Source: Candidatus Harrisonbacteria bacterium
Lineage (GTDB): Bacteria > Patescibacteriota > Minisyncoccia > UBA6257 > 02-FULL-45-10c
DNA length: 64,000 bases
Direction: 5' to 3'
Assembly: GCA_016214655.1 (NCBI GenBank)
Contig: JACROC010000002.1
Coordinates: forward strand, 3,801 to 67,800
Positions within the stretch are counted from its first letter, which is position 1; every line of letters starts with the position of its first letter. A model generated the notes under the pieces. The model did no database searches, was not told where the DNA came from, and saw only the letters and a program-made list of their open reading frames with translations. The position numbers and the translations under genes were made by a program. This document shows positions 1-64,000 of the stretch, in pieces.

Positions 1-1326
1 TTGATTGCTTTTATTTTTATAGTCTTTTTCGTAATTCAGATTATCTCCCCGGCAATTGAAAATTTTGTCACCACTGATGCAGAACGGGAGGCGGTAGTTT
101 TCATCAATCGTTTTTTCCAATCCCAGATCAAACCGGTATATCTGATACCGCCTATTCTTAGCGAAGCAGAGAAAGCATTTACAAATTTTTTCCAATTGAT
201 TCCGGTGCGCGGATTCGTTGCCGGAACAATCATAAGCCGCGACAGCCATACTATCTATACTACCGGGCCCAGCACGGCTATGTGGCAACAAGAATATTCA
301 GATGATCCCAGATTTACCGGAGCGCTGGCATTAAAATCCAGCGCGTTTTTCCAGCCACTCACCGCCGCAGAGCAAGAAGAATTAGGCCTACAAGAAGGGT
401 TTGTGATGTATATTCCAATCACCATTCAAGGAGAGAAAGAAGTTGCGGCGGTAGTTAAAACTATTTCCCGCACCGGATTTGTACGCGAGGCAATCCAAAA
501 TACCGAAACCCAAATACGCTACCGGATTATTTTAAGCGCTACGCTCCTCTACTTTATCCTGGCAATTATTGTTTGGGGCGCATCAAGAACCATTGTCCGG
601 CAAACTAAGGAGCTGAAAATTTACGCTGACCGCCTGACAAAAAGCTTGGAAAAAGAAAAGGAGATTACGGAACTGCAAAGCCAATTTATCACCGTTGCCT
701 CCCATCAGCTGAATACTCCCCTTTCTGCCATAGGCTGGGCAGTTGATCTGCTGCATGAATCCATGGATAACCTGGAAAATGCCCGAGAGAGTATTGAACA
801 AAGCTTCTACAATCTCCGGTCTATTGTCTTTGATTTACTAACCGTCTCAGAAATCGGATTTAAATATGAAAAAAAGAGCGGAGTTGAATTTGATATAGCG
901 GAGCTAACGAAAGAAATTATAACTGAGTTTGAAAGCCGCATAAAAGAAAAGAAGATTAAGCTGGAATTACAAACTCTTGATTCGTTAATTATCAACGCAG
1001 ACAAGCGGGCTATTAAAAAAGTTCTGCAGAATCTGATTGATAATGCAATAATCTACAGCCACGAAACCGGAAATATTAAAATAGAACTTACCCAAAATGA
1101 TTCCGGAATAAATTGGATAATCAGCGACACCGGCATCGGCATACCAGCCGAAGACCAGCCTTCAATTTTCGGAAAAATTTTCCGAGCCAAAAATGCCGTA
1201 GAGAAAAAGAATGTGGGCAGCGGACTCGGACTTTTTATCGCCAAAACTATCGTGGAAGGCCACGGCGGAAAAATAAATTTTACTTCCGAGCAAAATAAAG
1301 GAACAACTTTTAAAATTTCTTTATAA
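1..1326 (+). CDS. Sensor histidine kinase (5' end runs off window); HisKA + HATPase_c domains
   Basis: H-box ASHQLNTPLSAI, G2 box GSGLGLFIAKTIVEGHGGKI, N and G1 motifs; TM stretch near residue 180. Confidence 0.85.
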   Translation: MIAFIFIVFFVIQIISPAIENFVTTDAEREAVVFINRFFQSQIKPVYLIPPILSEAEKAFTNFFQLIPVRGFVAGTIISRDSHTIYTTGPSTAMWQQEYSDDPRFTGALALKSSAFFQPLTAAEQEELGLQEGFVMYIPITIQGEKEVAAVVKTISRTGFVREAIQNTETQIRYRIILSATLLYFILAIIVWGASRTIVRQTKELKIYADRLTKSLEKEKEITELQSQFITVASHQLNTPLSAIGWAVDLLHESMDNLENARESIEQSFYNLRSIVFDLLTVSEIGFKYEKKSGVEFDIAELTKEIITEFESRIKEKKIKLELQTLDSLIINADKRAIKKVLQNLIDNAIIYSHETGNIKIELTQNDSGINWIISDTGIGIPAEDQPSIFGKIFRAKNAVEKKNVGSGLGLFIAKTIVEGHGGKINFTSEQNKGTTFKISL

Positions 1327-1327
1327 A

Positions 1328-1352
1328 AAATCCCCAACTCAAAGGTTGGGGA
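1328..1352. terminator. Hairpin ccccaac-tcaaagg-ttgggg between convergent genes (bidirectional intrinsic terminator)
   Basis: Perfect 6-7 bp GC stem flanked by A-run upstream and T-rich downstream, directly after kinase stop. Confidence 0.5.
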
Positions 1353-1605
1353 GATTCGGCTGTTCAGCCGGCTTCACTCGTTTGTCAAAAATCACAGCCG
1401 CAGCCTTATCGCACATCATCTTAAATCGCTTCGGCGGTATATAATTATCAATCCGCTTTTCTGAGAGAAACATTCTATCATCCTTTCCGCGCATAAATAC
1501 CGCATCATGTAACAGCTCGCCGTTCTTTATATATTGAATCTGGACCCAGATAGCACGATTGCGGTCGTCCCGAAGCACCTCCACTACCTTTACGATCCGT
1601 TCCAT
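1339..1605 (-). CDS. Hypothetical small protein (88 aa)
   Basis: Intact ORF; TTGTCA-17-TATTAT promoter upstream on minus strand (about 1650-1680). No recognisable motif. Confidence 0.4.
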   Translation of the reverse strand: MERIVKVVEVLRDDRNRAIWVQIQYIKNGELLHDAVFMRGKDDRMFLSEKRIDNYIPPKRFKMMCDKAAAVIFDKRVKPAEQPNLPNL

Positions 1606-1663
1606 TAGCCACCCCTACCCTCAAAGATCAGAAAGCTTTCAATATAATAGCATAGATCTTACT

Positions 1664-1692
1664 ACTTGACAAGCATATAGATACATGCTATA
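1664..1692 (+). promoter_or_regulatory. Sigma70-type promoter TTGACA-17bp-TATATT
   Basis: ttgaca 1664-1669, exact 17-bp spacer, tatatt 1687-1692. The same palindromic cttgacaag also gives a divergent -35 for the minus-strand gene. Confidence 0.6.
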
Positions 1693-1698
1693 TTAATT

Positions 1699-2166
1699 TG
1701 GTACCTTGAAGTTCTACGCCCCCTTTCCTCCTGGAAGCTGCAAGCAACCAGGAGGCCGCCAGCCGACGCACATTAACCGACGTACATTGGGCCTCGACCA
1801 AGGGAGGGGTTGTGCGAAAACTCCGTATAGGGCCTCACGGTAAATGCCCGAGGAGGGAACGCTCAAAACTGGCATATAACATGCCTAACATCCGTTATTG
1901 TTACCGGATGGCATGAGCGCCGTGAGGCCCGATTTTCCTGAATTCGGAGAGCGAACTACTGGTCTTGCGGGACCAGTAATCCGCTCCCCGGATGCCTCCC
2001 GAGGGAGGGAGTCCGTCGCCCCAACGCGCGATGGGCTATAAAGTAGTATGGCTGACGCCGCAGGCGAATGGCGAGCAGTCATCGTAGAAAGAGCACCCCA
2101 GGCGCAGAATGCAATCTGCGCCTGGGCCCGATCTCACCGTAAAGGCCACCTGAAAAGGTGGCCTGT
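1699..2166 (+). ncRNA. Unassigned GC-rich structured transcript (about 465 nt), promoter to terminator, no ORF >=60 aa
   Basis: GC clearly above the genome background; many local hairpins; bounded by a strong promoter and tandem terminator hairpins. No tRNA-like ends, no tmRNA tag frame, no RNase P P4 or SRP domain IV motifs found by eye. Confidence 0.4.
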
Positions 2167-2175
2167 TATTTTTTT
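2097..2175 (+). terminator. Tandem hairpins ccccaggcgcag...ctgcgcctggg and ggccacctgaaaaggtggcc followed by TGTTATTTTTTT
   Basis: Second hairpin plus T7 run is a canonical rho-independent terminator. Confidence 0.65.
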
Positions 2176-2222
2176 ATAAAAAGGTTTAATCTTTAATCAG
2201 AAACTTCAAATAATAACGGCAA

Positions 2223-2537
2223 ATGAAAAATAAAAGATTTACTGCCTCCCTACCATGTCCGCAATGCCATACTATCACCTCGCGCATTTCCGATTCATTT
2301 ATAAAACACCTCATTACCAGCGGAAAACAAATTTCCGAAAGACATAAAATGCCGGCTTATATTGAATTAGACTGGCTTGGCTGTACCAAAGAAAATTGCC
2401 AAAATTATTTTCCAAAATACCGAAGCATCAGCCGCTGTCCGGTATGCAAACTGTGGTCGCTGAGATTTTCCCTAAATGCCGGCATCAGAAAATGGAACTG
2501 CAAAAATCGTGATTGCGAATGGTCATTTAGCTACTGA
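2223..2537 (+). pseudogene. Orphan transposase-type double zinc-ribbon fragment (IS1595/InsA-like N-terminal domain), no catalytic domain follows
   Basis: CPQC...CPVC...RKWNCKNRDCEWSFS matches the RYxCKxCxKTFS transposase Zn-ribbon signature. The ORF stops after 104 aa and is followed by a hairpin terminator. Confidence 0.4.
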
Positions 2538-2760
2538 TTCACACAAGCCGCTTATATAAAGGCGGTTTTTTTAATTTATGTAGATATGTAAGTTACATAT
2601 CCGGCGCTTTAACGAGTTAAAGCGCGCCGAATATAACAAATCATATGCATTTTATTTTGACCATGAGATAAAATAAACTATTTTCCTCACTACTACACCG
2701 CGGTGTGTACTATCACGCGAGATAACGCCATCCACGTAATTATCTATATAAAAACGCAAT

Positions 2761-2783
2761 CCCCCACATAATTTATGTGGGGG
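2761..2783 (-). terminator. cccccacataatttatgtggggg hairpin, T-run follows on minus strand (rnpB terminator)
   Basis: Perfect 7-bp G/C stem immediately 3' of the RNase P RNA on the minus strand. Confidence 0.55.
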
Positions 2784-2791
2784 ATTAACGT

Positions 2792-3137
2792 GGTAACTAA
2801 TAAGCCGGATTCTGTCTCTGACGCGAAGTCAGAACGATGACAATTTATCTTGACCTTACATTACTGCAAGATTCTTTGCGGCATTCCAAGCACATAACAA
2901 GTTATATGCTCGGCACAGCCTTGCACCCGGTAAGGATTTAGCCGTTTCATTCCCGCTTTCTTATCTCTATAGCGAGATTAAGCCAACTACGTTGAGATCG
3001 GGCTTTCCTGATCCTTTCGAATCAAGACGTTTCTGTTCGCACCTCTAGGTTGCCCATGATGGCGGTTAGCCATTACTTGTTACTAAGTGTCCGGACTTTC
3101 CTCTCCGGCTTTCGCCGAAGCTGTCATCTAAGTTACC
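2792..3137 (-). ncRNA. rnpB: RNase P RNA (bacterial type A-like, about 346 nt)
   Basis: Minus strand reads GGTAACTTAG...GAGAGGAAAGTCCGGACAC...AGACAGAATCCGGCTTATTAGTTACC. This gives both P4 strands (GGAAAGUCCGG and ACAGAAUCCGGCUUA), a P1 helix (GGUAACU/AGUUACC), P2 (GAUGACAG/UGUCAUC) and a P3 hairpin CUUCGGC-GAAA-GCCGGAG. Confidence 0.8.
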
Positions 3138-3143
3138 TATTAT

Positions 3144-3172
3144 AATATAACCCAACTTCCTTCATTTTGCAA
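3144..3172 (-). promoter_or_regulatory. Promoter TTGCAA-17-TATATT for rnpB
   Basis: Exact 17-bp spacer; -10 ends about 7 nt before the P1 5' end. Confidence 0.55.
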
Positions 3173-3212
3173 CCCCAGGTATATTTGCTATAGCAAATAT
3201 ACCTGGGGTTGA
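3173..3212. terminator. Perfect 18-bp-arm palindrome aaccccaggtatatttgc-TATA-gcaaatatacctggggtt
   Basis: Sits at the 3' end of the minus-strand RNase H gene and upstream of the rnpB promoter; acts as terminator or insulator. Confidence 0.55.
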
Positions 3213-3235
3213 ATAGATTCGAAACTGACTTACCG

Positions 3236-3850
3236 TCAATGAAATCCTAAATCCGCCGGATTAACATCTCCGGAAATGTATTGTATCTTGCCGCCAAAAC
3301 TCTCAAATTCTTTTCTTAATTGTGCTACTTCTTCAGCCAAAGCAATAGTTTTCTTCGGCAAAAATTTTCGGTTCAGAATGCCCTTAGACCAAAAATCTAT
3401 TACGAGCTTGCTGTCGCCGAAAACATTTTTTACCCCGCCCTTCAATGCAAACCCTAATGCGTATTTCGCCGCTAAAAGCTCGCCGTAGTTATTAGTAACT
3501 TTTCCTTTTATAAGATGCTTGCCGTGTTTATTGATAAATTTCTTTTCTAATACATCTTTTAATAAATCATTACCGGCGCTATCCGTTATGCTTATTTCAA
3601 CCCCTTCTCCCCGCCCAGTTCCGGCGTCAAAATAGATTCCAGGAAATAATTTAGCTTTTACCTTTAAGCTTTTAGCTTTTAGTTCATAATTCGCTCCTGA
3701 CACAAGCCACGCCGCAGCTGCTTCTCTACTTTTAAAAGCCCGGTACCTTGCATCTTTCCCCTTCACGATTTTTTCGCAATCGCTCCAGCTTTCACAAATT
3801 CCCTGCTTATCTTTAGAAAAAAAATAGGCGTAATATTTTTCTGCTCTCAC
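3236..3850 (-). CDS. rnhA: Ribonuclease H1 with N-terminal hybrid-binding (viroplasmin-like) domain
   Basis: N-terminus KYYAYFFSKDKQGICESWSDCEKIVKGKDARYRAFKSREAA matches the RNase H1 HBD; catalytic DxG...E...D pattern (IYFDAGTG, NNYGELLAAKYAL, GDSKLVID). Confidence 0.65.
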   Translation of the reverse strand: MRAEKYYAYFFSKDKQGICESWSDCEKIVKGKDARYRAFKSREAAAAWLVSGANYELKAKSLKVKAKLFPGIYFDAGTGRGEGVEISITDSAGNDLLKDVLEKKFINKHGKHLIKGKVTNNYGELLAAKYALGFALKGGVKNVFGDSKLVIDFWSKGILNRKFLPKKTIALAEEVAQLRKEFESFGGKIQYISGDVNPADLGFH

Positions 3851-3856
3851 GGTATT

Positions 3857-5035
3857 TTATTTTATTAGATTACTAAAATATTGCTCCATGGCCTTTTTAA
3901 ATTTTGATAGATTTCCTTTTTCAAGATAAAATCCCGCCGCCACCGGATGGCCTCCAAAGGAAACAAGAAGGTCTTTATAAAGACTCATCGCTTCTACCAC
4001 ATTAAGTCCCGACGGATATACAGCCCGGATATTGCCGCGAAAACCTTTCTTGAATTTCTTATATACAAAGATCGGAACTCGCAATTTTGAGCTCAATTTA
4101 TCGGCGGTCATACTTGAAGTACCAGACAACTTGGACCTATTCTCAAAAAAAACAACGCTTGGCTTATTTTCTTTTTTAAAAATCTCTGTACCGCCTATGA
4201 CATTATTTTTGATCGCCTCATTAAACTTCCGTAGATGATTCTTAATATCTTTTGCGAGCGCGGCGGCTTTCCTCGGATCTTTTGTAGTAAGAAGCTGAAA
4301 TAAATTATTATTCCGATTATCTCCATGAACAGCCGCCCTTAACACATAGTCATCTGACTCTCCCCAAAGCATCACTTTTTTATCAAGTTTTTTTGCCTTC
4401 GCTTCTTTTAGAAGCATGCGAACGCCTGGTCTCACCCGGCGATTTAAATAATCAACCCCCTTCTCCCAGTATTTTATATTACCCTCATCCGGCTCTATGC
4501 CATCCGCAGCCATCGCCATCGCAAATAAATCCAATGATAATTCTAATCTTTTCAAATCTAATCCTTGCATGCTGTAAAAAGATTCAAAAAATTTATAGGC
4601 AACTCCGGTTCCGCACCAATTTTTATAAGAAAAACGTTCACCTCTTTGTTTCGGATTTATAAGAATTGCCAGAAGTTTTCCAGGCTCACAGATATGATGA
4701 TCCAATAAAATGATGTCGAAGCCCATCTTTTTTGCCATAACTACCTGAGAAAAATCGCTGGAACCGAAGTCAACCCCTACAATTAAAGAAGCTTTTTTGC
4801 TTTTAAGCAGCCGCAGATGGAAAAGATTGAAACTCCGGTCATATTCTCTTTGATTCGGCAAAATAACCGTCAAATTATTTTTATCAAAATCGGCACCAAT
4901 CATAGCCTCATATATTAACGTCGCTCCTGGAATGCCGTCTGGATCATAATCGCCCCAAATGCCGATCTTCTCATTTTGTTTTTTAGCTAAAAGCAGCCGC
5001 TTAATAGCCTTATTGGTATTTTTGAAAGTTTCCAT
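3857..5035 (-). CDS. DHH/DHHA1 phosphoesterase (RecJ-core/NrnA-like exonuclease)
   Basis: DYDPDG, LLDHH, and GGHPVAAGF (DHHA1 GGGH motif). Confidence 0.75.
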   Translation of the reverse strand: METFKNTNKAIKRLLLAKKQNEKIGIWGDYDPDGIPGATLIYEAMIGADFDKNNLTVILPNQREYDRSFNLFHLRLLKSKKASLIVGVDFGSSDFSQVVMAKKMGFDIILLDHHICEPGKLLAILINPKQRGERFSYKNWCGTGVAYKFFESFYSMQGLDLKRLELSLDLFAMAMAADGIEPDEGNIKYWEKGVDYLNRRVRPGVRMLLKEAKAKKLDKKVMLWGESDDYVLRAAVHGDNRNNNLFQLLTTKDPRKAAALAKDIKNHLRKFNEAIKNNVIGGTEIFKKENKPSVVFFENRSKLSGTSSMTADKLSSKLRVPIFVYKKFKKGFRGNIRAVYPSGLNVVEAMSLYKDLLVSFGGHPVAAGFYLEKGNLSKFKKAMEQYFSNLIK

Positions 5036-5048
5036 AAAATTTATTTTT

Positions 5049-5229
5049 CTAAGGCTTTAATGCCCGGCAATTCTTTGCCGGCAAAAAAATCCAGCATCGC
5101 GCCCCCCACCTCGCTCCATTTCGTGGAGTCTTTGGAACCCAGCGGTTCCGACGCTGCGCTGCCTCCGCAACGAGAAAACTATCGTTTTCCCGACCCCTTT
5201 CCACGGCGGCGGAGCTGAATCTTAATAAA
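5049..5229 (-). pseudogene. Degenerate duplicate of the pgk 3' end
   Basis: The nucleotide sequence gctttaatgcccggcaattctttgccggcaaaaaaatccagcatcgc parallels the pgk C-terminus gcttttataccgggaagaactttgccagcaaggaaatctaacatcgc. The peptide ...GARCWIFLPAKNCRALKP parallels pgk ...GGAMLDFLAGKVLPGIKAL. Confidence 0.4.
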
Positions 5230-6261
5230 TTAATCATGATTTTCTAATGCTTTTATACCGGGAAGAACTTTGCCAGCAAGGAAATCTAACATCGCTCCGC
5301 CGCCGGTAGAAATAAAATTAATTTTTTTATCCAATTTTAATTTTTTCAAGAACATCACCGTTTCCCCTCCGCCGACAACCTTAAAAGCTTTTTTATTTTT
5401 AACTACCGCCTGCGCAACCGCCTTGGTGCCATGGCTGAATTTATTCTTATTAATATCCCCCACGGGGCCGTTCCAAATAATAGTTTGTGCCTTGGCAATT
5501 TCTTTTTGGAAAAAATTAGCAGTCTTCCGGCCAATATCTTTGATTTCTCCATCATCTTTTTTAAAATCAACCGGCAAAATTATTTTTGGCGATTTCAGTT
5601 GATCTAAAATTTCCGACGTCAAAGCCCCGCCAACTAAAAAAGACACGGTGCGATCCTTGAGATTATCAATGACCTGCATCTTATCCTCAATTTTCAGACC
5701 TCCGAGAATTACCGCCAATGGCTGCTTCGGGGCAGTCATCACCCGCGATAAATTTTTAATCTCCGACTCCAAGCCAAAACCGGCGTAACTTTTTATATAT
5801 TTAGTGATGGCTACCACTGATGCATTGGCCCGATGAGAAACCGCAAAGGCGTCGTTGACATAAATATTCCCGATTGAAGCCAAGTGCTCTGCTAAAATCT
5901 CATTATTGTCCGCTTCTTCCTCCAGAAAACGCAGATTTTCTAATAGAAATACCGCGCCCCGCGGCGAAGCATGGACCAATTCTCTGATTTCCAAGAACCG
6001 GAAGTGCGGAACAAAAGTTACAGTCTTCCCTAATGCCTTACGAAGAATTTTAGTAATCGGTTTCAAGCTTAACGATCGGTCAAATCCTTCCGGCCTGCCT
6101 TTATGGCTCAAAATAACTACGGCTTTACAATTTTTTGCCAAAAACTTAAGGGTCGGCAAACCAGCATCTAGCCGCCAGTTATCTTCAGTATTAAAGTCCA
6201 GCCGCAAAAGGCAAACTTTATTTTTTAGTTCTTGCGGCTTGAGTTGGCTTAGATACCCCAT
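5230..6261 (-). CDS. pgk: Phosphoglycerate kinase (likely start at the MGYLSQL Met; the ORF extends to 6315)
   Basis: RLDFN...LPTL, SHKGRPEG, C-terminal GGGAMLDF; typical PGK length from the second Met, which avoids overlap with the divergent gene. Confidence 0.85.
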   Translation of the reverse strand: MGYLSQLKPQELKNKVCLLRLDFNTEDNWRLDAGLPTLKFLAKNCKAVVILSHKGRPEGFDRSLSLKPITKILRKALGKTVTFVPHFRFLEIRELVHASPRGAVFLLENLRFLEEEADNNEILAEHLASIGNIYVNDAFAVSHRANASVVAITKYIKSYAGFGLESEIKNLSRVMTAPKQPLAVILGGLKIEDKMQVIDNLKDRTVSFLVGGALTSEILDQLKSPKIILPVDFKKDDGEIKDIGRKTANFFQKEIAKAQTIIWNGPVGDINKNKFSHGTKAVAQAVVKNKKAFKVVGGGETVMFLKKLKLDKKINFISTGGGAMLDFLAGKVLPGIKALENHD

Positions 6262-6299
6262 GAAATGATTATATCTAAAAAAGACGTTATAATAAAATC

Positions 6300-7607
6300 G
6301 TGGCCAATAATACAAAAAAGAAAATCGTAATCCTGGGGGCGGGCTTTGGCGGTATTAAAGCCGCTTTTTCGCTCTGTAAAAACCTGGATAAACTTCTCCT
6401 TAACGATAAATATGAATTAATTTTAGTGGATAAAAATTCTTACCACACTTACACCCCCACTCTATACGAAGCTTCAACCACCTCTAAAACCCTGGCTAAT
6501 CAAATTGACCTTAAATCTATCATTACCTTTGATCTAAAAAAGATTTTTAAAAATAAAAATATTTCCCTGCTTCAAGAAACAGTAAACAATGTTGATTTAA
6601 TCGAAGGCGACATCCATTTTGATTCAGGCAAAAAATTAAAATTTGATTACCTGGTGCTGGCACTCGGATCTGAGACTAATTTCTTCGGCATTCCGGGCTT
6701 AGAGGAAAATTCGCTGACGCTTAAAACTTTTACCGATGCCATTAAAATCCGGGATGCGGTGTGGAGTAAATACGAGGAAATGGTAAATGCCGGAAAGAAA
6801 GAACTGGAAATCGTAATTGGCGGAGGCGGGTCCACCGGCATAGAACTGGCCGGAGAAATAAAATCTTGGCTTTGCCAGCTGGAAGAAGAATTTAAAAAAT
6901 GCCCGGCCTCAGTGAAAATTATTGAAGGGATGCCGAATGTTCTTCCGGGATTCGATGAAAAAGTAGTGCATAAAGTCACCAAGCGGCTGAGAAAAATCGG
7001 CGTGGAACTTTTATTAAATGAATTAATTGAAAAAGTTGATCCGGGAAAAACTGTCCTCAAAAGCGGCAGGATAGTAAAATTTGACCTTCTCATATGGAGC
7101 GGAGGAGTAAAAGCGATTTCTTTAATGGGCGCATTGCCACTTAAAAGAGAGGCTAAAGGACGCGTGCGAGTATTGGAAGAAATGGAATGCCTGCCGCAAA
7201 GCGAAGATTTGAAACTCTACGGAAAAATTTATGGCCTTGGAGATGCGATCTGTTTTTACAATCCGGAAACCAATAAGCCCATCCCCCTGGTCGCCGAAGC
7301 GGCTATCGATAGCGCAAAAATCATAGCTCATAATATTATTGAGGATATTAAAATTACCGAAAGTCTAAACGAAAAAGCTGATTATAAAAAATTTACGCCG
7401 AAAAGATACACTTATGTTATTTCGGTAGGAGGAAAATACGCAGTGGCTAAAATTGGGCCGCTGATAATCTCCGGGTTTGCCGGATGGGTACTGAAAGGTT
7501 TAGTTGAACTCTATTATTTGCTTTTTAACGTCTTGCCGCCATTTCAGGCAATTAAAGTCTGGCTGAAAGGATTGAGAATTTTTGTACAGAACGACCGGCT
7601 TGGTTAG
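6300..7607 (+). CDS. Type II NADH dehydrogenase / FAD-dependent pyridine nucleotide-disulfide oxidoreductase
   Basis: KIVILGAGFGG Rossmann motif at N-terminus, second GGGSTG dinucleotide fold, C-terminal amphipathic membrane anchor. Confidence 0.7.
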   Translation: MANNTKKKIVILGAGFGGIKAAFSLCKNLDKLLLNDKYELILVDKNSYHTYTPTLYEASTTSKTLANQIDLKSIITFDLKKIFKNKNISLLQETVNNVDLIEGDIHFDSGKKLKFDYLVLALGSETNFFGIPGLEENSLTLKTFTDAIKIRDAVWSKYEEMVNAGKKELEIVIGGGGSTGIELAGEIKSWLCQLEEEFKKCPASVKIIEGMPNVLPGFDEKVVHKVTKRLRKIGVELLLNELIEKVDPGKTVLKSGRIVKFDLLIWSGGVKAISLMGALPLKREAKGRVRVLEEMECLPQSEDLKLYGKIYGLGDAICFYNPETNKPIPLVAEAAIDSAKIIAHNIIEDIKITESLNEKADYKKFTPKRYTYVISVGGKYAVAKIGPLIISGFAGWVLKGLVELYYLLFNVLPPFQAIKVWLKGLRIFVQNDRLG

Positions 7608-7608
7608 A

Positions 7609-7661
7609 ACCTATTTTTATAAAATAGGTTCTGATAAGAAAGACCCCCTTGCGGGGGTCAA
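7609..7661 (+). terminator. Two hairpins (aacctatttttataaaataggtt; gacccccttgcgggggtc) after the NDH-2 gene
   Basis: Perfect inverted repeats immediately after the stop codon. Confidence 0.5.
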
Positions 7662-7833
7662 TCAAAGATCGTTGTGTCTTTTATTAATAAGACAGAGATC
7701 TAACTGTCGGCAAAAGGATTGAAAAATTTTCCCTGCCTTCGCGAATTCCGAATCGCTCGGCTCGCTTACTCTTAATATAACAAATTGTGAAAATGGCACA
7801 AAGAGAATGGCTGTGGATAACTTGACGCTCGCC

Positions 7834-7970
7834 ATACCTATCTGCCTACCGGCACCGGCGTCGCTTCTTTCCAGCGAAGAAGCGCGCCTACGCCTCGCCA
7901 CGAAATTTTTTGCTTCGCAAAAAGCCAAGCATTTCGTGGCTCCGTAGTTGCCGCACGACAGATAGGTATG
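7834..7970. ncRNA. Copy A of a repeated, structured GC-rich element (candidate small RNA), closed by a 13-bp terminal stem gccatacctatctg/cagataggtatggc
   Basis: Core CTACCGGCACC...TTGCCGCACGA is shared with 16252-16392. The internal hairpins differ between copies by compensatory changes. Confidence 0.5.
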
Positions 7971-7989
7971 GCTCACTTATTTATAATAA

Positions 7990-8012
7990 AAAGCCCCGAG
8001 GGGGCTAAATTT
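7990..8012 (+). terminator. aagccccgagggggct hairpin followed by aaatttt
   Basis: GC stem plus T-rich tail. Confidence 0.45.
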
Positions 8013-8150
8013 TCTTGAAAGACAAATTAGCTTGTCAAACCGATTCCTTAACGCGTTAAAGCGTCGAATCAAAAATTTTTGACTTTTATAAGAAAGCCAT
8101 CTATTATTTTTCGTAGCTCTCCGAAAAAGCCGCCGTACGGAGGTCGAAAG

Positions 8151-8492
8151 ATGTGGACTATCGCTGAAACCTTAAACACGGTAAAAATTTCCGCAAAATG
8201 CGCAAGGGAGTTGTTTGAAGCCCAAGAAGATGGCGAGGAAATCTGGTACAGCCTGGAAAATGTAACCTACAAAGGAAAATTAACTTTCAATCCGGACCAT
8301 AATGAACATATGGATTTCTTGAGAAGAGATGATAAATATGTCAGCATCTTGCGAAGGCATAAAGTCAAAGGCGATATTTGCTTCGGCAGCCTGGATGGAG
8401 ACAATGCCGGAGAATTCTGGGGCTATCGCTTTGACGGCAAGGGTGGGATGAAAAGACTGACCGGCCGACTTGAATATCGGGAGAAAAAATAA
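8151..8492 (+). CDS. Hypothetical protein (ORF from 8079; likely start MWTIAETLN)
   Basis: Intact ORF, no motif recognised; forms a TAATG-overlapped pair with the next gene. Confidence 0.4.
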   Translation: MWTIAETLNTVKISAKCARELFEAQEDGEEIWYSLENVTYKGKLTFNPDHNEHMDFLRRDDKYVSILRRHKVKGDICFGSLDGDNAGEFWGYRFDGKGGMKRLTGRLEYREKK

Positions 8493-8779
8493 TGACGCTT
8501 GTAATCTACCTCCGTGATCTCACCAAAAATGAAGCAAAATTCCTGGTTGAAGTAAAAAAAGAGTCTGATGAAGAATATCTAGAAGATGAACAAATCTCTG
8601 AAATGTTTAAGGAATTCGTCACAAAATCCAAAGCTAAACTACCATTAAAATCCAAAAAGGTAGATATCTGGATTGGCATGTGGATAAATGAAAGCCAGCT
8701 CACTATAAAATTTCCGCCGGAATTCATGGCACTTGTCAGCCAAAACGGCTGGCCAGTAACTTTTGACCTGAATGATTAA
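8492..8779 (+). CDS. Hypothetical protein (95 aa)
   Basis: Stop/start overlap taATG with the upstream gene, suggesting an operon. Confidence 0.4.
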   Translation: MTLVIYLRDLTKNEAKFLVEVKKESDEEYLEDEQISEMFKEFVTKSKAKLPLKSKKVDIWIGMWINESQLTIKFPPEFMALVSQNGWPVTFDLND

Positions 8780-8807
8780 AAATCGCCTGTAAGGGCGAAT
8801 TTTTTAT

Positions 8808-9851
8808 TTATAGAAATCTTGCAGTAAAAAATAACGCTAACCCAAGCGCGGTAAAAACAGCGGAAACAATCCAAAAACGCATGGTAACTTTAGTTTCCGG
8901 CCAGCCGATAGCTTCAAAATGATGATGGATGGGGGTAGAAATAAAAACCTTTCTGCCAAGAAACTTTTTGCTGGTTAACTGAACTATGACCGAAAGAGAT
9001 TCCACAACTAAAATAATGGCGAAAAATGGCAGGAACAGCGTGGTATTGGTAAGCATGGAAATGACTCCCATGGTAATCCCCAGCGCCATAGACCCAGTGT
9101 CCCCCATAAAAAATCTCGCCGGATAAATGTTAAACCATAAAAACGCGAGCAGGGCGCCAACAGTGATTCCGCTAAAAGTTGCAAGATCATAACGATGAAG
9201 CGCAAAGGCCACTACTGTTAAGGCGCTAAAAGTAAAAAGCATAACCCCGCCCAACAGACCGTCCAAGCCATCGGTTTCATTAGCAGAAAAAGCGCTGGCA
9301 ATAATAATGAACATAAAAATTGGCACATACCATGCTCCAATCTCTATATTCCCAAAGAATGGCGCGTAAAGCACGCTCCAGTCCAGCCGATAATAAAACC
9401 AAAGCCCGCCGATGAGCGCGAGCAACGTATAGACAATCAGTTTTTGAGACATCCTCAATCCTCCGCCATTAGATCCAAGCCGAAAAACACCGAGAAGATC
9501 ATCAACGAGACCCAAAGCGGCCGCAACCAGCATGGCCGCAATCGGCAAGTAAGTTTCCGCGCGGTCGACAAAGTTCAGATAATTCCAAAAACCATCAAAC
9601 AACTTGCCCATTATTAAAAATAAAAGCGCTAAACCAAGTACAGTGGCCCAAATGACAATCCCGCCCATAGTCGGCGTATTCTCCTTGCCCTTGTGCAGTT
9701 CATAAAAAACCGGCGCCTGCTCTTTGCTCCGCAGCTGCTTATTAAAATTAAACTTATACAAAATTTTAACCACCACTGGGGTTAATGCCAGCGCAGCTAA
9801 AAATGATATTGTTGATAGCCCGAGTACACGAGCGGCTTGTAAAATTTCCAT
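8808..9851 (-). CDS. mraY: Phospho-N-acetylmuramoyl-pentapeptide transferase
   Basis: 10 TM helices, NETDGLDGL and MGDTGSMALG signature motifs. Confidence 0.85.
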   Translation of the reverse strand: MEILQAARVLGLSTISFLAALALTPVVVKILYKFNFNKQLRSKEQAPVFYELHKGKENTPTMGGIVIWATVLGLALLFLIMGKLFDGFWNYLNFVDRAETYLPIAAMLVAAALGLVDDLLGVFRLGSNGGGLRMSQKLIVYTLLALIGGLWFYYRLDWSVLYAPFFGNIEIGAWYVPIFMFIIIASAFSANETDGLDGLLGGVMLFTFSALTVVAFALHRYDLATFSGITVGALLAFLWFNIYPARFFMGDTGSMALGITMGVISMLTNTTLFLPFFAIILVVESLSVIVQLTSKKFLGRKVFISTPIHHHFEAIGWPETKVTMRFWIVSAVFTALGLALFFTARFL

Positions 9852-9852
9852 T

Positions 9853-10845
9853 CTAATTAAATTCGTATTCTTCCTTCACCCAATTATACAATATATCCGT
9901 CTGGCCGAACCGATCATCCGTCCCAAGAACGATAATCAAAATCCTGTGTCCCTGATAGTTAAAAAGCGAAATTAAATTGCCATTGGCTTCATTAGTAAAT
10001 CCGGTTTTCCCGCCGATGAAATCCGGCCGGGAAGATGCGAAACCGTTGATATTCAAAAGCTCTTTACTAATTCCTTTTGTTAATTCGCGCAAATCAACTT
10101 TTTGATTCGTGGTAATTTTAAATATTTCCGGATGATTTTTGTCTATATATTTCACCAGCTTCTCCAAATCCTCAATAGATCCTTGATTCAGATAAGAAAT
10201 TCCCGTCGGGTCTGCAAAAACAGTCTGGTCCATTCTCAACTCCACCGCTTTATCCCGCATTTTCTTTACGAAATTATCCAATCCATAAAATTCTCCGACC
10301 GCAGTAGCCGCATCATTACTGGAAACCACCAGCATCGCCTTCACTAAATCGCCCGCGCTGTATTGCTCGCCAACTTCCAAATTCCCGGAAATTCCTTCAG
10401 CCGCAATTGCCGATTCGGAAATTACAACGCGCTTTTCCAAACCAATATCTTCAGTCGCTATCACTGCGCTCATTAATTTAGTTAACGAGGCTAATGGCCA
10501 ACGGACATCAGCATTAGAACTATAAAAATCGGATCCGTAATCCAAATCTCTGACAGCAGCGGCTTTTACTTTTAATTCAGGGTCAGCTATGTTCCAATCC
10601 TTGCGATACGGAACTGTTTCTTTTATTGGTGCGTCTACTAAACTGCCGGATTGACCGATTGAACTAGGTTTGAGCAAAAAACTTTTAGTGTGAATAAATA
10701 CTGGCTGGACTTGTGCGGCAAGGCTGGTAGTTTTAATATTTTCCTGCAATGCTGTCTTTTCCAAGTCATTCCGGTCACCCCTTCCCCAAAAAGCCATGGC
10801 CACCATCAAAGCTACGAATAAAAATTTTAATTGGTCATCGTGCAT
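9853..10845 (-). CDS. Serine-type D-Ala-D-Ala carboxypeptidase (peptidase S11, PBP5-like)
   Basis: SLTK (SxxK), SSND (SxN), KTGFT (KTG) motifs; N-terminal signal/TM anchor. Confidence 0.8.
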   Translation of the reverse strand: MHDDQLKFLFVALMVAMAFWGRGDRNDLEKTALQENIKTTSLAAQVQPVFIHTKSFLLKPSSIGQSGSLVDAPIKETVPYRKDWNIADPELKVKAAAVRDLDYGSDFYSSNADVRWPLASLTKLMSAVIATEDIGLEKRVVISESAIAAEGISGNLEVGEQYSAGDLVKAMLVVSSNDAATAVGEFYGLDNFVKKMRDKAVELRMDQTVFADPTGISYLNQGSIEDLEKLVKYIDKNHPEIFKITTNQKVDLRELTKGISKELLNINGFASSRPDFIGGKTGFTNEANGNLISLFNYQGHRILIIVLGTDDRFGQTDILYNWVKEEYEFN

Positions 10846-10899
10846 AAGTGCGATACTAATATACTAATACATGCGAATGATACTAATCATGTAAATATT

Positions 10900-11541
10900 T
10901 TAACTATTAGTATTATTCGTATCATTAGTACCCATTTGTATATTTGTATCATTAATTTGCTGTTCAACCTGCTGCTTATCCTTTTGCTGAAGTTCCTGAT
11001 GCAAATTGATAACCAATTCCTTATATTTTGAATGATTTGGCAAATCTTCATTTTTGGACAAACCAAGATGCCGCAGCAATTCAAAGCTGACGCTGTATAA
11101 ATAGGCATTGGTCCGTTTAGGATCAACTCCTCTTTCTACTAAGCCGCGCATCAGCAATGCGCGCAAAGTAAAACTGGAATTAACCCCGCGGATATATTCA
11201 ATATCCGCCCTGGTAATCGGACCGGCATAAGAAATAATTGATAAAGTTTCCAGTGCCGCCGGAGTCAAAGCTTCGGTGAATTCCTGCTTGGTTATGTCTT
11301 CCAATAATTTGGAAAATTCCGGCTTAGTAACTAATTGCACCCTTCCTTTATCCTGCACCAATAACAAACCCCTTTCAGCGCGGCTCAATTCTTGTTCCAA
11401 TAATTGCAGACCCTCTTCCATCTCGGAATCTTTTAAAGCCAAAATTTTGGCTAATTTTTTAGTTTCAATCGGCTCGCCGTATATAAATAATAATGCCTCT
11501 ATTTTTGCCAACGATTTTAAGTTTTTCTCCAAGATTTCCAT
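10900..11541 (-). CDS. scpB: Segregation and condensation protein B
   Basis: IEALLFIYGEPIETKKLAKIL and tandem winged-helix pattern; sits downstream of scpA. C-terminal Asn/Thr-rich tail is encoded by ACTAATA-type repeats. Confidence 0.75.
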   Translation of the reverse strand: MEILEKNLKSLAKIEALLFIYGEPIETKKLAKILALKDSEMEEGLQLLEQELSRAERGLLLVQDKGRVQLVTKPEFSKLLEDITKQEFTEALTPAALETLSIISYAGPITRADIEYIRGVNSSFTLRALLMRGLVERGVDPKRTNAYLYSVSFELLRHLGLSKNEDLPNHSKYKELVINLHQELQQKDKQQVEQQINDTNIQMGTNDTNNTNS

Positions 11542-11585
11542 AAATCAAAGTTTATAATGTAAAGTTAAAAATGCAAAGTGGAAAA

Positions 11586-12329
11586 TTAAGGTATCTCTTG
11601 GACTGGCGGCGGCAAATTTTCTTCCTCGTGTTTCTTAATCAAAATATCAGAGAATTTTTCTTCTTGGTGGGCTTTAGCAATCCGGTCACGAATCAAATGC
11701 AAAATGGCTAAAAATAACAAAATAATTTCCAGTTTGGATTTCTCTTTAGATAAGTCCTTAAAACTGTGTTCGGTTCTTTCTTTCAGCCTCTCCAACAATT
11801 CCTTAACTTTCATTTCCACCGTCAGAATAACTTTTCTGACTGTCTGTTTTTCCGGAATCAGAGCCTTTAACTCCTGCATCAATTCCATCAACTCTGACTC
11901 CAACCGCTCAATGGTTAAATTTTCTGAAGGATAAAAGACTACCGGCAAATTCATAAACAACTCCCGGCCGTATAAAGACATTTTTTTATTCCATAAATTA
12001 TTAATTTCTAAACTGGCCTCTTCGAATTCTTTATAGATTTTAAGCCGCGCTTCCAAATCCCTGATATCAGTTTCTTCTTCCTCCGTGAGTTCCAAAGCCG
12101 GCAAAAGCGCCTTAGATTTTATCAAAAGCAACCGGGAAGCCACTACCACAAAATCCGCGAGTACACTCGGATGCCTGACTCCTTCTTCAAGATTTTTTAA
12201 ATAATCCAAAAAATCTCCGGTAACCTTAGCTAAACTGACCAAAGTGATGTCCAGCTGTTTAGCCTCAATAAGTTCCAATAGTTTTTCCAGCGGACCAGCA
12301 AACTTATCTAATTTAATTTCGTATTCCAT
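11586..12329 (-). CDS. scpA: Segregation and condensation protein A
   Basis: FAGPLEKLLELIEAKQLDITLVSLAKVT matches the ScpA N-terminal signature; length 247 aa. Confidence 0.8.
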   Translation of the reverse strand: MEYEIKLDKFAGPLEKLLELIEAKQLDITLVSLAKVTGDFLDYLKNLEEGVRHPSVLADFVVVASRLLLIKSKALLPALELTEEEETDIRDLEARLKIYKEFEEASLEINNLWNKKMSLYGRELFMNLPVVFYPSENLTIERLESELMELMQELKALIPEKQTVRKVILTVEMKVKELLERLKERTEHSFKDLSKEKSKLEIILLFLAILHLIRDRIAKAHQEEKFSDILIKKHEEENLPPPVQEIP

Positions 12330-12335
12330 AATTCA

Positions 12336-13565
12336 TTATTCTGGCAGAAGCGCGGCCTTAGTGTAATTATTTGCCGGATTCCACAACATCCAGCCAATAG
12401 GCGTACTGCTAGCCGCATCATAAGTTGCTTTAATCTGCGCGCGCACTTTTTCCGCGTCATAATTCGCCCCCAAATCAAAATCCTGCAGCCATGGACGAAG
12501 CTGCGGCTTCTTAACCAGATATTTTTCCGTGGAAGTGGAATTTTCCGCGTTAATTATATACTGCTTTAATCTCTCGCTGGCCACCAGTATAGAATTATGA
12601 ACAACCTCATATGGATGCGCCGCTGGATTCTGATAACCATCAAATCCGACATTGTAATGCGACGGGTAAACCATCGGTGCCACCGCATCAAAATAATTAT
12701 AAGCATCGTCAATATTCTGTCCTATGCCGACGTCGCCGTAATTAACCGTTACCAAACCGAATAAGTCCGCGGAAATTTTCGCCTCCGGCAAAGCTTTCCG
12801 CAAATATTTCCAAAAATCCCGGATAACGTGCCGCTTTAAAGTCACGCCATCCCAAAACGGAAACCTGGCGTCATTTAAATTGCCGTCAGACGGAAAACGG
12901 ATGTAATCAAAATTAATTTCGTCAAAACCACGCGCCAGCGCGTCTTTGGCAATTTCAATATTGTAATCCCACGCTTCTTTAGCAGCCGGATCAATCCACA
13001 TTATTCCTTTATAATCTTTCCATTGCTTGCCGGTAGAAGTACTGGTAACGGCTAAATCCGGACGATTTTTGGCCAGTATCGGGTCCTGAAAAACTGCTAA
13101 GCGGGCAATTGCATATATGCCTTCATCGTGGAGTTTTTTAATCAAAGCATTTGGACGCTGAATACGGATTTCCTCGGCGCCATATTTATTAATCAGTTCA
13201 ATATCAGTATCATAACTGACTTGGCCAGTGTAATCCTTGACATCTATTACTATCGCATTCAATTCGGTTTTTTTAAGAAGGTCCATCAAATAATTCATTT
13301 TTTTGACGCTGCCGGCAGACCAGCCAGTCGCATAAAGCGCTTTGATAACTTCCGGAGGATTTTCCAACGGCTTTTGCAGCGGCAAATCCGGATTGGCGGC
13401 AATAGCATCTTGCTTTGCCTTATTTTCTATTACCAATTTATTGGCTTCCATTTCATGAGTGACTTCGGAAATCTGCGCCAATTGGAAATCATTATGCGCC
13501 TTAAAAAATAAAAATAGGCCGCCGCCCGCCAAAAGAAAAATTAGAAATATTATGGTATTTCTCAC
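12336..13565 (-). CDS. Membrane-anchored putative glycoside-hydrolase-like protein (DUF4015/GHL-type TIM barrel)
   Basis: N-terminal TM; GFDEINFDYIRFPSDG and WIDPAAKEAWDYNIEIA resemble the DUF4015 family. Confidence 0.5.
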   Translation of the reverse strand: MRNTIIFLIFLLAGGGLFLFFKAHNDFQLAQISEVTHEMEANKLVIENKAKQDAIAANPDLPLQKPLENPPEVIKALYATGWSAGSVKKMNYLMDLLKKTELNAIVIDVKDYTGQVSYDTDIELINKYGAEEIRIQRPNALIKKLHDEGIYAIARLAVFQDPILAKNRPDLAVTSTSTGKQWKDYKGIMWIDPAAKEAWDYNIEIAKDALARGFDEINFDYIRFPSDGNLNDARFPFWDGVTLKRHVIRDFWKYLRKALPEAKISADLFGLVTVNYGDVGIGQNIDDAYNYFDAVAPMVYPSHYNVGFDGYQNPAAHPYEVVHNSILVASERLKQYIINAENSTSTEKYLVKKPQLRPWLQDFDLGANYDAEKVRAQIKATYDAASSTPIGWMLWNPANNYTKAALLPE

Positions 13566-13612
13566 CAGTTAATTTTAAGTTAAAACCCTGCTATTTTCAA
13601 TTAAATTTTGTG

Positions 13613-13648
13613 AATAGTTGACAAATTTTTATATAATCTGCTATTATA
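13613..13648 (+). promoter_or_regulatory. TTGACA-18-TATTAT promoter for the tRNA pair
   Basis: ttgaca at 13618-13623, AT-rich -10, about 40 nt before the first tRNA. Confidence 0.45.
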
Positions 13649-13686
13649 TAACCAATGTTCTTTGTTACCAAATCTGTGGTACTTGT

Positions 13687-13781
13687 GGGTCCATAGCTCA
13701 ATGGAGAGCGCTCCCTTGATACGGGAGAGGCACGGAATTGGATCCATCCGTGATATCCTGGTTCGAATCCAGGTGGACCCA
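13687..13781 (+). tRNA. tRNA-Ile(GAU)-like, 95 nt, with an atypical 29-nt variable arm forming a 6-bp hairpin
   Basis: GGGTCCA acceptor, D arm GCTC/GAGC, anticodon stem CTCCC/GGGAG with loop TTGATAC (GAT, A37), inserted CACGGA-ATTGGATCCA-TCCGTG hairpin, T arm CCTGG-TTCGAAT-CCAGG, discriminator A. No encoded CCA. Confidence 0.6.
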
Positions 13782-13810
13782 CTGGTACCATAGAAACCCG
13801 TAATGCGATT

Positions 13811-13882
13811 GGGTGTGTAACTCAGCGGCAGAGTGCCCGCCTTTTAAGCGGGAGATCATGGGTTCGATACCCACCGCACCCA
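13811..13882 (+). tRNA. tRNA-Lys(UUU)
   Basis: GGGTGTG/CGCACCC acceptor, anticodon loop CTTTTAA, T-loop TTCGATA, 72 nt. Confidence 0.85.
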
Positions 13883-13926
13883 ATGGCACTATGGATCAGT
13901 TTTGATGGGACCCAGTCCGGGTCCCG

Positions 13927-13962
13927 CCGCACCCCACATTGGAAGATGTGGGGTTTTATTTT
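13927..13962 (+). terminator. ccccacattggaagatgtgggg + TTTTATTTTTTAT
   Basis: Classic intrinsic terminator after the tRNAs. Confidence 0.6.
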
Positions 13963-14083
13963 TTATAAAAAGAATGAACGACAAAGCGCCAACGCGCCCG
14001 CCGAACGATCTCCCGCACCGCCCGGATAACAAGTTAAAATAAAATTTATGACCTCGCTTCGGGGTCTTTTTTATTCAAACAAA

Positions 14084-14108
14084 AAACCGCGCATCGCGCG
14101 GTTCTGAA
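14084..14108 (-). terminator. ccgcgcgatgcgcgg hairpin + T-run (minus strand)
   Basis: Directly 3' of the OMP gene. Confidence 0.55.
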
Positions 14109-14117
14109 AACCTAAAC

Positions 14118-14660
14118 TCAAAAATGATACTCCAGTCCCAGATTCGGCGACCAGAATCCCACCGGACCAGGACCATCCCACCTGCTCATCTCCACATTTA
14201 CATACATACTCTTAAACAAATTAAGTCCTATTCCAAAGCCCCACTTCCAGCATCCGCCAACAGTAGTGTTATCAGCATTTAAAACTGATAACCCATATCC
14301 GCCCTCAAAATAAAATCCCGGAACCAACCCGATTCGCATATTCGCAATGATATTATTCAAGGAAAAATTTACTTCAGGCGCAGTTCTGCTTCTCATTTTT
14401 CCTTTAAAATGAGTGTAATCAATACCGCTATCAAATACATTAACCAGCTTATCCTTGCGATCCTTCTCCCAATTATGAAACATAACCGATAATCCAACTC
14501 CGGAATTTGAAGAAAATGATCGTCTATCATCTGAGAAATTCGCATCGCCCTGCGCGCTCAATGACAGATAACCGAGCCTGGTGTCATCTTTCGCACTGGC
14601 ATAAATCGGCTGGGCACTCAAAACAGTCAAGGAGATCACCGCTAAAGAAATTTTTTTCAT
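14118..14660 (-). CDS. Outer-membrane-type beta-barrel protein (OmpW/OmpA-like small barrel), signal peptide; start at second Met with strong AAGGAGG
   Basis: MKKISLAVISLTVLSA...A signal; alternating hydrophobic strands; C-terminal ...GLEYHF terminal Phe typical of BAM substrates. Confidence 0.45.
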   Translation of the reverse strand: MKKISLAVISLTVLSAQPIYASAKDDTRLGYLSLSAQGDANFSDDRRSFSSNSGVGLSVMFHNWEKDRKDKLVNVFDSGIDYTHFKGKMRSRTAPEVNFSLNNIIANMRIGLVPGFYFEGGYGLSVLNADNTTVGGCWKWGFGIGLNLFKSMYVNVEMSRWDGPGPVGFWSPNLGLEYHF

Positions 14661-14802
14661 CCCCCCTCCTTTTTCGAGCAACGGTTTCTACAGCTGTGCC
14701 TGTAGTGTAAATATATTAACATATAAATTCCTCTTTGGCAAACCACTAGCCGCTAATCACTGGTCGCTGTATAATAAATCTAAATTTACTAGTCGCTAAA
14801 AT

Positions 14803-15906
14803 ATGCTTGCTATTTATCGCAAATATCGTCCGAAAACTTTTGAAGATTTACTGGGACAAGAACATATCGTGGAAATTCTCCGCAATGCCGCGCGGCAGGA
14901 TAAATTCGCCCACGCTTATCTTTTTTACGGTTCACGCGGATCCGGAAAAACCACCACCGCAAGACTGATCGCAAAATTAATAAACTGCGAAACCCGCCAG
15001 ACTGATAAAAAATTCAAAGAAACTGGGGAGCCATGCAACAAATGCCGGCCGTGCACGGAAATTGATGCCGGACACGCTTTGGATGTAATCGAAGTTGATG
15101 CGGCTTCCAACCGAGGCATTGATGAAATCCGTAATCTCCAAGAAGGCGTCCGCCTCTCACCTACTTCTTATAAAAGTAAAGTATTTATCATTGACGAAGT
15201 GCACATGCTCACCCGCGAAGCCTTTAACGCGCTTTTAAAAACTTTGGAGGAGCCGCCGGCGCATGTGATTTTCATTTTAGCCACTACCGAATACGAAAAG
15301 GTACCGGCGACAATTTCATCCCGCACCCAAAGATTCCATTTCCGGAAACTTGCGCTTAATGAAATTATTAAAAAGCTTTCCTTAATCATTAAGGCTGAAA
15401 AACTCAAAGTTGCTGATGATGCTTTAGAGCTTATAGCCGCCCTAGCCGAAGGAAGTTTACGAGATGCTGAGTCGCTGCTGGATCAGATCACCTCCCTTGA
15501 TCAGAGCGTGGAACTAAAAGATGTTGAACGAATCGCCGGAAAGATCGGCTACAAAAAAACTGCCCAACTTGCCGAATATCTACTTAAGAGCAGTCTGGAG
15601 GATTCGTTGAGCTATCTAAATGAAATTGATCAGGGCGGATATAACCTAGTCCAGCTCAACAAAGACCTCATCCATTATCTCCGCCGCGCTTTAACACTCA
15701 AGATGAGTCCGAAGATTGAAGAACTTTACCAAAAAGAACTCACTAAGGACGAGCTCGCGCATTTAAAAAATCACGCTCAACTTCTGCAAGAACAAAAACA
15801 TATTGCTTTATTGAAATCTCTGATCCGCGCTTATAGCGAAATGCGCTATTCGCCGTTTGCCATCGTACCGCTGGAAGTGGCAATTATAGAAAATCTTAAA
15901 CATTGA
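14803..15906 (+). CDS. dnaX: DNA polymerase III subunit gamma/tau (short gamma-type, 367 aa)
   Basis: GSRGSGKTTTARLIA Walker A, Zn module CNKCRPC, DAASNRGIDEIR, sensor-2 SRTQ. Confidence 0.9.
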   Translation: MLAIYRKYRPKTFEDLLGQEHIVEILRNAARQDKFAHAYLFYGSRGSGKTTTARLIAKLINCETRQTDKKFKETGEPCNKCRPCTEIDAGHALDVIEVDAASNRGIDEIRNLQEGVRLSPTSYKSKVFIIDEVHMLTREAFNALLKTLEEPPAHVIFILATTEYEKVPATISSRTQRFHFRKLALNEIIKKLSLIIKAEKLKVADDALELIAALAEGSLRDAESLLDQITSLDQSVELKDVERIAGKIGYKKTAQLAEYLLKSSLEDSLSYLNEIDQGGYNLVQLNKDLIHYLRRALTLKMSPKIEELYQKELTKDELAHLKNHAQLLQEQKHIALLKSLIRAYSEMRYSPFAIVPLEVAIIENLKH

Positions 15907-15963
15907 TTCATTGCTTTTAAAATATTATATTGCAAGCAGTACCCCAAAATAAGTATAACCACA

Positions 15964-16233
15964 GTGATACTGACCTGGATGCGAATCGCCGAGATTAACC
16001 CGAAAAAGATGGAAGCGCAAGTATTACGGCAAACGGAAATGCAGTATAACCAAGCTATTGAAGAACTACGTGCCGAAATCAAAAACGGCTACGAACCGAC
16101 ATTCTTCCAGAAAGACAGAATCAGCCTGCTAAAATACGATAAAGTAAAAAAAGACCTTTTTGCGTTTACCACTGAAGGCACTGAGGAAGAAATAAAATCG
16201 ATACAAAAAGCAATTTATCAAGCCCCAACATAA
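15964..16233 (+). CDS. Hypothetical protein (89 aa)
   Basis: ORF followed by hairpin terminator 16221-16245; not YbaB-like. Confidence 0.35.
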   Translation: MILTWMRIAEINPKKMEAQVLRQTEMQYNQAIEELRAEIKNGYEPTFFQKDRISLLKYDKVKKDLFAFTTEGTEEEIKSIQKAIYQAPT

Positions 16234-16246
16234 CGGGGCTTTTTTA
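16221..16246 (+). terminator. agcccc-aacataac-ggggct + TTTTTT
   Basis: Canonical intrinsic terminator. Confidence 0.55.
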
Positions 16247-16251
16247 TAATA

Positions 16252-16392
16252 CCCAAAACTATCTTCCTACCGGCACCAGAGTCCGCTCGCTCCAGCGACA
16301 AACGGCTCCTACGCCTCACCCCGAAAATTTTCGCTTTGCGAAAAACCAATCTTTTCGGGGTTCCGTAATTGCCGCACGAAAGATAATTTTGA
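16252..16392. ncRNA. Copy B of the repeated structured element (see 7834-7970), terminal stem caaaactatctt/aagataattttg
   Basis: Same core ends CTACCGGCACC / TTGCCGCACGA; three internal hairpins show compensatory substitutions relative to copy A. Confidence 0.5.
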
Positions 16393-16405
16393 GTATTATC
16401 GCACA

Positions 16406-17611
16406 TTACTTAGTTTCAATTTCTGTAATCTCAATCTTGATATTATTTTTCTTGAATTCCTCTAAGAGCTGGCCACGTATTTCATCGCTTAACGCTTCCG
16501 GCGGAAACACTCCGCCCTCTTTTATTTTCGGAATCGCCATGGCAAAAATCAACGCGCTTAAGCCGGCCGCATAAGAAACATAATTAGCGCCCGGATAAAC
16601 CTGGTTAATCGCCACCTGATCAGGAAATAAAATCATGGCTTTTTTAATAATTTTCTTTTTCTCACGTAAACCCTTCTCCTCAACCGCCGCCCAGAAATGG
16701 GCATTATGGAGCTGTTTGTATGCCACTAAATTTTTCAGATCCCGCAGCGCCGGCACATCCGGCCATACCTTGAGTAAAACTTCATATGGCGCAACCATCG
16801 CATCGCCGATTTTTACCTGGCGCTTTTTAAAAAGTCCCAGCTTAAAAAGCGTCCGCGCAAATTCCATTTCACTGCCGCCGGCCTTAAGATCCACATATTT
16901 TGTTTTGATATAAAGCGGCATAGTGCCGATGTCCTCCTGCGCGAGCAAATAGCACTTTTGGTTTAAAAAGGGTTCCGGAAAGTCATAAACTTCTTCCTCA
17001 GAAAAATTATTTTTAGGTAAAAATTTATCAAATTCCCAGACCAGCGGCTTATGCCAGACCTCGTCAAAAAAGATCGCCTTGGACCAGGCAGTAAACGGCA
17101 CATCCGAACTCACGTCCTCCAGCAATCTTATTTTTATATATTCAATCCTTTTTAATTGCAACGAGAGTTCTTTGGCAACCAAATTCGTCACCCCGGGAGA
17201 AGCCGAGGCATTGATCAAAGCTTTCAGATTTTTTTCCTGAAAATCTTTTTTATATTTTAATTGTTCAATCTTGCCGCCCTCCCATTCCGAAGCCAGATCC
17301 TGATAATTTACTCCGGCCTCCAGTGCAGCCTTCATCAGGCCATCATTAAATCCGGGCAAGGATGCATTGATCAATAAATCAAAGCCCCTAGCTGCGGCTA
17401 CGACCGTCGGAGAATCCTTAGCATTTAATGTCTTAAAAGTAATTTTAGGGCTGGGAATAAGAAATTTCCTGGCCTTGGCCTGATCAATATCGCCTATAAT
17501 AACCTGCTCAACTTCTGCCTTATCGGAGAGTAATTTAGCAATTATTGACCCGGCCGCCCCTGCCCCTATGATTAGAACTTTCATTACCTTAAGAATAGCC
17601 CGATGCGGCAA
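16406..17611 (-). CDS. Saccharopine dehydrogenase-family NAD(P)-binding oxidoreductase (carboxynorspermidine-dehydrogenase-like)
   Basis: VLIIGAGAAGS Rossmann N-terminus, about 400 aa two-domain architecture. Confidence 0.5.
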   Translation of the reverse strand: MPHRAILKVMKVLIIGAGAAGSIIAKLLSDKAEVEQVIIGDIDQAKARKFLIPSPKITFKTLNAKDSPTVVAAARGFDLLINASLPGFNDGLMKAALEAGVNYQDLASEWEGGKIEQLKYKKDFQEKNLKALINASASPGVTNLVAKELSLQLKRIEYIKIRLLEDVSSDVPFTAWSKAIFFDEVWHKPLVWEFDKFLPKNNFSEEEVYDFPEPFLNQKCYLLAQEDIGTMPLYIKTKYVDLKAGGSEMEFARTLFKLGLFKKRQVKIGDAMVAPYEVLLKVWPDVPALRDLKNLVAYKQLHNAHFWAAVEEKGLREKKKIIKKAMILFPDQVAINQVYPGANYVSYAAGLSALIFAMAIPKIKEGGVFPPEALSDEIRGQLLEEFKKNNIKIEITEIETK

Positions 17612-17612
17612 C

Positions 17613-17641
17613 TAGCGCACTATTGACTTTTTTATGTAAAT
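17613..17641 (+). promoter_or_regulatory. TTGACT-17-TATATT promoter
   Basis: ttgact 17613-17618, exact 17-bp spacer, tatatt 17636-17641. Confidence 0.55.
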
Positions 17642-17647
17642 ACGATA

Positions 17648-18160
17648 TATTATTTTTATTACCAGAACTGGTAATAGAATGTTCTTTAAGGAGGCGGAGA
17701 GACAACATGAAAGATCTGGGATGGGCGAACAACTGACACCGACAGCCGCCGGAAGTCAAGCGTTGCAGGAAACTTGGCCATAGGCGCAAAGACGTGGATG
17801 TCGGGCCGCCTAATCGCGGCATCGAGCACGTGGTCACCTGCCGTGTATGCAAATACGTATACCGCTACGATTCGAGCGATTAACAGAATCGTGCTCAACT
17901 AACTAAACCGAACAAAGAGCGCAAAGGAGGTGCGAGTGGCCATACGCAATGTCATCGATGCCAAACTGGCGTCTATGAGCAATGACGATATCCGCACAAC
18001 CTGGGAAGCCCTTTAGCAAGGATGGGACAGTGGCTTCTGGAACGCGGAGCATCGCATCACCATGGACTACTGGGCGCAGGCTGTGTACTCGGAGAAATCC
18101 GTACGCAACCTCTAGCCAAAAGGGCGTCCCGAATAAAATCGGGACGCCCTTAACTTTTTT
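17648..18160 (+). ncRNA. Unassigned GC-rich transcription unit (about 510 nt) containing only micro-ORFs (9-42 aa, several with strong SD)
   Basis: Bounded by promoter and a strong terminator. Examples: AAGGAGG-N9-ATG MKDLGWANN*, AAAGGAGGTGCGA-GTG (M)AIRNVIDAKLASMSNDDIRTTWEAL*. Confidence 0.35.
18119..18160 (+). terminator. gggcgtcccg-aataaaat-cgggacgccc + TTAACTTTTTT
   Basis: 10-bp GC stem and T-run. Confidence 0.65.
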
Positions 18161-18195
18161 GTAAAAAATACTATTTTCAATTATAATTTAACACT

Positions 18196-19986
18196 ATGCA
18201 AAAGGTAAGGAACATCGCTATAATAGCCCACGTTGATCATGGAAAATCTACTTTAGTGGACACCATGCTTAAACAATCAGATACTGATTTAGGCAAGGTT
18301 GGCGAACAAGACCAAATAATGGATTTTAACGAGCTTGAAAGAGAACGCGGTATTACGATTTTCTCAAAAAATGCCGCGGTAAAATACGGCGATACTAAAA
18401 TAAATATTATTGATACTCCGGGACACGCAGACTTCGGCGGCGAAGTTGAACGAGTTTTAAACATGGCTGACGGCGCACTGCTTTTAGTTGATGCCCAGGA
18501 AGGCCCGATGCCGCAGACTCGTTTCGTTCTCAAAAAAGCCCTTTCCATGGGCCATAAAATCATCGTAGTTATAAATAAAATTGATAAGAAAAACGCACGG
18601 GTAAATTATGCTTTGGATAAAGTCATAGATCTTTTTATTGAACTTGGCGCCAATGATGAACAAATAAACTTCCCCATCGTCTATGCCGCCTCCAAACTCG
18701 GCAAGGCCGGCCTTACGCCGGAACTGGAAAAAATGACTGACATCAAACCGGTTTTTGAGACTGTTCTGAAACATGTACCGGAACCAAAAGTAAATGCCAA
18801 CGGCCCGCTCCAGCTGATGGTAACTTCCATTGCTTATGATAATTATAAAGGCAGAATCGGCATCGGCCGGATACACCAAGGGAAAATAAAAAACGGCGAC
18901 GCCATATCCCACATTAACCGCGAAGGCAAAATCACCAAAGGAAAATTAAGCGGGTTAATGACCTTTTTAGGATTAGCCAGAATGGAAGCTAAAGAACTGG
19001 AAGCCGGCGACATCGCCGCAGTTGCGGGGATAGAAAATATTAATATCGGCGACACTATCGCGGACGCCGAAAATCCCATAGCGCTTCCGCCGATTCAAAT
19101 TGAAAAACCGACTGTCAAAATGATTTTCAGCGTCAACAACTCCCCTTTTGCCGGACAGGAAGGAGAATATTGCACTTCCCGCAATCTTAAAGAGCGGCTG
19201 GAAAAAGAATTGGATAACGATGTGGCTCTGCGGGTTGAAGCCGGGAAATCACCGGACGAATTTATCGTCAGCGGCCGCGGCGAACTTCATCTTGGAATTT
19301 TAATTGAAACCATGCGCAGGCAAGGTTATGAACTCCAAGTCTCCAAACCGGAAGTTATTATGAAAGAAGAAAATGGCAAAACCATGGAACCGGCGGAAGA
19401 CGTCTGGGTAGAAGCGCCGGAACAATATTCCGGCACGGTCATAGAAAAAATGAGCCGCCGGAAAGGCGAGATGAAAAATATGAACGTGGAAAACGGCATC
19501 GCTTATTTCCACTTCTTCATCCCCACCCGCGGACTGATCGGATTCAGAAATGAATTTTTAATTGATACCAAGGGCAATGGCATTATCAATACTCTTTTCG
19601 CCGGCTATCATCCGAAATGGGAAGATATCCAGACCAATCCCCACGGATCGCTGATCGCCCATGAAACCGGCACCAGCACTGCATTCGGACTTTTAAATGC
19701 GCAGGAACGGGGAGAAATGTTTATCGGCCCAGGCACGAAACTATATGAAGGCCAGGTAGTCGGCCAGAATGCCAAAGCCGAAGATCTGACTCTGAATGTC
19801 TGCAAACAAAAACAGCTTACCAATTTCCGCGCTAAAACCGATGCGGTTACTGACGATTTAATTCCTCCGCGGCTTATGTCATTAGAACAATGCCTGGAAT
19901 ATCTCGGCGACGATGAGCTTCTGGAAGTAACGCCGACCAGTCTCCGGCTCAGAAAACGTATTCTTAAAAACGCTCTTCGTAAATAA
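18196..19986 (+). CDS. typA: Translational GTPase TypA/BipA
   Basis: AHVDHGKST, DTPGHADF, NKIDK, 596 aa. Confidence 0.95.
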   Translation: MQKVRNIAIIAHVDHGKSTLVDTMLKQSDTDLGKVGEQDQIMDFNELERERGITIFSKNAAVKYGDTKINIIDTPGHADFGGEVERVLNMADGALLLVDAQEGPMPQTRFVLKKALSMGHKIIVVINKIDKKNARVNYALDKVIDLFIELGANDEQINFPIVYAASKLGKAGLTPELEKMTDIKPVFETVLKHVPEPKVNANGPLQLMVTSIAYDNYKGRIGIGRIHQGKIKNGDAISHINREGKITKGKLSGLMTFLGLARMEAKELEAGDIAAVAGIENINIGDTIADAENPIALPPIQIEKPTVKMIFSVNNSPFAGQEGEYCTSRNLKERLEKELDNDVALRVEAGKSPDEFIVSGRGELHLGILIETMRRQGYELQVSKPEVIMKEENGKTMEPAEDVWVEAPEQYSGTVIEKMSRRKGEMKNMNVENGIAYFHFFIPTRGLIGFRNEFLIDTKGNGIINTLFAGYHPKWEDIQTNPHGSLIAHETGTSTAFGLLNAQERGEMFIGPGTKLYEGQVVGQNAKAEDLTLNVCKQKQLTNFRAKTDAVTDDLIPPRLMSLEQCLEYLGDDELLEVTPTSLRLRKRILKNALRK

Positions 19987-20004
19987 AGAGCCTATTCTAT
20001 ATAT

Positions 20005-21270
20005 ATGCCCACATCTTCAAATGGTTTTTCTAAACTGGGAATCGCACCGGCGATCTTAGAAATACTTTATAAACTTAAATTCGAACAGCCGACGCCTATC
20101 CAAGAACAAGCAATCCCGGTTGCACTGGAAGGAAAAGATTTAGTCGGAATCGCGCAAACCGGTACAGGAAAGACCCTGGCATTCGGCATTCCGATGATCC
20201 AGCGGATTCTGCAAAGCAAAGGCATTGGCCTCATAGTTTTGCCAACCCGCGAATTAGCGCTGCAAGTCAGAGATTCGCTGAATCTCATCGGCAGCGGCTT
20301 CGGCGTGAAAACCGCACTGCTTATCGGCGGCGCGCCAATGTGGCGCCAAATCGCAGAAATCCGCCGGCAGCCGAATATTGTTATCGGAACTCCTGGCCGC
20401 ATCATTGACCATTTGGATCAGCGAACGCTGGTTCTTTCCGGCGTAAAAATACTGGTGCTGGATGAAGCAGATCGCATGCTGGATATGGGTTTTGCCCCGC
20501 AGCTTAAGCGCATTCTGCAGCACGTTCCAACTGAACGCCAGACATTATTATTTTCAGCCACCATGCCTCCGGCAATCATGCAGATTGCGCGCGGATTTAT
20601 GAAACTGCCGATACAAATTGAAATCGTACCGCCTGGAACAGCCGCAACCAACGTCACCCATGAAGTATTTGTGGTACCCAGAGAACAAAAACCGGCGCTG
20701 CTGCATAAACTTCTTCACGATTACCGCGGTTCAGTTTTAATATTTATACGCACTAAATTTGGCGCTAAAAAAGTTGCCTTCAACGTAAGAAGCGCCGGCC
20801 ATACGTCAGCCGAACTTCATTCAAATCGTTCACTTAGCCAGCGAAGAGAAGCGCTTGAAGGTTTTAAAAATGGCCGCTATCGGGTTCTAGCCGCGACCGA
20901 TATTGCCGCGCGGGGAATAGATGTAACCGGAATTGAACTTGTTATCAACTACGACCTGCCGATGCAAGCCGAAGACTATGTGCATCGAATCGGCAGAACC
21001 GGCAGAGCCGGCGCGAGCGGACACGCAATTTCATTTGCCACCCCGGACCAGCGCGGCGATTTAAGGATCATTGAAAAGTTATTGAGAAAAACTTTGCCGC
21101 TTACCAAATTGCCGGAATCTTTGCCGACGCCTCCCCCGCCTCGTGCGCAGATGTATCCGGGACGACCGCAGCCTCCGCGCTCCGAAAGATCATTCTCCGA
21201 AAACCGCAGGCGCAGAAACTTCAACGCACATCACCAGCGCGAGGGCTTCCGCCGTCGCCGGCATTATTAA
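20005..21270 (+). CDS. DEAD-box ATP-dependent RNA helicase with basic RG-rich C-terminal tail
   Basis: AQTGTGKT, PTRELA, DEAD, SAT, HRIGRTGRAG motifs. Confidence 0.9.
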   Translation: MPTSSNGFSKLGIAPAILEILYKLKFEQPTPIQEQAIPVALEGKDLVGIAQTGTGKTLAFGIPMIQRILQSKGIGLIVLPTRELALQVRDSLNLIGSGFGVKTALLIGGAPMWRQIAEIRRQPNIVIGTPGRIIDHLDQRTLVLSGVKILVLDEADRMLDMGFAPQLKRILQHVPTERQTLLFSATMPPAIMQIARGFMKLPIQIEIVPPGTAATNVTHEVFVVPREQKPALLHKLLHDYRGSVLIFIRTKFGAKKVAFNVRSAGHTSAELHSNRSLSQRREALEGFKNGRYRVLAATDIAARGIDVTGIELVINYDLPMQAEDYVHRIGRTGRAGASGHAISFATPDQRGDLRIIEKLLRKTLPLTKLPESLPTPPPPRAQMYPGRPQPPRSERSFSENRRRRNFNAHHQREGFRRRRHY

Positions 21271-21302
21271 AAAATATCCGCCAGCCAGCGGATATTTTTT
21301 TA
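21271..21302. terminator. Bidirectional terminator aaaaatatccgc-cagcca-gcggatattttttt
   Basis: Between convergent helicase and ABC-F genes. Confidence 0.6.
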
Positions 21303-22817
21303 TAGCTGTTCCAAGTCCAAAGTTTTATCAATCTTGATCTGTTTTACGAATTCCAGGACGTGGCTGACCAGAATCATCGCGCCCTGATATTTATCCAAAG
21401 CCGCGGCAATAACCGGAATATGGCGGAAATTAATATGATTCGTCGGCTCATCCAAAATAAGCAATCCCGGCTTTTGAATAACTAACCGGGCAAAAGCGAC
21501 CAGTCCTTTCTGTCCCTCCGACAAACTGCCGACTTTCGCGCGCAATAATTGTTCGTCCAGCAAAAATCCGGCGGCAATAGCACGAAGTTTCTCATACGTC
21601 ATATTCTGGTTAGCTCCGACGCTTCGGTCGGAGTCCCGACCCGCAAGCGTCGGAAAATCATTCATCACCGATACCAGAGAATCCCAGACCGTGTCTTCAA
21701 AATTAAGCGTAGAAAAATCTTGCCGATAATATCCAATCCTGACCCCTTTTGTAATATGTTCTCCCTTGGCATGTCCGGTAGCCAGCTTTTCAAGCAATGT
21801 AGTTTTGCCGATGCCATTCGGACCGGCCAAAAGCAAATGCTCGCCTTTTTTTAAAATCACTTCAACTTTTTTATTTATTTTCAGCTCAAGTAATTGCCCG
21901 CTGATATCTTCCTGGCACGGAATGAAGAAATTCCGGATGGCCTTATCTTCCTGGCGCACCTCCACAACTTCCTCTTCCAGCTCCTCTATTTTTTCCCGCA
22001 TCTTGCGGGCAACATCCCGCATGTGTCCGCCTTTTTGGGCAAAAAAGCTGGCTTGTTCTTTTCGATTCGCAATATCTTTTTCCAGGCGGACATTTTTCAT
22101 GCGCTCGCGCTCCAGCCGGGCTTTAATCTCCGCAACCACGTCAAAATAATTTCCGGCATACTGCTCAACCTTTTTGGTAAAAATATCCAGATACAAGACT
22201 CCCTGCGTAAATGCATTAAGGAAATCGGCATCGTGAGAAATCACGATGCAAGTTTTTTTATAATCAATAAGAAATTGAGTCAGGTGGGCAATGCCCTGTT
22301 TATCCAAATTATTAGTCGGCTCATCCAGAAGCAATAAATCCGGATCCTGGATAAGCGCCGATGCCAGCAACAATCTTGCCTGCTGGCCTCCGGAAAAAGT
22401 CTTGATAACTTTTTTATGGTCAGCCTTCAAATTCACAACTTCCAAAACTTTATCAATGCGCGGATCAATATCATATATTTTTTTATTAAAGCATTTTTCA
22501 AAAAATTCTCTTACCGTTAACTGCATTTGGTCGCGCGGAATTACCTGCCGGGCAGTAGCAATCGTAAGCCCGCCCGCAACGCTCACCGATCCGGATTCCA
22601 CCTTAAACTCGTCAACCTGCCCCGCCTGGGCAATCAGCTGAAAAATCGTGCTTTTACCGGCTCCATTTTGCCCCATCAGAGCAATCTTAGATCCCCGGCG
22701 AACGGAAAAATCCGCCTCATTAAGAATAGGCTTATTGTGCCCGTAATCAAAAGAGGCCTTATTAAATCTGACAATTACCTCGTCGTTTAGCATGCATAAT
22801 AGAATACAACATTTCAC
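21300..22817 (-). CDS. ABC-F family ATPase (two fused ABC domains, no TMD; ribosome-associated translation factor type)
   Basis: Two Walker A motifs (GQNGAGKST, GPNGIGKTT), two LSGGQ signatures, linker between domains. Confidence 0.85.
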   Translation of the reverse strand: MKCCILLCMLNDEVIVRFNKASFDYGHNKPILNEADFSVRRGSKIALMGQNGAGKSTIFQLIAQAGQVDEFKVESGSVSVAGGLTIATARQVIPRDQMQLTVREFFEKCFNKKIYDIDPRIDKVLEVVNLKADHKKVIKTFSGGQQARLLLASALIQDPDLLLLDEPTNNLDKQGIAHLTQFLIDYKKTCIVISHDADFLNAFTQGVLYLDIFTKKVEQYAGNYFDVVAEIKARLERERMKNVRLEKDIANRKEQASFFAQKGGHMRDVARKMREKIEELEEEVVEVRQEDKAIRNFFIPCQEDISGQLLELKINKKVEVILKKGEHLLLAGPNGIGKTTLLEKLATGHAKGEHITKGVRIGYYRQDFSTLNFEDTVWDSLVSVMNDFPTLAGRDSDRSVGANQNMTYEKLRAIAAGFLLDEQLLRAKVGSLSEGQKGLVAFARLVIQKPGLLILDEPTNHINFRHIPVIAAALDKYQGAMILVSHVLEFVKQIKIDKTLDLEQL

Positions 22818-22933
22818 CAGAATTTTCCAGCCAACACGTCAAATATACTTCCAATTACCCAATTGGATATTTCTAATAAAAATAATATAGTATATAATAT
22901 TATTAACAGTCGTTAAAATTATTTTTTTAAATT

Positions 22934-24130
22934 ATGAAAGGTAAAATTAGTTTCAGTTTAACACAGTCGGTTTCTTTATTACTCGCCTTATTATTAATAG
23001 CTGGTTTAGCTTTGGCGTATCATCAAGCAACCGCTCAAGAAGGCGGCCGGAAAATTGTTACTTGGCAGACCGGCCTAAATCAAGCTGCTAAAGATCAATT
23101 ACTTGCCAAGTATGGCGCAATTAAATTAAAAGACTTGTCGTCGGTCAATGGCTCTGCGGTTTGGCTTCCAAGTAAAGCTTCAGAAAAAGCTCTAGGACGC
23201 CAATCCGGAGTAACAAAAGTAGAAGAAGACGCCTTGGTATCCGCTCTCGGAAAACCGGCGCCGGCTCTCCAACCATCTCAAGTACTGCCTTGGGGCGTAG
23301 ATAGAGTTGAAGCTGATTTGGTCTGGCTCTCTGGCAATACCGGAGATCCGGTCCGAGTAGCCGTAGTTGACACCGGCATATCCAAAGACCATCCAGACTT
23401 GAAAGAAAATATAAAAGGCGGCTATAACACAATTAACCCGACGAGGAGCTGGGACGATGATAATGGCCACGGCTCTCATGTCGCCGGAATTGTCGCGGCA
23501 CTTAATAATTCGATTGGTGCCGTAGGCGTGGGGCCAGCAGTTGATCTTTTGGCAGTAAAAGTATTAAGAAAAGATGGTTCTGGGTTTACTTCAGATGTAA
23601 TTGAAGGCATTGATTGGGCGGTTCAAAACGGAGCACAAGTTATCAATTTAAGCCTCGGTTCAACCTCAGATATCCAAGCAATGCACGATGCCGTGAAAGC
23701 CGCGCATGATGCCGGCACAGTTGTGGTAGCTGCGGCTGGCAATAATGGCGGCGCGGTGATTTATCCGGCAGCTTATCCGGAAGTATTGGCGGTTTCGGCA
23801 ACTGACCAAAACAATCTGCTCGCCAGCTGGTCCAGCCGAGGCCCGGAAGTTGATCTATCGGCGCCTGGAGTGAGTATTTACTCTACTTATCTAGGCACTG
23901 GCTATGCAACGCTTTCCGGCACTTCCATGGCTACTCCGCATGTAACTGGCGCAGCAGCACTGGTCTTAAATACACCAGTTGGAACTTATGATACCAACAA
24001 TAACGGCAAATGGGATCCGACTGAAGTTCAGCAGAAACTCCAGGATCGTGCCACCGATTTAGGCGATCCCGGATTTGATAATCTCTACGGCTGGGGCTTA
24101 CTAAATGCCTGGAATGCCACTCAGCCATAA
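22934..24130 (+). CDS. Secreted subtilisin-like serine protease (peptidase S8)
   Basis: Catalytic triad contexts DTGIS, HGSHVAGI, GTSMATPHVTG; N-terminal signal/TM. Confidence 0.9.
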   Translation: MKGKISFSLTQSVSLLLALLLIAGLALAYHQATAQEGGRKIVTWQTGLNQAAKDQLLAKYGAIKLKDLSSVNGSAVWLPSKASEKALGRQSGVTKVEEDALVSALGKPAPALQPSQVLPWGVDRVEADLVWLSGNTGDPVRVAVVDTGISKDHPDLKENIKGGYNTINPTRSWDDDNGHGSHVAGIVAALNNSIGAVGVGPAVDLLAVKVLRKDGSGFTSDVIEGIDWAVQNGAQVINLSLGSTSDIQAMHDAVKAAHDAGTVVVAAAGNNGGAVIYPAAYPEVLAVSATDQNNLLASWSSRGPEVDLSAPGVSIYSTYLGTGYATLSGTSMATPHVTGAAALVLNTPVGTYDTNNNGKWDPTEVQQKLQDRATDLGDPGFDNLYGWGLLNAWNATQP

Positions 24131-24150
24131 AATAAATTGGCCAATTAATC

Positions 24151-24185
24151 AAAAAATCTTCGCTCTGAAATGAAGATTTTTGCGC
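24151..24185 (+). terminator. aaaatcttc-gctctgaaat-gaagatttt + T
   Basis: Hairpin after subtilisin stop. Confidence 0.45.
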
Positions 24186-24225
24186 TAATAGTATTCCTAG
24201 CATTCTAAGTATTCTTAGTCTTCCT

Positions 24226-24265
24226 ATACTAATACTAATTATTACCGCCATGGCGGTAATAATTA
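24226..24265. promoter_or_regulatory. Perfect 16-bp-arm palindrome actaattattaccgcc-ATGG-cggtaataattagt (candidate operator)
   Basis: Immediately 3' of the PaaX-like gene; shares the half-site ACTAAnTATT...GC.ATGG with a second palindrome at 24852-24889. Confidence 0.5.
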
Positions 24266-24276
24266 GTATATAGAAA

Positions 24277-24846
24277 TTAAAATAACTTTTTAAAAATTTC
24301 CTTCAGGTAAAGTTGATTATCTAGATCTTGAACTATTAGTTGTCTAACATATTTTCTAACGCCATAGAATTCAACCAAAAAATCAATTTCGTTTTTGCAC
24401 TCATGCGGATGTATAAATACACTCTTTTGATACTGATAAAAACCTAATCTTTTAAGGTGAAAACGTAGTGCCTCTCTTACTTTCTTTTTAGATGTCGGAA
24501 TATCGAACAACACCATCCGCCATAACTTATCCCAGCGAGCCAGTTTCTTAATTTGGATATTTTCTAATTTATAATCTAATACTCTTTGTTTCCCCTTATC
24601 TAATAAAATTATCTTTACGGAACCATCGGGATTTTCTTTCAGATCGACCATTTTATTTCTATAAAGACTATCGATCGCCTCTCGTAAAACATCATTATTT
24701 ATCCTTTCCCATTCGCTGCTAATAGCACGCAAAGTTTTATACCGTTGCCTAAGACTACCTGCTAAACCCAAAGAAATACCGCCAACCAATAATATCAATA
24801 ATTTCCTTTGTATTGCTCCTAACTTTCGCATTAACAAATTATACAC
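24277..24846 (-). CDS. PaaX-like regulator / Cas2-fold C-terminal domain protein (189 aa), N-terminal membrane or wH segment
   Basis: WDKLWRMVLFDIPTSKKKVREALRFHLKRLGFYQYQKSVF matches the PaaX_C/Cas2-like fold signature; no CRISPR array nearby. Confidence 0.4.
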   Translation of the reverse strand: MYNLLMRKLGAIQRKLLILLVGGISLGLAGSLRQRYKTLRAISSEWERINNDVLREAIDSLYRNKMVDLKENPDGSVKIILLDKGKQRVLDYKLENIQIKKLARWDKLWRMVLFDIPTSKKKVREALRFHLKRLGFYQYQKSVFIHPHECKNEIDFLVEFYGVRKYVRQLIVQDLDNQLYLKEIFKKLF

Positions 24847-24851
24847 TAACT

Positions 24852-24889
24852 ATTCTTGCTATGGCAAGAATAGTTAGTGTATTGTTTTT
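24852..24889. promoter_or_regulatory. Perfect 17-bp-arm palindrome acactaactattcttgc-TATG-gcaagaatagttagtgt in the promoter region of the PaaX-like gene
   Basis: Starts 6 bp upstream of the start codon; related half-site to 24226-24265. Confidence 0.5.
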
Positions 24890-24925
24890 TAAAGATAAAA
24901 AGTGATAAAATTATTAAGTGAAATT

Positions 24926-24996
24926 TTGCCGGGTCGTCTAACGGTAGGACAGCAGCCTTTGGAGCTGTTTATCGGGGTTCGAGTCCCTGCCCGGCA
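24926..24996 (+). tRNA. tRNA-Gln(UUG)
   Basis: U1-A72 acceptor (TGCCGGG/CCCGGCA), G73 discriminator, anticodon loop CTTTGGA, T-loop TTCGAGT, 71 nt. Confidence 0.75.
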
Positions 24997-25178
24997 GCAC
25001 CAGTCAGCGCAGTATCGAGGGACCGATTCCCGTACAAATTTTGAAGTTTTTTCGAATCCAGAGAGGGTCACCCATCCGGGACAGCGAACTAATAAGCAAA
25101 TTATTCTATAATAAAGAGATGAAAAAGCGAGTATAGTATTTTGAATATAAATTAAAAGCTGGCGGAAGTCGAAATATC

Positions 25179-25733
25179 ATGAAAAATAATAAAATGGAAA
25201 TAAAATTGAAAATAAAGCCCCGGACTGCCCTTAAAAACACCTGTGGACCCACCTCCCTGAGAATGGTTCTGTCTTATTACGGAATCGACGCAAAGGAAAA
25301 AGAAATCATAAAAGCCGTCGGCGGCTTGAAAAAATTCGGCATTCGGACGATTAAGCTCGCCCAATACGCCAAGAAGCTGGGTTTCAAATGCGAATGCCTT
25401 TCTTATGAGAAAAAATTGTCGCGCGGCTTTGCCAAAATCAAAAAGCCGGATGTTAATGACATTCTAAAATTCCTGAAAAGAGGCGTGCCGGTAATCATCG
25501 CCGTGAATCAATATCTGCTTTACGGAAAAGGCAAAGACAAGAAAATGGGGCATTTTATAGTCATCACCGGCTATAAAAAAGATTGTTTCTGGTATAACGA
25601 TCCTTGGGACGGCAAGCTCCATAAAATTAATTTGGAAGATTTGAAATTGGCTTGGTACAACAATATTCTGGATTCCAGCGCATATCTGCTGGCAATTTGG
25701 CCTAAATATGGATATCAAATACAAAAAAATTAA
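25179..25733 (+). CDS. Peptidase C39-like (papain-fold cysteine peptidase) domain protein
   Basis: LKNTCGPTSLRMVLSYYG (Cys nucleophile context) and GHFIVITGY (His). Confidence 0.65.
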   Translation: MKNNKMEIKLKIKPRTALKNTCGPTSLRMVLSYYGIDAKEKEIIKAVGGLKKFGIRTIKLAQYAKKLGFKCECLSYEKKLSRGFAKIKKPDVNDILKFLKRGVPVIIAVNQYLLYGKGKDKKMGHFIVITGYKKDCFWYNDPWDGKLHKINLEDLKLAWYNNILDSSAYLLAIWPKYGYQIQKN

Positions 25734-25768
25734 GCCTGATAATTCCCCGATTTAAAAATGTAAGATTT

Positions 25769-26278
25769 TTATTTTACATCCCCCTTTTTAATCTCTTTTT
25801 CAAAAAGAACTTTTACAGCCTGTTCCGGGTCAACCCGATAGGAAGTATGACCTTCAAAGAAATCGTGTTCCTTAAGCAAATGGGCGATAAGTCCTGGACC
25901 ACTGAAAGATTCCCCCGTTTTTCGATTGGTGATTATAAAATCTAAATTGCTAAAATCTGCATACGAGCCATCAAATGGGCAGTTCTGCATCCCTCGCCAA
26001 CTGGTCCAGCTTATTTCAAAATCATCAACAACAGCCGGTACTTTATGGCCTTGCTCTTGCATAGCCCGCTTTAATAATTCGGCAATCTTTTCCCCTATTT
26101 CTTTAGATTTTATCTCCAGTTGTTCGCAAACTTTTCGGTCGGCAACGATAACATCTTTTAACTTCTCCCCTTCAGCTAAAAATCCTCCTATGGACGATTT
26201 TTTAGGATAAAATTTGCTTTCATCTACCCCCTCCCAAGGCTCTTTATGTTCAAATGGTTTTTCTTTATTCATATTCAT
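25769..26278 (-). CDS. Hypothetical protein (169 aa)
   Basis: Intact ORF, acidic, no motif recognised. Confidence 0.4.
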   Translation of the reverse strand: MNMNKEKPFEHKEPWEGVDESKFYPKKSSIGGFLAEGEKLKDVIVADRKVCEQLEIKSKEIGEKIAELLKRAMQEQGHKVPAVVDDFEISWTSWRGMQNCPFDGSYADFSNLDFIITNRKTGESFSGPGLIAHLLKEHDFFEGHTSYRVDPEQAVKVLFEKEIKKGDVK

Positions 26279-26280
26279 TG

Positions 26281-26751
26281 TTATTTAATAAATCCCCCAT
26301 GATAAAAAGCTCGATAAACAACTTTATCTTTAAATAGGATTTCTTCTTTGCCAGTAAATTTATCTAATTTACCTTCGGCGGTATTAATATATTGATAATC
26401 TCCTTCTTCGAAAAATTTCGGCCCCCTCACGGGTATAATATCATCATACTCCTGCGTTAAAGATTTTTTGAGGAAATCATAAACCTGGTCTGCGGCAAAA
26501 CCGTCGTCGAGAATAAAGCCAAGGTAATTTGCTCCCCAAATTGGTTTTTCATCTTTATAAACTACTTCTTCGCCAATATAATCCCTCACTCCAAAATAAG
26601 TATCGTGATAGATCAGATTACCTTTTTTATATTCAAGATCTTTTGAACTAATACGAGTAGGGCTGACTTTCTTGCCTCCTGCAGCGTATCCATGCTTATT
26701 GGCTTCATCAAGAAAACCAGCCAGTTCTCGTAAATCAATTGGTCGATTCAT
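26281..26751 (-). CDS. Hypothetical protein (156 aa)
   Basis: Intact ORF adjacent to previous (2-bp gap). Confidence 0.4.
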   Translation of the reverse strand: MNRPIDLRELAGFLDEANKHGYAAGGKKVSPTRISSKDLEYKKGNLIYHDTYFGVRDYIGEEVVYKDEKPIWGANYLGFILDDGFAADQVYDFLKKSLTQEYDDIIPVRGPKFFEEGDYQYINTAEGKLDKFTGKEEILFKDKVVYRAFYHGGFIK

Positions 26752-26803
26752 ATAAATTATTTTAACACAAATAAAAAATCGCCCTTGTTGAAGCGATCAT
26801 TTT

Positions 26804-27268
26804 TTACATTTCTCTCCAATTAAACTTTTCCACAACATCGCCCCGAGAACAAAAATGAACTTCTCCCCTAATCTTTTTGCCCTGTAATATCAGCGGGAGC
26901 CATTCTTTATCCGCAGCCCACATACTGCCGTAGGGAATATTATCAATATTATACCACCGTGGTTTCATTTCTTCCGATTCTTGGGCTTCCCCATTCCACC
27001 CTTTTACCAAAAAAATATGAACTTGCTGGTTCCATTCAGAATTTTCTTTGAAATAAAAAGAGATGTCACCGACTTTTTGGAGATTATCTTCTTTGCTTTG
27101 TATCCCCGCTTCTTCTTGCAACTCTCTGATAGCTGCGGTTTCCAATCCCTCTCCCTCCCCGACTTTTCCGCCAAAACCATTCCATTTGCCCGCTCCAAAT
27201 CCCCGCTTCTTCATGGCAAGTAATATTTGGTTGTCCGCAAGTAAAAGGCAAAGCGTGACTTTTCTCAT
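26804..27268 (-). CDS. NUDIX hydrolase
   Basis: Nudix box GGKVGEGEGLETAAIRELQEEAGI (GX5EX7REUXEEXGU). Confidence 0.85.
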   Translation of the reverse strand: MRKVTLCLLLADNQILLAMKKRGFGAGKWNGFGGKVGEGEGLETAAIRELQEEAGIQSKEDNLQKVGDISFYFKENSEWNQQVHIFLVKGWNGEAQESEEMKPRWYNIDNIPYGSMWAADKEWLPLILQGKKIRGEVHFCSRGDVVEKFNWREM

Positions 27269-27280
27269 AATTAAAAACAG

Positions 27281-27907
27281 CTAAATCACCTTATTGTCCA
27301 TCAAAAAAATTCTGACTCTCTCGTAAATCTTTTGGTGCCCTTTTGTGTTAGGATGAACGCCGTCATCCAAATCCTTATTTTCCAAAATACCGAATAGATC
27401 CAGGAAAAGCACTTTTTGTTCGACGCAAACTTTTTTCATTATTTCGTTATACTTTTTGATGTTCTTATTGGTGTAATAAATATCGCGCCATGGCACGGGT
27501 TTTGTCTTTGCTTCATCGACATTTTTGAAGCCGATAAATATGATTCTATCGGTCATCTTTTTAGCCCTTCGGATAATTTCTTCAAGATTCTCCTTAAATT
27601 TATCCGGGGGAACTTGATAATTATCCTCCGTATGTTCACCGGCCGCATCATTGCCGCCGGTCTGAAAAACAAGGATATCGGCTTCCCTTATTTTGGCTTC
27701 ATTTTCAAACCGAGCAAGAATGGTCTCGGAGGTTCCGCCCGAGATGCTTAAGTTATAAAGTTCGGCGTCCTGGTCTTTCTCGGCCAAAAACAGCCAAAGA
27801 CGGTTAACCCAGCCACCCTTTTCCAAATCCCAAGCGCCCCAAGCAGTGCTGTCGCCGAAAACACAAATAGTTGCCATTAGAACTATTCTATCAAAAGAGT
27901 AGCTCAT
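27281..27907 (-). CDS. SGNH/GDSL-family hydrolase
   Basis: Block I VFGDSTAWG, block III GGNDA, block V DGVHP. Confidence 0.8.
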   Translation of the reverse strand: MSYSFDRIVLMATICVFGDSTAWGAWDLEKGGWVNRLWLFLAEKDQDAELYNLSISGGTSETILARFENEAKIREADILVFQTGGNDAAGEHTEDNYQVPPDKFKENLEEIIRRAKKMTDRIIFIGFKNVDEAKTKPVPWRDIYYTNKNIKKYNEIMKKVCVEQKVLFLDLFGILENKDLDDGVHPNTKGHQKIYERVRIFLMDNKVI

Positions 27908-27948
27908 CCCGCCACTCGCTATATTTATAAAAACAAAAAGTCCGATTA

Positions 27949-28272
27949 TTAATCGGACATGGATGGCAATACTTTCACGCCATTGACTCTTACTCCTTGA
28001 GTCGTGGAAAGCACCAGATCATCGTTATTCACTGAAAGAACCGAAGAATAGCCAATCCTGATTCCACCCCGCAGCGGTGTCCCGTCTTCAGCGATAATAC
28101 CAACCACTGAGGCGAAAGTTTCACGGGTAATATGTCTGCCATTGCTATTCACGCGAACCTTATTCCATTTGGGAGAAATAACCTTCATCGTATAAAGCGT
28201 ATTGCGAGTCTGCACTTCAACAACATCGCCGATCTTGAGATCACTTATAAGAATCCAGTCTGGCTTTTTCAT
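27949..28272 (-). CDS. Hypothetical small protein (107 aa), first unit of the cassette island
   Basis: Driven by a T1 cassette promoter. Confidence 0.45.
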   Translation of the reverse strand: MKKPDWILISDLKIGDVVEVQTRNTLYTMKVISPKWNKVRVNSNGRHITRETFASVVGIIAEDGTPLRGGIRIGYSSVLSVNNDDLVLSTTQGVRVNGVKVLPSMSD

Positions 28273-28314
28273 CTTTTATGTCTCCACTGTTTTAATTTTC
28301 AACGAACTAGAAAG

Positions 28315-28360
28315 TGACTCTATATTATTTCAAAATCTGTGTTTTGTCAAAAGAAAAAAC
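28315..28360 (-). promoter_or_regulatory. T1 cassette: TTGACA-17-TAATAT + conserved 5' UTR (AGTTCGTTGAAAAT) + GGAG
   Basis: tgtcaa 28345-28350, atatta 28322-28327 on plus strand; near-identical to five other copies. Confidence 0.6.
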
Positions 28361-28385
28361 AAGCAATGAATGCCTGTTTAATGTA

Positions 28386-28688
28386 TTATCGTAATTTTTT
28401 TCTTTCTGACTCTTCCAATTGTTTTATAATCTCTTTCGTATCTTTTGTGTACTGATTAGATTTAACTTTCTTGCCATATATTACTTCATAAACAAACCTT
28501 ATGGTTCTTTTGAAGAGTTTAGCGGATACAGCATTGGCGGAAAGCAAAGATACTGCATATTTAACTTCTTGCCTTCCTTCCCTATTTACCCCCTTTAACA
28601 CTTTCATTACGGGCAACATTTCCGGATAAACTTTTATAGTTAATCCCTTTCTTACTGAGAAAACTACTTTATTCATATTCCCCTTCAT
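28386..28688 (-). CDS. Hypothetical protein (100 aa)
   Basis: Intact ORF, basic. Confidence 0.4.
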   Translation of the reverse strand: MKGNMNKVVFSVRKGLTIKVYPEMLPVMKVLKGVNREGRQEVKYAVSLLSANAVSAKLFKRTIRFVYEVIYGKKVKSNQYTKDTKEIIKQLEESERKKLR

Positions 28689-28760
28689 CCCTTATCTGAT
28701 TATTTAAAAGCTAATATAGATATTAATTAAGATAAATTGATTAGTCAAATAAAAAACCGC

Positions 28761-29234
28761 TCAATGTAGAGCGGTGGATACAGTAATTTTTCCATATATC
28801 GGTATTCCCATATACGTTCTGAGTAAGGGTAAATCAATCCCGCGTCCTTGTACGTCTACCTCATTTCCTAACCAATTACGAATAAAATTATATTTTAATG
28901 CTATAGACTCGCCAATATGAAGTTCTGGAGATTCAGGAAGCGATACATACCATCCCCATACTAACTCTTCACCTCTATCGTATTTCGATACTTCAATATA
29001 ATAGACCTCCTTGTTCTTTGGAAACATGTCCAAATCAAAACCATATAAATCTCTATCAAGTTTCCGCGCTTTTTTTAATACACCATTCATTGTGTAGGTC
29101 TTTTTTTCGTTATACGATCCAAGAGTGTGAAAAAAGTATGATAAATCGTCAAATACGGGAGTAAAAACAGAACCCCAAAAGATGGCAAATACTAGGAGAA
29201 AAATCATCGGTGGTTCATTAACCGTTTTTTTCAT
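28761..29234 (-). CDS. Hypothetical N-terminally anchored membrane protein (157 aa)
   Basis: N-terminal TM helix; overlaps upstream gene by 17 nt. Confidence 0.4.
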   Translation of the reverse strand: MKKTVNEPPMIFLLVFAIFWGSVFTPVFDDLSYFFHTLGSYNEKKTYTMNGVLKKARKLDRDLYGFDLDMFPKNKEVYYIEVSKYDRGEELVWGWYVSLPESPELHIGESIALKYNFIRNWLGNEVDVQGRGIDLPLLRTYMGIPIYGKITVSTALH

Positions 29235-29592
29235 TGTTGGCTCCTACGACTTCAAGCATTGCCCTACACGTCTTACACTGCTCCACATGGAGCATTCGGA
29301 TATCGGAAAGATTCGGCCACTGCTTGAGTTCTTTAAGAGTAAGGCAATCTTTGATAAAAGCCAGCTCCAATGCCTTGTCTTCTAATTTCCCCTTAAATTC
29401 TTCGGTCGTCATTCCGATTCCCATAGCGACTCTTTTCAAGGCAGCCTCGAACTCATCTTCTTGATTACCGGTCTTTTTTGAACCAAGATCAAAATAGTTG
29501 ATGATGTCTCTCCTTATGGTTGGCGAAGCTAACATCAAAAATAACACAATGCCTACGAGTGTCAGACTAACGATAATCAGATAATTTTCCAT
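29218..29592 (-). CDS. Hypothetical membrane protein (124 aa)
   Basis: N-terminal TM; T1 cassette promoter. Confidence 0.4.
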   Translation of the reverse strand: MENYLIIVSLTLVGIVLFLMLASPTIRRDIINYFDLGSKKTGNQEDEFEAALKRVAMGIGMTTEEFKGKLEDKALELAFIKDCLTLKELKQWPNLSDIRMLHVEQCKTCRAMLEVVGANNEKNG

Positions 29593-29635
29593 CTTTCCTC
29601 CTATCTTCAGTTTTAAACGAACTGGGTATTGATGA

Positions 29636-29670
29636 ATATATTACTTCAAAATCTATGTTTTGTCAACAAC
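29636..29670 (-). promoter_or_regulatory. T1 cassette promoter + UTR CAGTTCGTTTAAAACTGAAG + GGAGG
   Basis: tgtcaa 29661-29666, atatta 29638-29643, exact 17-bp spacer. Confidence 0.6.
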
Positions 29671-29705
29671 CCGTAATGGTTCAATAGCTTGGAATACCCC
29701 AAACT

Positions 29706-30593
29706 ATGTATATGACATATTCAAATGACCCCCACTTGCCTCGGGTTAGAATGGAGGCAGTTCGTTTAGTTCGCTCCGGTTTGAGCACGGTAAAGGTCGC
29801 AAGGCATATGGGATATTCTCAAAGCGCTATTGTGAAATGGGTAGCCAAAGCTCCTACTGATGGTCGAATGATCATTCCTACTCAGTCATCTCGTTTCTGG
29901 ACACATCCGCATTCTTTGTCTGCTGAATTAGTGGAAACTATTTTGTCTTATCGACGAGAAAGAAATCAATGCGCGGAGATTCTGCATTATCGTTTGGCTA
30001 CAGATGGTTACCGAGTCAGCCTCTCCTCAGTAAAAAGAACTTTGCAAAGAAATCAGATGACTCGTTTCTCTAAATGAAAAAAGTGGCATCAATATCCGCC
30101 TCGTCCTCTGGCAGAAAAACCAGGGATTCTGGTTCAAATTGACACGATTCACGACGGCCAGGTTGGGGAGCAGCTATACATCTATACTCTGCTGGATGTC
30201 TGCTCCCGTTGGGCCTATGCCCTGCCTTCTTTGTGGATCAATACTCATCGCAGTTTGCAATTTGTGGAAAGGGCGAAGGAATTAGCTCCTTTTCCTTTCC
30301 AAACTTTCCAATCAGATCATGGCAGTGAATTTTCCAAATGGTTTACCAAAAGAATCGGGGAACGAAACATGGCCCATCGCCATTCCCGAGTCCGGCAGCC
30401 GAATGACAATGCTCACTTGGAAAGATTCAATCGGATCATTCAGGAGGAATGCATTTCCCGGATTCCCGGGTCATTATCTGTCTGGAAAAAAGAAATACTG
30501 GAATATCTCCGGTATTACAATGAGGAAAGGCCGCATATGGGGTTGGCTATGAAAACCCCGATCGATATTATTAAAACTATTCCAAGCTATTGA
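29706..30593 (+). mobile_element. IS481-family (rve/DDE) transposase interrupted by a single in-frame TGA at 30075-30077, likely a pseudogene
   Basis: N-terminal HTH; the same frame continues after TGA through ILVQIDTIHDG...SDHGSEF...NAHLERFN (DDE) to ...ERPHMGLAMKTP. No other frame change. Confidence 0.6.
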
Positions 30594-30737
30594 TTAGAAA
30601 ACGCAACCCCGGACTAAAGCCCGGGGCTTGTGGCTACGAGATGTCAAAATAAAAACCGCAAAGATTATCTACGACCCCACCGAACATTGTTAAAAGTAAA
30701 GTTATAAAAATATAAACGTCAAATTTGGTTCAAAAAA

Positions 30738-30765
30738 AGACGGCGGTGAAGCCGTCGAAATTGTG
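30738..30765 (-). terminator. gacggcttcaccgccgtc + T7 (minus strand)
   Basis: Ends a GC-rich roughly 125-nt minus-strand segment that has no ORF. Confidence 0.45.
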
Positions 30766-30858
30766 CCAATGGGTACTTTGCGATCCGCTGCGTTGAGGAT
30801 TTAGCTTCCACGCTAGGTTTGGCATCCCCCGAGCCAACTACCCTACGCCGTAATCCCC

Positions 30859-30893
30859 ACTGGTATAATGTAATATAACATACTGGTATAATT
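30859..30893 (+). promoter_or_regulatory. Two tandem extended -10 boxes TGGTATAAT
   Basis: Extended -10 boxes at 30862-30870 and 30884-30892, upstream of a 19-codon micro-ORF and the T2/T3-like sequence. Confidence 0.4.
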
Positions 30894-30907
30894 TATCAAG
30901 TAAATCT

Positions 30908-30947
30908 GTGTGCCATCGTGTGGGATGTTAGAACTTTGTTTGAGAGG
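30908..30947. repeat. T2-family element (degenerate copy)
   Basis: GTGCCATCGTGTGGGATG-TTAGAAC-TTTGTTTGAG. Confidence 0.4.
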
Positions 30948-31018
30948 AAGAATGATGCGGGTATCTATGTTCTCGTTTTCTGCCACACCCGTGATTCGCC
31001 ATATTTTATAAAAGAAAA

Positions 31019-31046
31019 AACCACCTAATGACGGTGGTTTGCAAAT
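31019..31046. terminator. aaaaaaccacc-taatgac-ggtggttt (bidirectional)
   Basis: 3' of lipoprotein gene 31075-31833. Confidence 0.5.
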
Positions 31047-31074
31047 TATATTTTATCTTTAAAGAACTTTTCCA

Positions 31075-31833
31075 CTACTTGCGAACAACGGCGAAACGAG
31101 TGCCTTTGGGCAAACCCCTAAAGAAATAACCAAAACCCACAAATCGCTTCTCGCCGCCAATACTGCCAAGATATAAATTTTCCCACTTTCTGGCATCAAT
31201 GTTATACCGGCCGCCATCTAAAGTAACAATCTCGCTCTTTTGCTGCTCATCAGGATACGCGACCCCAAACGCAAGAAGTTCTGCGGCGTTAGCAAAGCCA
31301 AAACCCAACTTTCCCAGCTCATCCTTAATTTCATCATCTTTCACATAATCTCTTACTGGGAAATTGTCCTTCGGCTGAGAACCCCAAAATTTCCTTGTCA
31401 CCCATTCATTGGGTTCTAATTCCCTAAAAATTTCTTCTTTTGAGTATCTCTTAAAAAAATCTCCGATTGTGGCAATATGAACTTCAATTCTTTTTTTACC
31501 CTTATTTCCAGCTTGTGCGCAGGCAGACTTAAAATTATTCCCTAAAGCATTATAACCACCCAAAAGATCCTCATCATCCGGAGGCAACTGCATATATTTT
31601 CCAACAACAGCAATTACTCTCCTGAAAGACTGGCTACAGTTGACTTCAATCGGAAAACCCTCGCTGATATCAACTCTTACAAATTCTTTCTTTTCTTGAA
31701 TCTCGGTTGAAGTTTTCAGCCCACATCCCGCTTGCGATATGGAAAAAGATAAACTGACAATGATCAGGGTTGGTAATCCCAAAAACCATTTGTTTCGATT
31801 AGTCGCCATCTGTTTCCTCCTTTCAAGGAACAT
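31075..31833 (-). CDS. Secreted lipoprotein-like protein, paralog of 36562-37515
   Basis: Signal peptide + SQAGC lipobox-like; shared C-terminal block AELLxFGxxYxD...RFxxVR with the 317-aa protein. Confidence 0.5.
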   Translation of the reverse strand: MFLERRKQMATNRNKWFLGLPTLIIVSLSFSISQAGCGLKTSTEIQEKKEFVRVDISEGFPIEVNCSQSFRRVIAVVGKYMQLPPDDEDLLGGYNALGNNFKSACAQAGNKGKKRIEVHIATIGDFFKRYSKEEIFRELEPNEWVTRKFWGSQPKDNFPVRDYVKDDEIKDELGKLGFGFANAAELLAFGVAYPDEQQKSEIVTLDGGRYNIDARKWENLYLGSIGGEKRFVGFGYFFRGLPKGTRFAVVRK

Positions 31834-31882
31834 TAACTACTGATAAATATATTAGCAGAAAATAAAAGTAAAGTCAAATAAA

Positions 31883-31924
31883 GTTGGGTCGGCAACTGAA
31901 TCAGATTAGAACTTGTTTAGTGGG
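31883..31924. repeat. T2 element directly upstream of TTGACT -35
   Basis: GGGTCGGCAACTGAATCAGA-TTAGAAC-TTGTTTAGTGGG. Confidence 0.55.
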
Positions 31925-31958
31925 ATTATGAAAAAGGCCCCACTTTTATGAGGCAAAT

Positions 31959-32264
31959 TTATTTATGAAATAAGAAGTAAACAACCCACATCGGTGTAAA
32001 AAATAATACTAACCAAAGTAAAAATGGTGCTATCTCTCTGTTTTTGTGTTTCATCATCTCATAAATATTAAGGCCAATATAGATCATGGTGGGAATGCAT
32101 ATAAGCCACAAAGGGGCAAAGTATCCTATCACGGGGCCAACTAATAAAGCCGAAAGAAGGAGTGCTATTAAAGGCCGATCTTGCTTTGAAGTCATTATTC
32201 CTCTCAAGGCTAGTAAGTTTTTGAAGGTGCCTAATAATATTAGTAGATTTCGCCGGAAGTTCAA
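31959..32264 (-). CDS. Small membrane protein (101 aa, 2-3 TM)
   Basis: Hydrophobic helices; T2 element upstream. Confidence 0.4.
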   Translation of the reverse strand: MNFRRNLLILLGTFKNLLALRGIMTSKQDRPLIALLLSALLVGPVIGYFAPLWLICIPTMIYIGLNIYEMMKHKNREIAPFLLWLVLFFTPMWVVYFLFHK

Positions 32265-32368
32265 GCGGTGATATATAGCAAACTCTTTGAAAAAGATTTG
32301 GAATTAAAAAAGTTAATGCGGAGAAAGCCGATAGAGAATGTGGCTCCAATTACAATAAAGAGTAGGCT

Positions 32369-32402
32369 GGGTCGGCAACTGGATCAAGTTAGAACCTGAT
32401 GG
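32369..32402. repeat. T2 element
   Basis: GGGTCGGCAACTGGATCAAG-TTAGAAC-CTGATGG. Confidence 0.55.
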
Positions 32403-32449
32403 ACAAAAATTATTGGGTAGGCTATATTATGAACTAGCAACTTTACCAA

Positions 32450-32842
32450 TTGAAATGGGTAATGATAGATAAAGTAGCGTTATGCGGAACGGGCGGCTTT
32501 TGTACCTCTATTCTACTAGGAGTTCTGTGGGGCATAGCAATATGGCCCATTAACATTTTTTGGCTGATTATGACTATGCTTGTTTTCGCTATCGGATTGG
32601 CTTTATTGATAGCAGCAACTAATCTGGCTTATCACAATGGATTTAAGCACAATCAACCCTATGCAACGATTGTTGCAATGATTCTCAAGGAATATATCAA
32701 TTTACTCAATATACACGGCGAATATTCAAAAGAAGAGAAAGAATTCCGAGATAGATTCCAAAAGAATCCGGAACTACTGAACCTATTAGACACTGCTAAA
32801 ATGACAAAAACTGTTTACTCAACAGCCCTACAAGACCCTTAA
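32450..32842 (+). CDS. Membrane protein (130 aa); only plus-strand gene of the island
   Basis: 3 TM helices. Confidence 0.4.
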   Translation: MKWVMIDKVALCGTGGFCTSILLGVLWGIAIWPINIFWLIMTMLVFAIGLALLIAATNLAYHNGFKHNQPYATIVAMILKEYINLLNIHGEYSKEEKEFRDRFQKNPELLNLLDTAKMTKTVYSTALQDP

Positions 32843-32870
32843 TAACGGGGTCTCTTTTTATTAAAACTAG

Positions 32871-32906
32871 GTGCCGTCGTGTAGGATATTAGAACCAGGA
32901 TAAACA
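32871..32906. repeat. T2-family element (degenerate)
   Basis: GTGCCGTCGTGTAGGATA-TTAGAAC-CAGGATAAACAC. Confidence 0.4.
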
Positions 32907-32963
32907 CAAATTGAGTTACCCCACCCCCAAATACACTATTTTGAAAAGAAAAACCGTTCAAGA

Positions 32964-33512
32964 TTAACGGTCATTCTCCTTAGAACGTATTTCGCTTGCG
33001 AATTTTTGTATAAATGCCTCATCGGCTTCCCTATATTCGTTGCTATCCTTTCCATAAAGTTTCTCGGCCTGCCTCCTGGCTTCGATATATATATTAAGCT
33101 TCTTTTTAAGAGATTCTGCACGTTCTTTGTCTCGTTGAATCCATAGTTGCATTGCCTCTTTATATTCTTTACTGTCTTCTCCTAATGCCTGAGCGGCTAT
33201 CATCGCCGCATCAGGATAATTGCGAGCTTCCATTGCCTGTTTATACATTTCTTTACCAAATTGCTTGCCTTGCTCTTCCGAAACCAATTCAACGTTTTCT
33301 AGTTCATATTTAAGTTCGACTGCTAAATAGTAATTACCGTGATTAGCAAGGTCTGTAATAACCTCCTCAGCCCATCTTTGAATCTCTGTAGCGGATATTC
33401 CTAACTCCACACCTTTGCGAATCGTAAAAGAGGGGCGGCCCATTTTTTTAATTTGTTCCCAAGATTGTTCCTTTGGCTTATCTTCTTTGTTAAACCTCTT
33501 ATCGGGATTCAT
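32964..33512 (-). CDS. Hypothetical cytoplasmic protein (182 aa), Lys/Glu-rich helical
   Basis: Intact ORF. Confidence 0.4.
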   Translation of the reverse strand: MNPDKRFNKEDKPKEQSWEQIKKMGRPSFTIRKGVELGISATEIQRWAEEVITDLANHGNYYLAVELKYELENVELVSEEQGKQFGKEMYKQAMEARNYPDAAMIAAQALGEDSKEYKEAMQLWIQRDKERAESLKKKLNIYIEARRQAEKLYGKDSNEYREADEAFIQKFASEIRSKENDR

Positions 33513-33583
33513 AAATACACATTATCATAAATAAACTTGTTATACACGTTCTTTTATTTGCTCCTTTCTAGTAGGGAAAATTA

Positions 33584-33612
33584 GAACCTATTTTGTGAGT
33601 GTTGGGGCGTTA
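33584..33612. repeat. T2-family element (short copy)
   Basis: GGGAAAA-TTAGAAC-CTATTTTGTGAGTG. Confidence 0.4.
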
Positions 33613-33616
33613 CCCC

Positions 33617-33696
33617 ACCCCGTGATTCACTATATTTCTTAAAAAGAAAAAGCCCCGAATGGGATTAAACCATTTTGAGGCTTCGGGGAAAATCAA
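33617..33696. repeat. T3 element: CACCCCGTGATTCACTATATTTCTTAAAAAGAAAAAG + hairpin with conserved loop
   Basis: Stem ccccgaa/ttcgggg enclosing loop TGGGATTAAACCATTTTGAGGC (inner AATGG/CCATT stem). Confidence 0.5.
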
Positions 33697-33922
33697 TTTC
33701 CCCGTATCATCTTGCTTATTCTACTTCGGGATAACCACCTCTTTAGGTAAATCTTTGCGCAATGCCTTGTTCCACTTTTCGGCACTGGCCTCATCCGGAA
33801 CAATAACAGTGGCTTTCCTATAAAAGTTCCCGGAACCTTCTTTCAATCTATACTTCGAATTCACCTCTACGTACACCAATTTTTCTCCTGAAGGAACGAC
33901 TTGTACAAAAACCTTCCTGGTA

Positions 33923-34177
33923 TTATTTACACCAATACAAGGAGGTGTCTCTTCCCCCTAAAATATCCAATTCTAAATACCAAGTACTAGGCAATCTATC
34001 ATATCTACTATATCGCATATCTGCATATCGTAATACCCTTGCCGACTGAACCACGAATTTCGTTTTCTTCTCAACCCCATAAGAATCACAGTTAATGAGC
34101 CCGCCGCACAAGACAAAACCGAAACATAGCATCAGGGATTTCATCTTCTTCACCCTTTCTCCTTCAATTTTCAACAA
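33923..34177 (-). CDS. Hypothetical signal-peptide protein (84 aa); may continue by frameshift into a 52-codon frame down to about 33715
   Basis: Lipoprotein-like N-terminus; downstream frame encodes LVYVEVNSKYRLKEGSGNFYRKATVIVPDEASAEKWNKALRKDLPKEVVIPK directly after the stop. Confidence 0.35.
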   Translation of the reverse strand: MLKIEGERVKKMKSLMLCFGFVLCGGLINCDSYGVEKKTKFVVQSARVLRYADMRYSRYDRLPSTWYLELDILGGRDTSLYWCK

Positions 34178-34199
34178 ACTAAATTCTAGTGTATATATT

Positions 34200-34245
34200 A
34201 CTTCAAAATTTATGTTTTGTCAAAAGAAAAAACCGCCTCAGCTTA
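34200..34245 (-). promoter_or_regulatory. T1 cassette promoter + UTR
   Basis: tgtcaa 34234-34239, atatta 34211-34216; preceded by terminator ccgcctcagcttacgctttggcgg (34249-34272). Confidence 0.6.
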
Positions 34246-34274
34246 CGCTTTGGCGGATACAAAATGAAATACGA

Positions 34275-35789
34275 TTAATCAGTAAATTTAATCTGTTTAT
34301 GCTGGGAGAGACAAAGGTAAAGCGCAACTGCAACGCAATCGGCTAGAAAACCCCTGCCGACTTTTTCATCATGCAGACAACAAGCGCGCTGATATGCCTC
34401 CGCAACTTTATTGCCCAAGCCACTCAAATGAGAGTCGATGATGGCTTTGTAAATACATTTAACAGTGGGAAAGCCCTGCACGAACTCGCTATTGTGAGCA
34501 ATACTCGTAGGCTTTCCGGCTGAAACAGCTAAATCTTCCTCGTAATACCGGAGAACATTCGTGGCTTTAGGATGTTTTGCAATTTTGCGATCGGTATAAT
34601 TAGAAAGGACATGAACCAACTGTTTCATTTCCACTAGTCTATCAACATCCTCACGCGTGGTTGCTCTAAGGACAGCAACCGCTTTCTGAAGGATGTCTTC
34701 CGTTTTCATTGTGCTTGATAAATCAAAAAGGTGTTGGCTTGCCACGACAGGAATCAGAAGTTCAATAATACCGTGATTGATTCTGCCCCCTCCCCGGTTG
34801 CGCAGACTTTCCTTCTGGGCCCGGAGAGCAAAATGGTATATCGGCGGCTGCCCATCTACACTATGCTGACGCACACTTCGTGCCAAATCTTCAAATGCCT
34901 CGCCGATGTTGATACCCCCTATTACAAAATACTCAAGTTTCAAATGCCGACTCACATTTCGATGTCTGGTAGTGCAACCGGTTTTATCCGATAGCGGCTC
35001 AAGTGCGCAAGCAAGCATTACTTGCCGGCCAGTTTCGCGAGGAGTTCTTACATCTTTCTGATTCTCCCATGCAATTTTGTAAAGAACATCCAGGTGACGC
35101 TCATCTTGTTGCTCATCCTCCTCCATAAAAATATCTGCATCGTATAAATCCTCAATCAGACGCCGCAGATCCGGGTTCAGCACAAGCATTTTTTCTTTTA
35201 TCTGAGCCGCGCTAAGCTTTGCTCCGCCAAACTTATCATTCGCCCGATGCAAAGCATCGTAACAATCAGCAAGCGCCAACATCCGACCATAAAAAGTAAT
35301 TAAAGCCTCCGTGGCTCGGGAAAAAGAATGAGACTTCTTCGGAAGTTTACTCGGATAACCATTAACTTGAAATCGGTGATGCCACAATATAACTTCTGCG
35401 GTAAAATCGAAAGTTCCCCTAAGGAGTCGATAACTGTCCATAACATGGGCTTTCATAACCCTAGTATCCTTAGCTGTCCATCCGCTCGTTTTTTCCAAAG
35501 TTGAAATGGGAGCCTGAGTTTTACCAATATCATGGAATACGCCAGCATACACAAGCGCTTTAACATCAAGATTCATAAACTTAGCTATTAACTCAAGCAG
35601 TAATGCAACACGAAGGCTGTGCTGGTAATGAAGGTGGGTTACAGAATTCTTGTTTCGAAGTGGAGCGAGCAACGATCTTACCTTTCTACGCTCATCACTA
35701 CTCACCTTCAAATCGCTTAAAATCTCGTCAAATCTTTTCTCGAGCCAGGTAGTATAAGCCGCATCGTTCTCTACGTGTATTTTGTCCAT
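34275..35789 (-). CDS. HD-GYP-type phosphohydrolase domain protein with uncharacterised 250-aa C-terminal extension
   Basis: GVFHDIGK (HD motif) and ILWHHRFQVNGYPS (HHExxDGxGYP-like). Confidence 0.55.
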   Translation of the reverse strand: MDKIHVENDAAYTTWLEKRFDEILSDLKVSSDERRKVRSLLAPLRNKNSVTHLHYQHSLRVALLLELIAKFMNLDVKALVYAGVFHDIGKTQAPISTLEKTSGWTAKDTRVMKAHVMDSYRLLRGTFDFTAEVILWHHRFQVNGYPSKLPKKSHSFSRATEALITFYGRMLALADCYDALHRANDKFGGAKLSAAQIKEKMLVLNPDLRRLIEDLYDADIFMEEDEQQDERHLDVLYKIAWENQKDVRTPRETGRQVMLACALEPLSDKTGCTTRHRNVSRHLKLEYFVIGGINIGEAFEDLARSVRQHSVDGQPPIYHFALRAQKESLRNRGGGRINHGIIELLIPVVASQHLFDLSSTMKTEDILQKAVAVLRATTREDVDRLVEMKQLVHVLSNYTDRKIAKHPKATNVLRYYEEDLAVSAGKPTSIAHNSEFVQGFPTVKCIYKAIIDSHLSGLGNKVAEAYQRACCLHDEKVGRGFLADCVAVALYLCLSQHKQIKFTD

Positions 35790-35815
35790 CTATATCTCCT
35801 TTTAAAAAGATCCAG

Positions 35816-35850
35816 TGTTATATTAACACTAAATTTGAAGGGTGTCAAAA
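35816..35850 (-). promoter_or_regulatory. T1-variant cassette promoter TTGACA-17-TAATAT
   Basis: tgtcaa 35843-35848, atatta 35820-35825; terminator ccgccaaataagcgg upstream. Confidence 0.55.
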
Positions 35851-35872
35851 GAAAAAACCGCTTATTTGGCGG

Positions 35873-36433
35873 TTAATGTTCTGATTCATTATTCTTATCT
35901 TCTAGACGCTGCCGATCCCTTTGATCATATTCTTGAGCAAGTTTTTGGGCTTTTGCTTTAAAATCCTCGCCCTCCTCAAGATCAACGATATAAGATCGTA
36001 TAGGTAAATCGCCAAGACAGCCAGTATCTCTTAGAAGACTATCGCTCTTTCTCCACCCAAAACTACTTATAAGATTCACACCGACTATCCCCTCGGTCTC
36101 ATAAAGACCCCTTATCTGCATATCAATAAATTCTTTCTCTAACTTCGAATCTTCAACTCTCCTCGAATCTATACGGCGCAATCGTTCTTCTTGGGCACCT
36201 CTGTCAATGTTTAGAAAAATAAGGACGCGCTCAGGATTATCAGTTGGTTGCTTTGGATACGCATAATCAGGAAACCCATATTGATAATCAGGTATCACAA
36301 AAATAACGGCATCAAGAACAAATGGGAATTTTCTTAATTTCTTTTCAAGTCGATCAAGATTAATCTGTATAGTGGGTCGTATATATGCAACATCTATTTC
36401 TTCAGTCGTCTTCCCATGAAGATTGTATACCAT
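35873..36433 (-). CDS. Hypothetical protein with nucleoside/nucleotide-kinase-like LID region but no full Walker A
   Basis: HGKTT near N-terminus; VLIFLNIDRGAQEERLRRIDSRRVEDSKLE resembles dNK/NMP-kinase LID. Confidence 0.3.
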   Translation of the reverse strand: MVYNLHGKTTEEIDVAYIRPTIQINLDRLEKKLRKFPFVLDAVIFVIPDYQYGFPDYAYPKQPTDNPERVLIFLNIDRGAQEERLRRIDSRRVEDSKLEKEFIDMQIRGLYETEGIVGVNLISSFGWRKSDSLLRDTGCLGDLPIRSYIVDLEEGEDFKAKAQKLAQEYDQRDRQRLEDKNNESEH

Positions 36434-36561
36434 CTATTTAAACCTTCTTATCCTAAATTACTAAACATATATTATTAAAAAGATATCTTTTTGTCAAAAA
36501 ACTGCTGACAAATAGAAATGCCCACACAGTAAACCGTGTGGGCATTTTTCCAGATGTCCCG

Positions 36562-37515
36562 TTACTTACGAAGGCCGACGAGACGACCTGCGGGGCCGCC
36601 CCAGGACTCAATTTCAAGCCAGAAAAAAGACAAGTTCCACTGGTCCCCGTCCCAGTAGAGATACGCGACACGCTGGCCACCATACCAGTCCTGCCAGACC
36701 GTTCCTGGAAAGATAAGATAATACTTGCCTTGCCATTCTTTGGGAATGAGATCTTGATGCTCCAGCAGATATTCGGCATGACGCTGGCTAAGATGAGCAT
36801 TGAGCTCCTTGGCTCTCTGCTTCATCACATCGCCCCTCACATAGGACTCGTTAGGCTTGAGGAACTCTACGATATCAGGAACAAACTGCTTACCATCGAA
36901 TGAGGTATCCTCAAGGAGCGTCCAGCCAGATTTAGTTTTATCATAATCGTACTTGTAGGACTCGCGCACAGCCAGGAACCGACAGCCCTCGTGCCACCTA
37001 CAGTCAAAACAGTTAAATTCCATGTAGCGCCCGCCAGAGCCCATCAAAAGATACGGCACTTTGTAATGATTGCGACGGGCATTCGGATCCAGCCAGACCG
37101 AACCCAGTGCGACTACCGAAACGACTGGCGGAAACTGATTCCAAATGTCAGAGTATTTCGCCCCAAAAACTAAAAGTTCGCGAAGCTCGGCGGGACGATA
37201 GCCCATCTTATCCAATTCTTTGAGCGCTTCCTCAGAGGTCAATACCCCGTTGAAATGCACTAGTCCAAGAACAAGATCAACCTCACCCTTCCGAATGGTT
37301 GGGAAGTTTTTGGTGGTGAAGTTATAATTTTGCCCGTCATACTTTCCCATGGCCACCATGGATTCCACCGAAAGATCATAGTTGACCGAAATTGGGAAAG
37401 TTTCCACTTGATTTTCAACTTGAATCTCCTCAGTGTCATTCGGCTCTTTACAAAAGACCAATGGAGAAAATAAAACAGTCGCCCCAAAAGAAAACATCAG
37501 GACAAGCTTTTTCAT
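36562..37515 (-). CDS. Secreted protein (317 aa), paralog of 31075-31833
   Basis: Signal peptide; shared C-terminal block ending GCRFLAVRE. Confidence 0.5.
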   Translation of the reverse strand: MKKLVLMFSFGATVLFSPLVFCKEPNDTEEIQVENQVETFPISVNYDLSVESMVAMGKYDGQNYNFTTKNFPTIRKGEVDLVLGLVHFNGVLTSEEALKELDKMGYRPAELRELLVFGAKYSDIWNQFPPVVSVVALGSVWLDPNARRNHYKVPYLLMGSGGRYMEFNCFDCRWHEGCRFLAVRESYKYDYDKTKSGWTLLEDTSFDGKQFVPDIVEFLKPNESYVRGDVMKQRAKELNAHLSQRHAEYLLEHQDLIPKEWQGKYYLIFPGTVWQDWYGGQRVAYLYWDGDQWNLSFFWLEIESWGGPAGRLVGLRK

Positions 37516-37557
37516 TGTTCCTCCTCTCTTCTTCAGTTTTAAACGAACTGTAAAGTG

Positions 37558-37592
37558 CTTATATATTACTTTAAAATTTATGTTTTGTCAAA
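37558..37592 (-). promoter_or_regulatory. T1 cassette promoter + UTR ACAGTTCGTTTAAAACTGAAG + GGAGG
   Basis: tgtcaa 37585-37590, atatta 37562-37567. Confidence 0.6.
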
Positions 37593-37676
37593 AAAATAAT
37601 CCAAATCGACGACCGGATCAAATTAAAATATATTTAGTGAGTAATAAAAAAGCCCAAAAATAATTTAGGGCGTATA

Positions 37677-37928
37677 TTACCAATTTACTCCTTTTTTAAG
37701 CACGCGATAGAACAGGGCGCCTAGAATCCCAAATAAAACGGGAACAATAAAAAATGCTGGGATGAATAACGGCGAAAAAACATGTGCATCACTTGTTATG
37801 ACCGGTGCTACGATGGAACCTATTAAGATAAGCGATGTAATAGCGATATTTCTACCCCTACATTGCACTTTATATCCCACAAGCACACCTAAACACAGAA
37901 GAAAAACCAACAAAAGCAACCAACCCAT
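37677..37928 (-). CDS. Small membrane protein (83 aa, 2 TM)
   Basis: Hydrophobic. Confidence 0.4.
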   Translation of the reverse strand: MGWLLLLVFLLCLGVLVGYKVQCRGRNIAITSLILIGSIVAPVITSDAHVFSPLFIPAFFIVPVLFGILGALFYRVLKKGVNW

Positions 37929-38034
37929 TACATACCCCCAATAGGATTAAAGAATGCTGTTTATATAGTATCACGCAAAAAAAATCTGTCAATGCAAATA
38001 AAAACCGCCTTTGTGGGGCGGGTTTATTTAAGTT

Positions 38035-38202
38035 TCTTCAAAACCCATTTCTTTCCGTTTTTATCAGTTAAAATAACTTCGTCCGGCCATTCCGAATACG
38101 GCCTTGAATAAGCTTCAGCCAATACATCAGCATTCAATCGCACTAATTCTTTGAGATCTTCCCGGAGTGCATCCATGACATCCCTTCTCATTTTAAAGAA
38201 CT
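38035..38202 (-). CDS. Small ORF (56 aa) with terminator aaacccgccccacaaaggcggttttt
   Basis: ATG with upstream AGGGAT; MRRDVMDALREDLKEL...; not in the >=60-aa ORF track. Confidence 0.3.
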
Positions 38203-38336
38203 ATTTAAATAGTTTATAATTTTAAAATTAAATAAGTCAAATAAAAAATATAAAACCCTACATTTACGTAGGGTCATTATCAGATTTATTTTCTGAATTA
38301 TCGCCGGTCGACGGTAAATTGGAGGGTGTCTCATTT

Positions 38337-38813
38337 TTATTTATCATTGTCCTTTTTCTTTCTGACTTTTTCTAGAATATCCGAACGAACATAAACATAT
38401 TTATCCCGTGGCAGGAACCAAGGTATTAAGGCACGGAGTAATTTATTTCTAGGAGCAGAAGCCGCTAAAACGCCATTTTTTTGAAAACTGACTACAACGC
38501 TTTCATTATTTACTTCAATTGAACCGATGAGATTATCCCCTAATACTGCTAAGAAAAAAGGGTTGTCCACGATGCTTACATAATTTTCACCTGCTACCCT
38601 AACCTTCATAGTCATACTACTGGTATATACATTTAAAACCGTTCCTTGTAGTAAAGCACCGCCATTACCAATGGCACTAACCCAGACAGTAACGGTAGAC
38701 TTATGGACCAACTTATTTAAATTGTTTAAATCGTCCAATTCTTTTGCAAAAATATTGGAAGAACAAAATAAAAATAGTCCGATGACCATAACCATCTTTT
38801 TCTTCATTTCCAA
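38337..38813 (-). CDS. Secreted hypothetical protein (158 aa)
   Basis: Signal peptide MVMVIGLFLFCSSNIFA. Confidence 0.4.
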   Translation of the reverse strand: MEMKKKMVMVIGLFLFCSSNIFAKELDDLNNLNKLVHKSTVTVWVSAIGNGGALLQGTVLNVYTSSMTMKVRVAGENYVSIVDNPFFLAVLGDNLIGSIEVNNESVVVSFQKNGVLAASAPRNKLLRALIPWFLPRDKYVYVRSDILEKVRKKKDNDK

Positions 38814-38887
38814 CCTCCTTTTTCAATGAGCATTCTCTGCTTTTCAGCAGTGTTGATATATTAACATAAAATTTTTATAAATCAAAT

Positions 38888-38927
38888 CTGGATCGGCAAC
38901 TGGAGCGGGTTAGAACCTGTTTGGTGA
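38888..38927. repeat. T2 element
   Basis: TGGATCGGCAACTGGAGCGGG-TTAGAAC-CTGTTTGGTG. Confidence 0.55.
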
Positions 38928-38970
38928 GGTTATAAAAAAAACCGCTGGGCGAACCAAGCGGCTGTTTTTA

Positions 38971-39153
38971 TCAAACAAGTGCAACTTGAAATTGATTTTT
39001 ATCGTCTGTATAACCTCGAATTTCAGCAACTTGCTTCGCACTACCATCTCTAGATGTTGAACAAAGATTGCAAGTTCCCATACGAATTTTATTGGGAGGC
39101 ACTTCTATACCCACTTTCTTTAAGCATCCAACACAATAAGTATGTATACTCAT
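38971..39153 (-). CDS. Small zinc-ribbon protein (60 aa)
   Basis: CVGC...CNLC four-Cys arrangement. Confidence 0.4.
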   Translation of the reverse strand: MSIHTYCVGCLKKVGIEVPPNKIRMGTCNLCSTSRDGSAKQVAEIRGYTDDKNQFQVALV

Positions 39154-39220
39154 TCCTTTTCTCGCTAATAATGTTCTGTAACTATATTATTCTCTAATCA
39201 AAAATAAATCAAATAAATTT

Positions 39221-39258
39221 AGGTCAGCAACTGGATCGAGTCGGAACCTGTTTAGTTG
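39221..39258. repeat. T2 element
   Basis: AGGTCAGCAACTGGATCGAG-TCGGAAC-CTGTTTAGTTG. Confidence 0.5.
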
Positions 39259-39288
39259 AGTCATAAAAGAAAAAAGTCATTCGCGCGA

Positions 39289-39780
39289 CTATTGATTCTC
39301 TCTGACTTGATTATTATCTTTGAAGTCTTGATACAAACCCGAAGATTTATCCTCATTAAACCAATAATTTTTTTCATTAGGATTGATTGAAATAAGGCTA
39401 CGAACTAATTGGTCTTTGGTGCAACAGAGTGAGGTTCGTTTGCCGTATCGAAATCTGTACGTTTTCTGCCAAAGTTTTGCCGTCTCTGTCACGGGCTCTT
39501 CAACTATGACTGGTCCCCAAAAATGGAGTCCTAATCTGCAAAGAAATTTTATTTCCTTATCGTCTGTATTTAAACCACCAGATTCTAGCAAATGGCTTCG
39601 TGCCTCATCCATGAAAACAATAGTGAAAATGGTGAGCAAATACATCAAAAGCCAAAAAATTAAGATTCCCTTCAATCCCCAGACTAAAACGATAAACGCC
39701 ACCAGAAGCCAGTCTTGTAAACCAGCTGGTCTCGTGGAAAGTATTAATTTAACTAACTTCATTTCCCATCTCCTTTTCAA
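39289..39780 (-). CDS. Membrane protein (163 aa)
   Basis: 2 TM helices near N-terminus. Confidence 0.4.
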   Translation of the reverse strand: MKRRWEMKLVKLILSTRPAGLQDWLLVAFIVLVWGLKGILIFWLLMYLLTIFTIVFMDEARSHLLESGGLNTDDKEIKFLCRLGLHFWGPVIVEEPVTETAKLWQKTYRFRYGKRTSLCCTKDQLVRSLISINPNEKNYWFNEDKSSGLYQDFKDNNQVRENQ

Positions 39781-39834
39781 CGAGCGTTAGGTGCTGATAA
39801 ATATATTACTAAGAAATAAGAATAAAATCAAACC

Positions 39835-39873
39835 TGGGTCGTCTAGTGAACAATGTTAGAACTTGTTTGATGA
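39835..39873. repeat. T2 element (variant)
   Basis: TGGGTCGTCTAGTGAACAATG-TTAGAAC-TTGTTTGATG. Confidence 0.5.
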
Positions 39874-39920
39874 TTTGAAAAATAAAAACCGTTGAGCAAA
39901 TCAACGGTTCCTGAATTCTA

Positions 39921-40343
39921 TTATTCAATTACCTGCGTCATTCCCTTTCCCGTCTTTCCGTGATCCCAACCGGCGCCTTCAACATTCTTTTCCGAATGGA
40001 GGTGAATTTCTAGGGAAATCACCCGCCAACGCGCATTAATGCCATTGTCCCGCATCACAACATGCGACCACATCTTCTCCTCCCCTGAAACATCTTTGAA
40101 AAGATGTACACAATCGGAATAATCATTACATCGATATGCTTCCATTTTTAGTTCTTTAGAGTCATTTTTCTCAGTAATCAAAGTCCAATTATACCGGTCA
40201 TGCATCAATACGCGAACGATATTCTCAACTTTCTCCTCCGAAATTCTCGAGATCCTTTTCATTTCTTGCCGCGTCACTGTATAAATAGTAGATAAACACA
40301 AGGCAATACACATCAAAACTAAAACCCTATAAAGATTTTTCAT
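39921..40343 (-). CDS. Secreted hypothetical protein (140 aa)
   Basis: Signal peptide. Confidence 0.4.
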   Translation of the reverse strand: MKNLYRVLVLMCIALCLSTIYTVTRQEMKRISRISEEKVENIVRVLMHDRYNWTLITEKNDSKELKMEAYRCNDYSDCVHLFKDVSGEEKMWSHVVMRDNGINARWRVISLEIHLHSEKNVEGAGWDHGKTGKGMTQVIE

Positions 40344-40460
40344 CGCCCCTCCTTTGCTTCCCCTTATTTAGTACTATTTAAAAATTACCACAATATATTT
40401 ATTCTGTCAATTAAACGTACCGGCGAGTTCAATAAGTAAGTGCACCATTTGGTAAAAAAG

Positions 40461-40754
40461 TTATTTCTTACTGACATCGATTATCTCCTCCCAAAACATG
40501 GTGGCGCTATTCGTAGGATCACCTTCACCATTAATACCGCAAAGTTCCACACCCCCTTCGCTGATGCCGCGCACTACCAATTGCTGAATTACTTCAATGC
40601 TTCCATTTCCCTTTCGCCTGGTAACTTCTACCATACCTTTTTCAAGAGATTCTTCCGACAAGAAAATCTCCAAGGATGCTTGAAAAATTAGGCGAAGGCG
40701 CTCACGTTTTTCTTGATCAGATTCTTTTTGGGGACCGCGTTCAAATTGACTCAT
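40461..40754 (-). CDS. Hypothetical protein (97 aa)
   Basis: Intact ORF. Confidence 0.35.
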   Translation of the reverse strand: MSQFERGPQKESDQEKRERLRLIFQASLEIFLSEESLEKGMVEVTRRKGNGSIEVIQQLVVRGISEGGVELCGINGEGDPTNSATMFWEEIIDVSKK

Positions 40755-40801
40755 TTATAAAATAGGGATCATTATGATGAATAATATTAAAACTTCTTTA
40801 A

Positions 40802-41695
40802 TCAATCTCGAATTAACATCACCCCAACAATCATAATAGCAAAAAGCAGTGCTTTTTTGGCAATTGCCCAACCATCAATTTCCTCTCTAAATACACCCGG
40901 CAGATTTTTTGATAAAAACCTGGCATAAAATACCAGAAAAAATGGCGTGAGCATCGAAATGCTCTTCGCCATACTTACTGAAGCAAGCGCAATCGCGTAA
41001 CTTTCGGAAACAAAGGCAATAAAGGTGAATGTTTCCTCAGCCGCAAAAACCGGAAACATTTGCCTGAAAATGTTGACGTTAGCTATAATGTCACTTCTTG
41101 TGCGTTGTGGAATTAAGAAAAGCAAAGCCAGCAAAAGCGCCGTTCCCCCTTCCCCAACAAGCACAGTACCCAAATTCACTCCTTGTCCAAAAAGATATTT
41201 GATCAACACCCCCTCAAATGAAAGAATAAAAGCCGCCAATCCAATATACCAGAAAGCCTTGCTGAATCGAAAATCTTCTTTCCAACCTCTTAAACTCAAA
41301 AGCGTGCTGCTCAATATAAGCAATCCGATACCAACATATTGAAACAAAGTCAGAACTTCACCGACAATAAAAAAGGCCAAGATGGGAATGAAAATTCTCC
41401 CCAACGAGAAAAAGGAAATGGCAATAGAAGTGTCATCGCTTTGCAGTCCTTTATAGTAAGGATAAAGATATATAATATTAATGAAGCCCAAAAGAAATAA
41501 AATCGGGAAAACAGCCGCCGACGGCATGACTGGCTTAAAAAAAATAAAAACTAATGGGAGAAACAAAAGATTAAATAAAGAAGTGTAAAATGCGAGAGTG
41601 GTTGGATTTTTAAATTTTTGATTAACTAAAAAATTATCTAAAACGTTGGACAGGGCATAAAAAGCCGGCGCTAAAAATGCAATCAACAGCCACAT
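40802..41695 (-). CDS. EamA/DMT-superfamily transporter (10 TM)
   Basis: Two 5-TM repeats, 297 aa. Confidence 0.6.
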   Translation of the reverse strand: MWLLIAFLAPAFYALSNVLDNFLVNQKFKNPTTLAFYTSLFNLLFLPLVFIFFKPVMPSAAVFPILFLLGFINIIYLYPYYKGLQSDDTSIAISFFSLGRIFIPILAFFIVGEVLTLFQYVGIGLLILSSTLLSLRGWKEDFRFSKAFWYIGLAAFILSFEGVLIKYLFGQGVNLGTVLVGEGGTALLLALLFLIPQRTRSDIIANVNIFRQMFPVFAAEETFTFIAFVSESYAIALASVSMAKSISMLTPFFLVFYARFLSKNLPGVFREEIDGWAIAKKALLFAIMIVGVMLIRD

Positions 41696-41736
41696 AAGAA
41701 AATTATAACACGGTAAGAAGCAATTTTATTTACCCC

Positions 41737-41813
41737 GCCCCAAAACTCACCGTATTTTGAAAAAGAAAAAGCCCCAGATGGGATAAAACCATATAGGGCT
41801 TTTGAAGTTGCTT
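41737..41813. repeat. T3 element with conserved hairpin loop
   Basis: ...GAAAAAGAAAAAGCCCCAGATGGGATAAAACCATATAGGGCTTTTG. Confidence 0.5.
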
Positions 41814-42177
41814 CTTTCTCCATTGCTTCAAAAAAGTTGATTATGCTTCCCTAGCATAAAACCTGCGACATCTTTGTATTCATTCCATTGTTTTCTGACC
41901 TTACTCTTTAAAATAGCGGGTATGGTAATTGGCCAATAAACTACGAACATCACAGCTGTTAAAGCAGTTTCCATTCTCATACCCCCTCTTCCTTTTGAGT
42001 TTATACTTCAGAGTACTGCGTATATAATATATTAAAATAATCCTTTTGTTAAAAAAAGAGCCCCGGTACTATAAAAGCTACTGGGGGAGGTGCCTGCTAC
42101 CCCCGCTCTCGAACAGGAACCTCAATATATTAATATCATATCGTTGTTAATAAAGTCAATTAAAAAAACCGCCCTTA

Positions 42178-42456
42178 TTAAGTGATTTCACGCAACATAT
42201 CAACTAAAACAGGGTCTTCTATATATCTCCAAAATCTGGGCAAAGGAGCGTAATAGGTTCGATTCCATTCGTCTCCAGAACAGGAGCATGGCAAAAATGG
42301 ATAAACGGTAATCAGTTGTTTCGTTTGAAATCCTTTGAGTAAAGGAAGCAGCTCTTCCGGCTTTAATCGGGTGCGAGCTTCCAATTCGAGAGAACTCTGG
42401 ATCCCGCCTTCTTTTAAAGCGTGAATCAGCCTGTCCACGGCCATTTTCTTTTCCAT
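42178..42456 (-). CDS. Hypothetical protein (92 aa)
   Basis: T1 cassette promoter. Confidence 0.4.
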   Translation of the reverse strand: MEKKMAVDRLIHALKEGGIQSSLELEARTRLKPEELLPLLKGFQTKQLITVYPFLPCSCSGDEWNRTYYAPLPRFWRYIEDPVLVDMLREIT

Positions 42457-42496
42457 TCTCCTTCCTTTTTCAGTTTTAAACGAACTTAAAAGTGCT

Positions 42497-42530
42497 TCTA
42501 TCTTATTTCAAGATTTACTATCTGTCAAAA
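42497..42530 (-). promoter_or_regulatory. T1 cassette promoter TTGACA-17-TAAGAT + UTR AAGTTCGTTTAAAACTGAAA
   Basis: tgtcaa 42523-42528; terminator ccgctaaagcgtaagctgaagcgg upstream (42536-42560). Confidence 0.6.
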
Positions 42531-42571
42531 GAAAAACCGCTTCAGCTTACGCTTTAGCGGTTCTATTTAAT

Positions 42572-42916
42572 TCAAAACACTACGGTCCGCACCACTTCCG
42601 AATATCCGATCATTCCTTGATTTGAACCATGAGGATTCAATAAAACCCACTCGAGATATTTCTTATAAGCCTCCTCACGACTTATTTTTCCGAGAACAAC
42701 CACATTCATTTGCTTTGAACCGCTACAATTAAAAATGATGCGATAATCATCTACCTTTTCCCACTTGACGTCCCCGCGCGTTCCATGAACTTCAGATAAG
42801 TCAGTTGTACTAGAGCTGGGATAAAATTTACTCATAAACCGCCTCTTTAACTCTGGGTTCGCGTTTATTTCATCCAGGAATTTTTTAATTCTCTTATCAT
42901 AAAGTCTCACAATCAA
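42572..42916 (-). CDS. RelE/ParE-family toxin-like protein (114 aa), no adjacent antitoxin
   Basis: N-terminal KKFLDEINANPELKRRFMSKF and C-terminal GDVKWEKVDDYRIIFNCSGSKQMNVVVLGKISREEAY fit the RelE/ParE pattern. Confidence 0.4.
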   Translation of the reverse strand: MIVRLYDKRIKKFLDEINANPELKRRFMSKFYPSSSTTDLSEVHGTRGDVKWEKVDDYRIIFNCSGSKQMNVVVLGKISREEAYKKYLEWVLLNPHGSNQGMIGYSEVVRTVVF

Positions 42917-43008
42917 CTCCTATTTATTTGTAAACTGTCTTGATAAAGTGTATTTCAAAAGCGCTCTATAGTCAACTTTCATATTCTAGAGGATACTAAA
43001 GTCAAATT

Positions 43009-43047
43009 TGGGTCACCTAGTGAATAATACAAGAACCTATTTAATCG
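43009..43047. repeat. T2 element (variant)
   Basis: TGGGTCACCTAGTGAATAATAC-AAGAAC-CTATTTAATCG. Confidence 0.45.
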
Positions 43048-43086
43048 AATTGTAAAAGAAAAAAGCGCGATTCATCGCACTTTTAG

Positions 43087-43353
43087 TTACCTCACCACAT
43101 CCCGAACTGCGGCAACAGACTCAAGTTCATTCTCGAAGAAACACCCCCCTTTCAATCCTTGCTCGTCTTGAAAAGCCACTGCATAAATAAATTCGCCGCT
43201 ATGGTCACCTCGCGCTACATTCATAACATAACCAACTCTGCCGAATAATTGCCGGCGCTCCCTGCTGAAGAAAAACTTATAAAGAAAACTGACATTGCGA
43301 ACTCGAACTTCATCAAGTACCTCAAAACGCGCTGTTTTCTGCTGTCCCATCAC
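43087..43353 (-). CDS. Hypothetical protein (88 aa)
   Basis: Intact ORF. Confidence 0.35.
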   Translation of the reverse strand: MMGQQKTARFEVLDEVRVRNVSFLYKFFFSRERRQLFGRVGYVMNVARGDHSGEFIYAVAFQDEQGLKGGCFFENELESVAAVRDVVR

Positions 43354-43416
43354 TACTCCTTATAGAAATATGCTATTCACTATATTACTAAGAATAAAAA
43401 ATAAGTCAATTGTTTT

Positions 43417-43450
43417 TCGAGTGAATAAATAGGTCTAGAACCCGCTTCAT
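43417..43450. repeat. T2 element (degenerate)
   Basis: TCGAGTGAATAAATAGGTC-TAGAAC-CCGCTTCAT. Confidence 0.4.
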
Positions 43451-43485
43451 AAATACATAAAAAAGCGATATTAAATATAGCCCTA

Positions 43486-43821
43486 TCAATCTCCAAATTT
43501 TACCAACTTGTCACCCCCTGAAAGAACATAGTCGGTTGTCACTACAAGAATCTCTCCTATAAAAATCTGAGACTTGCCATCTTCTGCACTTAACACAGAC
43601 ATTCCCGCCTTTCTTTTCAAGATATTCACCGGATTGCTTTCGTTTGGACCTATCGAAAATACGGTAATCGTATCATGTTTAGAAATACGGAGCCCCTTTG
43701 AATTCATAAAATTCCTGAGGCAGGTTATATTATCCCCGTCTATATATGTAACCGTAAAACACTTTCTTTTGTGCTCTAAAGTAATAACATTTGTCTTATG
43801 AGAATTCTTTTTAATACTCAA
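43486..43821 (-). CDS. Hypothetical protein (111 aa)
   Basis: Intact ORF. Confidence 0.35.
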   Translation of the reverse strand: MSIKKNSHKTNVITLEHKRKCFTVTYIDGDNITCLRNFMNSKGLRISKHDTITVFSIGPNESNPVNILKRKAGMSVLSAEDGKSQIFIGEILVVTTDYVLSGGDKLVKFGD

Positions 43822-43992
43822 GAACTCACTCCTTATATATCAATTAACTAAGAAAAGACTAGCAAATCTGGTATGGTTTGTCTAACGGAAAATGTTACAA
43901 CTGAAATAATGAAAACGTAATTTATTGATTTATTAAAGATTTTTTATTAGAATATGGTCAGAATAAAACCTACCTTAAAAAAGGAATACAAT

Positions 43993-44124
43993 GAAAATGA
44001 ACTGGGTGGCATTTACTGTTGTCTTCTTTGCCTTTCTTGCGGCCACCGGCAATGTACTTTCTGGATTGTTATGGGGTGTGGCTCTCGGATTACTATTTGC
44101 CAATACAAAAAGCAAATAACATTG
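43993..44124 (+). CDS. Small membrane protein (43 aa)
   Basis: AAAAAGGAATACA-ATG; MKMNWVAFTVVFFAFLAATGNVLSGLLWGVALGLLFANTKSK; terminator ccgctcatatcttgagcgg + T8. Confidence 0.4.
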
Positions 44125-44167
44125 TCCCAATCTCTCCGCTCATATCTTGAGCGGATTTTTTATTTTT

Positions 44168-44240
44168 ACACCGCCTCGCTACTCGCTATATTTCTTAAAA
44201 AAAGCCCCGAATGGGATTGAACCATTTAGGGGGCTTTGGG
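44168..44240. repeat. T3 element
   Basis: CACCGCCTCGCTACTCGCTATATTTCTTAAAAAAAGCCCCGAATGGGATTGAACCATTTAGGGGGCT. Confidence 0.5.
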
Positions 44241-44585
44241 ATCAACTGCCAGATCTTCAGGCAACGATACGAAAATTTAGCCAAGTCGGCGGCTTACCGT
44301 TCCATAATTCATCAGCGGTCAGCGACGGAAGAGAAAGCTCTTGAAATTCGTCTTCTCCGCTCTTTTTGGAAAAATACTGGATGACTGCCCCCGTCCCATC
44401 AATTCTTTATTTTTTTAGAATGAACTTCCTTCCTATATCCGATAACCACTGCCGTGGATTCTAATATACTCGAGGATGATATTACATTCGTCCCAAATCT
44501 TTTACCGCGAATTTACATCCGGCAATTTCTTCAAAAATCTTATCTTAAAAATAAATTAAGTGGTAAATCTGGTATAATATAATAA

Positions 44586-44750
44586 ATGAGCAGAAAATCA
44601 CTTATCTGGATTAGTATGCTTTTGGGCTCAACAATCGGGGGCTTCGTCCCGATACTCTGGGGCGGAGATGCACTCTCCTTTTCCTCGATACTTCTAAGCG
44701 GCATCGGAGGGATTCTTGGCATCTGGTTCGGTTTTAAATTTGGAGAATAA
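44586..44750 (+). CDS. Small membrane protein (54 aa), leaderless-like (TGGTATAAT 7 nt before ATG)
   Basis: MSRKSLIWISMLLGSTIGGFVPILWGGDALSFSSILLSGIGGILGIWFGFKFGE; extended -10 at 44566-44574. Confidence 0.4.
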   Translation: MSRKSLIWISMLLGSTIGGFVPILWGGDALSFSSILLSGIGGILGIWFGFKFGE

Positions 44751-44761
44751 AAAATAAATCA

Positions 44762-45040
44762 ATGATTAAAATCGTCGGTAATGACATTTTTAAAAACGGA
44801 CAGAAAATCGGCTGGGTACAAAGCGATGATATTTACGATTCCAGCGGCAGAAAATTGGGGTATTACTCAGGCAATGATATTTATAACCGTAGCGGCACCA
44901 AAATCGCCTACGTTGAAGGCGGCAGTATAAAGAGGGAAAATGGCTCTACGATCAGCGTTGAGCAAAATCGGCTGCGTATTACCGGTGGAAATTATTCTGA
45001 TATCTGCAGAGCTGCCATTCGTTTACTTTTTGGAGATTAA
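44762..45040 (+). CDS. Hypothetical protein with two roughly 16-aa internal repeats (DIYDSSGRKLGYYSGN / DIYNRSGTKIAYVEGG)
   Basis: Intact ORF immediately upstream of greA. Confidence 0.4.
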   Translation: MIKIVGNDIFKNGQKIGWVQSDDIYDSSGRKLGYYSGNDIYNRSGTKIAYVEGGSIKRENGSTISVEQNRLRITGGNYSDICRAAIRLLFGD

Positions 45041-45043
45041 ATC

Positions 45044-45553
45044 ATGCAATTCCCCAAACGAAGATTATCCGATGCTCTTAAAATACGAGATGACGGACCA
45101 ATATACCTTACGCCAGAAGGCATTAAACGCTTAAAGGAAAAACTTATTCGCCTTAAGCAAGAACTTCCCGATCTCATAGCCGAAGCAAAACGGACAGCCG
45201 CGTATGGCGACCGTTCGGATAATGCAGAATATAAAGAGGCGAAATCAATTCTCCGCCGAACGCACCGGCAAATTCTCGGCACCGAAGATCAGCTTAAGCG
45301 CGCGATAGAAATCACTCTGGGCCGCAATGCCACCGGAACAATCAAGCTTGGTTCCACCGTTATACTGGAATCAAAAGAGAGGGTGCGCAAGACATTTCAA
45401 ATCGTCGGCCCTTACGAAACTAACCCCGAAAGAGGGCGCATCTCGCACCAGTCTCCGCTTGGCGCCGCACTTATTGATCACACAAAAGGAGAGAAGATAA
45501 CAATACAAACAATGAATGGCCCCAAAGAATTTCTGGTCATTGAAGTTCACTAA
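45044..45553 (+). CDS. greA: Transcription elongation factor GreA
   Basis: N-terminal coiled coil with conserved acidic tip context (GDRSDNAEY), C-terminal FKBP-like domain. Confidence 0.85.
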   Translation: MQFPKRRLSDALKIRDDGPIYLTPEGIKRLKEKLIRLKQELPDLIAEAKRTAAYGDRSDNAEYKEAKSILRRTHRQILGTEDQLKRAIEITLGRNATGTIKLGSTVILESKERVRKTFQIVGPYETNPERGRISHQSPLGAALIDHTKGEKITIQTMNGPKEFLVIEVH

Positions 45554-45571
45554 TATGATATAATTAACAAC

Positions 45572-46057
45572 GTGATCCCGCATGGTCCAAAAGATACTTT
45601 TAATCACTTAACTGGCCGTAAAGGTTTTGATTATAATCAAATCACAGATGAGATTTTTATTGGCACCAATATGTGTTGCCAATTCGGTTTCTCTAAAGAA
45701 CTCCTATTGAAAGGAGTACGCGCCGATATCAGCCTTGAACAAGATCGTACAGATGCGCCCGATGGCGTGGATTATTTTTTGTGGCTTCCAACAGAAAATG
45801 GTAAAGCTCCAAATCCTAAAAATCTTGAAATCGGAGTTAAATTTTTGGATTTTTTAATTAACAATAAGATAAAAACTTTTATTCACTGCAAGAACGGCCA
45901 TGGGCGCGCGCCCACTCTTTTCGCTGCTTATTTAATTAGCCGCAGCATGAACGTTCAAGATGCGGTTAAATTAATCACATCTAAACGGCCGACAATCCAC
46001 CTAACTGATTTACAAATGCAAGCGCTTAATGAATATAAAACAGGCGTAACCAATTAA
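45572..46057 (+). CDS. Dual-specificity (Tyr/Ser-Thr) protein phosphatase
   Basis: HCKNGHGRAPT CX5R active-site loop. Confidence 0.8.
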   Translation: MIPHGPKDTFNHLTGRKGFDYNQITDEIFIGTNMCCQFGFSKELLLKGVRADISLEQDRTDAPDGVDYFLWLPTENGKAPNPKNLEIGVKFLDFLINNKIKTFIHCKNGHGRAPTLFAAYLISRSMNVQDAVKLITSKRPTIHLTDLQMQALNEYKTGVTN

Positions 46058-46081
46058 TTGCGGCGGCATCTGAAAAATTTA

Positions 46082-46534
46082 TTAATTCAAAATCGGGGGT
46101 AGTGGCCTGATTTGTACAGACTGCGCAGTGATGCTCCCATCAGAATTTACCGTTCCATTTATAGAAACATTTTCACCGATTTTAAGATCACTCAGAACGC
46201 CATTAATAAACTTCCCAACTTCGGTCACATCAGAATAAAAAACAATCTTTGAGCCGCCATCGCGAAGTTTAACGGTTATGCTCTTGTCGTCTTTGGAAAT
46301 AATTTCACCGCTTGCAAATCCGCCACTTTGTCCAAGCCTTCCTCCTCTAGACCCCCCGCTTCCACCAATTTCTTGAAACCGTTGCTGGCGTTCCTCTGAC
46401 GAAAGATTCTGAAAGTCTACGCGTGAAAATTGTCCGCGCAAACTTTTACTTTCCACATACTTCATCCCTCCATAAAACGCTCCGCCCCCGACCACCACAG
46501 CAACCGCTATGATAATTAAAATTAATTTATTCAT
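46082..46534 (-). CDS. Secreted Gly/Ser-rich hypothetical protein, last gene of efflux operon
   Basis: N-terminal TM/signal. Confidence 0.4.
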   Translation of the reverse strand: MNKLILIIIAVAVVVGGGAFYGGMKYVESKSLRGQFSRVDFQNLSSEERQQRFQEIGGSGGSRGGRLGQSGGFASGEIISKDDKSITVKLRDGGSKIVFYSDVTEVGKFINGVLSDLKIGENVSINGTVNSDGSITAQSVQIRPLPPILN

Positions 46535-47753
46535 ATCGTAATGCTTCGATTGGATTTAATGACGCAGCCCGGCGCGCAGGATAATAACCGAAAATAATTC
46601 CGATAGCGGCAGATACGCCGAATGCCAAGGCGATTGATGACAATGATACTTGTGTGGCAATTCCCGCAAATTGCGTGACGGCCAATGAAATAATCCAGCC
46701 CAGCAGTATCCCCATGAGACCTCCGAAAAATGTCAGCATTACCGCTTCGCTTAAGAACTGCAAACTGATGTCCTTTCTTTTTGCGCCGATGGCTTTGCGA
46801 AGCCCGATCTCGCGCGTTCGCTCAGTAACAGTGGTCAACATCATATTCATAATGCCGATGCCGCCCACAATGAGCGAGATGCCGGCAATGGAAGCAAGGA
46901 GAATAGTCATGGTATTAGTTACGGCGGAAGCGGTTTGCACGATGTCTTGCTGATTTAATACTTGAAAGTCGGCGAACTGGGGATTTGGGATGTTATGCCT
47001 TTGAAGTAAAAGATCGGTAATTTGCTGTTGAATGGTTGCCATGGTATCTGGACTTTCTGCCTGCACGCTGATGGTTGTCACATAATTATCGCCGGCAAGA
47101 AACCGCTGGGCAGTTGATAGAGGAATAAAAATCATATCGTCTTGATTAGTGAATCCAGATCCGCCCTTTGATTTGGTAATGCCGATAATCTTAAAATCTA
47201 CGCGGTTGATGCGAATGGTTTGGCCGATTGGAGTTGAATTTTCGCCAAATAGGTCATTTCGGGTGGTGGAACCCAGCACTGCCACTTTCGATAAGCTCCG
47301 CACATTTTGTTCAGAGATGAATGATCCGGCATCGATTTGAACATTCCGCACTTGCAGATAAGAAGCGACGGTGCCGACAACTTGTGTGTTGGTATTTTTG
47401 CCTTTTGTGGTAATTTGGTATCTTCGCGATATTTCAGGAGCCACGGCTTGCGCAAGCGTAATTTCTTTCTGAATGGCGTCGGCATCTTCTTGTTTAAGCG
47501 TTTGAGCTGATCCACGGCCGGCGCTTACCGGGCCCGCTCCAGCTCCTCTTTGAGCTCCGGGCATAACCAGCACCAAGTTTGAACCGATGGATTGGATGCT
47601 TGCCTGAATTGAACCAGATACGCCCTGTCCGATGGATATCATGGCGATGACTGATCCAATGCCGATAACAATACCAAGAATCGTGAGGCCTGACCTCGCT
47701 TTATTAGCCAAAAGGGCGGTGTATGTTTCGTAAAAAATGTCTTTTGATTTCAT
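46527..47753 (-). CDS. MacB/FtsX-type ABC transporter permease with periplasmic domain
   Basis: N-terminal TM, large periplasmic MacB_PCD-like region, C-terminal FtsX 3-TM bundle. Confidence 0.85.
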   Translation of the reverse strand: MKSKDIFYETYTALLANKARSGLTILGIVIGIGSVIAMISIGQGVSGSIQASIQSIGSNLVLVMPGAQRGAGAGPVSAGRGSAQTLKQEDADAIQKEITLAQAVAPEISRRYQITTKGKNTNTQVVGTVASYLQVRNVQIDAGSFISEQNVRSLSKVAVLGSTTRNDLFGENSTPIGQTIRINRVDFKIIGITKSKGGSGFTNQDDMIFIPLSTAQRFLAGDNYVTTISVQAESPDTMATIQQQITDLLLQRHNIPNPQFADFQVLNQQDIVQTASAVTNTMTILLASIAGISLIVGGIGIMNMMLTTVTERTREIGLRKAIGAKRKDISLQFLSEAVMLTFFGGLMGILLGWIISLAVTQFAGIATQVSLSSIALAFGVSAAIGIIFGYYPARRAASLNPIEALRYE

Positions 47754-48466
47754 TGATGCGCGTTGTGATTGGCAAGTCTGCGGTTTTTTACTTTACTGTC
47801 ATCCAAGATGCTTCCGTCACGAATATTGATGATACGCTCGGCGTGTTCCGCAACGTACTGCTCGTGCGTAATCAACACTATAGTGCGACCTTGTTCTTGG
47901 TGAAGCCGTTGAAAAGTATCCAGAACAATCTCTCCTGTTTTAGTGTCAAGATTGCCGGTCGGTTCATCGGCAAGCACTAGCGTCGGGTTGTTTACGAGCG
48001 CGCGGGCAATGGCCACTCTTTGCATCATTCCTCCGGAAAGCTGATTAGAATAATGATTCCAGAATTTATCCGGGAATGCGGAGGCAGTAAGAGCTTCTTC
48101 GGCATGCTTTTTTCGTTCCTCTTCTGATACGCCCGCATAAATCAGCGGAAGCATGACGTTTCGCAACACGCTGGTTCTCGGCAAAAGATTGAAGGACTGA
48201 AACACAAAACCAATTTTTTTCATCCGGATATCCGCCAGCTCATCATCCGCCAAAGTTGATACGTCTTTTCCGTCTAAAAAATAAGTTCCGCTGGTCGGCG
48301 TATCCAAAGCTCCAAGAATATGCATCAAAGTTGATTTACCGGAACCGGACGGACCCATAATCGCAACGAATTCGCCGTCTTTAATGACAAACGAAACGTC
48401 TTTCAACGCTTGTGTTTCTACATCGCTGGTCTTATATATTTTGCTGATATGTTTGCATTCAATCAT
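47750..48466 (-). CDS. ABC transporter ATP-binding protein (MacB/LolD-type)
   Basis: [34 protein letters not shown]. Confidence 0.9.
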
Positions 48467-48493
48467 TATCTTAAAAAAATTTTGGCGGGTGAA

Positions 48494-50233
48494 TTAACGA
48501 CGCGGCCCTCCGCCACCGCCTCCACCACCACCTCCTCCGCCGGTGATGCCCGGGATTCGCAAACTCGTATTCTGCTGAGTTTGGCTCTGTGAAGCAGTTT
48601 GCGTGATTGTTTGCGTCACGACTTGATCACCTTCATTGAGGCCGCTTGTGACTTCGGTCATCGTATCATTGGAAAGTCCCGTTTGAATGATTTGGCGTTT
48701 CGGCGTTTCGGTTTCGCTGGTAGATATTTCCACGTACGCCGTATCGCCCTGTTGTTTTACTGCAGAATTTGGAACGAGAAGCGCGTTTTGTTTGACATCG
48801 GTGATGATCGCAGCGGATACGCTCATACCCGGTTTAACCCGCTCATCCTGCGTGTCAAAACTGATTTTGACGCCGTAAGTAACCACTCCTTGGGTGACCG
48901 CTCCGACAGATTCTATTTCCACTACCTCTCCCGTGAAGGAAAGACTCTCGATCGCATCAAAGGTAAGTGTAACTTTCTGGCCGACTTTAACTTTCACAAT
49001 ATCTACTTCGTTTAATGAAATTTCCGCAATCTTTTGCTTAGTGATAAGAGTTGCGAGTGTCGAACCGCTAGAAACCGCATCTGTCTTCTTTGCATTTACT
49101 TTAGCAATGATACCTGAAAAAGGGGCGCGAATTACATAATCGGCAAGTTTCTCCTTTAAATCACTGAGGGCAACCCCTTTCTTTTTAATGCTATTTTGAG
49201 CGATTTGAAGATCAATAGGATTTATTCCGGTTGGATTATTTATCTCTAAAATACGAATATCCCTTTCTGTATTGAGAATCGCTCCCTTGGTGTCTGCCAA
49301 AGACTGCTTCTGCGCCAAAATAGAACTCAAATTGTTATTTACCGTGCTAAGGTAATTTTTGAGATTGGTTCGTAGCGTTGCTATCGATGGATTGAGATTT
49401 CGGTTTTTTTTCTCAGCGATATCTATAATCGTATCTAAAAGATTGGTCTCGCTTTTTGCCGCTTGGGCAATAGCTTTAGTGGTGTTAAGCGTCTCCTGCA
49501 AAAGTTCTTCCAAAAAAGATTCCTCGGAATAACGGGAAATAGCTTTAAAGTTAAGAAAATTCTTATCATACGCTTCTCGTGCGATTCCGTAGTCCTTATC
49601 TGCAATATCAGCAAAGGCCGTAACTAAATCCCTGTCTTCTTTATCAAACAAACTTTTATAGACGTCTATATTCCACTGCGACGTACGTGGTTCTAAATCC
49701 TTGCCAAATAAAATATTTTGAACTCCTGTTATTATGGAAGGGAGGTCAAGAAAAGCGTTAGAGACTGTATTGAATGTATCCTCGTATTCTTTTTCCAAGC
49801 TATCTTTTAATTTTTGAAGCGACTCAAGCTTGCGCTCGTAATCAATAGGGGCTTGGGCAATATCTTTATCAAGCTTTAATTTAGTTTCTTCAAGGTCTAG
49901 CTCCGCGTCAGCAACTGCCTTTTTAGCAGTGGTATCGTCAAGACTAAATAATGCTTGGCCTTGCGAAACTTCCTGGCCAACTTTTGCGCCTATCCAAATT
50001 ACATCTCCGGACACTTTTGGTTTAAGGTCCACCTGATTGGAAGCGGAAACCTGGCCGCTTCCGGAGATGGAAACAATAAGCGTGCCTTTTTGAACCTGCG
50101 CGGATACATAGCGAGTGGCAAAGCTTGTGCCAAAAAAATATTTATATCCGAAATAGCCACTGACAATAAACGCAACGGCAACCGCGCCAAATAAAATTTT
50201 TCTCTCCAAAACTTTTTTGATTAAATTTGCCAT
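48494..50233 (-). CDS. HlyD/MacA-type periplasmic adaptor with C-terminal poly-Gly (G13) tail; start at MANLIKK
   Basis: N-terminal TM, long coiled coil, beta-barrel/lipoyl-like regions; ...GITGGGGGGGGGGGGPRR C-terminus. Confidence 0.7.
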   Translation of the reverse strand: MANLIKKVLERKILFGAVAVAFIVSGYFGYKYFFGTSFATRYVSAQVQKGTLIVSISGSGQVSASNQVDLKPKVSGDVIWIGAKVGQEVSQGQALFSLDDTTAKKAVADAELDLEETKLKLDKDIAQAPIDYERKLESLQKLKDSLEKEYEDTFNTVSNAFLDLPSIITGVQNILFGKDLEPRTSQWNIDVYKSLFDKEDRDLVTAFADIADKDYGIAREAYDKNFLNFKAISRYSEESFLEELLQETLNTTKAIAQAAKSETNLLDTIIDIAEKKNRNLNPSIATLRTNLKNYLSTVNNNLSSILAQKQSLADTKGAILNTERDIRILEINNPTGINPIDLQIAQNSIKKKGVALSDLKEKLADYVIRAPFSGIIAKVNAKKTDAVSSGSTLATLITKQKIAEISLNEVDIVKVKVGQKVTLTFDAIESLSFTGEVVEIESVGAVTQGVVTYGVKISFDTQDERVKPGMSVSAAIITDVKQNALLVPNSAVKQQGDTAYVEISTSETETPKRQIIQTGLSNDTMTEVTSGLNEGDQVVTQTITQTASQSQTQQNTSLRIPGITGGGGGGGGGGGGPRR

Positions 50234-50240
50234 AATGTGT

Positions 50241-50696
50241 CTATCGGAAAACCCGAATAAACTTTGCCTCGATTTGGCCTTGATCATTCGGGGAACCGAT
50301 GATGACCACTTGATCGTCAACTTTAAGGTCGCTTGCTTTTAATGATTCGCGGCGACTGTCGATTGTCGTTTTGTCAGAGACAAGAACTGTTTTTTCAACT
50401 TCGCCTTTTCCTTTGATGATAAGGGTCGAGCCGTCAATTCTGATGATTGACCCAAAAGTGCCGTGAGCATTTATATAATCACGATCTCCAAAGCTGCGCC
50501 TGAAATCTCCGAAAAATCCCCCTTTGGGTCCAGCAAAATTACGGTGATAATTTTCTCCCCACTTATAAGAGAAGCGCGCCTTTCTATACCCGGTGAATTC
50601 CCCCGCCTTAAATACCAAAATCATGACAATCAACGCGCCGATAGCGATAAGCACTATCTTAAATATTTTTGATTGAAAAAATTCGTTGAAATCCAT
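50241..50696 (-). CDS. Hypothetical N-terminally anchored periplasmic protein (151 aa)
   Basis: Single N-terminal TM. Confidence 0.4.
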   Translation of the reverse strand: MDFNEFFQSKIFKIVLIAIGALIVMILVFKAGEFTGYRKARFSYKWGENYHRNFAGPKGGFFGDFRRSFGDRDYINAHGTFGSIIRIDGSTLIIKGKGEVEKTVLVSDKTTIDSRRESLKASDLKVDDQVVIIGSPNDQGQIEAKFIRVFR

Positions 50697-50703
50697 AATT
50701 TTA

Positions 50704-51150
50704 TTAGCTATTAATTAATTGCGGCTGGTTAAAAACTATCTTTATCGCTTGAGCAAGGTGCTTGAGCGACCAGAGAAAAATCAGTGTGGTGGCAAGGAAT
50801 GTGATTATGCTTACTGCTGGCAGGGATTCAAGAATAGCCAGGCCAAAATCTTGCCAGTTGGCCATTACCGATCCTAAGTCAGAAAAGATTAAAGAGAGAA
50901 ATTGGGAGAAACCAGATTGCGCGAATTCTTGCTGGAAAGCGTTGATTGCCGGGATAAATGCTGTGGCAGATACAACGACAGCGATTGAAAAGAGGATAAG
51001 CCGCCTTTTGACAAAAAGGAGCTGTTCTTCCTCGCGAATACGGGCAATTATTTTATCAAAAAGTCCCTCCGGCGGCTCTGGCGGAGTAAAGTGCGTGAAT
51101 AATTTTTTGTAGTCCCTACGCATATATACTAATACGACAAAAGGATGCAT
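50704..51150 (-). CDS. Putative anti-sigma factor (membrane protein downstream of ECF sigma)
   Basis: Position and single/dual TM architecture; no sequence motif. Confidence 0.35.
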   Translation of the reverse strand: MHPFVVLVYMRRDYKKLFTHFTPPEPPEGLFDKIIARIREEEQLLFVKRRLILFSIAVVVSATAFIPAINAFQQEFAQSGFSQFLSLIFSDLGSVMANWQDFGLAILESLPAVSIITFLATTLIFLWSLKHLAQAIKIVFNQPQLINS

Positions 51151-51190
51151 TTTGGTGCATCCTTTAAAATTTCATTTTAGCGCATTACTT

Positions 51191-51745
51191 CTATTGAGCG
51201 AGATTTCTCAATATGATAACGGCTCTTCGGTACCTTGATTTTATAGTATTTAATGACTCTCCTAAAAATTCGGCAATTTCTTTAAAAGTAAAATTATCGT
51301 TGCAACGTAAAAACAATACTGTCCGGTATTGAAGCGATAATTTATTTATTGCGCCGGTAAACGCCAAAGAAAACTCCTGCTGTTCGAGAAGCTCTTGAGC
51401 AGAAGAAGCGGGATCGGCAAATGTTTCCAAAAGCGAATTTTCTCCTTTTTCATTTTCAAATGCCGAAAAGGAAATGGTTTTTTTCTTTTTAAGAAAATCT
51501 ATTGTTGTATTTTTAGCGATGGCGAAAATCCAGGTTTTAAAACTTTTTGATTGGTCAAACTTTTTAAGGCTACGCCACGCTTTCACAAAAACTTCCTGAG
51601 TGGTATCTTCAGCGTCTCGCTCATCACCGACGTACCTATACACAAAACCATAAATAGGCCTTAAGTATCTTTGTACCAGAACCTCGAATGCACCGGAATC
51701 GCCCCGAAGATAATCGATTATAAGCTGTTCATCTAACTGTTGCAT
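51191..51745 (-). CDS. ECF (group IV) sigma-70 factor; start at MQQLDEQL
   Basis: Region 2 (YLRPIYGFVYRYVGDERDAEDTTQEVFVKAW) and region 4 HTH (FTFKEIAEFLGESLNTIKSRYRRA). Confidence 0.8.
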   Translation of the reverse strand: MQQLDEQLIIDYLRGDSGAFEVLVQRYLRPIYGFVYRYVGDERDAEDTTQEVFVKAWRSLKKFDQSKSFKTWIFAIAKNTTIDFLKKKKTISFSAFENEKGENSLLETFADPASSAQELLEQQEFSLAFTGAINKLSLQYRTVLFLRCNDNFTFKEIAEFLGESLNTIKSRYRRAVIILRNLAQ

Positions 51746-51779
51746 ATAAATATTGTAGCAGTTAATATAAAATTTAACT

Positions 51780-52328
51780 ATGAACAAAAAAGAGATAATA
51801 GTCTTCGGGGGAGGATGTTTTTGGTGCACTGAAGCGATATTTTTAGAGCTAAAAGGAGTCACTTCTGTAATTCCCGGTTATACCGGCGGAACAACCGCGA
51901 ATCCAACCTATGACGAAGTTTCTACCGGAAAGACCGGCCACGTGGAAGTAATCAGAATAGAATACGACCCTAAAATAATCTCCGCAGAAAAACTCCTGGA
52001 GGTTTTCTTCATGAGCCACGACCCAACCACGCTTAACAAGCAAGGAGCTGATATCGGTTCCCAATACCGCTCAATTATTCTTTACACCAACGAAACACAA
52101 CTCCAAACAGCGAAATCATATATTAAAAACCTTGATGAAAGTAAAAAATATCCAAAACCAATCGTAACCGAATTAAAACAGCTCGAAAATTTCTACCCCG
52201 CCGAGGAATATCATCAAAAATTCTACGAAAAAAATCCGGAAATGCCCTACTCGCAAGCCATAATCGCGCCAAAGGTGGAAAAACTGCGCCAGCACTTTAA
52301 AGAATTGCTCAAGAAAAAATCCGCTTGA
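51780..52328 (+). CDS. msrA: Peptide methionine sulfoxide reductase A
   Basis: GGGCFWCTEA active-site motif. Confidence 0.9.
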   Translation: MNKKEIIVFGGGCFWCTEAIFLELKGVTSVIPGYTGGTTANPTYDEVSTGKTGHVEVIRIEYDPKIISAEKLLEVFFMSHDPTTLNKQGADIGSQYRSIILYTNETQLQTAKSYIKNLDESKKYPKPIVTELKQLENFYPAEEYHQKFYEKNPEMPYSQAIIAPKVEKLRQHFKELLKKKSA

Positions 52329-52340
52329 GCGGATTAAGAT
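52315..52340 (+). terminator. aaaaaatccgcttgagcggatt hairpin
   Basis: Overlaps msrA stop. Confidence 0.5.
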
Positions 52341-52578
52341 AAGAAATAATACAACGTGCCCGCTAAAATTATTGCTAGCGTGGTGGAAGTTTTAGGATAC
52401 TGCGGAACAATATGCAGTATGCTCGTAATGTAGCCGAATCCCAGTTCATACATTAGCGCGCCCCCTTACAGCCCCAACACCAGCCAAATCCCCGGCTTTA
52501 ATGCCGTTTTGCAAAAGACTTTGAATTGCTCTGCCAATCAACAGCTCTTCATTACGCGCCGGAATAACCGCTGCAATT
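52340..52578 (-). pseudogene. Remnant of a GT2-family glycosyltransferase (N-terminal 45 aa plus out-of-frame C-terminal TM segment)
   Basis: MKIAAVIPARNEELLIGRAIQSL... stops after 46 codons; a second frame encodes YELGFGYITSILHIVPQYPKTSTTLAIILAGTLYYFLS. Confidence 0.4.
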
Positions 52579-52658
52579 TTCATAGCAGCCTTCCATACTT
52601 TCAAAGAACTTAACTAGGTATTGAGCAAAAATAAGAAAAGTCAATAAAAAGTCCTTGG

Positions 52659-53381
52659 TCAAAACTCTTCGCGCGGCTTAGATTTTTTAATAATCTCAAA
52701 AGCCTCTTCGGCGGTATCAACTAAATAATAAAGCTTCAAATCTTCCGCATCGATAGTCTGGTAATCCTTAACCAGTTTTTCTTTCATCCACCTATCTAAC
52801 GTACCCCAAAAATCTTTGCCTACCAGCACTACCGGTATTTTTTCATAAATCTTTTTAGTCTGAATAAGAGTCAATATTTCAAATGCTTCGTCTAAAGTTC
52901 CGTAACCACCAGGGAAAAATACATATGCCTGGGCAGAATATGAAAGCATCACTTTTCTAGTGAAGAAATAATGGAAACCGATGGCTTTGCGGACAAAAGG
53001 ATTAATACGCTGCTCAAACGGGAGTTGTATGTTAAGACCGACAGAATCGCCCTTACCCTCCACTGCTCCGCGATTAGCCGCCTCCATAATGCCCGGACCG
53101 CCGCCAGTAATAATTCCAAAACCGGCTCGAGCCAGTATTCTTCCCAATTTCTGCGCCTCACGATACCAATGGTCATCTTGCGGAAGACGAGCAGATCCGA
53201 AAAAAGTCACGGTTTTTTTAAAATCAGTCACAAACTGAAAACCGTCTACAAATTCAGCCATTATTCTAAATACCCGCCAATGGAAAGAGTTGCGCCAATC
53301 TTTTCTGGGTTTTTCAATTTTAGGCAATTCCTTGGCTGGAACATTGAGTCCACTGGGATTTTTTTGAATCTTATCAGCCAT
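52659..53381 (-). CDS. LOG-family protein (Rossmann-fold nucleotide 5'-monophosphate nucleosidase)
   Basis: VTFFGSAR, GGGPGIMEAAN, PGGYGTLDE motifs. Confidence 0.85.
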   Translation of the reverse strand: MADKIQKNPSGLNVPAKELPKIEKPRKDWRNSFHWRVFRIMAEFVDGFQFVTDFKKTVTFFGSARLPQDDHWYREAQKLGRILARAGFGIITGGGPGIMEAANRGAVEGKGDSVGLNIQLPFEQRINPFVRKAIGFHYFFTRKVMLSYSAQAYVFFPGGYGTLDEAFEILTLIQTKKIYEKIPVVLVGKDFWGTLDRWMKEKLVKDYQTIDAEDLKLYYLVDTAEEAFEIIKKSKPREEF

Positions 53382-53597
53382 ATAAATTATTGTATCATAT
53401 TTTATCCTATCTAGCTATTTTCATAAAAATTTATTAAAATAGGAGAATAGGATCCAATTTATTATGAAACCCAGGTGGAAAAAAATCATAACTCACTTTA
53501 TGGTCTGGACCGTAATCATCGGCATGCTAGGCACCGGCTTATTAGCGCTATTTTAAAATTATCCAACAATAAAGGAAAATAGCCCGGCTGGGCTATT

Positions 53598-54506
53598 TTA
53601 TATTTTCAGATATCTTCTCACTGCAATGATACTGGAAACCGTCCCCAACACCACGCCAAATCCTAGCTGATAACCGGTCAATTTCAATAAATTACTGTAA
53701 AAATATCCGTTAATATTAACCTCGGGCATTAAAACTTTAACATAGGGAGCCGCAACCGATATCAGCGGAACCATCAAAAGCATGCTCAGAAATGCCGCTA
53801 AAATTCCGTAAAGCACACCCTGGATTATATAAGGCCCGCTAATAAATTTATTTGCGGCGCCGACCAGACGCATAACACCGATTTCATCGCGCGTGGAATA
53901 AATGGTAAGAATTATGGTATTTAAAGTCACAAAAACTGCAATAACAGATAAAATAACAGTGAGTGCTACTCCGCCTTTACCGGCAGTCTCGGCGATATTA
54001 GCCAAACGATTAATTATCAATTGATTCTGACTATAAGTGACCTGATCAACTAGATTATTCAGATTTTCATTATTCAGATAGGAAACAATAACCGGATAAT
54101 CGCGGGGATCTTTTGCTTTTATATTCAATGAGGCCGAAAGCGGGTTTTCACCCAAAACCTCCAGCGCTTGATTAATAGTTTGATCCTCTTTGTGGCGATC
54201 TTTGAAAGACTGCAAAGCCAAATCGCGCGAAATGTATTCAACATCTTTAACTTCGGATAAGCTGGCCAATGATCTTTGAACTTTCAAAATATCATCCTCA
54301 GAAACGTTAGTCTGGAAATAAACGCTAATATCAATTTTATCCCGCAAAATTGCTAACGCGCTATCGGCTAAAACATTGAAAATAATCAGATTCAAAAAAA
54401 CGAAAAGCACCAGGGTCATAACCGACAACGCTGGTATGGAAGACCAGCCATTCCTGAAAAATCCCTGGACACCGTATTTAATTATGCGATATAAAGTAGT
54501 TACCAA
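53598..54506 (-). CDS. ftsX: Cell-division ABC permease FtsX (TTG start)
   Basis: N-terminal TM, periplasmic loop, C-terminal 3-TM FtsX domain; follows ftsE. Confidence 0.85.
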   Translation of the reverse strand: MVTTLYRIIKYGVQGFFRNGWSSIPALSVMTLVLFVFLNLIIFNVLADSALAILRDKIDISVYFQTNVSEDDILKVQRSLASLSEVKDVEYISRDLALQSFKDRHKEDQTINQALEVLGENPLSASLNIKAKDPRDYPVIVSYLNNENLNNLVDQVTYSQNQLIINRLANIAETAGKGGVALTVILSVIAVFVTLNTIILTIYSTRDEIGVMRLVGAANKFISGPYIIQGVLYGILAAFLSMLLMVPLISVAAPYVKVLMPEVNINGYFYSNLLKLTGYQLGFGVVLGTVSSIIAVRRYLKI

Positions 54507-54584
<78 letters not shown>

Positions 54585-55268
54585 TTATGCAAGTACGTAC
54601 TTCCCATTTGCTTCATCTCTTATAATTCTACCATTATCCAGACTGATTACGCGCCGGTTAAGGCTATTAACTATTTCGCGATTATGGGTGACCAAAATAA
54701 CCGTGGTTCCAAGTTCATTAATTTTCAAAAGTAATTTTACGATGTCGCCGGCATGGATAGGATCCAGATTACCAGTTGGTTCATCAGCAACTACAACTGC
54801 CGGCCGATTAATCATCGCCCTAGCAATAGCCACTCGCTGCTTCTCACCACCGGATAACTCATGGGGGAAATTGCGGGCCCGATGAGCCAGCCCAACCATA
54901 TCCAAAACCTGCGGCACAAATTCATCAATTTCCGACTGCGGCCTTCCCTCCACCTCTAAAGCAAAGGCAATATTTTCCTGAGCGGTCTTGGTCGGCAATA
55001 ATCTGAAATCTTGAAACACTATGCCAATCTGCCTCCGCAAAGCTGGCATCTCCTGCGGCTTTAATTTATTTACTTCGTAAGGGCCGAAAAAAACCCGTCC
55101 TTTAGTTGGTTTTTCTTCACCAATAAGAAGCTTAATTATCGTTGACTTACCGGCGCCATTGCGTCCGACAATACAAATAAACTCTTTTGGTTGGATTGTA
55201 AGATTAACACCCTCCAGCGCCACCGAATGACTGTTATAAACCTTAGAGACATTTTGGAAGCTAATCAT
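54585..55268 (-). CDS. ftsE: Cell-division ATP-binding protein FtsE
   Basis: [35 protein letters not shown]. Confidence 0.9.
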   Translation of the reverse strand: MISFQNVSKVYNSHSVALEGVNLTIQPKEFICIVGRNGAGKSTIIKLLIGEEKPTKGRVFFGPYEVNKLKPQEMPALRRQIGIVFQDFRLLPTKTAQENIAFALEVEGRPQSEIDEFVPQVLDMVGLAHRARNFPHELSGGEKQRVAIARAMINRPAVVVADEPTGNLDPIHAGDIVKLLLKINELGTTVILVTHNREIVNSLNRRVISLDNGRIIRDEANGKYVLA

Positions 55269-55277
55269 AGAACAATA

Positions 55278-56000
55278 CTATTGTAGCTCTGCATTGATGA
55301 ACTTATCAAGATCTCCGGCTAAAACCTTATCCGGCTGATGGCTAACCATTTTAGTACGGTGATCTTTCACTTGTTGATAGGGATGGAGAACATAAGAACG
55401 GATTTGATTCCCCCATTCGGGTGTCACCTTCGTTCTTAATTTTGAAAGTTCCCTTTCTTGTTTTTCTTCCATTAATTTGAACAACTTCGCTTTCAGAAGT
55501 GAAAGTGCCTTTTCTTTGTTCTGAGATTGGGAACGCTCTACCTGGGAAGCAGCCGCCAAACCAGTCGGTAAATGAACTACCCTAACCGCAGTTTCTCGTT
55601 TATTGACATTTTGCCCGCCAGGACCGCTAGAGCGGGATAATTCAAATTTTAAATCTTCCGGAGGAATAGTTAAATTCTTCGCCTCCAATTCCGGTAATTC
55701 CGGCAAAACCTCCACCAGGGCAAAAGAAGTATGACGTAACTGCTTTGCGTCAAACGGAGAAATCCTGACTAGCCGATGCACGCCGACTTCTTTTTTTAAA
55801 CTACCATACGCATATTCCCCCCTTATGTCTATTGCCCGCTCATCGATCAGGCTTACCTTCCAGCCACGCTTCTGGGCATACTTTACATACATATTCAAAA
55901 GCATATTCGCCCAATTCTTTGCGTCTTCTCCGCCAACTCCAGGATGAATAGAAATATGCGCATGGCCCTTATCGTATTTTCCAGTTAATTGTTTAAACAT
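55278..56000 (-). CDS. prfB: Peptide chain release factor 2 lacking N-terminal domain 1 (240 aa), no programmed frameshift site
   Basis: SPF-type motif RHTSFA, GGQ (SSGPGGQNVNK). ORF begins at the equivalent of E. coli residue about 120; tRNA-Thr sits 8 nt upstream of the start. Confidence 0.8.
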   Translation of the reverse strand: MFKQLTGKYDKGHAHISIHPGVGGEDAKNWANMLLNMYVKYAQKRGWKVSLIDERAIDIRGEYAYGSLKKEVGVHRLVRISPFDAKQLRHTSFALVEVLPELPELEAKNLTIPPEDLKFELSRSSGPGGQNVNKRETAVRVVHLPTGLAAASQVERSQSQNKEKALSLLKAKLFKLMEEKQERELSKLRTKVTPEWGNQIRSYVLHPYQQVKDHRTKMVSHQPDKVLAGDLDKFINAELQ

Positions 56001-56007
56001 ATATTTG

Positions 56008-56078
56008 AGCCAAAGGCGGGAATCGAACCCACGTTTATCGCTTACGAAGCGACTGTTCTGCCACTGAACTACTTTGGC
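56008..56078 (-). tRNA. tRNA-Thr(CGU)
   Basis: GCCAAAG/CTTTGGC acceptor, anticodon loop TTCGTAA, T-loop TTCGATT, 71 nt. Confidence 0.8.
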
Positions 56079-56093
56079 ATTAAAACTAAAATA

Positions 56094-56792
56094 TTATATC
56101 AAATTACTCACTAAATATCCAACCCAATACGCGACTACCGCTGCTATCCCGCCGACAAACAACATTTCCAATCCGGACCAAAACCAATTTTTTCTGGTTA
56201 TAAAATGCCTGGCCGAGCCCACTAAAAATAAAGACACGGCCGTAAAAATCACCGAGGCATTGAGGGTCTGGGCTGGAGAAACCGGCAAAACTATAAACGG
56301 CAACAACGGCAGCGTACCCGCAAAGACAAAAGTCAAAAAAGTCATAGTTGCAGCTTTCCATTCTCCACCGACCGACGGCATACTCAGTTCCAATTCATAC
56401 CTCATCATGAAATCCACCCAAAAATTCTTGTTTTTGCTTATCAAATTCACTAACTGGCTGGTGTCAACGTCGGAAAATCCCTTATTTAAAAATACCTCAC
56501 GAACCTCCTCTTTTTCACTGTCCGGCAAATTCTCCACCTCATCAATTTCCCGTTTTTCTTCTTCTTTAAATAAGGAATGCTCAGAGGTAGTTCCCAAATA
56601 ATTACTGGCCGCCATCGAAAAACCGTCAGCTAATAAATTAGATATTCCCAAAATAATAATTACCGCTGGAGATAAATCAGCTCCGGCGGCGCCAGCCACG
56701 ACGGCAAAAGTGGTAATAATGCCGTCATTGGCTCCATAAACCATGTCCTTGATATACACACCCAGACCAGTTGAATGTTTTTCGGTTTGCAT
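56094..56792 (-). CDS. VIT1/CCC1-family Fe/Mn transporter
   Basis: ANDGIITTFAVVAG signature, N-terminal cytosolic + 5 TM. Confidence 0.8.
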   Translation of the reverse strand: MQTEKHSTGLGVYIKDMVYGANDGIITTFAVVAGAAGADLSPAVIIILGISNLLADGFSMAASNYLGTTSEHSLFKEEEKREIDEVENLPDSEKEEVREVFLNKGFSDVDTSQLVNLISKNKNFWVDFMMRYELELSMPSVGGEWKAATMTFLTFVFAGTLPLLPFIVLPVSPAQTLNASVIFTAVSLFLVGSARHFITRKNWFWSGLEMLFVGGIAAVVAYWVGYLVSNLI

Positions 56793-56809
56793 ATTGCGGA
56801 GCGAGTGAA

Positions 56810-56880
56810 GGGAATCGAACCCTCGTCTCGACCTTGGGAAGGTCGCATACTACCACTGTACTACGCTCGCAAAATTTAGC
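56810..56880 (-). tRNA. tRNA-Gly(CCC)
   Basis: GCGAGCG acceptor (one A-C mismatch), anticodon loop TTCCCAA, T-loop TTCGATT, discriminator U. Confidence 0.75.
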
Positions 56881-56922
56881 TCTAGATTCTTGTTATGGTA
56901 CGGGACCTGGAAAGATCGCATA

Positions 56923-57501
56923 CTATCGAAATTTTACAGAATTACCATCCCATTGTAAATCCGGAATTAAAATTGTAATACTCGCCTGGTCTCTCTTATT
57001 TTTAAGCCAGTTATCGAATTTTTCATTGGCTAATAACATTCTGCCCTCTAAAATTTCTTTATAAGCCTGAGGTAAAAGAATCCGCTCCCGGAATTCGAGA
57101 AGATTTAAGCCGTATAAGGCCTTGATTCCGGCCTCCAAATTGCTTTTATTTTCCAAAATTTTATCAATATTATTATCAGCTATTGCCTGAAATTCATTTG
57201 GAAATCGTTTATTTAATTCATTATACACAAGCAGATCGGAAATCAATTTATCCAAAACCGCTCTCCGGATTTCCCGGCGGGCTTCGGGTTTTTCCAATTC
57301 TTTCGGATCAGATCCGGATATGGAAGTCAAATTCTGCAAATACTTTTGAGCGGCGAATGAATTTTTATCCACTTCTTTTGCGGTAATAACCCTGAATCCC
57401 ACTACCGCGGCCGGATAATCGCCGTTTCGAACTAAAAAATAACTACTTAAACCCACGGCTATGAAAACTGTAAAAAGTATAAGGGAATTCTTAAAAGACA
57501 T
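56923..57501 (-). CDS. Periplasmic SurA-N/PpiD-N-like chaperone-domain protein
   Basis: N-terminal TM, helical domain resembling the SurA N-terminal region; no PPIase domain. Confidence 0.35.
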   Translation of the reverse strand: MSFKNSLILFTVFIAVGLSSYFLVRNGDYPAAVVGFRVITAKEVDKNSFAAQKYLQNLTSISGSDPKELEKPEARREIRRAVLDKLISDLLVYNELNKRFPNEFQAIADNNIDKILENKSNLEAGIKALYGLNLLEFRERILLPQAYKEILEGRMLLANEKFDNWLKNKRDQASITILIPDLQWDGNSVKFR

Positions 57502-57585
57502 ATATAGCGATACAAAACTACGAATGCATCCGAATCAACGAAGAAATTATTTGTAGATTCGCATAAATTTGTAGTTTCGCATCGG

Positions 57586-57861
57586 TCATTCCGCCTTCGG
57601 CGGCACGACAATAATCAGCTTTTCTCCGGGTTTCTTGTAATTGAACCGCCCGCGCAGCTCTTTTTCTAAATTCACCGGATTGGCAAAATATTCCAAATCG
57701 GCCTGAAACTGCAAACTCTCTCTGTTAAAATTATCAACTCTGGTATCTATTTTGGATAAAGTGTCTTCTAACTCCCGATTTTGAAGGAATAATTGATAAA
57801 GCTGCCACAATAAAGCCAGAACCACCAGCAGAAGAATTATAGTTAAAATTCGCCTAGCCAT
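57586..57861 (-). CDS. FtsB/DivIC-like septum formation initiator (TM + coiled coil)
   Basis: 91 aa, N-terminal TM then heptad-repeat region. Confidence 0.5.
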   Translation of the reverse strand: MARRILTIILLLVVLALLWQLYQLFLQNRELEDTLSKIDTRVDNFNRESLQFQADLEYFANPVNLEKELRGRFNYKKPGEKLIIVVPPKAE

Positions 57862-57873
57862 ACTTTAATGCTA

Positions 57874-59760
57874 TCACTTTTTAAGCAACTCCTTAAAGAT
57901 GCTGGCGGGAACGTCTATTTTAGATTTAGAAGCGAGCTCTTTAAGTTTTTCTTTACCGCGCTGCTGTTTTTTCCAGAGTTTCATCTTCCGAGTGCGATCG
58001 CCGCCGGTTTTCCCGAAATTTCCAAGTAATTTTTTCAGAGCCGGGATATTTTCTCTGGCCAAGATTCGTCCACCGGCAACCGCTTGAAGCGCCTGAGCAA
58101 ATTGCTGTTTCGGCAGCAAACTTTTCAGGCGTTCCACGGTTTTTCTGGCTTCTTTTTCCGCATCTTCTTTATGAATAATTCTAGTTAAACCACCAACTTC
58201 TTGCCCGGCGACCAAAACGCTGAGTTTAACCACCTCGGTTTTTTCGTAATCGGAAATTCCATAACTCAAGGAGGCATAACCAGCAGAAATAGATTTTAAC
58301 TGATCATCAAAATCCCTAATTAATTCCGACAAGGGCAATACCCCGGTTATCAAAATAGTTCTGCCACCGAAATTCTGAGTTGATAAATCCTTTAATCTGA
58401 AGACTTCCTGCAGCTGTAATACCGAACCCAAATATCCCGACGGAGTTAAAATTTCTACCTTAGCGATCGGCTCCATCACCTCCAAATAATCGTCCGGGAA
58501 ATCTTTTGGATTATTGATAATCGCCCACTCTCCATTTCTCATCCTTACTTTATAAGATACAGAGGGAAAACTGTGAACCGTACGTATGTCAAACTCTTTT
58601 TCCAAACGTTCAGCGGTAATTTCAAAATGTAGCTTTCCTAAAAATCCGGTTTTAAAACCGCGCCCTAAAAACTCATTAAAATCCGGGTCAAATTTCAACG
58701 CCGAATCGTTAAGCTTCAATTTCCCAAAAGCTCTTTTTAAATCCTCATAATCATCGCTTTCTTCCGGATAAAAAGAAACAAACACGACTGGCTGCGGATC
58801 TTTATATCCTGGCAAAGCCAAATTTTGACCGACGACCAACGACTGACGACTGACGACCGTATCCCCAATTTTCAACAATTCCGGATCTTTTAAGCCGGTG
58901 GCTATATATCCAATTTGCCCGTTTTCCAGCTTCTGATCAACGCTTAGTTCCGGAGCAAAATGGCCAAGCTCTTTAACTTTAAAATTGGCTGCAGTCGCAA
59001 TCAAAGTTACATCTGAATCCTGGCCAACCAATCCATTAAAAACTCGAACCGCCGCGACAATTCCTTTATGTTCGTGATAAAAAGAATCGAATATGAGTGC
59101 GCGGAAAATTTGTTGCCCCCCTTCGCTAGCTTGGCGGCCTTGACCGCCAAAACCCGCTACAGCGGACGAAGGCGGCGGGATTTTCTCAATAACCGCCCCG
59201 AGAAGCTCCCCTACTCCCTGTCCGGTTTTTCCGGAAACTTTAAAAATTTCCGATTCCGGAACATCAAGTAATTCCGCAGTACTTTTAACAACCTCCGGCA
59301 ATAAAACGGGGTTCATATCGATTTTATTAACCGCGCCGATAATTTTAAGTCCGGCGCGCTTGGCAGAATTAAAATTCGCCAAAGTCTGGGCCTGTATTCC
59401 CTGGGTCGCGTCCACTAATAAAATCGCACCGTCCACCGCAGCCAAAGCACGAGAAACTTCATAAGAAAAATCAGTATGACCAGGGGTATCTATCAGATTC
59501 AGAATGTATTCTGAATCTGATAACAATTGACTTTTGACATTTAACATCTGACCCTTTGTTCCGGATGGTCGGTAGATCATCCGGACTGGCGCCATTTTAA
59601 TAGTAATTCCCCTTTCCCGCTCGGATTCCAGCTGATCCAAATACTGCTCTTTCATCCGACGCTTTTCTACCGTACCAGTAAGCTCCAGAAAGCGGTCGGC
59701 TAAAGTGGATTTGCCATGATCTACGTGAGCGATAATACAAAAGTTACGAATATTTTCCAT
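57874..59760 (-). CDS. lepA: Elongation factor 4 (LepA)
   Basis: AHVDHGKST, DTPGH, LepA-specific C-terminal domain; 628 aa. Confidence 0.95.
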   Translation of the reverse strand: MENIRNFCIIAHVDHGKSTLADRFLELTGTVEKRRMKEQYLDQLESERERGITIKMAPVRMIYRPSGTKGQMLNVKSQLLSDSEYILNLIDTPGHTDFSYEVSRALAAVDGAILLVDATQGIQAQTLANFNSAKRAGLKIIGAVNKIDMNPVLLPEVVKSTAELLDVPESEIFKVSGKTGQGVGELLGAVIEKIPPPSSAVAGFGGQGRQASEGGQQIFRALIFDSFYHEHKGIVAAVRVFNGLVGQDSDVTLIATAANFKVKELGHFAPELSVDQKLENGQIGYIATGLKDPELLKIGDTVVSRQSLVVGQNLALPGYKDPQPVVFVSFYPEESDDYEDLKRAFGKLKLNDSALKFDPDFNEFLGRGFKTGFLGKLHFEITAERLEKEFDIRTVHSFPSVSYKVRMRNGEWAIINNPKDFPDDYLEVMEPIAKVEILTPSGYLGSVLQLQEVFRLKDLSTQNFGGRTILITGVLPLSELIRDFDDQLKSISAGYASLSYGISDYEKTEVVKLSVLVAGQEVGGLTRIIHKEDAEKEARKTVERLKSLLPKQQFAQALQAVAGGRILARENIPALKKLLGNFGKTGGDRTRKMKLWKKQQRGKEKLKELASKSKIDVPASIFKELLKK

Positions 59761-59805
59761 CCGTAGATTTTAGCTTAAAAAAACAAAAGAAGGAAGGATT
59801 GGGGG

Positions 59806-60885
59806 TCAATTCAGTTTGCTTATAATTTCCAAAATCTTATTTTTAAATCTGGTTTTAGAAAATCTTTTCGCCGATTGCCGTATAACTTCCTCATCAAATG
59901 ATGACAATAAAAATTTCTTAACCGCCATCACCACATCTTCCACTGTCTGATGATGAAAAAATATTCCGGTCATTCCGTCTTGAACGATCTCCTTAGCTCC
60001 GCCCCGCGAATAAGCAATAACCGGGGTTCCGCAAGCCTGAGCTTCCGCCGCCACCAAGCCAAAATCCTCTTCTTGCGGGAAAATCAATGCCTCTGCTCCA
60101 TTGTATAAATTTTTAAGCTCTTCCTCCTTCACAAATGGCAAAAAATTAATCTTGGAAGATTTGGCCAATTGTTTTAAATTCTCCAGCTCCGGACCGCCGC
60201 CAACTACTAAAAGCGGGAGATTTAATCGGATAAACGCCTGGATGATCAGATCAAATCTCTTGTATGCCAGCATCCGGCCGACTGCCAGAAAATATCCGCT
60301 TTTCTTAATGGTTTTATCTCGATAAAAAATCTTCAAATCAACCGGCGGATACAACACCCCGGATTCCCGGCCATAATAATCCTTAATTTTCTTAGCAATG
60401 TATTCGGAGTTGGCAAGAAGAACTTTCGGCCTTTGGCCGGCGCTTTTGTCCCAGGAGCGTAAATACCAAAAAATCGGAGCGGATAAAAATTTGGCAATCG
60501 GTCCCCAGTTAAAATATCTTTGATGTTCCCAGGCGTAACGAAGCGGAGTATGGCAATAATTAATATGAATTGTATGGCCATTATATCGGATTCCCTTGCC
60601 GTAACCGGCGCTAGAAGATAAAACCACATCGTACTGATCGCGAAGATTTATCCTGGATGCAGCCAGCGGCATAAGCGGAATAAAAGCGCGGTGATTATTG
60701 ACCACGGCTTTATTATCCAAAAAACTGGTGCCCTTAACCCGGCCCTCAAACCGGTTCAAGGTTTTTTCGCGATCATAAAAAAGTGTATAAATAGGCGCTT
60801 CTGGAAAAATTTCCGCAAAAGTCTCCAACACCCGCTCGGCTCCGCCATATTGATTTAAATAATCGTGGACTAAAGCAATTCGCAT
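59806..60885 (-). CDS. GT4-family glycosyltransferase
   Basis: EX7E motif EDFGLVAAEAQACGTPVIA. Confidence 0.85.
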   Translation of the reverse strand: MRIALVHDYLNQYGGAERVLETFAEIFPEAPIYTLFYDREKTLNRFEGRVKGTSFLDNKAVVNNHRAFIPLMPLAASRINLRDQYDVVLSSSAGYGKGIRYNGHTIHINYCHTPLRYAWEHQRYFNWGPIAKFLSAPIFWYLRSWDKSAGQRPKVLLANSEYIAKKIKDYYGRESGVLYPPVDLKIFYRDKTIKKSGYFLAVGRMLAYKRFDLIIQAFIRLNLPLLVVGGGPELENLKQLAKSSKINFLPFVKEEELKNLYNGAEALIFPQEEDFGLVAAEAQACGTPVIAYSRGGAKEIVQDGMTGIFFHHQTVEDVVMAVKKFLLSSFDEEVIRQSAKRFSKTRFKNKILEIISKLN

Positions 60886-60918
60886 AAATATTGAATCATG
60901 AATTATGAATAATGAATT

Positions 60919-61545
60919 ATGGGTTCTATAATAAATGTAATGTCATATCAAAGTATAAAGCGAATCATAGATATTTTGGGAGCGATTTTGGGGATAACTT
61001 TTTTAATCCCGCTATATCCCCTCATCGCCATCGCCATCAAATTAGATTCCAAGGGCCCGGTTTTAATAAAACTCGATAGGGTTAGCAAGGGCAAGATAAT
61101 TAAAGTTTATAAGTTTCGCTCTATGCGTCCGGGAACTCATCAAATGAAATATAAAGAACTGGCCCGATTAAATGAACGTAAAGACGGCCCATTTTTCAAA
61201 ATTAAAAACGACCCGCGGCTGACGCGGATTGGCAAATTATTAAGAAAATTCCGGCTGGACGAATTTCCCCAATTAATCAATGTACTTAAAGGAGAACTAT
61301 CCTTAGTCGGCCCGCGCCCGCATGAACCGGAAGAAGTTATCCATTACCCGGAACAATATCGCGACCTGACCCTGGCTAAAACCGGAGTTACCGGACTTTC
61401 ACAAGTCGGCGGAGCATCCAGCCTGTCTTTTTTAAAAGAACTGGAACTGGACAACCACTATATTAAAAATCAAACCGTCTGGCTGGATCTTAAAATCCTC
61501 TTAAAAACAATCGCCATCCTCTTCACCGACCCGACTGGGGTATAA
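60919..61545 (+). CDS. Polyprenyl-phosphate sugar phosphotransferase (bacterial sugar transferase, WbaP C-terminal-type)
   Basis: GEMSLVGPRP-type motif (ELSLVGPRPHEPEEV), single N-terminal TM. Confidence 0.85.
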   Translation: MGSIINVMSYQSIKRIIDILGAILGITFLIPLYPLIAIAIKLDSKGPVLIKLDRVSKGKIIKVYKFRSMRPGTHQMKYKELARLNERKDGPFFKIKNDPRLTRIGKLLRKFRLDEFPQLINVLKGELSLVGPRPHEPEEVIHYPEQYRDLTLAKTGVTGLSQVGGASSLSFLKELELDNHYIKNQTVWLDLKILLKTIAILFTDPTGV

Positions 61546-61551
61546 TTAATT

Positions 61552-62535
61552 ATGATGACAGAAAAACGAAAATACAGAAAAACTAAAAAACTTTTCTTAG
61601 GTTTTTCTGTTTTTTTGTTTTTAAGTTTTTTTGTTTATAACCCAGCTAATGCTGCCACCTTTGATTCAAATTTACTCCCCGGAATCACCAATACTTTTGA
61701 CTTAGGCCTATCTTCTACTAGATGGCAAGATTTATATTTGTCCAGAAATATACTAATAGGGGGAAGCTTATTAACTGGAAATTTAGCCACCGATCCCGCC
61801 GGTTCAAACGGCATGATTTATTACAGCACCGCCTCCTCTACTTTGCGGGCTTATCAAAGCGGAAAATGGAATGACTTAGGCAGATGGAATTTTTCAGCTT
61901 CAACTAACAGCATTTACAACAATAATGCCGGCAACGTCGGCATCGGCACTTCTAATCCGTCGCAAAAATTAGAAGTAAACGGCACTGTCCAGACAACCGG
62001 ATTCAGATTAACCACCGGCGCTCAAAACGGTTACATACTCACTTCCGATGGCAGCGGCTTTGGCACCTGGCAAGAACCCGAGGGGCAAGATATATATTGG
62101 ATATCATCCGGCGACAACATCTACAGCGTTAATAGCGGAAATATCGGGGTCGGGACCTCATCCCCGCAGCAAAAACTTCATGTTTATAATGGAACGCTCT
62201 TAATTGACACCACGCCATCTATGGGCGCCGATATAGACAGCGCTGATATCGGAAACATTGAATCAAATTCAGTCACCACCGCCAACCTGACGCTTGGCAA
62301 TAATCTGTATGTGCGGAATTCTTTTAATGTCGGCTCTGGCGGAATCAGCTCAGCCGGTGAAATCAGCGCCGCCAGTTATTTAAAAATCGGGAGAATACTC
62401 ACCAGTCCGCCGATAAATTTTGATTGTGATGAAGAAGTTGAAAGGGGGCGGATGGCGGTAGATAAAAGCAATTTCCGGCTCTACATTTGCAACGGCGCCG
62501 GAAGGAAATGGGATTACATACAGCTTAACGATTAA
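61552..62535 (+). CDS. Secreted repeat protein sharing tail-fibre-like N-x-GN-I/V-GIGT-x-SP motif domains with the downstream pilin
   Basis: Signal peptide; repeats NNAGNVGIGTSNPSQKLEVNGT / NSGNIGVGTSSPQQKLHVYNGT. Confidence 0.5.
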   Translation: MMTEKRKYRKTKKLFLGFSVFLFLSFFVYNPANAATFDSNLLPGITNTFDLGLSSTRWQDLYLSRNILIGGSLLTGNLATDPAGSNGMIYYSTASSTLRAYQSGKWNDLGRWNFSASTNSIYNNNAGNVGIGTSNPSQKLEVNGTVQTTGFRLTTGAQNGYILTSDGSGFGTWQEPEGQDIYWISSGDNIYSVNSGNIGVGTSSPQQKLHVYNGTLLIDTTPSMGADIDSADIGNIESNSVTTANLTLGNNLYVRNSFNVGSGGISSAGEISAASYLKIGRILTSPPINFDCDEEVERGRMAVDKSNFRLYICNGAGRKWDYIQLND

Positions 62536-62537
62536 CA

Positions 62538-64000
62538 ATGGCTACAAAGAAACAAAGAAACAGAGAAACAAAGAAACAAGCTCCATGCGATGGTTTTACT
62601 CTCGCGGAAATTTTAATTTACACCGCCATCATGGCAATTGTCGGTACTCTTTTCACTGGAATCTTAATAACCGTTACCAAAATCCAAAATCGCCAGTCAA
62701 CGTCTGCAGAAGTGGAACAACAAACCAATCTGGTTCTTCAAAATATTCAAAGGTATGTCCGGGAATCTAGTTTGATCGATATCGCTACCGGAACACCGGC
62801 AACAACTCTGATTTTAAGATTGGAAGATCCGGCCAGAGATCCGGTAAATATTTATCTGGCTAATAACCAAATTTTTGTGCGCGAGGCAGCGAATAGTCCA
62901 TCTGCCCTGACTACGGATAAAATCAAAGTGGACAGACTAATCTTCATAAAAACAGTTACCTATCCCGGACGCGATTCCCTGCAGGTCGATCTAGTTATCA
63001 GTTTCAACAGCCAAAATCCGGAAGAACAATTCACTAAAACTTCCAATACCAATATAAGCCGCTCCGGAACCGCCATCTTTAACACCGACATTAACCCAAC
63101 TGCGGATAATGCCTTTAGTCTCGGTTCGTCTTTAAACAAATGGAAGAATTTATACCTGTCCGGAAATCTTTCCCAAACCAGCGGCACCATAACTTTCGGC
63201 AATTTAACCGATGATCCGTCCGGAGCCAACGGAACTATTTATTACAATAGCGATCTCCAAACCTTCCGTGCTTACCAAAATGATTCTTGGAAAGATCTCG
63301 GACAATGGACTTATTCATCAACCGACGCTTCGATTCATAATTCCAACAATGGGAATATCGGAATTGGCACTGCTTCTCCGAATGACCAATTGGATGTTAA
63401 CGGCATAATTAAATTAACTGGATTTAAAATGCCAACAGGAGCGCAATCAAATTTCGTCCTAACTTCCAATGCCAGCGGCCTCGGATCTTGGCTACCAAGC
63501 GTCGGGGAGGGCAATTGGGAATTATCAGGAAATAACATTTATAACAAAAACAGCGGAGGTGTCGGCATAAACACCAATAACCCGACTGGCAAACTGGAAA
63601 TCAAAAATGGCACGCTTTTAGTTGACGGTCCGGCTAATCCGATTTTAGCGGGAAGCTATAATGCGCCGGGCAATACCCGTGGAATTTATGTTTCCGGGAA
63701 ATATGCTTTCCTCGCTAGCAGCGGGTTACGAATAATTGATGTGTCCAACCCAGCTAATCCAACGCAAGTCAGCAGCGTAGAAACTGATGGGTCCAAAGGA
63801 GTTTTTGTGGCCGGTAAATATGCTTATGTCGGTACGGCCGAAAATGGCCTAGCGATTATAGATATTTCCAACATAAATAATCCAACCATAGTCGGAACAT
63901 ATAATTCTCCTGGCGATGGAAGACAGGTGTACGTCTCCGGCAAATATGCTTATTTAGCTGATGCCGGGTCCGGACTGCAAATTATTGATATTTCCAATCC
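62538..64000 (+). CDS. Type IV pilin-like protein with class III signal (G|FTLAEIL), tail-fibre-like and LVIVD-type repeats; 3' end beyond window
   Basis: MATKKQRNRETKKQAPCDG-FTLAEILIYTAIMAIVGTLF prepilin motif with E+5; open frame to window end. Absent from the ORF track, probably because it has no stop in the window. Confidence 0.7.
   Translation, partial: MATKKQRNRETKKQAPCDGFTLAEILIYTAIMAIVGTLFTGILITVTKIQNRQSTSAEVEQQTNLVLQNIQRYVRESSLIDIATGTPATTLILRLEDPARDPVNIYLANNQIFVREAANSPSALTTDKIKVDRLIFIKTVTYPGRDSLQVDLVISFNSQNPEEQFTKTSNTNISRSGTAIFNTDINPTADNAFSLGSSLNKWKNLYLSGNLSQTSGTITFGNLTDDPSGANGTIYYNSDLQTFRAYQNDSWKDLGQWTYSSTDASIHNSNNGNIGIGTASPNDQLDVNGIIKLTGFKMPTGAQSNFVLTSNASGLGSWLPSVGEGNWELSGNNIYNKNSGGVGINTNNPTGKLEIKNGTLLVDGPANPILAGSYNAPGNTRGIYVSGKYAFLASSGLRIIDVSNPANPTQVSSVETDGSKGVFVAGKYAYVGTAENGLAIIDISNINNPTIVGTYNSPGDGRQVYVSGKYAYLADAGSGLQIIDISN

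Follow-up and report, generated by a model that had tools for sequence, protein, structure and literature searches.

The locus and its transcription unit

The window, a 64-kb stretch of DNA from a Candidatus Harrisonbacteria bacterium, carries a transcription unit on its forward strand at positions 1666–2175. The unit consists of a promoter, a GC-rich body and one strong intrinsic terminator, and it is bordered by a divergently transcribed gene for an 88-aa protein on one side and an ORF for a 104-aa zinc-ribbon-like protein on the other (Table 1). An earlier note on this DNA had described a TTGACA-17-TATATT promoter at this place. Promoter scoring confirmed it, with 11 of 12 consensus matches and an extended -10 TG at positions 1686–1687. 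Transcription is predicted to start near G1700/G1701 and to end at about position 2172. The strong, conserved promoter and the intrinsic terminator would together yield a discrete RNA of about 0.45 kb; counting both genomes in which the unit was found, the predicted transcript length is about 410–470 nt (approximately 470 nt in the window). The strong intrinsic terminator of the earlier note is present as well. The note had reported it as double, but there is only one, and the hairpin upstream of it (2097–2126) has no U-tract on the + strand.

Table 1. Positions of the features in and around the transcription unit, with identities between the window and the homologous locus L018.
Feature	Position	Strand	Description and basis	Identity to L018
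88-aa gene	1339–1605	-	Divergently transcribed; synteny anchor, present beside the cassette with or without the RNA	Third codon positions 56%; positions 1 and 2, 86% and 91%
Sigma-70-type promoter	1666–1694	+	-35 TTGACA (1666–1671), 17-nt spacer, -10 TATATT (1689–1694)	
5' domain	1700–1937	+	Conserved, presumed functional core; conservation and RNAalifold	88.8% (199/224 aligned positions)
Helix	1721–1725 with 1800–1804	+	RNAalifold; encloses hairpin 1727–1755 (three-way region)	
Hairpin	1727–1734 with 1748–1755	+	RNAalifold; inner stem 1737–1739 with 1743–1745	
Hairpin	1806–1811 with 1819–1824	+	RNAalifold	
Long-range 10-bp helix	1831–1840 with 1920–1929	+	RNAalifold; continued by 1860–1864 with 1915–1919	
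Three hairpins inside the long-range helix	1847–1849 with 1855–1857; 1871–1874 with 1882–1885; 1889–1893 with 1906–1910	+	Loop GARGA in the first	
3' region up to the terminator	1938–2142	+		55%
Variable 3' region	1938–2096	+	Large length differences from L018	
23-bp hairpin (inverted repeat I1)	1942–1993	+	Absent from L018	
CCUCC-CGAG-GGAGG hairpin	around 1995–2008	+		
Conserved island UAGUAUGG	around 2044–2051	+	Inside the variable 3' region	
11–12-bp hairpin	2097–2126	+	Conserved; not a terminator, no U-tract	
Intrinsic terminator	2143–2175	+	Hairpin 2143–2164 with a 9-bp stem, 6 G-C pairs and a GAAA loop, then GTTATTTTTTT	
104-aa zinc-ribbon-like ORF	2223–2537	+	Four Cys pairs; about 50 nt 3' of the terminator	Third codon positions 61%; positions 1 and 2, 78% and 86%
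rnpB	2786–3139	-	112.9 bits, 13 bits above the gathering score; about 610 nt from the unit	

High GC content and dense self-complementarity, both claimed in the earlier note, were also found. The GC content is 0.575 over positions 1700–2172, about 16 points above the window mean of 0.417, and no other 300-nt stretch in the 64 kb is as GC-rich as one inside the unit (0.583). The minimum free energy (MFE) of the + strand is -212.6 kcal/mol, compared with -166.9 ± 6.6 kcal/mol in dinucleotide shuffles (z = -6.95), and none of 100 shuffles was as stable. The - strand is slightly more stable in silico (-224 kcal/mol). Purines are enriched on the + strand (A 0.24 > T 0.19, G ≥ C), a composition typical of structured RNAs, and a promoter scan found no promoter reading the opposite way across the unit. 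The unit was assigned to the + strand because of these two features, together with the invariant promoter and the U-tract terminator.

Only eight homologues of the 88-aa protein were found among 5.8 billion clustered proteins. Its AlphaFold2 model (pLDDT 87) has four strands and one helix and gave no significant fold match in the PDB, where PC4-like ssDNA binders were reached at TM 0.2–0.3 only. The model of the zinc-ribbon-like protein is poor (pLDDT 58), and a protein homologue search with this protein was empty, although syntenic homologues exist at the same position in loci L006, L016, L018 and L020. Neither neighbour received a Pfam, NCBIfam or PHROG assignment. Both genes also occur in relatives that lack the RNA, so that neither is an RNA-specific partner. 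The earlier note had called the unit distinct from rnpB, which it is, and had placed it next to rnpB, which it is not, since the zinc-ribbon ORF lies in the interval between the two. The promoter of the unit ranks among the best in the window. On the - strand it is overlapped by a site (1672–1644) that resembles a promoter and would serve the divergent 88-aa gene.

Conservation and structure in a second genome

A single homologue of the RNA was found (L018:162–577, - strand; nhmmer E = 6e-47). L018 is a 997-nt Logan metagenome contig from run SRR22387819. Its gene order is the same as in the window, namely the end of a histidine-kinase gene, the 88-aa gene, the promoter, the RNA, the terminator and the zinc-ribbon gene. 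The two 88-aa proteins share 83% identity. The fold z of the homologue is about -5.4. As the element is present in two independent assemblies, it is not an assembly artefact. The window and L018 are the two family members on which the comparative evidence is based.

The earlier note had named a lack of conservation as an outcome that would speak against its reading. What was found is a 5' domain that is 88.8% identical in a second, diverged genome, compared with about 57% at the third codon positions of the neighbouring genes (Fisher p = 6e-11). The first 240 nt evolve about four times slower than synonymous sites, whereas the 3' region is not different from them (p = 0.8). Five indels separate the two 5' domains (1, 1, 14, 1 and 27 nt). 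Four of these are not multiples of three, and the indels are located at hairpin tips or linkers. The alignment of the two copies thus shows strong purifying selection on the first ~240 nt, which acts at the nucleotide level and without a reading frame.

In the predicted structure of the 5' domain, all 59 pairs hold in both sequences and 52 of them are invariant. All 25 substitutions in this domain are either unpaired or pair-preserving, and the 27-nt insertion in L018 lengthens the tip of hairpin 1889–1910. Covariation measures of the domain were no better than those of shuffles (240/500). With 52 of the 59 pairs invariant, the core structure rests on thermodynamics and conservation and not on covariation.

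Compensatory changes are found mainly further downstream. In hairpin 2097–2126, four of 11 pairs are changed on both sides and yet remain paired in L018, and none is broken. The terminator stem GGCCACC/GGUGGCC of the window reads GGCUACC/GGUAGCC in L018, which is one double compensatory change, and the GAAA loop is the same. With one more in the 1737–1745 stem, six double compensatory changes are spread over three peripheral helices. Comparison of the two sequences shows, in this way, a 3' part that drifts in sequence and length yet retains its hairpins. The island conserved within the variable region may pair with the 5' domain (1823–1828 with 2046–2051), forming a weak helix rich in G-U pairs. 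When the single-sequence MFE structure of each homologue was mapped onto the other, many pairs were broken on both strands; neither structures of this kind nor the alignment of the 3' part can be relied on, which makes this comparison uninformative. A conserved core, length-variable peripheral stems and compensated helices are, as far as two aligned sequences can tell, the usual signature of a structured RNA.

Database searches and the cassette in related lineages

The check suggested in the earlier note, cmscan against Rfam, was carried out with Rfam 15 (4227 families) at the gathering score and at E ≤ 10. rnpB and five tRNAs were the only RNAs identified in the window. No family was assigned to the unit at the gathering score, and relaxing the threshold to E ≤ 10 yielded nothing but terminator-like noise. 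The same was true when the 5' domain alone and the L018 homologue were used: the permissive matches were weak terminator-like small RNAs, none of them consistent between sequences. An assignment to a known family, one of the outcomes that the earlier note had named against its reading, did not occur. Covariance models of OLE, GOLLD, ROOL, HEARO/omega RNA and raiA gave no match at either threshold, and the unit has no gene for IscB, TnpB or a reverse transcriptase beside it. Literature searches yielded no relevant account of structured RNAs in Harrisonbacteria or Patescibacteria.

Loci of relatives were fetched via two flanking proteins, the RNase H-family protein and the 88-aa protein, and their homologues. 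Among the loci reached through the RNase H neighbour (L002–L017), none carries the RNA, and among those reached through the 88-aa protein (L018–L023 and L105), it is present in L018 only. A covariance model of the 5' domain, run against the window and 16 syntenic loci, recovered just the two known copies. A contig scan with the RecJ-like neighbour reached one Saccharibacteria locus, 23% identical and irrelevant. In a scan of JGI metagenomes with one conserved block, GCCCGANGAGGGAACGCTC, all 68 matches were chance matches in GC-rich coding genes, because this block translates to P-D-E-G-T-L, which recurs in such genes. From the flanking sequence, we take the genes concerned to be ABC-type ATPase genes. 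Six scans of IMG/VR with other conserved blocks gave nothing beyond chance 16-mer matches, and blastn against phage and plasmid collections gave no match. The RNase H-family and 88-aa proteins of the window are identical to NCBI entries with locus tags HZB99_.

Although the RNA itself is confined to two genomes, the cassette in which it stands is older. When seven orthologous loci are aligned, no column of the -35, the TG or the -10 varies, although the surroundings have diverged, and the first ~12 nt of the transcript (GTaCcTTgAAa) are common to all lineages. In L004, L006 and L020 this promoter drives a gene for a 73-aa two-helix membrane protein, and in L016 the corresponding protein has 70 aa. 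The terminator follows the 73-aa ORF at the same position in L004, L006 and L020, and the zinc-ribbon gene follows the cassette in L006, L016 and L020. No trace of the 73-aa ORF was found at the locus in the window or in L018, nor anywhere in the 64 kb of the window. Since promoter, transcript start and terminator position were kept, the RNA would have replaced the cargo of an older cassette and not the cassette itself. We infer from these alignments that an RNA gene took the place of a protein gene inside a conserved expression cassette.

Other structured leaders are found behind the same promoter. A long AT-rich hairpin is present in L006, L016, L020 and L022; L020 and L019 have a GC-rich element of some 230 nt. 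The leaders and spacers examined in L020, L019 and L006 have no similarity to the RNA of the window. Judged by these alignments, the locus is a hot spot at which inserts vary and structured RNA sequences evidently come and go. A single promoter–terminator cassette would thus be seen in sister lineages with three cargoes: a protein alone, a protein behind structured leaders, and an RNA alone. Comparison of such cassettes may provide a useful handle on the origin of new RNA genes.

Candidate function, alternatives and comparison with known RNAs

The presence of a structured RNA of unassigned class, as proposed in the earlier note, is supported by these results. Our best reading, which we hold to be about as likely as not, goes further: the unit would encode a stand-alone, trans-acting and highly structured non-coding RNA that belongs to an undescribed family, very narrowly distributed in Candidatus Harrisonbacteria (Patescibacteria/CPR). 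The invariant loops and junctions of the 5' multi-helix core would then bind a partner (protein, RNA or ligand), or the core itself would have catalytic activity. The main role of the 3' hairpins, which vary, and of the terminator hairpin would be to stabilize the transcript, the latter also ending it. Such an RNA would have taken over the older expression cassette that drives the 73-aa two-helix membrane protein in related lineages. A more far-reaching proposal, which we hold only tentatively and would not expect to prove right in full, is that the unit is the founding member of a new large (~0.45 kb) RNA class in a small Harrisonbacteria clade, acting in trans as a scaffold, a ribozyme or a self-assembling RNA, with the membrane-protein gene displaced. 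If this is true, an ultra-reduced genome has exchanged a protein gene for an RNA gene.

The main alternative, though an unlikely one, is that the unit serves the zinc-ribbon gene as a long 5' leader acting in cis, either riboswitch-like or a protein-dependent attenuator, with the terminator at 2143–2164 as the regulated element and the 5' domain as the part that senses a ligand or binds a protein. Attenuating leaders and riboswitches resemble the unit in having a promoter, a structured RNA, a terminator and an ORF within 50 nt, and in the possibility of an alternative pairing of the terminator arm. The 50-nt spacer before the zinc-ribbon ORF contains no promoter-like site and is 76% identical to that of L018, above the neutral level; in L020 the spacer is longer and has a weak promoter-like site, and the window has no such spacer. 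In both genomes, 8 bp could form between the invariant 5' end, GGUACCUU, and the terminator's 3' arm, with a U-G pair of the window being U-A in L018, and this might act as an anti-terminator. This pairing needs a bulge, however, and could be due to chance. Both known copies of the RNA precede the zinc-ribbon gene (n = 2), and relatives have other structured leaders behind the same promoter, such as the ~230-nt GC-rich element of L020 and L019. On the other hand, a terminator followed by the zinc-ribbon gene is also found in relatives without the RNA (L006, L016 and L020), and in L006 and L020 it ends the 73-aa gene. The zinc-ribbon ORF has no Shine–Dalgarno sequence, and its ATG reads ATA in L018. 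The unit, at 410–470 nt, is two to ten times larger than known aptamers and matches no riboswitch model, and its conserved part is far from the terminator, with about 200 nt of fast-evolving, length-variable sequence between them. Typical riboswitch aptamers are far smaller than this, and aptamer and expression platform are not normally separated by a variable spacer of ~200 nt. The same size argument against riboswitches was made in the discussion of smtA (PMC11109978). The unit could also be what is left of foreign or mobile GC-rich DNA that was inserted here and destroyed the 73-aa gene, a selfish or decaying sequence without cellular function that is transcribed by chance. The segment does stand where relatives have a gene, in a hot spot of variable inserts, with a GC content about 16 points above the genome, an extremely narrow distribution of two genomes and a 3' half evolving at the neutral rate. 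A remnant would nevertheless be hard to reconcile with a 5' portion of 240 nt that changes some four times more slowly than synonymous sites beside a neighbour protein 83% identical, or with compensatory changes that keep hairpins in the fast-evolving part. Also, no second copy was found within the 64-kb window by nhmmer, no terminal repeats, target duplication or transposase were found at the unit, and the searches of phage, plasmid and viral sequences were negative. This origin is considered quite improbable.

It is very improbable that the unit is a highly divergent universal RNA (tmRNA, SRP RNA or 6S RNA) that covariance models miss in CPR bacteria, even though Rfam thresholds do miss divergent CPR RNAs, as the rnpB genes of four relatives fall below the RNase P gathering score. 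The earlier note had been unable to match the unit to these three families by eye, and none of them was matched at E ≤ 10 in the unit, the conserved domain or the homologue. tmRNA (ssrA) is comparable in being ~350–450 nt long, GC-rich and stand-alone, with its own promoter and terminator, and it is often unannotated in divergent genomes. In contrast, the unit ends in a terminator hairpin and U's and has no tRNA-like domain, T-arm or CCA end; a tag-peptide frame is absent, as no ORF of at least 8 aa has a start and a stop common to both homologues; and ARAGORN found no tmRNA in the window. SRP RNA, whose helix 8 has conserved loops and a tetraloop, likewise gave no match. 6S RNA, at ~180 nt, forms one long, irregular hairpin opened by a large bubble in its middle, unlike the multi-branched architecture predicted here for 410–470 nt. 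Close relatives lack the element and have a protein gene at the locus, which is unexpected for a universal RNA. That the unit encodes one or more small proteins seems to us scarcely credible. Several ORFs of 30–65 aa are present on both strands. The claim of the earlier note that no ORF reaches 60 aa holds for the + strand, where the longest has 47 aa, and fails for the - strand, where an ATG-initiated ORF of 65 aa occupies 1885–2082; this ORF is not conserved and lies in a part largely deleted in L018. An 11-aa ORF from the ATG at 1844 shares its first nine codons with L018, including one synonymous change, but no Shine–Dalgarno sequence precedes this ATG. A conserved short protein gene, which the earlier note had named together with missing conservation as speaking against its reading, was not found. 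On neither strand do the window and L018 share both the start and the stop of any ORF of at least 8 aa, and indels of 1, 1, 14 and 1 nt shift the frame inside the conserved part. Substitutions show no three-base periodicity; conservation is uniform and resembles the level of first and second codon positions. A phmmer search with a 53-aa ORF on the - strand, the longest one that spans the conserved part, gave no match among 1.84 billion protein representatives.

A stand-alone RNA, if this is what the unit encodes, would by analogy be closest in its mode of action to the large structured orphan RNAs known from bacteria, as a new family that covariance models place in none of theirs. OLE, the raiA motif, ROOL, GOLLD and the smtA motif likewise have lengths of several hundred nucleotides, a multi-branched fold and a GC content above that of their genomes. 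Orphan large RNAs also share with the unit an own promoter and terminator, a conserved core with variable peripheral stems and a gene context that gives no obvious function. The unit differs from the five named RNAs in having no sequence or structure match in Rfam 15. Known classes of orphan large RNAs have hundreds to thousands of members, whereas the unit is known from two genomes of one CPR clade, is not associated with phages or with a particular partner gene, and occupies a cassette that encodes a protein elsewhere. A long GC-rich intergenic region is the signature used by the GC-IGR discovery pipeline, and the unit has exactly this signature (PMC6429828, PMC8632094, PMC11109978). CPR is not mentioned in the 50-genome GC-IGR survey. 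The unit would be one more candidate among the few large bacterial RNAs without an assigned function, in a phylum not covered by systematic surveys of non-coding RNAs, and its origin by replacement of a protein gene would be unusual. Its practical value is limited for now, because two sequences are available and no organism is in culture.

The small genomes of CPR/Patescibacteria experience pressure towards DNA loss. Given this pressure, the excellent promoter and a core that evolves about four times slower than synonymous sites, a non-coding gene of 0.45 kb likely matters to the cell. RNase P RNA, encoded by the nearby rnpB, also invites comparison. The unit is a separate gene on the opposite strand, with no similarity to the RNase P model and without the conserved GAGGAAAGUCCGG core. 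The two are alike in length (~350–450 nt for RNase P RNA), in GC enrichment and in having a conserved core with variable peripheral stems, and they lie in the same 1.5-kb neighbourhood.

Predicted divergent promoters and the zinc-ribbon gene

The promoter of the GC-rich structured RNA candidate at 1700-2172 and the promoter-like site of its divergent neighbour, the 88-aa gene, lie within positions 1644-1694 of the window. Their -35 boxes overlap almost entirely, at 1666-1671 on the + strand for the RNA and at 1672-1667 on the - strand for the gene, and therefore one -35 region would serve both promoters. In L018, the metagenome contig carrying the one homologue of the RNA, the zinc-ribbon ORF starts with ATA (L018:114, - strand) in contrast to the ATG at the aligned window position 2223, and an in-frame stop lies just upstream of this ATA. 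This ATA may serve as a rare start codon, may be an error of sequencing, or may mean that this lineage no longer translates the zinc-ribbon gene.

Structured elements around the membrane-protein gene of relatives

Several structured elements surround the gene of the 73-aa two-helix membrane protein in orthologous loci of relatives (L-numbered in the table). In two relatives, the conserved promoter that also precedes the RNA of the window is separated from the 73-aa ORF by a GC-rich element with strong folding. This element had no match in Rfam at gathering score, is unrelated in sequence to the 1700-2172 RNA of the window, and may be an undescribed cis-regulatory leader. In four loci, transcription of the 73-aa gene starts immediately ahead of a long, conserved AT-rich hairpin. 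Another long hairpin, which pairs a purine strand (CCCUUUCUUCUUUCCUUACC...) with a pyrimidine strand (...GGUGAGGGAGGAAGAAA), occupies the spacer separating the 73-aa ORF from the zinc-ribbon gene in L006 and is not present in L004 or the window.

Coordinates of features in the window and in loci of relatives
Feature	Location	Strand	Details
tRNA-Arg(ACG)	window 13687-13782	+	96 nt
Second GC-rich unit, promoter	window 17623-17651	+	TTGACT-17-TATATT
Second GC-rich unit, terminator	window 18120-18151	+	13-bp
Second GC-rich unit, tiny ORF	window, ATG at 17708	+	9 aa; Shine-Dalgarno ahead
Second GC-rich unit, tiny ORF	window, GTG start, 17930	+	28 aa; Shine-Dalgarno ahead
GC-rich folded element	L020:9590-9830; L019:1-175	-	~230 nt
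Long AT-rich hairpin	L006:12290-12355; L020:9830-9893	-	GGGGGCAAATTATAG...CTATAACTTGCCCC; also in L016 and L022
Purine/pyrimidine hairpin	L006:11700-11990	-	
RNase P RNA genes of relatives	e.g. L020:8160-8530		downstream of RNase H-family gene; L004, L006, L016, L020

RNase P RNA genes

The rnpB genes of four relatives were recognisable by eye from their GAGGAAAGTCCGGAC core and scored below the gathering score of the Rfam model RNaseP_bact_a. The window copy, at 112.9 bits, exceeded that score (100) by only 13 bits. Thus, rnpB of CPR bacteria is easily missed by standard annotation.

Other features of the window

Another orphan promoter-to-terminator unit, likewise GC-rich (0.53-0.54), was observed at 17623-18160 on the + strand. 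Its fold z-score was -5.04, its longest + strand ORF has 60 aa, no match to it was found in Rfam, and no similarity to the 1700-2172 RNA was found.

Within the 3.3-kb stretch at 41700-45040 all ORFs are short (60-114 aa) and most lie on the - strand. No gene there reaches 120 aa, whereas the remainder of the window is densely coding. This stretch may be a small island of mobile or phage-derived origin.

The tRNA-Arg(ACG) gene matches a 71-position tRNA model over its full length but exceeds it by about 24 nt, and the extra length suggests an insertion or intron.

Follow-up and report, generated by a model that had tools for sequence, protein, structure and literature searches.

Two copies of a structured repeat in a Candidatus Harrisonbacteria genome and the family of interspersed non-coding elements to which they belong

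The locus and its two copies

The stretch of DNA analyzed here (the window, 64,000 nucleotides) carries two copies, A and B, of one G+C-rich element (Table 1). Both had been placed at 7834-7970 and 16252-16392 by the original prediction; they are indeed present, with true borders that lie a little wider. A repeat search pairs 7832-7964 with 16253-16385 at 79% identity without gaps, and a MAFFT alignment of the copies shows 84-87% column identity and zero indels. When up to three mismatches are allowed, the 17-mer CCGTARTTGCCGCACGA matches copies A and B only (expected number 0.22), and a search of the 64 kb window with the family model described below, filters off, found no third copy.

Copy B lies 6 nt from the stop codon (16406-16408) of a saccharopine-dehydrogenase-like gene and is bordered on its other side by the terminator of a convergent gene. 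Copy A is preceded by a terminator-like hairpin and a promoter-like site, the -35 part of which is kept in the close relative L079. No DnaA-box cluster was found in the window, and two of its proteins have no exact match in the assembly index. IS481/IS3-like fragments at 29706-30593 have no relation to the copies in sequence or position.

Two kinds of known element were tried and rejected for this pair. A TnpB/IscB guide RNA does not apply, as the neighboring 401-aa gene encodes a saccharopine dehydrogenase homologue and the element is paired at both ends; a DGR template/variable repeat pair was dismissed because the differences between A and B are not adenine-specific.

Table 1. Coordinates of the two copies, their structural parts and adjacent signals in the window
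Feature	Position	Strand	Description
Copy A, complete element	7827..7976	-	Outer 2 bp and tandem G.A pairs, P1 and onward to the matching 3' end; covariance model 173 and 158 bits; fold -85.3 kcal/mol, z = -8.9; borders from outward pairing and direct reading
Copy A, P1 5' arm	7957..7972	-	GCCAUACCUAUCUGUC; pairs with 7831-7846
Copy A, internal loop, P2 5' strand and junction	7947..7956	-	GUG, CGGCA and AC; within the invariant block GUGCGGCAACUACGGA
Copy A, arm P3	7889..7946	-	P3a UACG/CGUA, loop GA/GAGG, P3b, conserved 5' bulge GCUUGG, P3c hairpin tipped C(GAA)G
Copy A, arm P4	7857..7888	-	Stem, bulged A, C(GCUG)G tip, then bulged A
Copy A, junction, P2 3' strand and internal loop	7847..7856	-	GG, UGCCG and GUA
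Copy A, P1 3' arm	7831..7846	-	GGCAGAUAGGUAUGGC
Copy A context, hairpin	7992..8006	.	G+C-rich, terminator-like on both strands, 16 nt upstream of copy A (minus strand)
Copy A context, promoter-like site	8009..8038	-	TTGACA-18-GAAAAT aimed at copy A; consensus match only
Copy B, complete element	16246..16399	-	P1 of 22 bp; covariance model 164 and 143 bits; fold -69.6 kcal/mol; borders from sequence reading and outward pairing
Copy B, P1 5' arm	16378..16399	-	Pairs with 16246-16267; three G-U pairs are A-C on the plus strand
Copy B, arm P3	16310..16367	-	
Copy B, arm P4	16278..16309	-	
Copy B, P1 3' arm	16246..16267	-	
Copy B context, intrinsic terminator	16220..16241	+	Terminator of the 89-aa gene, T-run touching the element

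The fold and the strand that folds

From the outside inward, the fold begins with P1, the long stem that closes it, and continues through a 3x3 internal loop and the stem P2 to a three-way junction with the arms P3 and P4. All stems that the original prediction had quoted as covarying are found in the RNAalifold consensus fold of copies A and B, in which 11 of the 55 pairs are changed on both sides and none is broken; P4 is a fourth covarying stem that had escaped the prediction.

The folded strand is the minus strand of the window. It folds more stably than the plus strand in both copies (-85.3 versus -73.8 kcal/mol for copy A and -69.6 versus -48.0 kcal/mol for copy B), with z-scores of -8.9 and -8.6, respectively, and mismatches on the plus strand correspond to G-U pairs on the minus strand. 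Throughout the family, G-U outnumbers A-C by 91:10 in the P1 stems, and this excess is kept in every gene context (33:4 where the element is antisense to both neighbors, 25:1 where it is sense).

A family of structured repeats in Patescibacteria

The original prediction had proposed a covariance-model search across related genomes and a covariation analysis on a larger alignment; work along these lines bears out a structured family with compensatory changes. By pattern scans combined with a covariance model, 93 further copies were collected beyond the window, all of them in Patescibacteria MAGs or groundwater contigs. The family thus comprises 95 model-confirmed copies including A and B (86 distinct sequences, 139-166 nt). 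Its distribution is sparse: of 185,579 species representatives, just 4 MAGs have matches. Of 50 pattern matches in genome contigs, the 38 that fall in high-G+C genomes arose by chance and failed confirmation by the model. Two-pattern scans of viral contigs gave no match.

Among the 86 distinct copies, compensatory double changes occur in 45 of the 55 pairs and 94.4% of cells are paired, while shuffled and slid control alignments come nowhere near these values. All 16 pairs of P1 vary, with compensatory changes, and P2 covaries between subtypes. No tertiary covariation was detected beyond register corrections inside P3c and P4. The closing stem is 16-25 bp long, free in sequence, and different at its ends among subfamilies, one of which has tandem G.A pairs at the base. 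In contrast to the stems, the approximately 45 unpaired or junction bases of the core are nearly invariant. Further details of the fold are the internal loop GUR/NNA, a P2 of 5 bp, the P3 bulge GCUYGG, the P4 tip C(GCWG)G with its bulged A, and an invariant G that follows the 5' arm of P1. GUAG stands directly 5' of P4 in all copies and usually also 5' of the P1 3' arm. Hairpin tips are mostly GNA triloops, for example, C(GAA)G.

The only matches to Rfam 15 that the window gives at gathering thresholds are RNase P and tRNAs, and scans of both copies, other subtypes, and the outer module at permissive E-values returned chance-level matches only. The element was not found described in the literature on CPR structured RNAs and repeats. 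We regard the family as a probably uncatalogued structured non-coding interspersed repeat of CPR (Patescibacteria) genomes.

The overlapping reading frames

Two minus-strand ORFs, 7662-7976 and 16218-16406, overlap the copies, and the peptides they encode share 55% identity across 51 residues, which could point to a small protein gene. The original prediction had already dismissed these ORFs as artefacts of nucleotide conservation, with changes that preserve structure and are not synonymous, and the family agrees with it on both counts. Element lengths are spread evenly modulo 3 (25/27/30), and invariant blocks follow each other in a phase that is equally random relative to codons (14/14/18); stops are frequent, and the frame is open in just 12 of 49 copies. 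The substitutions between A and B keep the pairs, the homologues covary without any coding pattern, and no such peptide occurs among 5.8 billion predicted proteins. At the family level the small-protein reading is refuted, and for the two ORFs themselves its probability is next to nil.

Insertion behavior

Nested copies occur in L097, L075, L100, and L092, and head-to-head pairs are separated by 12-22 nt; Pfam gave no match for the ORF of 100 aa that lies between the inverted pair in L024. Truncated copies are 5' fragments of the folded strand only, all broken near AACUACG. In L054, a close relative (BipA 98% identical), the flanks are colinear, but the element is inverted and has an extra outer module. 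An element follows dnaX in L051 and is absent from that site in the window and in L107.

Only 2 of the 86 copies lie inside genes, one on each strand, with both host genes confirmed by Pfam. Compared with its L091 orthologue, a class-V aminotransferase/cysteine desulfurase gene is longer by exactly 42 codons through the copy at L116:2191-2334, and the copy at L098:1641-1786 is in frame within an alanyl-tRNA synthetase gene.

No direct repeat that would indicate a target-site duplication was found in the flanks of 87 copies or on comparing the filled site of L116 with the empty one of L091, and conserved terminal repeats were likewise not seen. A search for an autonomous parent, with element halves up to 6 kb apart, found only nested copies. 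Copies within the same genome are old (79% identity, saturated stems), with no recent burst seen. The same intergenic sites are occupied in genomes with only 60-75% protein identity, for example, between mraY and NADH dehydrogenase and upstream of hrcA.

Gene context and possible host roles

Clustering of 308 neighboring proteins yielded only syntenic housekeeping genes; there is no recurrent partner, nor a recurrent transposase, reverse transcriptase, or HUH gene among them. Orientation relative to the neighboring genes is arbitrary. Nevertheless, the placement has a polarity: in 49 of 75 cases the 3' end adjoins a stop codon that belongs to a convergent gene (median distance 9 nt), while an A+T-rich spacer of about 70 nt is retained on the 5' side. 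A riboswitch or 5' leader does not fit these surroundings, as the downstream neighbor is on the opposite strand in those 49 of 75 cases and the neighbors are diverse.

The original prediction had read the element as a structured sRNA family. The structure and its compensatory changes proved genuine, whereas an sRNA gene is not supported, given the lack of a consistent promoter or terminator, the arbitrary orientation, and the nested, truncated, inverted, and in-gene copies. A broader version of this idea is that the copies are genes for a stable trans-acting structured RNA, for example, the RNA part of a protein-binding or catalytic RNP, which would be expressed from weak or unrecognized promoters or processed from neighboring transcripts like tRNA genes, with nested and truncated copies as pseudogenes. 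Functional RNAs typically combine a near-invariant core with stems that covary freely. This pattern, the strand-specific G-U excess, the tandem G.A pairs of one subfamily, the retention of sites in divergent genomes, and the constant 5' position of the A+T-rich spacer, with TATAA enriched 3-13 nt upstream of P1, all agree with the idea, as does a plausible promoter that precedes both copy A and the orthologous copy in L079. However, stringent and relaxed promoter searches and positional -10 histograms on both strands revealed no oriented signal: -10-like hexamers are equally frequent on the opposite strand, and the stringent matches number only 14, without a preferred distance. In 11 copies no more than 25 nt separate the 5' end from the start of a divergent gene. 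A terminator was found 12-35 nt upstream in 17 of 84 copies and downstream of the element in none of 82. The in-frame copies in two essential genes, one per strand, speak against it as well, and the presence of the element in a mere four or so of the species representatives searched would be odd for a core RNA. We consider such RNA genes unlikely.

Another host role would be that of a cis-acting element, either a 3'-end or intercistronic structure that stabilizes or processes mRNA or an insulator or terminator between convergent or tandem units, recognized by a conserved RNA-binding protein or RNase. The placement at gene borders and close to convergent stop codons suits this role, and the length of the closing stem would suffice for RNase III. 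Moreover, 15 of 81 copies have a same-strand TTGACA -35 box 4-25 nt downstream, which in three genomes is that of the CIRCE/hrcA promoter, and in three genomes the element occupies the space from hrcA to grpE. Against this stands that the transcribed strand is mostly the complement of the G-U-bearing strand, that the strand of the element itself has no U-tract after it and the opposite strand just a weak one, that orientation flips between close relatives with unchanged flanks, and that in-gene copies cannot fill such a role. A host cis-acting element is thus quite improbable in our judgment.

Comparison with known systems

The closest analogue is the Rickettsia palindromic element (RPE), to which the family is likened by its behavior and not by membership, since the phylum is different. 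RPEs are repeats of about 100-150 bp with a long hairpin-like fold and many dispersed copies in a small genome; they lie between genes and also in frame in unrelated housekeeping genes, where they are translated, and they lack their own transposase, so that how they are mobilized is a matter of debate for them as well (PMC10969869). The family shares the repeat size, the fold, the dispersal, the apparent lack of a transposase of its own, and in-frame, translated insertions in housekeeping genes that keep the ORF open. It differs in its free closing stem, its nearly invariant three-way-junction core of about 45 bases, the strand specificity of its fold (G-U 91:10), the rarity of copies in genes, and the lack of a family-wide reading frame.

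Classical MITEs (Correia/NEMIS, ERIC, RUP, BOX, QMITE) are likewise short, non-coding, multi-copy, and intergenic, occur in either orientation, and have nested and partial copies. They may be co-transcribed, and as RNA they can fold. Their defining traits are target-site duplications and terminal inverted repeats that are conserved and common to a parent IS. Neither was seen in the family, the conservation of which is internal instead of terminal. The alternative named in the original prediction, that the element is the terminal inverted repeat of a known MITE, does not hold literally, yet the behavior of the family is MITE/RPE-like.

REPs are single hairpins of 20-40 nt that occur in hundreds of near-identical copies in genomes with a RAYT gene. 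Like REPs and REPINs, the family has G+C-rich hairpins preceded by GTAG (GUAG 5' of P4), appears suited to recognition as a folded single strand, and persists for long at fixed sites; its copies, however, are highly diverged, larger, and of another architecture, without a Y1 transposase nearby. No rule relates the element to the replication strand: among loci with significant skew, the folded strand is G-rich in 29 and C-rich in 25, so the lagging-strand orientation bias of IS200/IS605-derived elements (PATEs) is not seen either. Integron attC sites resemble the family in that sequence is variable and structure conserved, with the folded strand antisense to the preceding ORF and located right after its stop codon. 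The family, in contrast, lacks R'/R'' core sites (GTTRRRY), arrays, and an integrase, is solitary among housekeeping genes, and is built around a complex three-way junction whose core is invariant.

Retron msr-msd RNAs are of similar size, and in them, too, a variable inverted repeat pairs the ends and the 5' junction has a conserved G. It can therefore be asked whether the family is a retron-like ncRNA, with its ends as a1/a2 repeats, the invariant G as priming site, and a part copied into single-stranded DNA. GNA triloops such as C(GAA)G, which prevail at the hairpin tips, are especially stable in DNA, and the truncated copies are 5' fragments of the folded strand only. But no reverse transcriptase gene accompanies any of about 90 copies, effector genes are absent as well, P2 encloses both arms unlike in msr/msd, and the copies are dispersed instead of single per system, which makes a retron-like ncRNA very improbable.

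A probable mobile insertion

Genome comparisons suggest that the family is probably a mobile or selfish non-coding insertion of the RPE/MITE kind. Copies would settle in short intergenic spaces in either orientation, in other copies, and occasionally in frame in genes, where they would then be translated. Presumably only copies whose folded single strand, be it a transcript or single-stranded DNA, is recognized by a conserved trans-acting factor would be copied. Selection would then act on lineages of the element, which would yield an invariant core, compensatory changes, and a G-U excess that is alike in any gene context. Copies A and B are accordingly best seen as probable passengers in the window: copy B would lie past the coding sequence of the saccharopine-dehydrogenase-like gene, in its 3' untranslated region, and copy A would have a hairpin terminator on one side and a small transcription unit, separate from it, on the other. 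Several observations speak against a mobile insertion. Target-site duplications and conserved terminal repeats were not seen, no transposase, reverse transcriptase, or HUH gene recurs near the copies, and copies within the same genome are old, with no recent burst. Site retention across divergent genomes could mean that a host function is kept in place, and the polarity between the stop codon at the 3' end and the spacer at the 5' end is not explained by simple random insertion.

A bolder version, which we consider a long shot, is that of a new autonomous nucleic-acid mobile element without a protein, whose invariant junction core is either catalytic (self-cleaving/ligating, or similar to reverse splicing) or the feature by which a reverse transcriptase or a single-strand DNA enzyme of the host specifically recognizes it. 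If this were true, a folded RNA or single-stranded DNA of about 145 nt would copy itself around CPR genomes and into genes, and the recurrent break at AACUACG, found in truncated and nested copies alike, would be its reaction or template-switch site.

Significance

The family adds a large and well-supported structured element (86 distinct sequences, 45 covarying pairs), missing from Rfam, from a poorly explored branch of bacteria. For annotation, it accounts for spurious ORF calls and for inserts of 40-50 residues in essential CPR enzymes. Should the mobile interpretation be correct, RPE-like selfish DNA in protein-coding genes would not be confined to Rickettsia and would occur also in ultra-small bacteria that are free-living or episymbiotic. 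The family departs from RPEs and MITEs in having an invariant, strand-specific core, which may thus offer a tangible starting point, namely, a site for binding or catalysis, for learning how repeats without a protein get copied. The copying of palindromic repeats is a long-standing puzzle that this core could help to solve.

The two copies and their surroundings

The window carries two copies, A and B, of one folded G+C-rich segment, as the original prediction had claimed: an ungapped repeat pair of about 140 nt (7832-7964 versus 16253-16385) shares 79% identity, and the 17-mer CCGTARTTGCCGCACGA matches only these two copies in the window when up to three mismatches are allowed (0.22 matches expected). 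When the family covariance model was run unfiltered over the 64 kb, A and B were likewise the only element matches, the remaining ones being short terminator-like palindromes. Every stem quoted in that prediction was recovered. For A and B jointly, RNAalifold predicts 55 pairs, 11 of them changed on both sides and none broken. The borders in the table follow from outward pairing.

The far end of copy B abuts the T-run of the terminator of a convergent 89-aa gene. Because this copy directly follows a same-strand saccharopine-dehydrogenase-like gene, it would be transcribed in the folded sense, as the 3' untranslated region of that gene. A promoter-like TTGACA-18-GAAAAT is directed toward copy A, whose syntenic counterparts in loci L001 and L083 lie immediately after mraY on the same strand. 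The ORF 7662-7976 is a composite that spans copy A and a separate conserved non-coding unit directly downstream of it.

This second unit is common to the window, L079, L001, and L083. Its upstream signals extend to 7820 and include a perfect DnaA-box-like TTATCCACA; the unit has a promoter-like TTGYGY-16-TGtTATATT, a region of about 130 nt with three or four hairpins, and a terminator. The four sequences show five compensatory pairs, no Rfam match was obtained, and the unit is a candidate independent sRNA.

Elsewhere in the window, some 25 small hypothetical genes form an island in which each gene has a near-identical promoter (TTGACA-17-TAATAT) before it and recurring terminator or 3' modules (repeat families D1-D11) after it; the island also contains a split IS481/IS3-like transposase. 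The tRNA-Arg(ACG) appears to carry a long extra arm or else an insertion. As the plus-strand GC skew is negative in every 4-kb bin, the window lies within one replichore; it contains no DnaA-box cluster.

Coordinates of the element copies and other features, numbered within the window or the named locus (L-numbers denote other genome loci or groundwater contigs carrying the element or compared for it)
Feature	Sequence	Positions	Strand	Remark
Copy A	window	7827-7976	minus	16 nt after a hairpin reading as terminator on both strands
Copy B	window	16246-16399	minus	6 nt past the stop codon of the saccharopine-dehydrogenase-like gene
Second non-coding unit	window	7635-7768	minus	downstream of copy A
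Terminator of second unit	window	7642-7659		
DnaA-box-like sequence	window	7812-7820		
RNase P RNA	window	2786-3139	minus	
tRNA-Arg(ACG)	window	13687-13782	plus	96 nt, about 20 nt above usual length
Island of small genes	window	about 27900-44250	mostly minus	
Transposase, HTH part	window	29706-30077		
Transposase, rve_3 part	window	30231-30593		
In-gene element, cysteine desulfurase	L116	2191-2334		coding strand opposite to fold
In-gene element, alanyl-tRNA synthetase	L098	1641-1786		same strand as fold
ORF between divergent elements	L024	6277-6579		100 aa
CIRCE-like repeat at hrcA promoter	L021	5391-5450		
CIRCE-like repeat at hrcA promoter	L091	6088-6140		
CIRCE-like repeat at hrcA promoter	L063	1867-1930		
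23S rRNA intervening-sequence protein gene	L008	2068-2439		about 1 kb from an element copy
Outer module	L054	8905-9195		encloses element
Outer module	L062	8490-8760		encloses element
Outer module	L107	4185-4500		encloses element
Outer module	L095	170-480		encloses element
Outer module	L058, L081, L050			encloses element

Fold and strand

Both copies have folding z-scores near -9 and fold clearly better on the minus strand (-85.3 versus -73.8 kcal/mol for copy A, -69.6 versus -48.0 kcal/mol for copy B) because several A-C mismatches of the plus strand correspond to G-U pairs there. In the minus-strand reading, a closing stem P1 of 16-25 bp of free sequence is followed by a 3x3 internal loop (5' GUR versus NNA 3'), by P2 (usually CGGCA/UGCCG), and by a three-way junction. 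Arm P3 consists of P3a (UACG/CGUA), an internal loop GA/GAGG, P3b, a conserved 5' bulge GCUYGG, and the P3c hairpin, and arm P4 is a stem with a bulged A, a C(GCWG)G tip, and then another bulged A. In one large subfamily, to which copy A belongs, the distal end of P1 carries tandem G.A pairs plus two or three extra pairs.

Which strand folds is set by the element itself, independent of its context. Across copies, G-U outnumbers A-C in P1 by 91:10, an excess equally present with both neighbours on the opposite strand (33:4) and with both on the same one (25:1). Orientation is unrelated to local GC skew (29 versus 25).

Distribution and covariation

No Rfam 15 model matches the two copies, the other subtypes, or the outer module found around some of them. 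An anchored pattern applied to one genome per species (185,579 species representatives) returned 50 stretches. The model built from the two copies (R1), whose search across related genomes had been proposed as a check, confirmed 12 copies among these stretches, all from four Patescibacteria-type MAGs labeled Harrisonbacteria, Paceibacter, 'Patescibacteria group', and Saccharibacteria; by pattern and R1 together, the element is thus rare (4 of 185,579). The remaining pattern matches, unconfirmed by R1, were chance matches in high-G+C genomes. No viral contig matched. A second pattern on different anchors was run on groundwater metagenome contigs and gave 73 contigs, all with model-confirmed copies and several with additional copies that the pattern had missed, bringing the total to 95 copies (86 distinct).

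In the resulting alignment, standard pairs occupy 94.4% of cells, compared with 68% in shuffled and 36-44% in slid-partner controls. Two-sided changes occur in 45 of the 55 pairs and in 1155 cells (about 309 expected), and P2 covaries between subtypes (e.g., CGGCA/UGCCG versus GAGAA/UUCUC). About 45 unpaired or junction positions are conserved at 90% or more, a figure that is partly ascertained since some conserved blocks served as search anchors; the anchor blocks of either scan could nevertheless vary freely in the other.

Coding capacity, transcription signals, and gene context

The family is non-coding. Element lengths are evenly distributed over the three residues modulo 3, the phase between invariant blocks is 14/14/18, and the reading frame proposed from the window is open in only 12 of 49 copies, which agrees with the original prediction that the ORF calls are artefacts. 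The two window peptides resemble each other solely because the underlying DNA is alike, and no such peptide was present among the predicted proteins searched.

The same prediction's reading as an sRNA gene was not supported. Stringent and relaxed searches upstream of the copies revealed no preferred promoter position or strand, TATAA and its complement are both enriched just outside P1, and an intrinsic terminator follows the element in 0 of 82 copies but lies 12-35 nt upstream in 17 of 84. This lack of transcription signals speaks against a dispersed gene family for a trans-acting structured RNA, which we regard as unlikely, and also against a host cis-element at gene borders, which we regard as quite unlikely. 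These two, the main alternatives, draw support from the retention of copies at the same intergenic sites (mraY/NADH dehydrogenase, upstream of hrcA, and hrcA-grpE) in genomes with only 60-75% protein identity, and from the unexplained 5'/3' polarity of the element's context.

That context is polar, yet not gene-oriented. In 49 of 75 cases, the neighbour that follows the element lies on the opposite strand, its stop codon being a median of 9 nt from the 3' end of the element; the other three kinds of neighbour lie about 70 nt away. Fifteen of 81 copies are followed within 25 nt by a same-strand TTGACA box, which in three genomes belongs to the CIRCE/hrcA promoter. The adjoining proteins are ordinary housekeeping proteins with no recurrent partner.

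In these three genomes, a CIRCE-like inverted repeat (TTRGCACTC-N9-GAGTGMTAA) overlaps the hrcA promoter that directly follows an element copy, and a second copy sits between hrcA and grpE. In another locus, an element copy lies near the gene of a 23S rRNA intervening-sequence protein (Avd-like four-helix bundle), probably by coincidence.

Insertion-like behaviour

Copies inside genes and orientation flips further argue against both the RNA-gene and the cis-element alternatives. In L116, the element lies within a class-V aminotransferase (cysteine desulfurase) gene, where 147 nt replace 21 nt of the L091 orthologue, exactly 42 extra codons, and the protein is conserved on both sides of the insert. 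A second copy is in frame within an alanyl-tRNA synthetase gene. The chance of two open, in-frame cases is about 2% by our own rough estimate, and the inserts are therefore most simply read as translated rather than removed. In L054, whose source is closely related to the window organism (98% identity in BipA, 91% in saccharopine dehydrogenase), the sequences on either side of copy B are colinear with those in the window, yet the element lies in the opposite orientation and is wrapped in an extra module of about 100 nt. An element directly follows dnaX in L051, and none is there in the window or L107.

Copies also interrupt each other: in L097, L075, L106, L072, and L100, a type-2 copy has a complete type-1 copy in place of its P3-P4 part, the converse is seen in L092, and the outer stems remain paired. 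Solitary 5' fragments (L063/L102/L116, L075/L120, and L100) are all broken within or just after AACUACG, and head-to-head pairs occur 12-22 nt apart. Between one divergent pair lies an ORF encoding a cysteine/histidine-containing protein without a Pfam match; L085 and L112, two related contigs, have the same pair separated by just 12-18 nt.

The outer stem of the outer module spans 20-30 bp and varies in sequence. The module has CGCCUCCAYYUAUAA on the 5' side and UUAAGACCUGAAUGAUCCCACCGCCAGCCCGA on the 3' side, and its CGCCUC complements GAGGCG, an invariant sequence in the inner element.

Nature of the element

The combination of an invariant core, pair-preserving stem changes, and a context-blind G-U bias leads us to consider it rather probable that the element is a mobile or selfish interspersed repeat whose propagation needs a folded single strand recognized by a conserved factor. 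We infer mobility itself, and likewise the nature of the folded species and of the recognizing factor. GNA triloops are specially stable in DNA, and the variable P3c tip is mostly such a triloop, e.g., C(GAA)G, not GNRA or UNCG; together with the lack of promoters, these triloops hint at DNA, while the G-U pair frequency and the tandem G.A motif hint at RNA, neither set being decisive.

Classical MITEs have conserved terminal repeats and target duplications, whereas neither was seen for the element, and it does not show the features expected of IS200/IS605 derivatives, retrons, attC sites, riboswitches, and sRNA genes. From REP/RAYT elements it differs in size, architecture, and copy similarity, and no Y1 transposase gene was seen near its copies. 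In the way it behaves, it comes closest to the Rickettsia palindromic elements, for which in-frame insertion into housekeeping genes is likewise described (PMC10969869). We therefore file the element with the small interspersed repeats, among which its invariant, strand-specific three-way-junction core sets it apart. As a mobile or selfish repeat, it would be subject to selection acting on element lineages, and resident copies would keep the signature until they decay, which may account for the 5' fragments.

Follow-up and report, generated by a model that had tools for sequence, protein, structure and literature searches.

An array of small genes with three intergenic repeat families in Candidatus Harrisonbacteria, and a candidate module-boundary motif recurring in other Parcubacteria

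In Neisseria minimal mobile elements, Correia repeats and Mycoplasma variable-lipoprotein loci, accessory or surface genes are swapped or switched between conserved sequences; the repeats of these systems carry promoters or terminators, and their hosts are small bacteria, either naturally competent or associated with a host. On Acinetobacter plasmids, the gene modules known as pdif modules are bounded by palindromic XerC/XerD sites of 28 bp whose orientation alternates; in each site, a 6-bp spacer separates two 11-bp arms that are partly palindromic. REP/BIME repeats are short palindromic hairpin units, found genome-wide and accompanied by a RAYT transposase. The attC sites of integrons, composed of R''/R' and L''/L' boxes, fold with extrahelical bases. 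In sedentary chromosomal integrons and CALINs (attC clusters without an integrase), these sites are folded imperfect palindromes of 57-141 nt (Cury et al. 2016, PMC4889954), and integron cassettes rarely contain promoters, expression being driven from a common Pc beside attI (PMC4889954). In addition, more than 4000 families of putative mobile promoters, 50-100-nt upstream regions with at least 80% identity, have been described (Matus-Garcia, Nijveen and van Passel 2012, PMC3488235).

The locus described here lies in a MAG of Candidatus Harrisonbacteria (Parcubacteria, CPR), an uncultured, ultra-small bacterium, within an analysed stretch of 64 kb, hereafter the window (Table 1). The interval 27949-43821 encodes 25 ORFs of 50-504 aa on the minus strand and a single one (32450-32842) on the plus strand, in addition to two pieces of one IS; with its repeats, the array spans 27.9-44.2 kb. 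Most units are predicted to be monocistronic, in the order terminator, T-run, TTGACA-17-TAATAT, leader and SD, and most spacers contain a terminator hairpin with a T-run, TTGACA/TTGACT-N16-18-TAATAT and GGAGG. The array has 29 terminator-like sites (shuffles: 13.5 +/- 3.9), and its minus strand bears six promoters that match TTGACA-17-TAATAT perfectly. This layout agrees with an earlier note on this DNA, in which about 25 short, separately transcribed minus-strand genes were proposed, save that two pairs, and only two, are predicted to be co-transcribed (29218-29592 with 28761-29234, and 40802-41695 with 40461-40754). In relatives, the ABC-F and GreA genes are either adjacent (L001, L019) or a few kb apart (15 loci); in the window they are 22 kb apart, split by the array region. 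The array proteins that were looked up form singleton clusters, and the closest homologue of the HD protein is 55% identical. The array is best explained as a lineage-specific variable region of the Ca. Harrisonbacteria chromosome.

Table 1. Features of the array and its surroundings (positions in the window).
Feature	Position	Strand	Remarks
Small-ORF array	27949..43821	-	~26 small ORFs, ~22 predicted transcription units; variable chromosome region
ABC-F gene	21300..22817	-	greA neighbour in relatives; left side of lineage-specific 22-kb stretch
greA	45044..45553	+	right anchor of lineage-specific stretch
HD-domain protein	34275..35789	-	kept across Parcubacteria (homologues ~50% identical); embedded in array
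IS481-family element, internally deleted	29681..30593	+	HTH and rve_3 domains; perfect 16-bp inverted repeats
T1 copy	28280..28364	-	TTGACA-17-TAATAT, leader AGTTCGTT.AAAA.T.AA and SD; drives 27949-28272; E 1.3e-20
T1 copy	29595..29679	-	drives 29218-29592 and 28761-29234; IS adjoins its -35 side
T1 copy	34152..34239	-	drives 33923-34177; upstream terminator stem in common with 42458 copy
T1 copy	37520..37606	-	drives 36562-37515
T1 copy, divergent spacer	42458..42540	-	drives 42178-42456
Weak T1-like promoter	35818..35862	-	TTGACA-17-TAATAT; precedes HD gene
Second weak T1-like copy	36468-36504	-	perfect palindrome AAAAAGATATCTTTTT within spacer
T2 copy	31876..31923	-	between 31959-32264 terminator and 31075-31833 promoter
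T2 copy	32359..32406	-	upstream of 31959-32264
T2 copy	38879..38927	-	between 38971-39153 and 38337-38813
T2 copy	39211..39259	-	between 39289-39780 and 38971-39153
T2 copy, box-2 variant CACTAGACGACCC	39825..39873	-	between 39921-40343 and 39289-39780
T2 copy, variant	43000..43048	-	between 43087-43353 and 42572-42916
Partial T2, box 1 only	33570..33598	-	24 nt downstream of T3 box; E 0.25
Similar partial T2 copies	~32866-32900, ~30896-30935, ~43415-43460	-	partial, as at 33570
T3 copy	27897..27943	-	overlaps SGNH hydrolase gene start
T3 copy	30973..31037	-	after 31075-31833
T3 copy	32910..32974	-	after 32964-33512
T3 copy	33605..33670	-	long hairpin, T-run, AAATATAGTGAATCACGGGGTGGGGTAA
T3 copy	41724..41787	-	upstream of EamA gene
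T3 copy	44160..44220	-	right edge of array

The proteins of the array have little in common. In an all-against-all comparison, a single similar pair was found (31075-31833 and 36562-37515; 31% over 97 aa, E 5e-4), as the earlier note had claimed, and all-against-all BLASTP gave no similarity among the T1-driven proteins. The same note regarded the cargo as mostly secreted, lipoprotein, membrane or unknown proteins; this holds in so far as 12 of 23 unannotated proteins begin with a hydrophobic or TM segment at the N-terminus, but the HD protein, an EamA transporter (40802-41695) and the secreted two-domain protein 36562-37515, which has 4349 homologues and is a member of two large domain families that already existed, are not orphans. 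Likewise, a disrupted IS481 transposase is indeed present inside the array, recognizable by its HTH and rve_3 domains and by inverted repeats that are perfect over 16 bp (29681-29696 and 30578-30593).

Copies of three intergenic repeat families, T1, T2 and T3, were called by nhmmer profiles over the window: five of T1 (E 1e-19 to 1e-21), six of T2 (E 1e-10 to 1e-13), plus four partial ones, and six of T3 (terminators; E 4e-9 to 2e-18). Every copy is on the minus strand, and none of the families has a significant nhmmer match in the 48 kb that the window contains outside the array, so the three families reported before are real and, within the 64 kb, restricted to the array. In exact-pattern repeat searches, 0 matches are expected in shuffles. 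Even with a cutoff as loose as E<=10, no Rfam covariance model matched any of the three families, and neither T1 nor T3 was found in the other sequences searched outside this genome. The description of the cassettes as near-identical applies to a 30-nt T1 core only, with pairwise identity over whole cassettes of 56-71% for T1, 53-75% for T2 and 32-65% for T3. Nor are all units wired to them: T1, T2 or T3 is present in about 17 of about 27 spacers, the rest being generic terminator-promoter junctions.

T1 comprises a promoter and its leader. The 30-nt core has 0-3 mismatches in four copies (90-100% identity), while the best pair reaches 80% over 79 nt and the mean pairwise identity is 64% over ~95 nt. 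Homology runs from the T-run as far as the start codon and stops there sharply. The 17-nt spacer is conserved and includes the dyad CAAAA-N6-TTTTG; the leader motif is conserved too, and the leaders fold no better than shuffles. Moreover, two copies (34152 and 42458) have an upstream terminator stem in common, which points to copying rather than convergence because there is no functional reason for its conservation. Such features, together with the unrelated genes downstream and the lack of matches in the other 48 kb, show that the cassettes are more than a common promoter consensus, as had been suspected, and shared descent of the intergenic cassettes is supported by these comparisons. T1 is best explained as a duplicated promoter plus leader copied before unrelated genes ("promoter propagation"), by which a strong sigma-70-type promoter and leader would have been propagated to the upstream regions of five genes. 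As the spacer dyad and the leader motif are both conserved, these five genes probably constitute a small co-regulated set. Alternatively, one gene with its promoter may have been repeatedly duplicated in tandem, its coding part diverging beyond recognition and its regulatory DNA being kept. One weak paralogue pair and the N-terminal hydrophobic segment in about half of the products would fit, but this history is quite unlikely: the products, 50-504 aa long, include unrelated known folds (HD, EamA), the paralogues stand under different cassettes (T2 and T1), 36562-37515 belongs to domain families that already existed, and homology ends abruptly at the start codon.

T2 is a linear, bipartite 35-nt motif, AAACAGGTTCTAAY-N4-TYCAGTTGCCGACCCA, and its 3' end lies 3-10 nt upstream of a -35 box in most copies of the window. 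The promoter and leader after the 39825 copy are homologous to those at 31834-31875, and T2 is probably part of a longer unit, T3 box plus T2. RNAalifold on 15 T2 copies returned 0 pairs on either strand; T2 thus behaves as a sequence-specific duplex motif. This bears directly on the integron-like architecture suggested in the earlier note. Same-orientation single-gene units with no known function would suit a classical chromosomal integron or CALIN, and on visual inspection T2 looks like the left half of some attC sites (aadA1 has GTCTAAC-AATTC-GTTCAAGCCGAC, and cmlA1 contains ...GCAGCCGACCCAAAA). However, an attC covariance model, small in that it was built from 6 sites, class-1 only, recovered its controls, including an untrained site (E 3e-13), and found nothing in the window or the T2 loci, where E 1.5 was the best value once filters were turned off. 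T2 lacks an inverted partner, a T2 HMM misses real attCs, and no IntI-like recombinase matched at E<0.1 (phmmer --max, IntI1 against ORFs of at least 80 aa, 64-kb window and all loci). Because T2 forms no hairpin, the attC model finds nothing, no IntI-like protein was found there and each unit has its own promoter, identity as an integron is highly improbable and effectively refuted; the analogy fails in every structural test (fold, attC model and IntI).

Other known repeat types were also rejected. For a Xer/dif-type site, the T2 halves GGTTCTAAC and GTCGGCAAC (the reverse complement of box 2) share the inner AAC only, and the spacer is 8 nt, its last four bases being conserved. A REP/BIME-type repeat does not agree with a motif that lacks a hairpin and is absent from 48 kb of flanks and ~450 kb of relatives. 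As for a MITE or IS-derived repeat, which would have terminal inverted repeats, a target-site duplication and copies in either orientation, all copies are co-oriented, and the sole inverted repeats found are those of the IS remnant, unrelated to T1-T3.

Beyond this genome, an exact-pattern scan located intergenic T2 in four further metagenome contigs. In a Nealsonbacteria-like lineage (L038/L041-43), six same-strand T2 copies occur within 4.5 kb among single small genes, flanked by housekeeping genes. The 31-nt T2 core is 84-94% conserved across genomes of 34% and 41% GC. T2 is conserved across Parcubacteria lineages while the cargo differs, with no cargo common to the T2 arrays; T2 is absent from ~450 kb of other Parcubacteria DNA, orthologous regions included. 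In L038, two T2 copies are extended by 75 nt of shared sequence, at the end of which box 1 recurs in inverse form; one of them folds as a hairpin (z = -4.1), and five of the six copies are followed by a terminator or other sequence and no promoter. Two independent comparisons between strains show a change of gene content at the 3' end of T2, which is the variation at module boundaries that the earlier note had proposed to look for; these two junctions are the only ones found, both in the Nealsonbacteria-like lineage. L036 and L038 are 92-94% identical over 1.3 kb, and homology stops 0 nt past the T2 3' end (...GCCGACCCA). Compared with L036, three genes (2.24 kb) are inserted in L047; on the right, this insertion ends 5 nt past a T2 copy that begins where its last gene has the stop codon. 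The insert-free strains L036 and L041 have no T2 at this site, so a simple T2 x T2 exchange does not account for the insertion, and the right boundary in common may merely reflect where a conserved gene ends.

Such junctions would be mere edges of conserved blocks if T1, T2 and T3 were promoter, operator or activator sites under selection for co-regulation, with no role in gene movement. In all six window copies, and also in L036, L038_7915 and L039, a TTGAC -35 box adjoins T2, a position that fits a transcription-factor site equally well; the dyad in the T1 spacer is typical of repressor operators, the unstructured T2 is as expected of a duplex protein-binding site, and the empty L047 sites without T2 agree as well. 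Nevertheless, a pure regulon is rather unlikely, since the distance from T2 to the -35 box varies (3-10 nt), five of six L038 copies precede no promoter, T2 is missing from orthologous regions in those ~450 kb, and the cargo is wholly different between arrays, although a conserved regulator normally keeps conserved targets. The terminator stem of the two T1 copies, copied rather than converged upon, is not expected under it either.

The repeats could instead be selfish or neutral (REP-/MITE-like or remnants of small mobile elements), accumulating without host function in a poorly constrained region. Their clustering, the partly degenerate copies (T2b, weak T1), the inverted box 1 and hairpin of the L038 extensions and the IS remnant within the array are in line with this. 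We consider it improbable, given that all copies lie on the coding strand at the same place relative to genes, that those in the window have neither terminal inverted repeats nor target duplications, that T2 has no fold and its core is well conserved between genomes of different GC, and that T1 is a complete, predicted functional promoter and leader reaching the start codon.

The reading we tentatively prefer, from sequence comparison, is that of an array of accessory genes in which T2, a candidate protein-recognised boundary site, closes the modules, although support for it is still thin. Each of about 22 self-contained modules would comprise a promoter and leader of its own, a small gene (two in rare cases) and a terminator, with T2 at the downstream end. 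T2 may be bound by a protein, and modules may be gained, lost or replaced by recombination there. Neither the 64-kb window nor the 20 kb surrounding the second array was found to encode a recombinase; one from another part of the genome might act on T2 in trans, or T2 might serve as a short homology anchor in transformation, with an attC/pdif-like function. Of the modular recombination envisaged by the earlier note, cassettes of shared descent and boundary variation at T2 in a second lineage are retained, but the integron analogy is not. Nor does gene capture behind a shared expression cassette describe the make-up of the array, because every unit comes with a promoter and a terminator of its own and T2 is placed at the 3' end of modules. 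That T2 also marks the ends of gene modules in other CPR lineages hints at an undescribed form of accessory-gene swapping or control.

Compared with known systems, the array shows none of the long flanking homology, TIR-bearing repeats, invertase sites or genes in both directions of the Neisseria and Mycoplasma systems. With pdif modules it shares discrete gene modules, short conserved boundary sites with predicted binding and, as proposed, a recombinase elsewhere, but T2 lacks symmetry and keeps a single orientation throughout. Like mobile promoters, T1 is a 50-100-nt upstream region placed before non-homologous genes of one genome; unlike them, its copies are clustered in one 16-kb array, include a leader and sometimes the preceding terminator, and at full length mostly fall below 80% identity, the threshold of PMC3488235. 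CALINs differ in that attC is a folded 57-141-nt palindrome whereas T2 is a 35-nt unstructured motif, and in that the modules here have their own promoters and terminators. Nevertheless, the array resembles CALINs in its same-orientation single-gene units, mostly without known function, with a conserved repeat after each and no integrase near; the strain-to-strain change of gene content at the repeat that marks CALINs would have its counterpart in the two junctions of the Nealsonbacteria-like lineage.

CPR bacteria are ultra-small and depend on hosts; half of the genes in their reduced genomes have no known function, and to our knowledge, the ways in which they acquire, exchange and control accessory genes are largely unknown. 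The window is chromosomal DNA of such a bacterium, with TypA, a DEAD-box helicase, ABC-F, LepA, MacB-type and membrane-fusion efflux components, RNase P RNA and five tRNAs in its flanks. In tRNA-Arg(ACG), the 71 positions of the Rfam tRNA model are spread over 95 nt, which implies that ~24 nt are inserted 3' of the anticodon arm. GreA is 70% identical to the protein of a Candidatus Buchananbacteria MAG, and all of its close matches belong to Parcubacteria/Paceibacteria. In two comparison loci from relatives (L001 and L019), ABC-F is encoded immediately upstream of greA, and within a few kb of it in 15 of 28 relatives, whereas in the window 22 kb separate the two genes, which are inverted with respect to one another. 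Except for an S8 peptidase in the left part (40% identity over 284 aa to locus L032), a second left-part ORF (32% to L001) and an HD protein, the ORFs of the 22.9-45.0 kb region have no counterpart in the fetched loci. This scarcity of counterparts and the changed setting of ABC-F and greA therefore point to a lineage-specific, rearranged stretch in which the conserved HD and S8 peptidase genes are interspersed, and the array of small genes is not one clean foreign insertion.

In the array, 25 ORFs of 50-504 aa are on the minus strand and one ORF is on the plus strand, and a single IS is present as two fragments. Nearly all minus-strand spacers follow one order, namely a G+C-rich hairpin, a T-run, TTGACA or TTGACT, 16-18 nt and TAATAT, downstream of which come a 25-45-nt leader, GGAGG and the start codon. 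Terminator-like sites number 29 in the island, twice the expectation (13.5 +/- 3.9 in shuffles), and six perfect TTGACA-17-TAATAT promoters lie on its minus strand, while the number of promoter-like sites in the flanks equals expectation. Co-transcription is predicted for just two gene pairs, and the GC content is ~0.36-0.45, against 0.42-0.50 across most of the flanks. The array is a real, statistically solid feature; the earlier note had described it essentially correctly, while overstating the sequence identity of its cassettes and the orphan status of its genes. A-tract/T-tract dyads are present in the -35/-10 spacers of several island promoters, one of which holds a perfect palindrome (see the table). 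In addition, an ORF-free unit beside the IS remnant folds at -47.1 kcal/mol (z = -2.4), has no Rfam match, and may be a small RNA or an orphaned leader.

Per-protein Pfam matches in the island are confined to the IS fragments (HTH, rve_3), an HD phosphohydrolase and an EamA transporter. Scans of the pooled proteins with PHROGs, PADLOC and Pfam, for which the tool names no member, gave a few single-member matches, the most plausible source of which, we infer, is the set of six annotated left-flank proteins. For eight island proteins, exact look-up led to deposited entries annotated as hypothetical (locus tags HZB99_00330 to HZB99_00430), whereas the deposited HD protein carries a name. An N-terminal hydrophobic or TM segment is found in 12 of the 23 unannotated products. 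As had been proposed, no relationship among the proteins is seen beyond one weak pair (31% over 97 aa). The reading of the array as decayed tandem paralogues is highly improbable. Not all of the cargo is orphan, for the HD protein and a 317-aa protein have wide homologues. Those of the former, ~50% identical, occur throughout Parcubacteria in housekeeping neighbourhoods. The latter, secreted and T1-driven, joins two domains that are widespread but uncharacterised (~residues 35-185 and 186-317, neither in Pfam) and has 4349 homologues; its 252-aa paralogue has only the first domain in common with it, and one of the two domains is present in a glycosylation cluster of another Harrisonbacteria genome.

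Three repeat families emerge consistently from repeat detection, searches with mismatches and nhmmer profiles, namely T1 (a promoter and leader cassette), T2 (a 35-nt linear bipartite motif made of box 1 and box 2) and T3 (a terminator-type repeat). The profiles have no significant match in the remaining 48 kb of the window, and ~10 array spacers carry none of the three. Whole-cassette pairwise identity is 56-71% for T1, 53-75% for T2 and 32-65% for T3, so that the term 'near-identical' used for the cassettes is apt for a 30-nt T1 core (0-3 mismatches in four copies) and inapt for whole cassettes (32-75%). The IS, a discrete element with an internal deletion, has perfect 16-bp inverted repeats, which are unrelated to T1-T3. 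The reading of T1-T3 as selfish repeats is considered improbable.

Repeat families and other features in the window and in comparison loci (L-numbers)
Feature	Position	Strand	Remarks
Array	27949-43821		
T1	27.9-44.2 kb	minus	5 copies, ~85 nt, E 1e-19 to 1e-21; 2 weak promoter-only relatives
T2	27.9-44.2 kb	minus	6 copies, ~48 nt, E 1e-10 to 1e-13; 4 partial, first box only
T3	27.9-44.2 kb	minus	6 copies, E 4e-9 to 2e-18; SGNH start codon within one copy (left array edge)
Palindrome at gene end, outside array	7600-7635		AGAACCTATTTT-TATA-AAATAGGTTCT, two inverted T2 box 1 copies
tRNA-Arg(ACG)	13687-13782	plus	96 nt
Left array flank	24277-27907		PaaX_M/Cas2-like, C39-peptidase-like, DUF5680, NUDIX and SGNH proteins
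tRNA-Gln	24927-24998	plus	3 kb left of array
ORF with L001 counterpart	25179-25733		
Candidate sRNA or orphaned leader	30732-30866	minus	Promoter TTGATA-16-TATATT, ~120 nt G+C-rich and ORF-free, terminator 30756-30739
252-aa paralogue	31075-31833	minus	
Promoter	36469-36497	minus	-35/-10 spacer filled by perfect 16-bp palindrome AAAAAGATATCTTTTT
317-aa protein	36562-37515	minus	
T2 variant	39830-39868	plus	Reverse complement has 10-mer GGGTCGTCTA in common with tRNA-Gln 5' end; marginal significance
92-aa protein	42178-42456		T1-driven, possible HTH
GreA	45044-45553		
L035	370-520		T2 ~40 nt from apparent tRNA 3' half on opposite strand, not called by ARAGORN
L038	7440-7520, 6020-6098	minus	T2 copies with common 75-nt extension ending in GTTAGAACTT and terminator
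L039	79-1031		tRNA-His, hicB/hicA-like toxin-antitoxin pair, T3-like box and T2
L045	6802-8208		DGR (RVT_1 + bAvd)

The T1 alignment starts at the terminator T-run and stops at the start codon, and the -35 and -10 boxes, the entire 17-nt spacer between them (dyad CAAAA-N6-TTTTG) and the leader motif AGTTCGTTTAAAACTGAAG are conserved. Because the copies at 34152 and 42458 also have the upstream terminator stem in common (88% identity), copying is indicated rather than convergence. A hairpin in the leader was rejected, as it folds no better than shuffles, and the T1 pattern had no match in the three public collections scanned (genome, metagenome and viral contigs). The most apt description of T1 is a promoter-leader cassette that has propagated locally, as in the promoter propagation of Matus-Garcia et al. 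2012 (PMC3488235). Through the spacer dyad, the T1 genes may be co-regulated. The AlphaFold model of the 92-aa T1-driven protein is unusable (pLDDT 49.6). We know of no genetic tools for the CPR group, in which T1 would provide a ready-made strong promoter and leader.

The T2 consensus, derived from a 15-copy alignment, is cYAAACAGGTTCTAAY-N4-TYCAGTTGCCGACCCa, with a fixed distance of 12 nt from RGTTCTAA to GNCGACCC. As RNAalifold predicts no pairs on either strand, T2 behaves like a duplex sequence motif. A scan with a degenerate exact pattern yielded six metagenome contigs, two of which probably match by chance, that in L040 lying inside a reading frame and that in L037 having no flanking T2 consensus (profile E 0.03). 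The other four matches are intergenic, with the consensus extending on both sides. One of these four, the Nealsonbacteria-like locus L038, carries six copies on one strand within 4.5 kb, separating single small genes and flanked on both sides by housekeeping genes; the SppA of this type of array is 69% identical to a Ca. Nealsonbacteria protein. The array recurs in three independent assemblies (L041-L043, one contig being 482 kb long), with no recombinase within 20 kb, and a further T2 copy is found in the related strain L047 (E 8e-9). Two L038 copies are extended by a sequence that ends in the inverse of box 1, and one of them folds as a closed hairpin (z = -4.1), whereas the other does not. 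In L039, in L036/L038 and at three window copies, a T3-like box (TATAGYG...GGTGRGGTAA) lies 12-50 nt ahead of T2, and box and motif may form one composite element. T2 was not found in ~450 kb of other Parcubacteria loci or in viral contigs, its consensus has no match in plasmids and phages, and the T3 pattern has none in viral contigs; no cargo is common to the window array and the other T2 arrays.

Other identities were considered for the motif. Sigma-28 promoters have the form TAAA-N15-GCCGATAA, ECF promoters AAC-N16-17-CGT and sigma-54 promoters GG-N10-GC, and by inspection the 12-nt box spacing of T2 fits none of them. For T2 and T3, identity as a tRNA-like element or an att remnant was likewise rejected, since ARAGORN and Rfam were negative and T-arm pairing fails.

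Comparison of strains places two breakpoints at T2. L036 and L038 are 92-94% identical across 1.3 kb, and the alignment stops exactly after ...GCCGACCCA, beyond which the genes differ. L047 and L036 are 91-98% identical on either side of a 2.24-kb insertion of three genes in L047, one encoding a HEPN_AbiU2 protein, and the insertion ends 5 nt past a T2 copy that starts at the stop codon of its last gene. Both breakpoints fall at the T2 3' end, the position predicted if mobile modules terminate in T2. However, the empty sites in L036 and L041 lack T2, and a third strain has its break at this right-hand position too, with no T2 there; the conserved flank, not T2, may therefore set that boundary. 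The locus downstream of SppA is hypervariable, holding a NYN protein, a DGR, defence-like genes or other content depending on the strain, and further variants (L044-L048, L055) provided just one additional T2 junction. In L045 and L046, a DGR lies directly 3' of SppA and a large serine recombinase 4-5 kb upstream of it; this DGR-bearing locus is from a relative 85% identical to the T2-array strain.

We lean, at somewhat less than even odds, towards a modular accessory-gene array, in which T1 has spread by local duplication and T2 marks where modules end and their content is exchanged. The main rival, by which T1-T3 would serve regulation and nothing else, is rather unlikely. At T2 itself, the data so far fit recombination and regulation alike. 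If T2 is a regulator site only, it is still a rare defined regulon signature in CPR. A short conserved motif marking the ends of accessory modules in several Parcubacteria lineages would offer a handle on the flexible gene pool in metagenomes. A still more tentative proposal sees in T2, possibly combined with the T3 box, the site at which an as yet undescribed gene-cassette system of CPR/Parcubacteria recombines. Such a system would consist of self-expressed modules of one to three genes, each ending in a 35-nt duplex site, which a trans-acting recombinase would insert, excise and exchange between lineages. If this is true, it would be an integron-like platform for accessory genes with neither attC hairpins nor IntI, and T2 as recombination site would point to a new gene-capture mechanism outside the integron paradigm.

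Toxin-antitoxin cassettes are common in chromosomal integrons, and the order in L039, where the T3-like box and T2 come directly after the hicA stop codon, resembles them. By eye, T2 resembles the left half of some attC sites. The aadA1 attC site was confirmed (100% identical in 1962 plasmids) and five other real sites were read; the T2 HMM matched none of these six. A covariance model built from six attC sites recovered all six and an untrained one (E 3e-13) and found nothing at E<=10 in the window or any T2 locus, its best island match with filters off having an E of 1.5. T2 as half of an attC site was rejected on these two tests, and an IntI1 query against every ORF of the window and the loci found no relative. 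A true integron is the least credible of the readings. The integron-like architecture put forward by the earlier note fails as a statement of membership; as a hypothesis about function it stands, backed to a limited degree by independent evidence from another lineage. Every array unit has its own promoter, whereas integron cassettes rarely carry one (PMC4889954); because the attC, IntI and promoter tests all fail, the array is neither an integron nor a CALIN, although it may work in a manner comparable to them.
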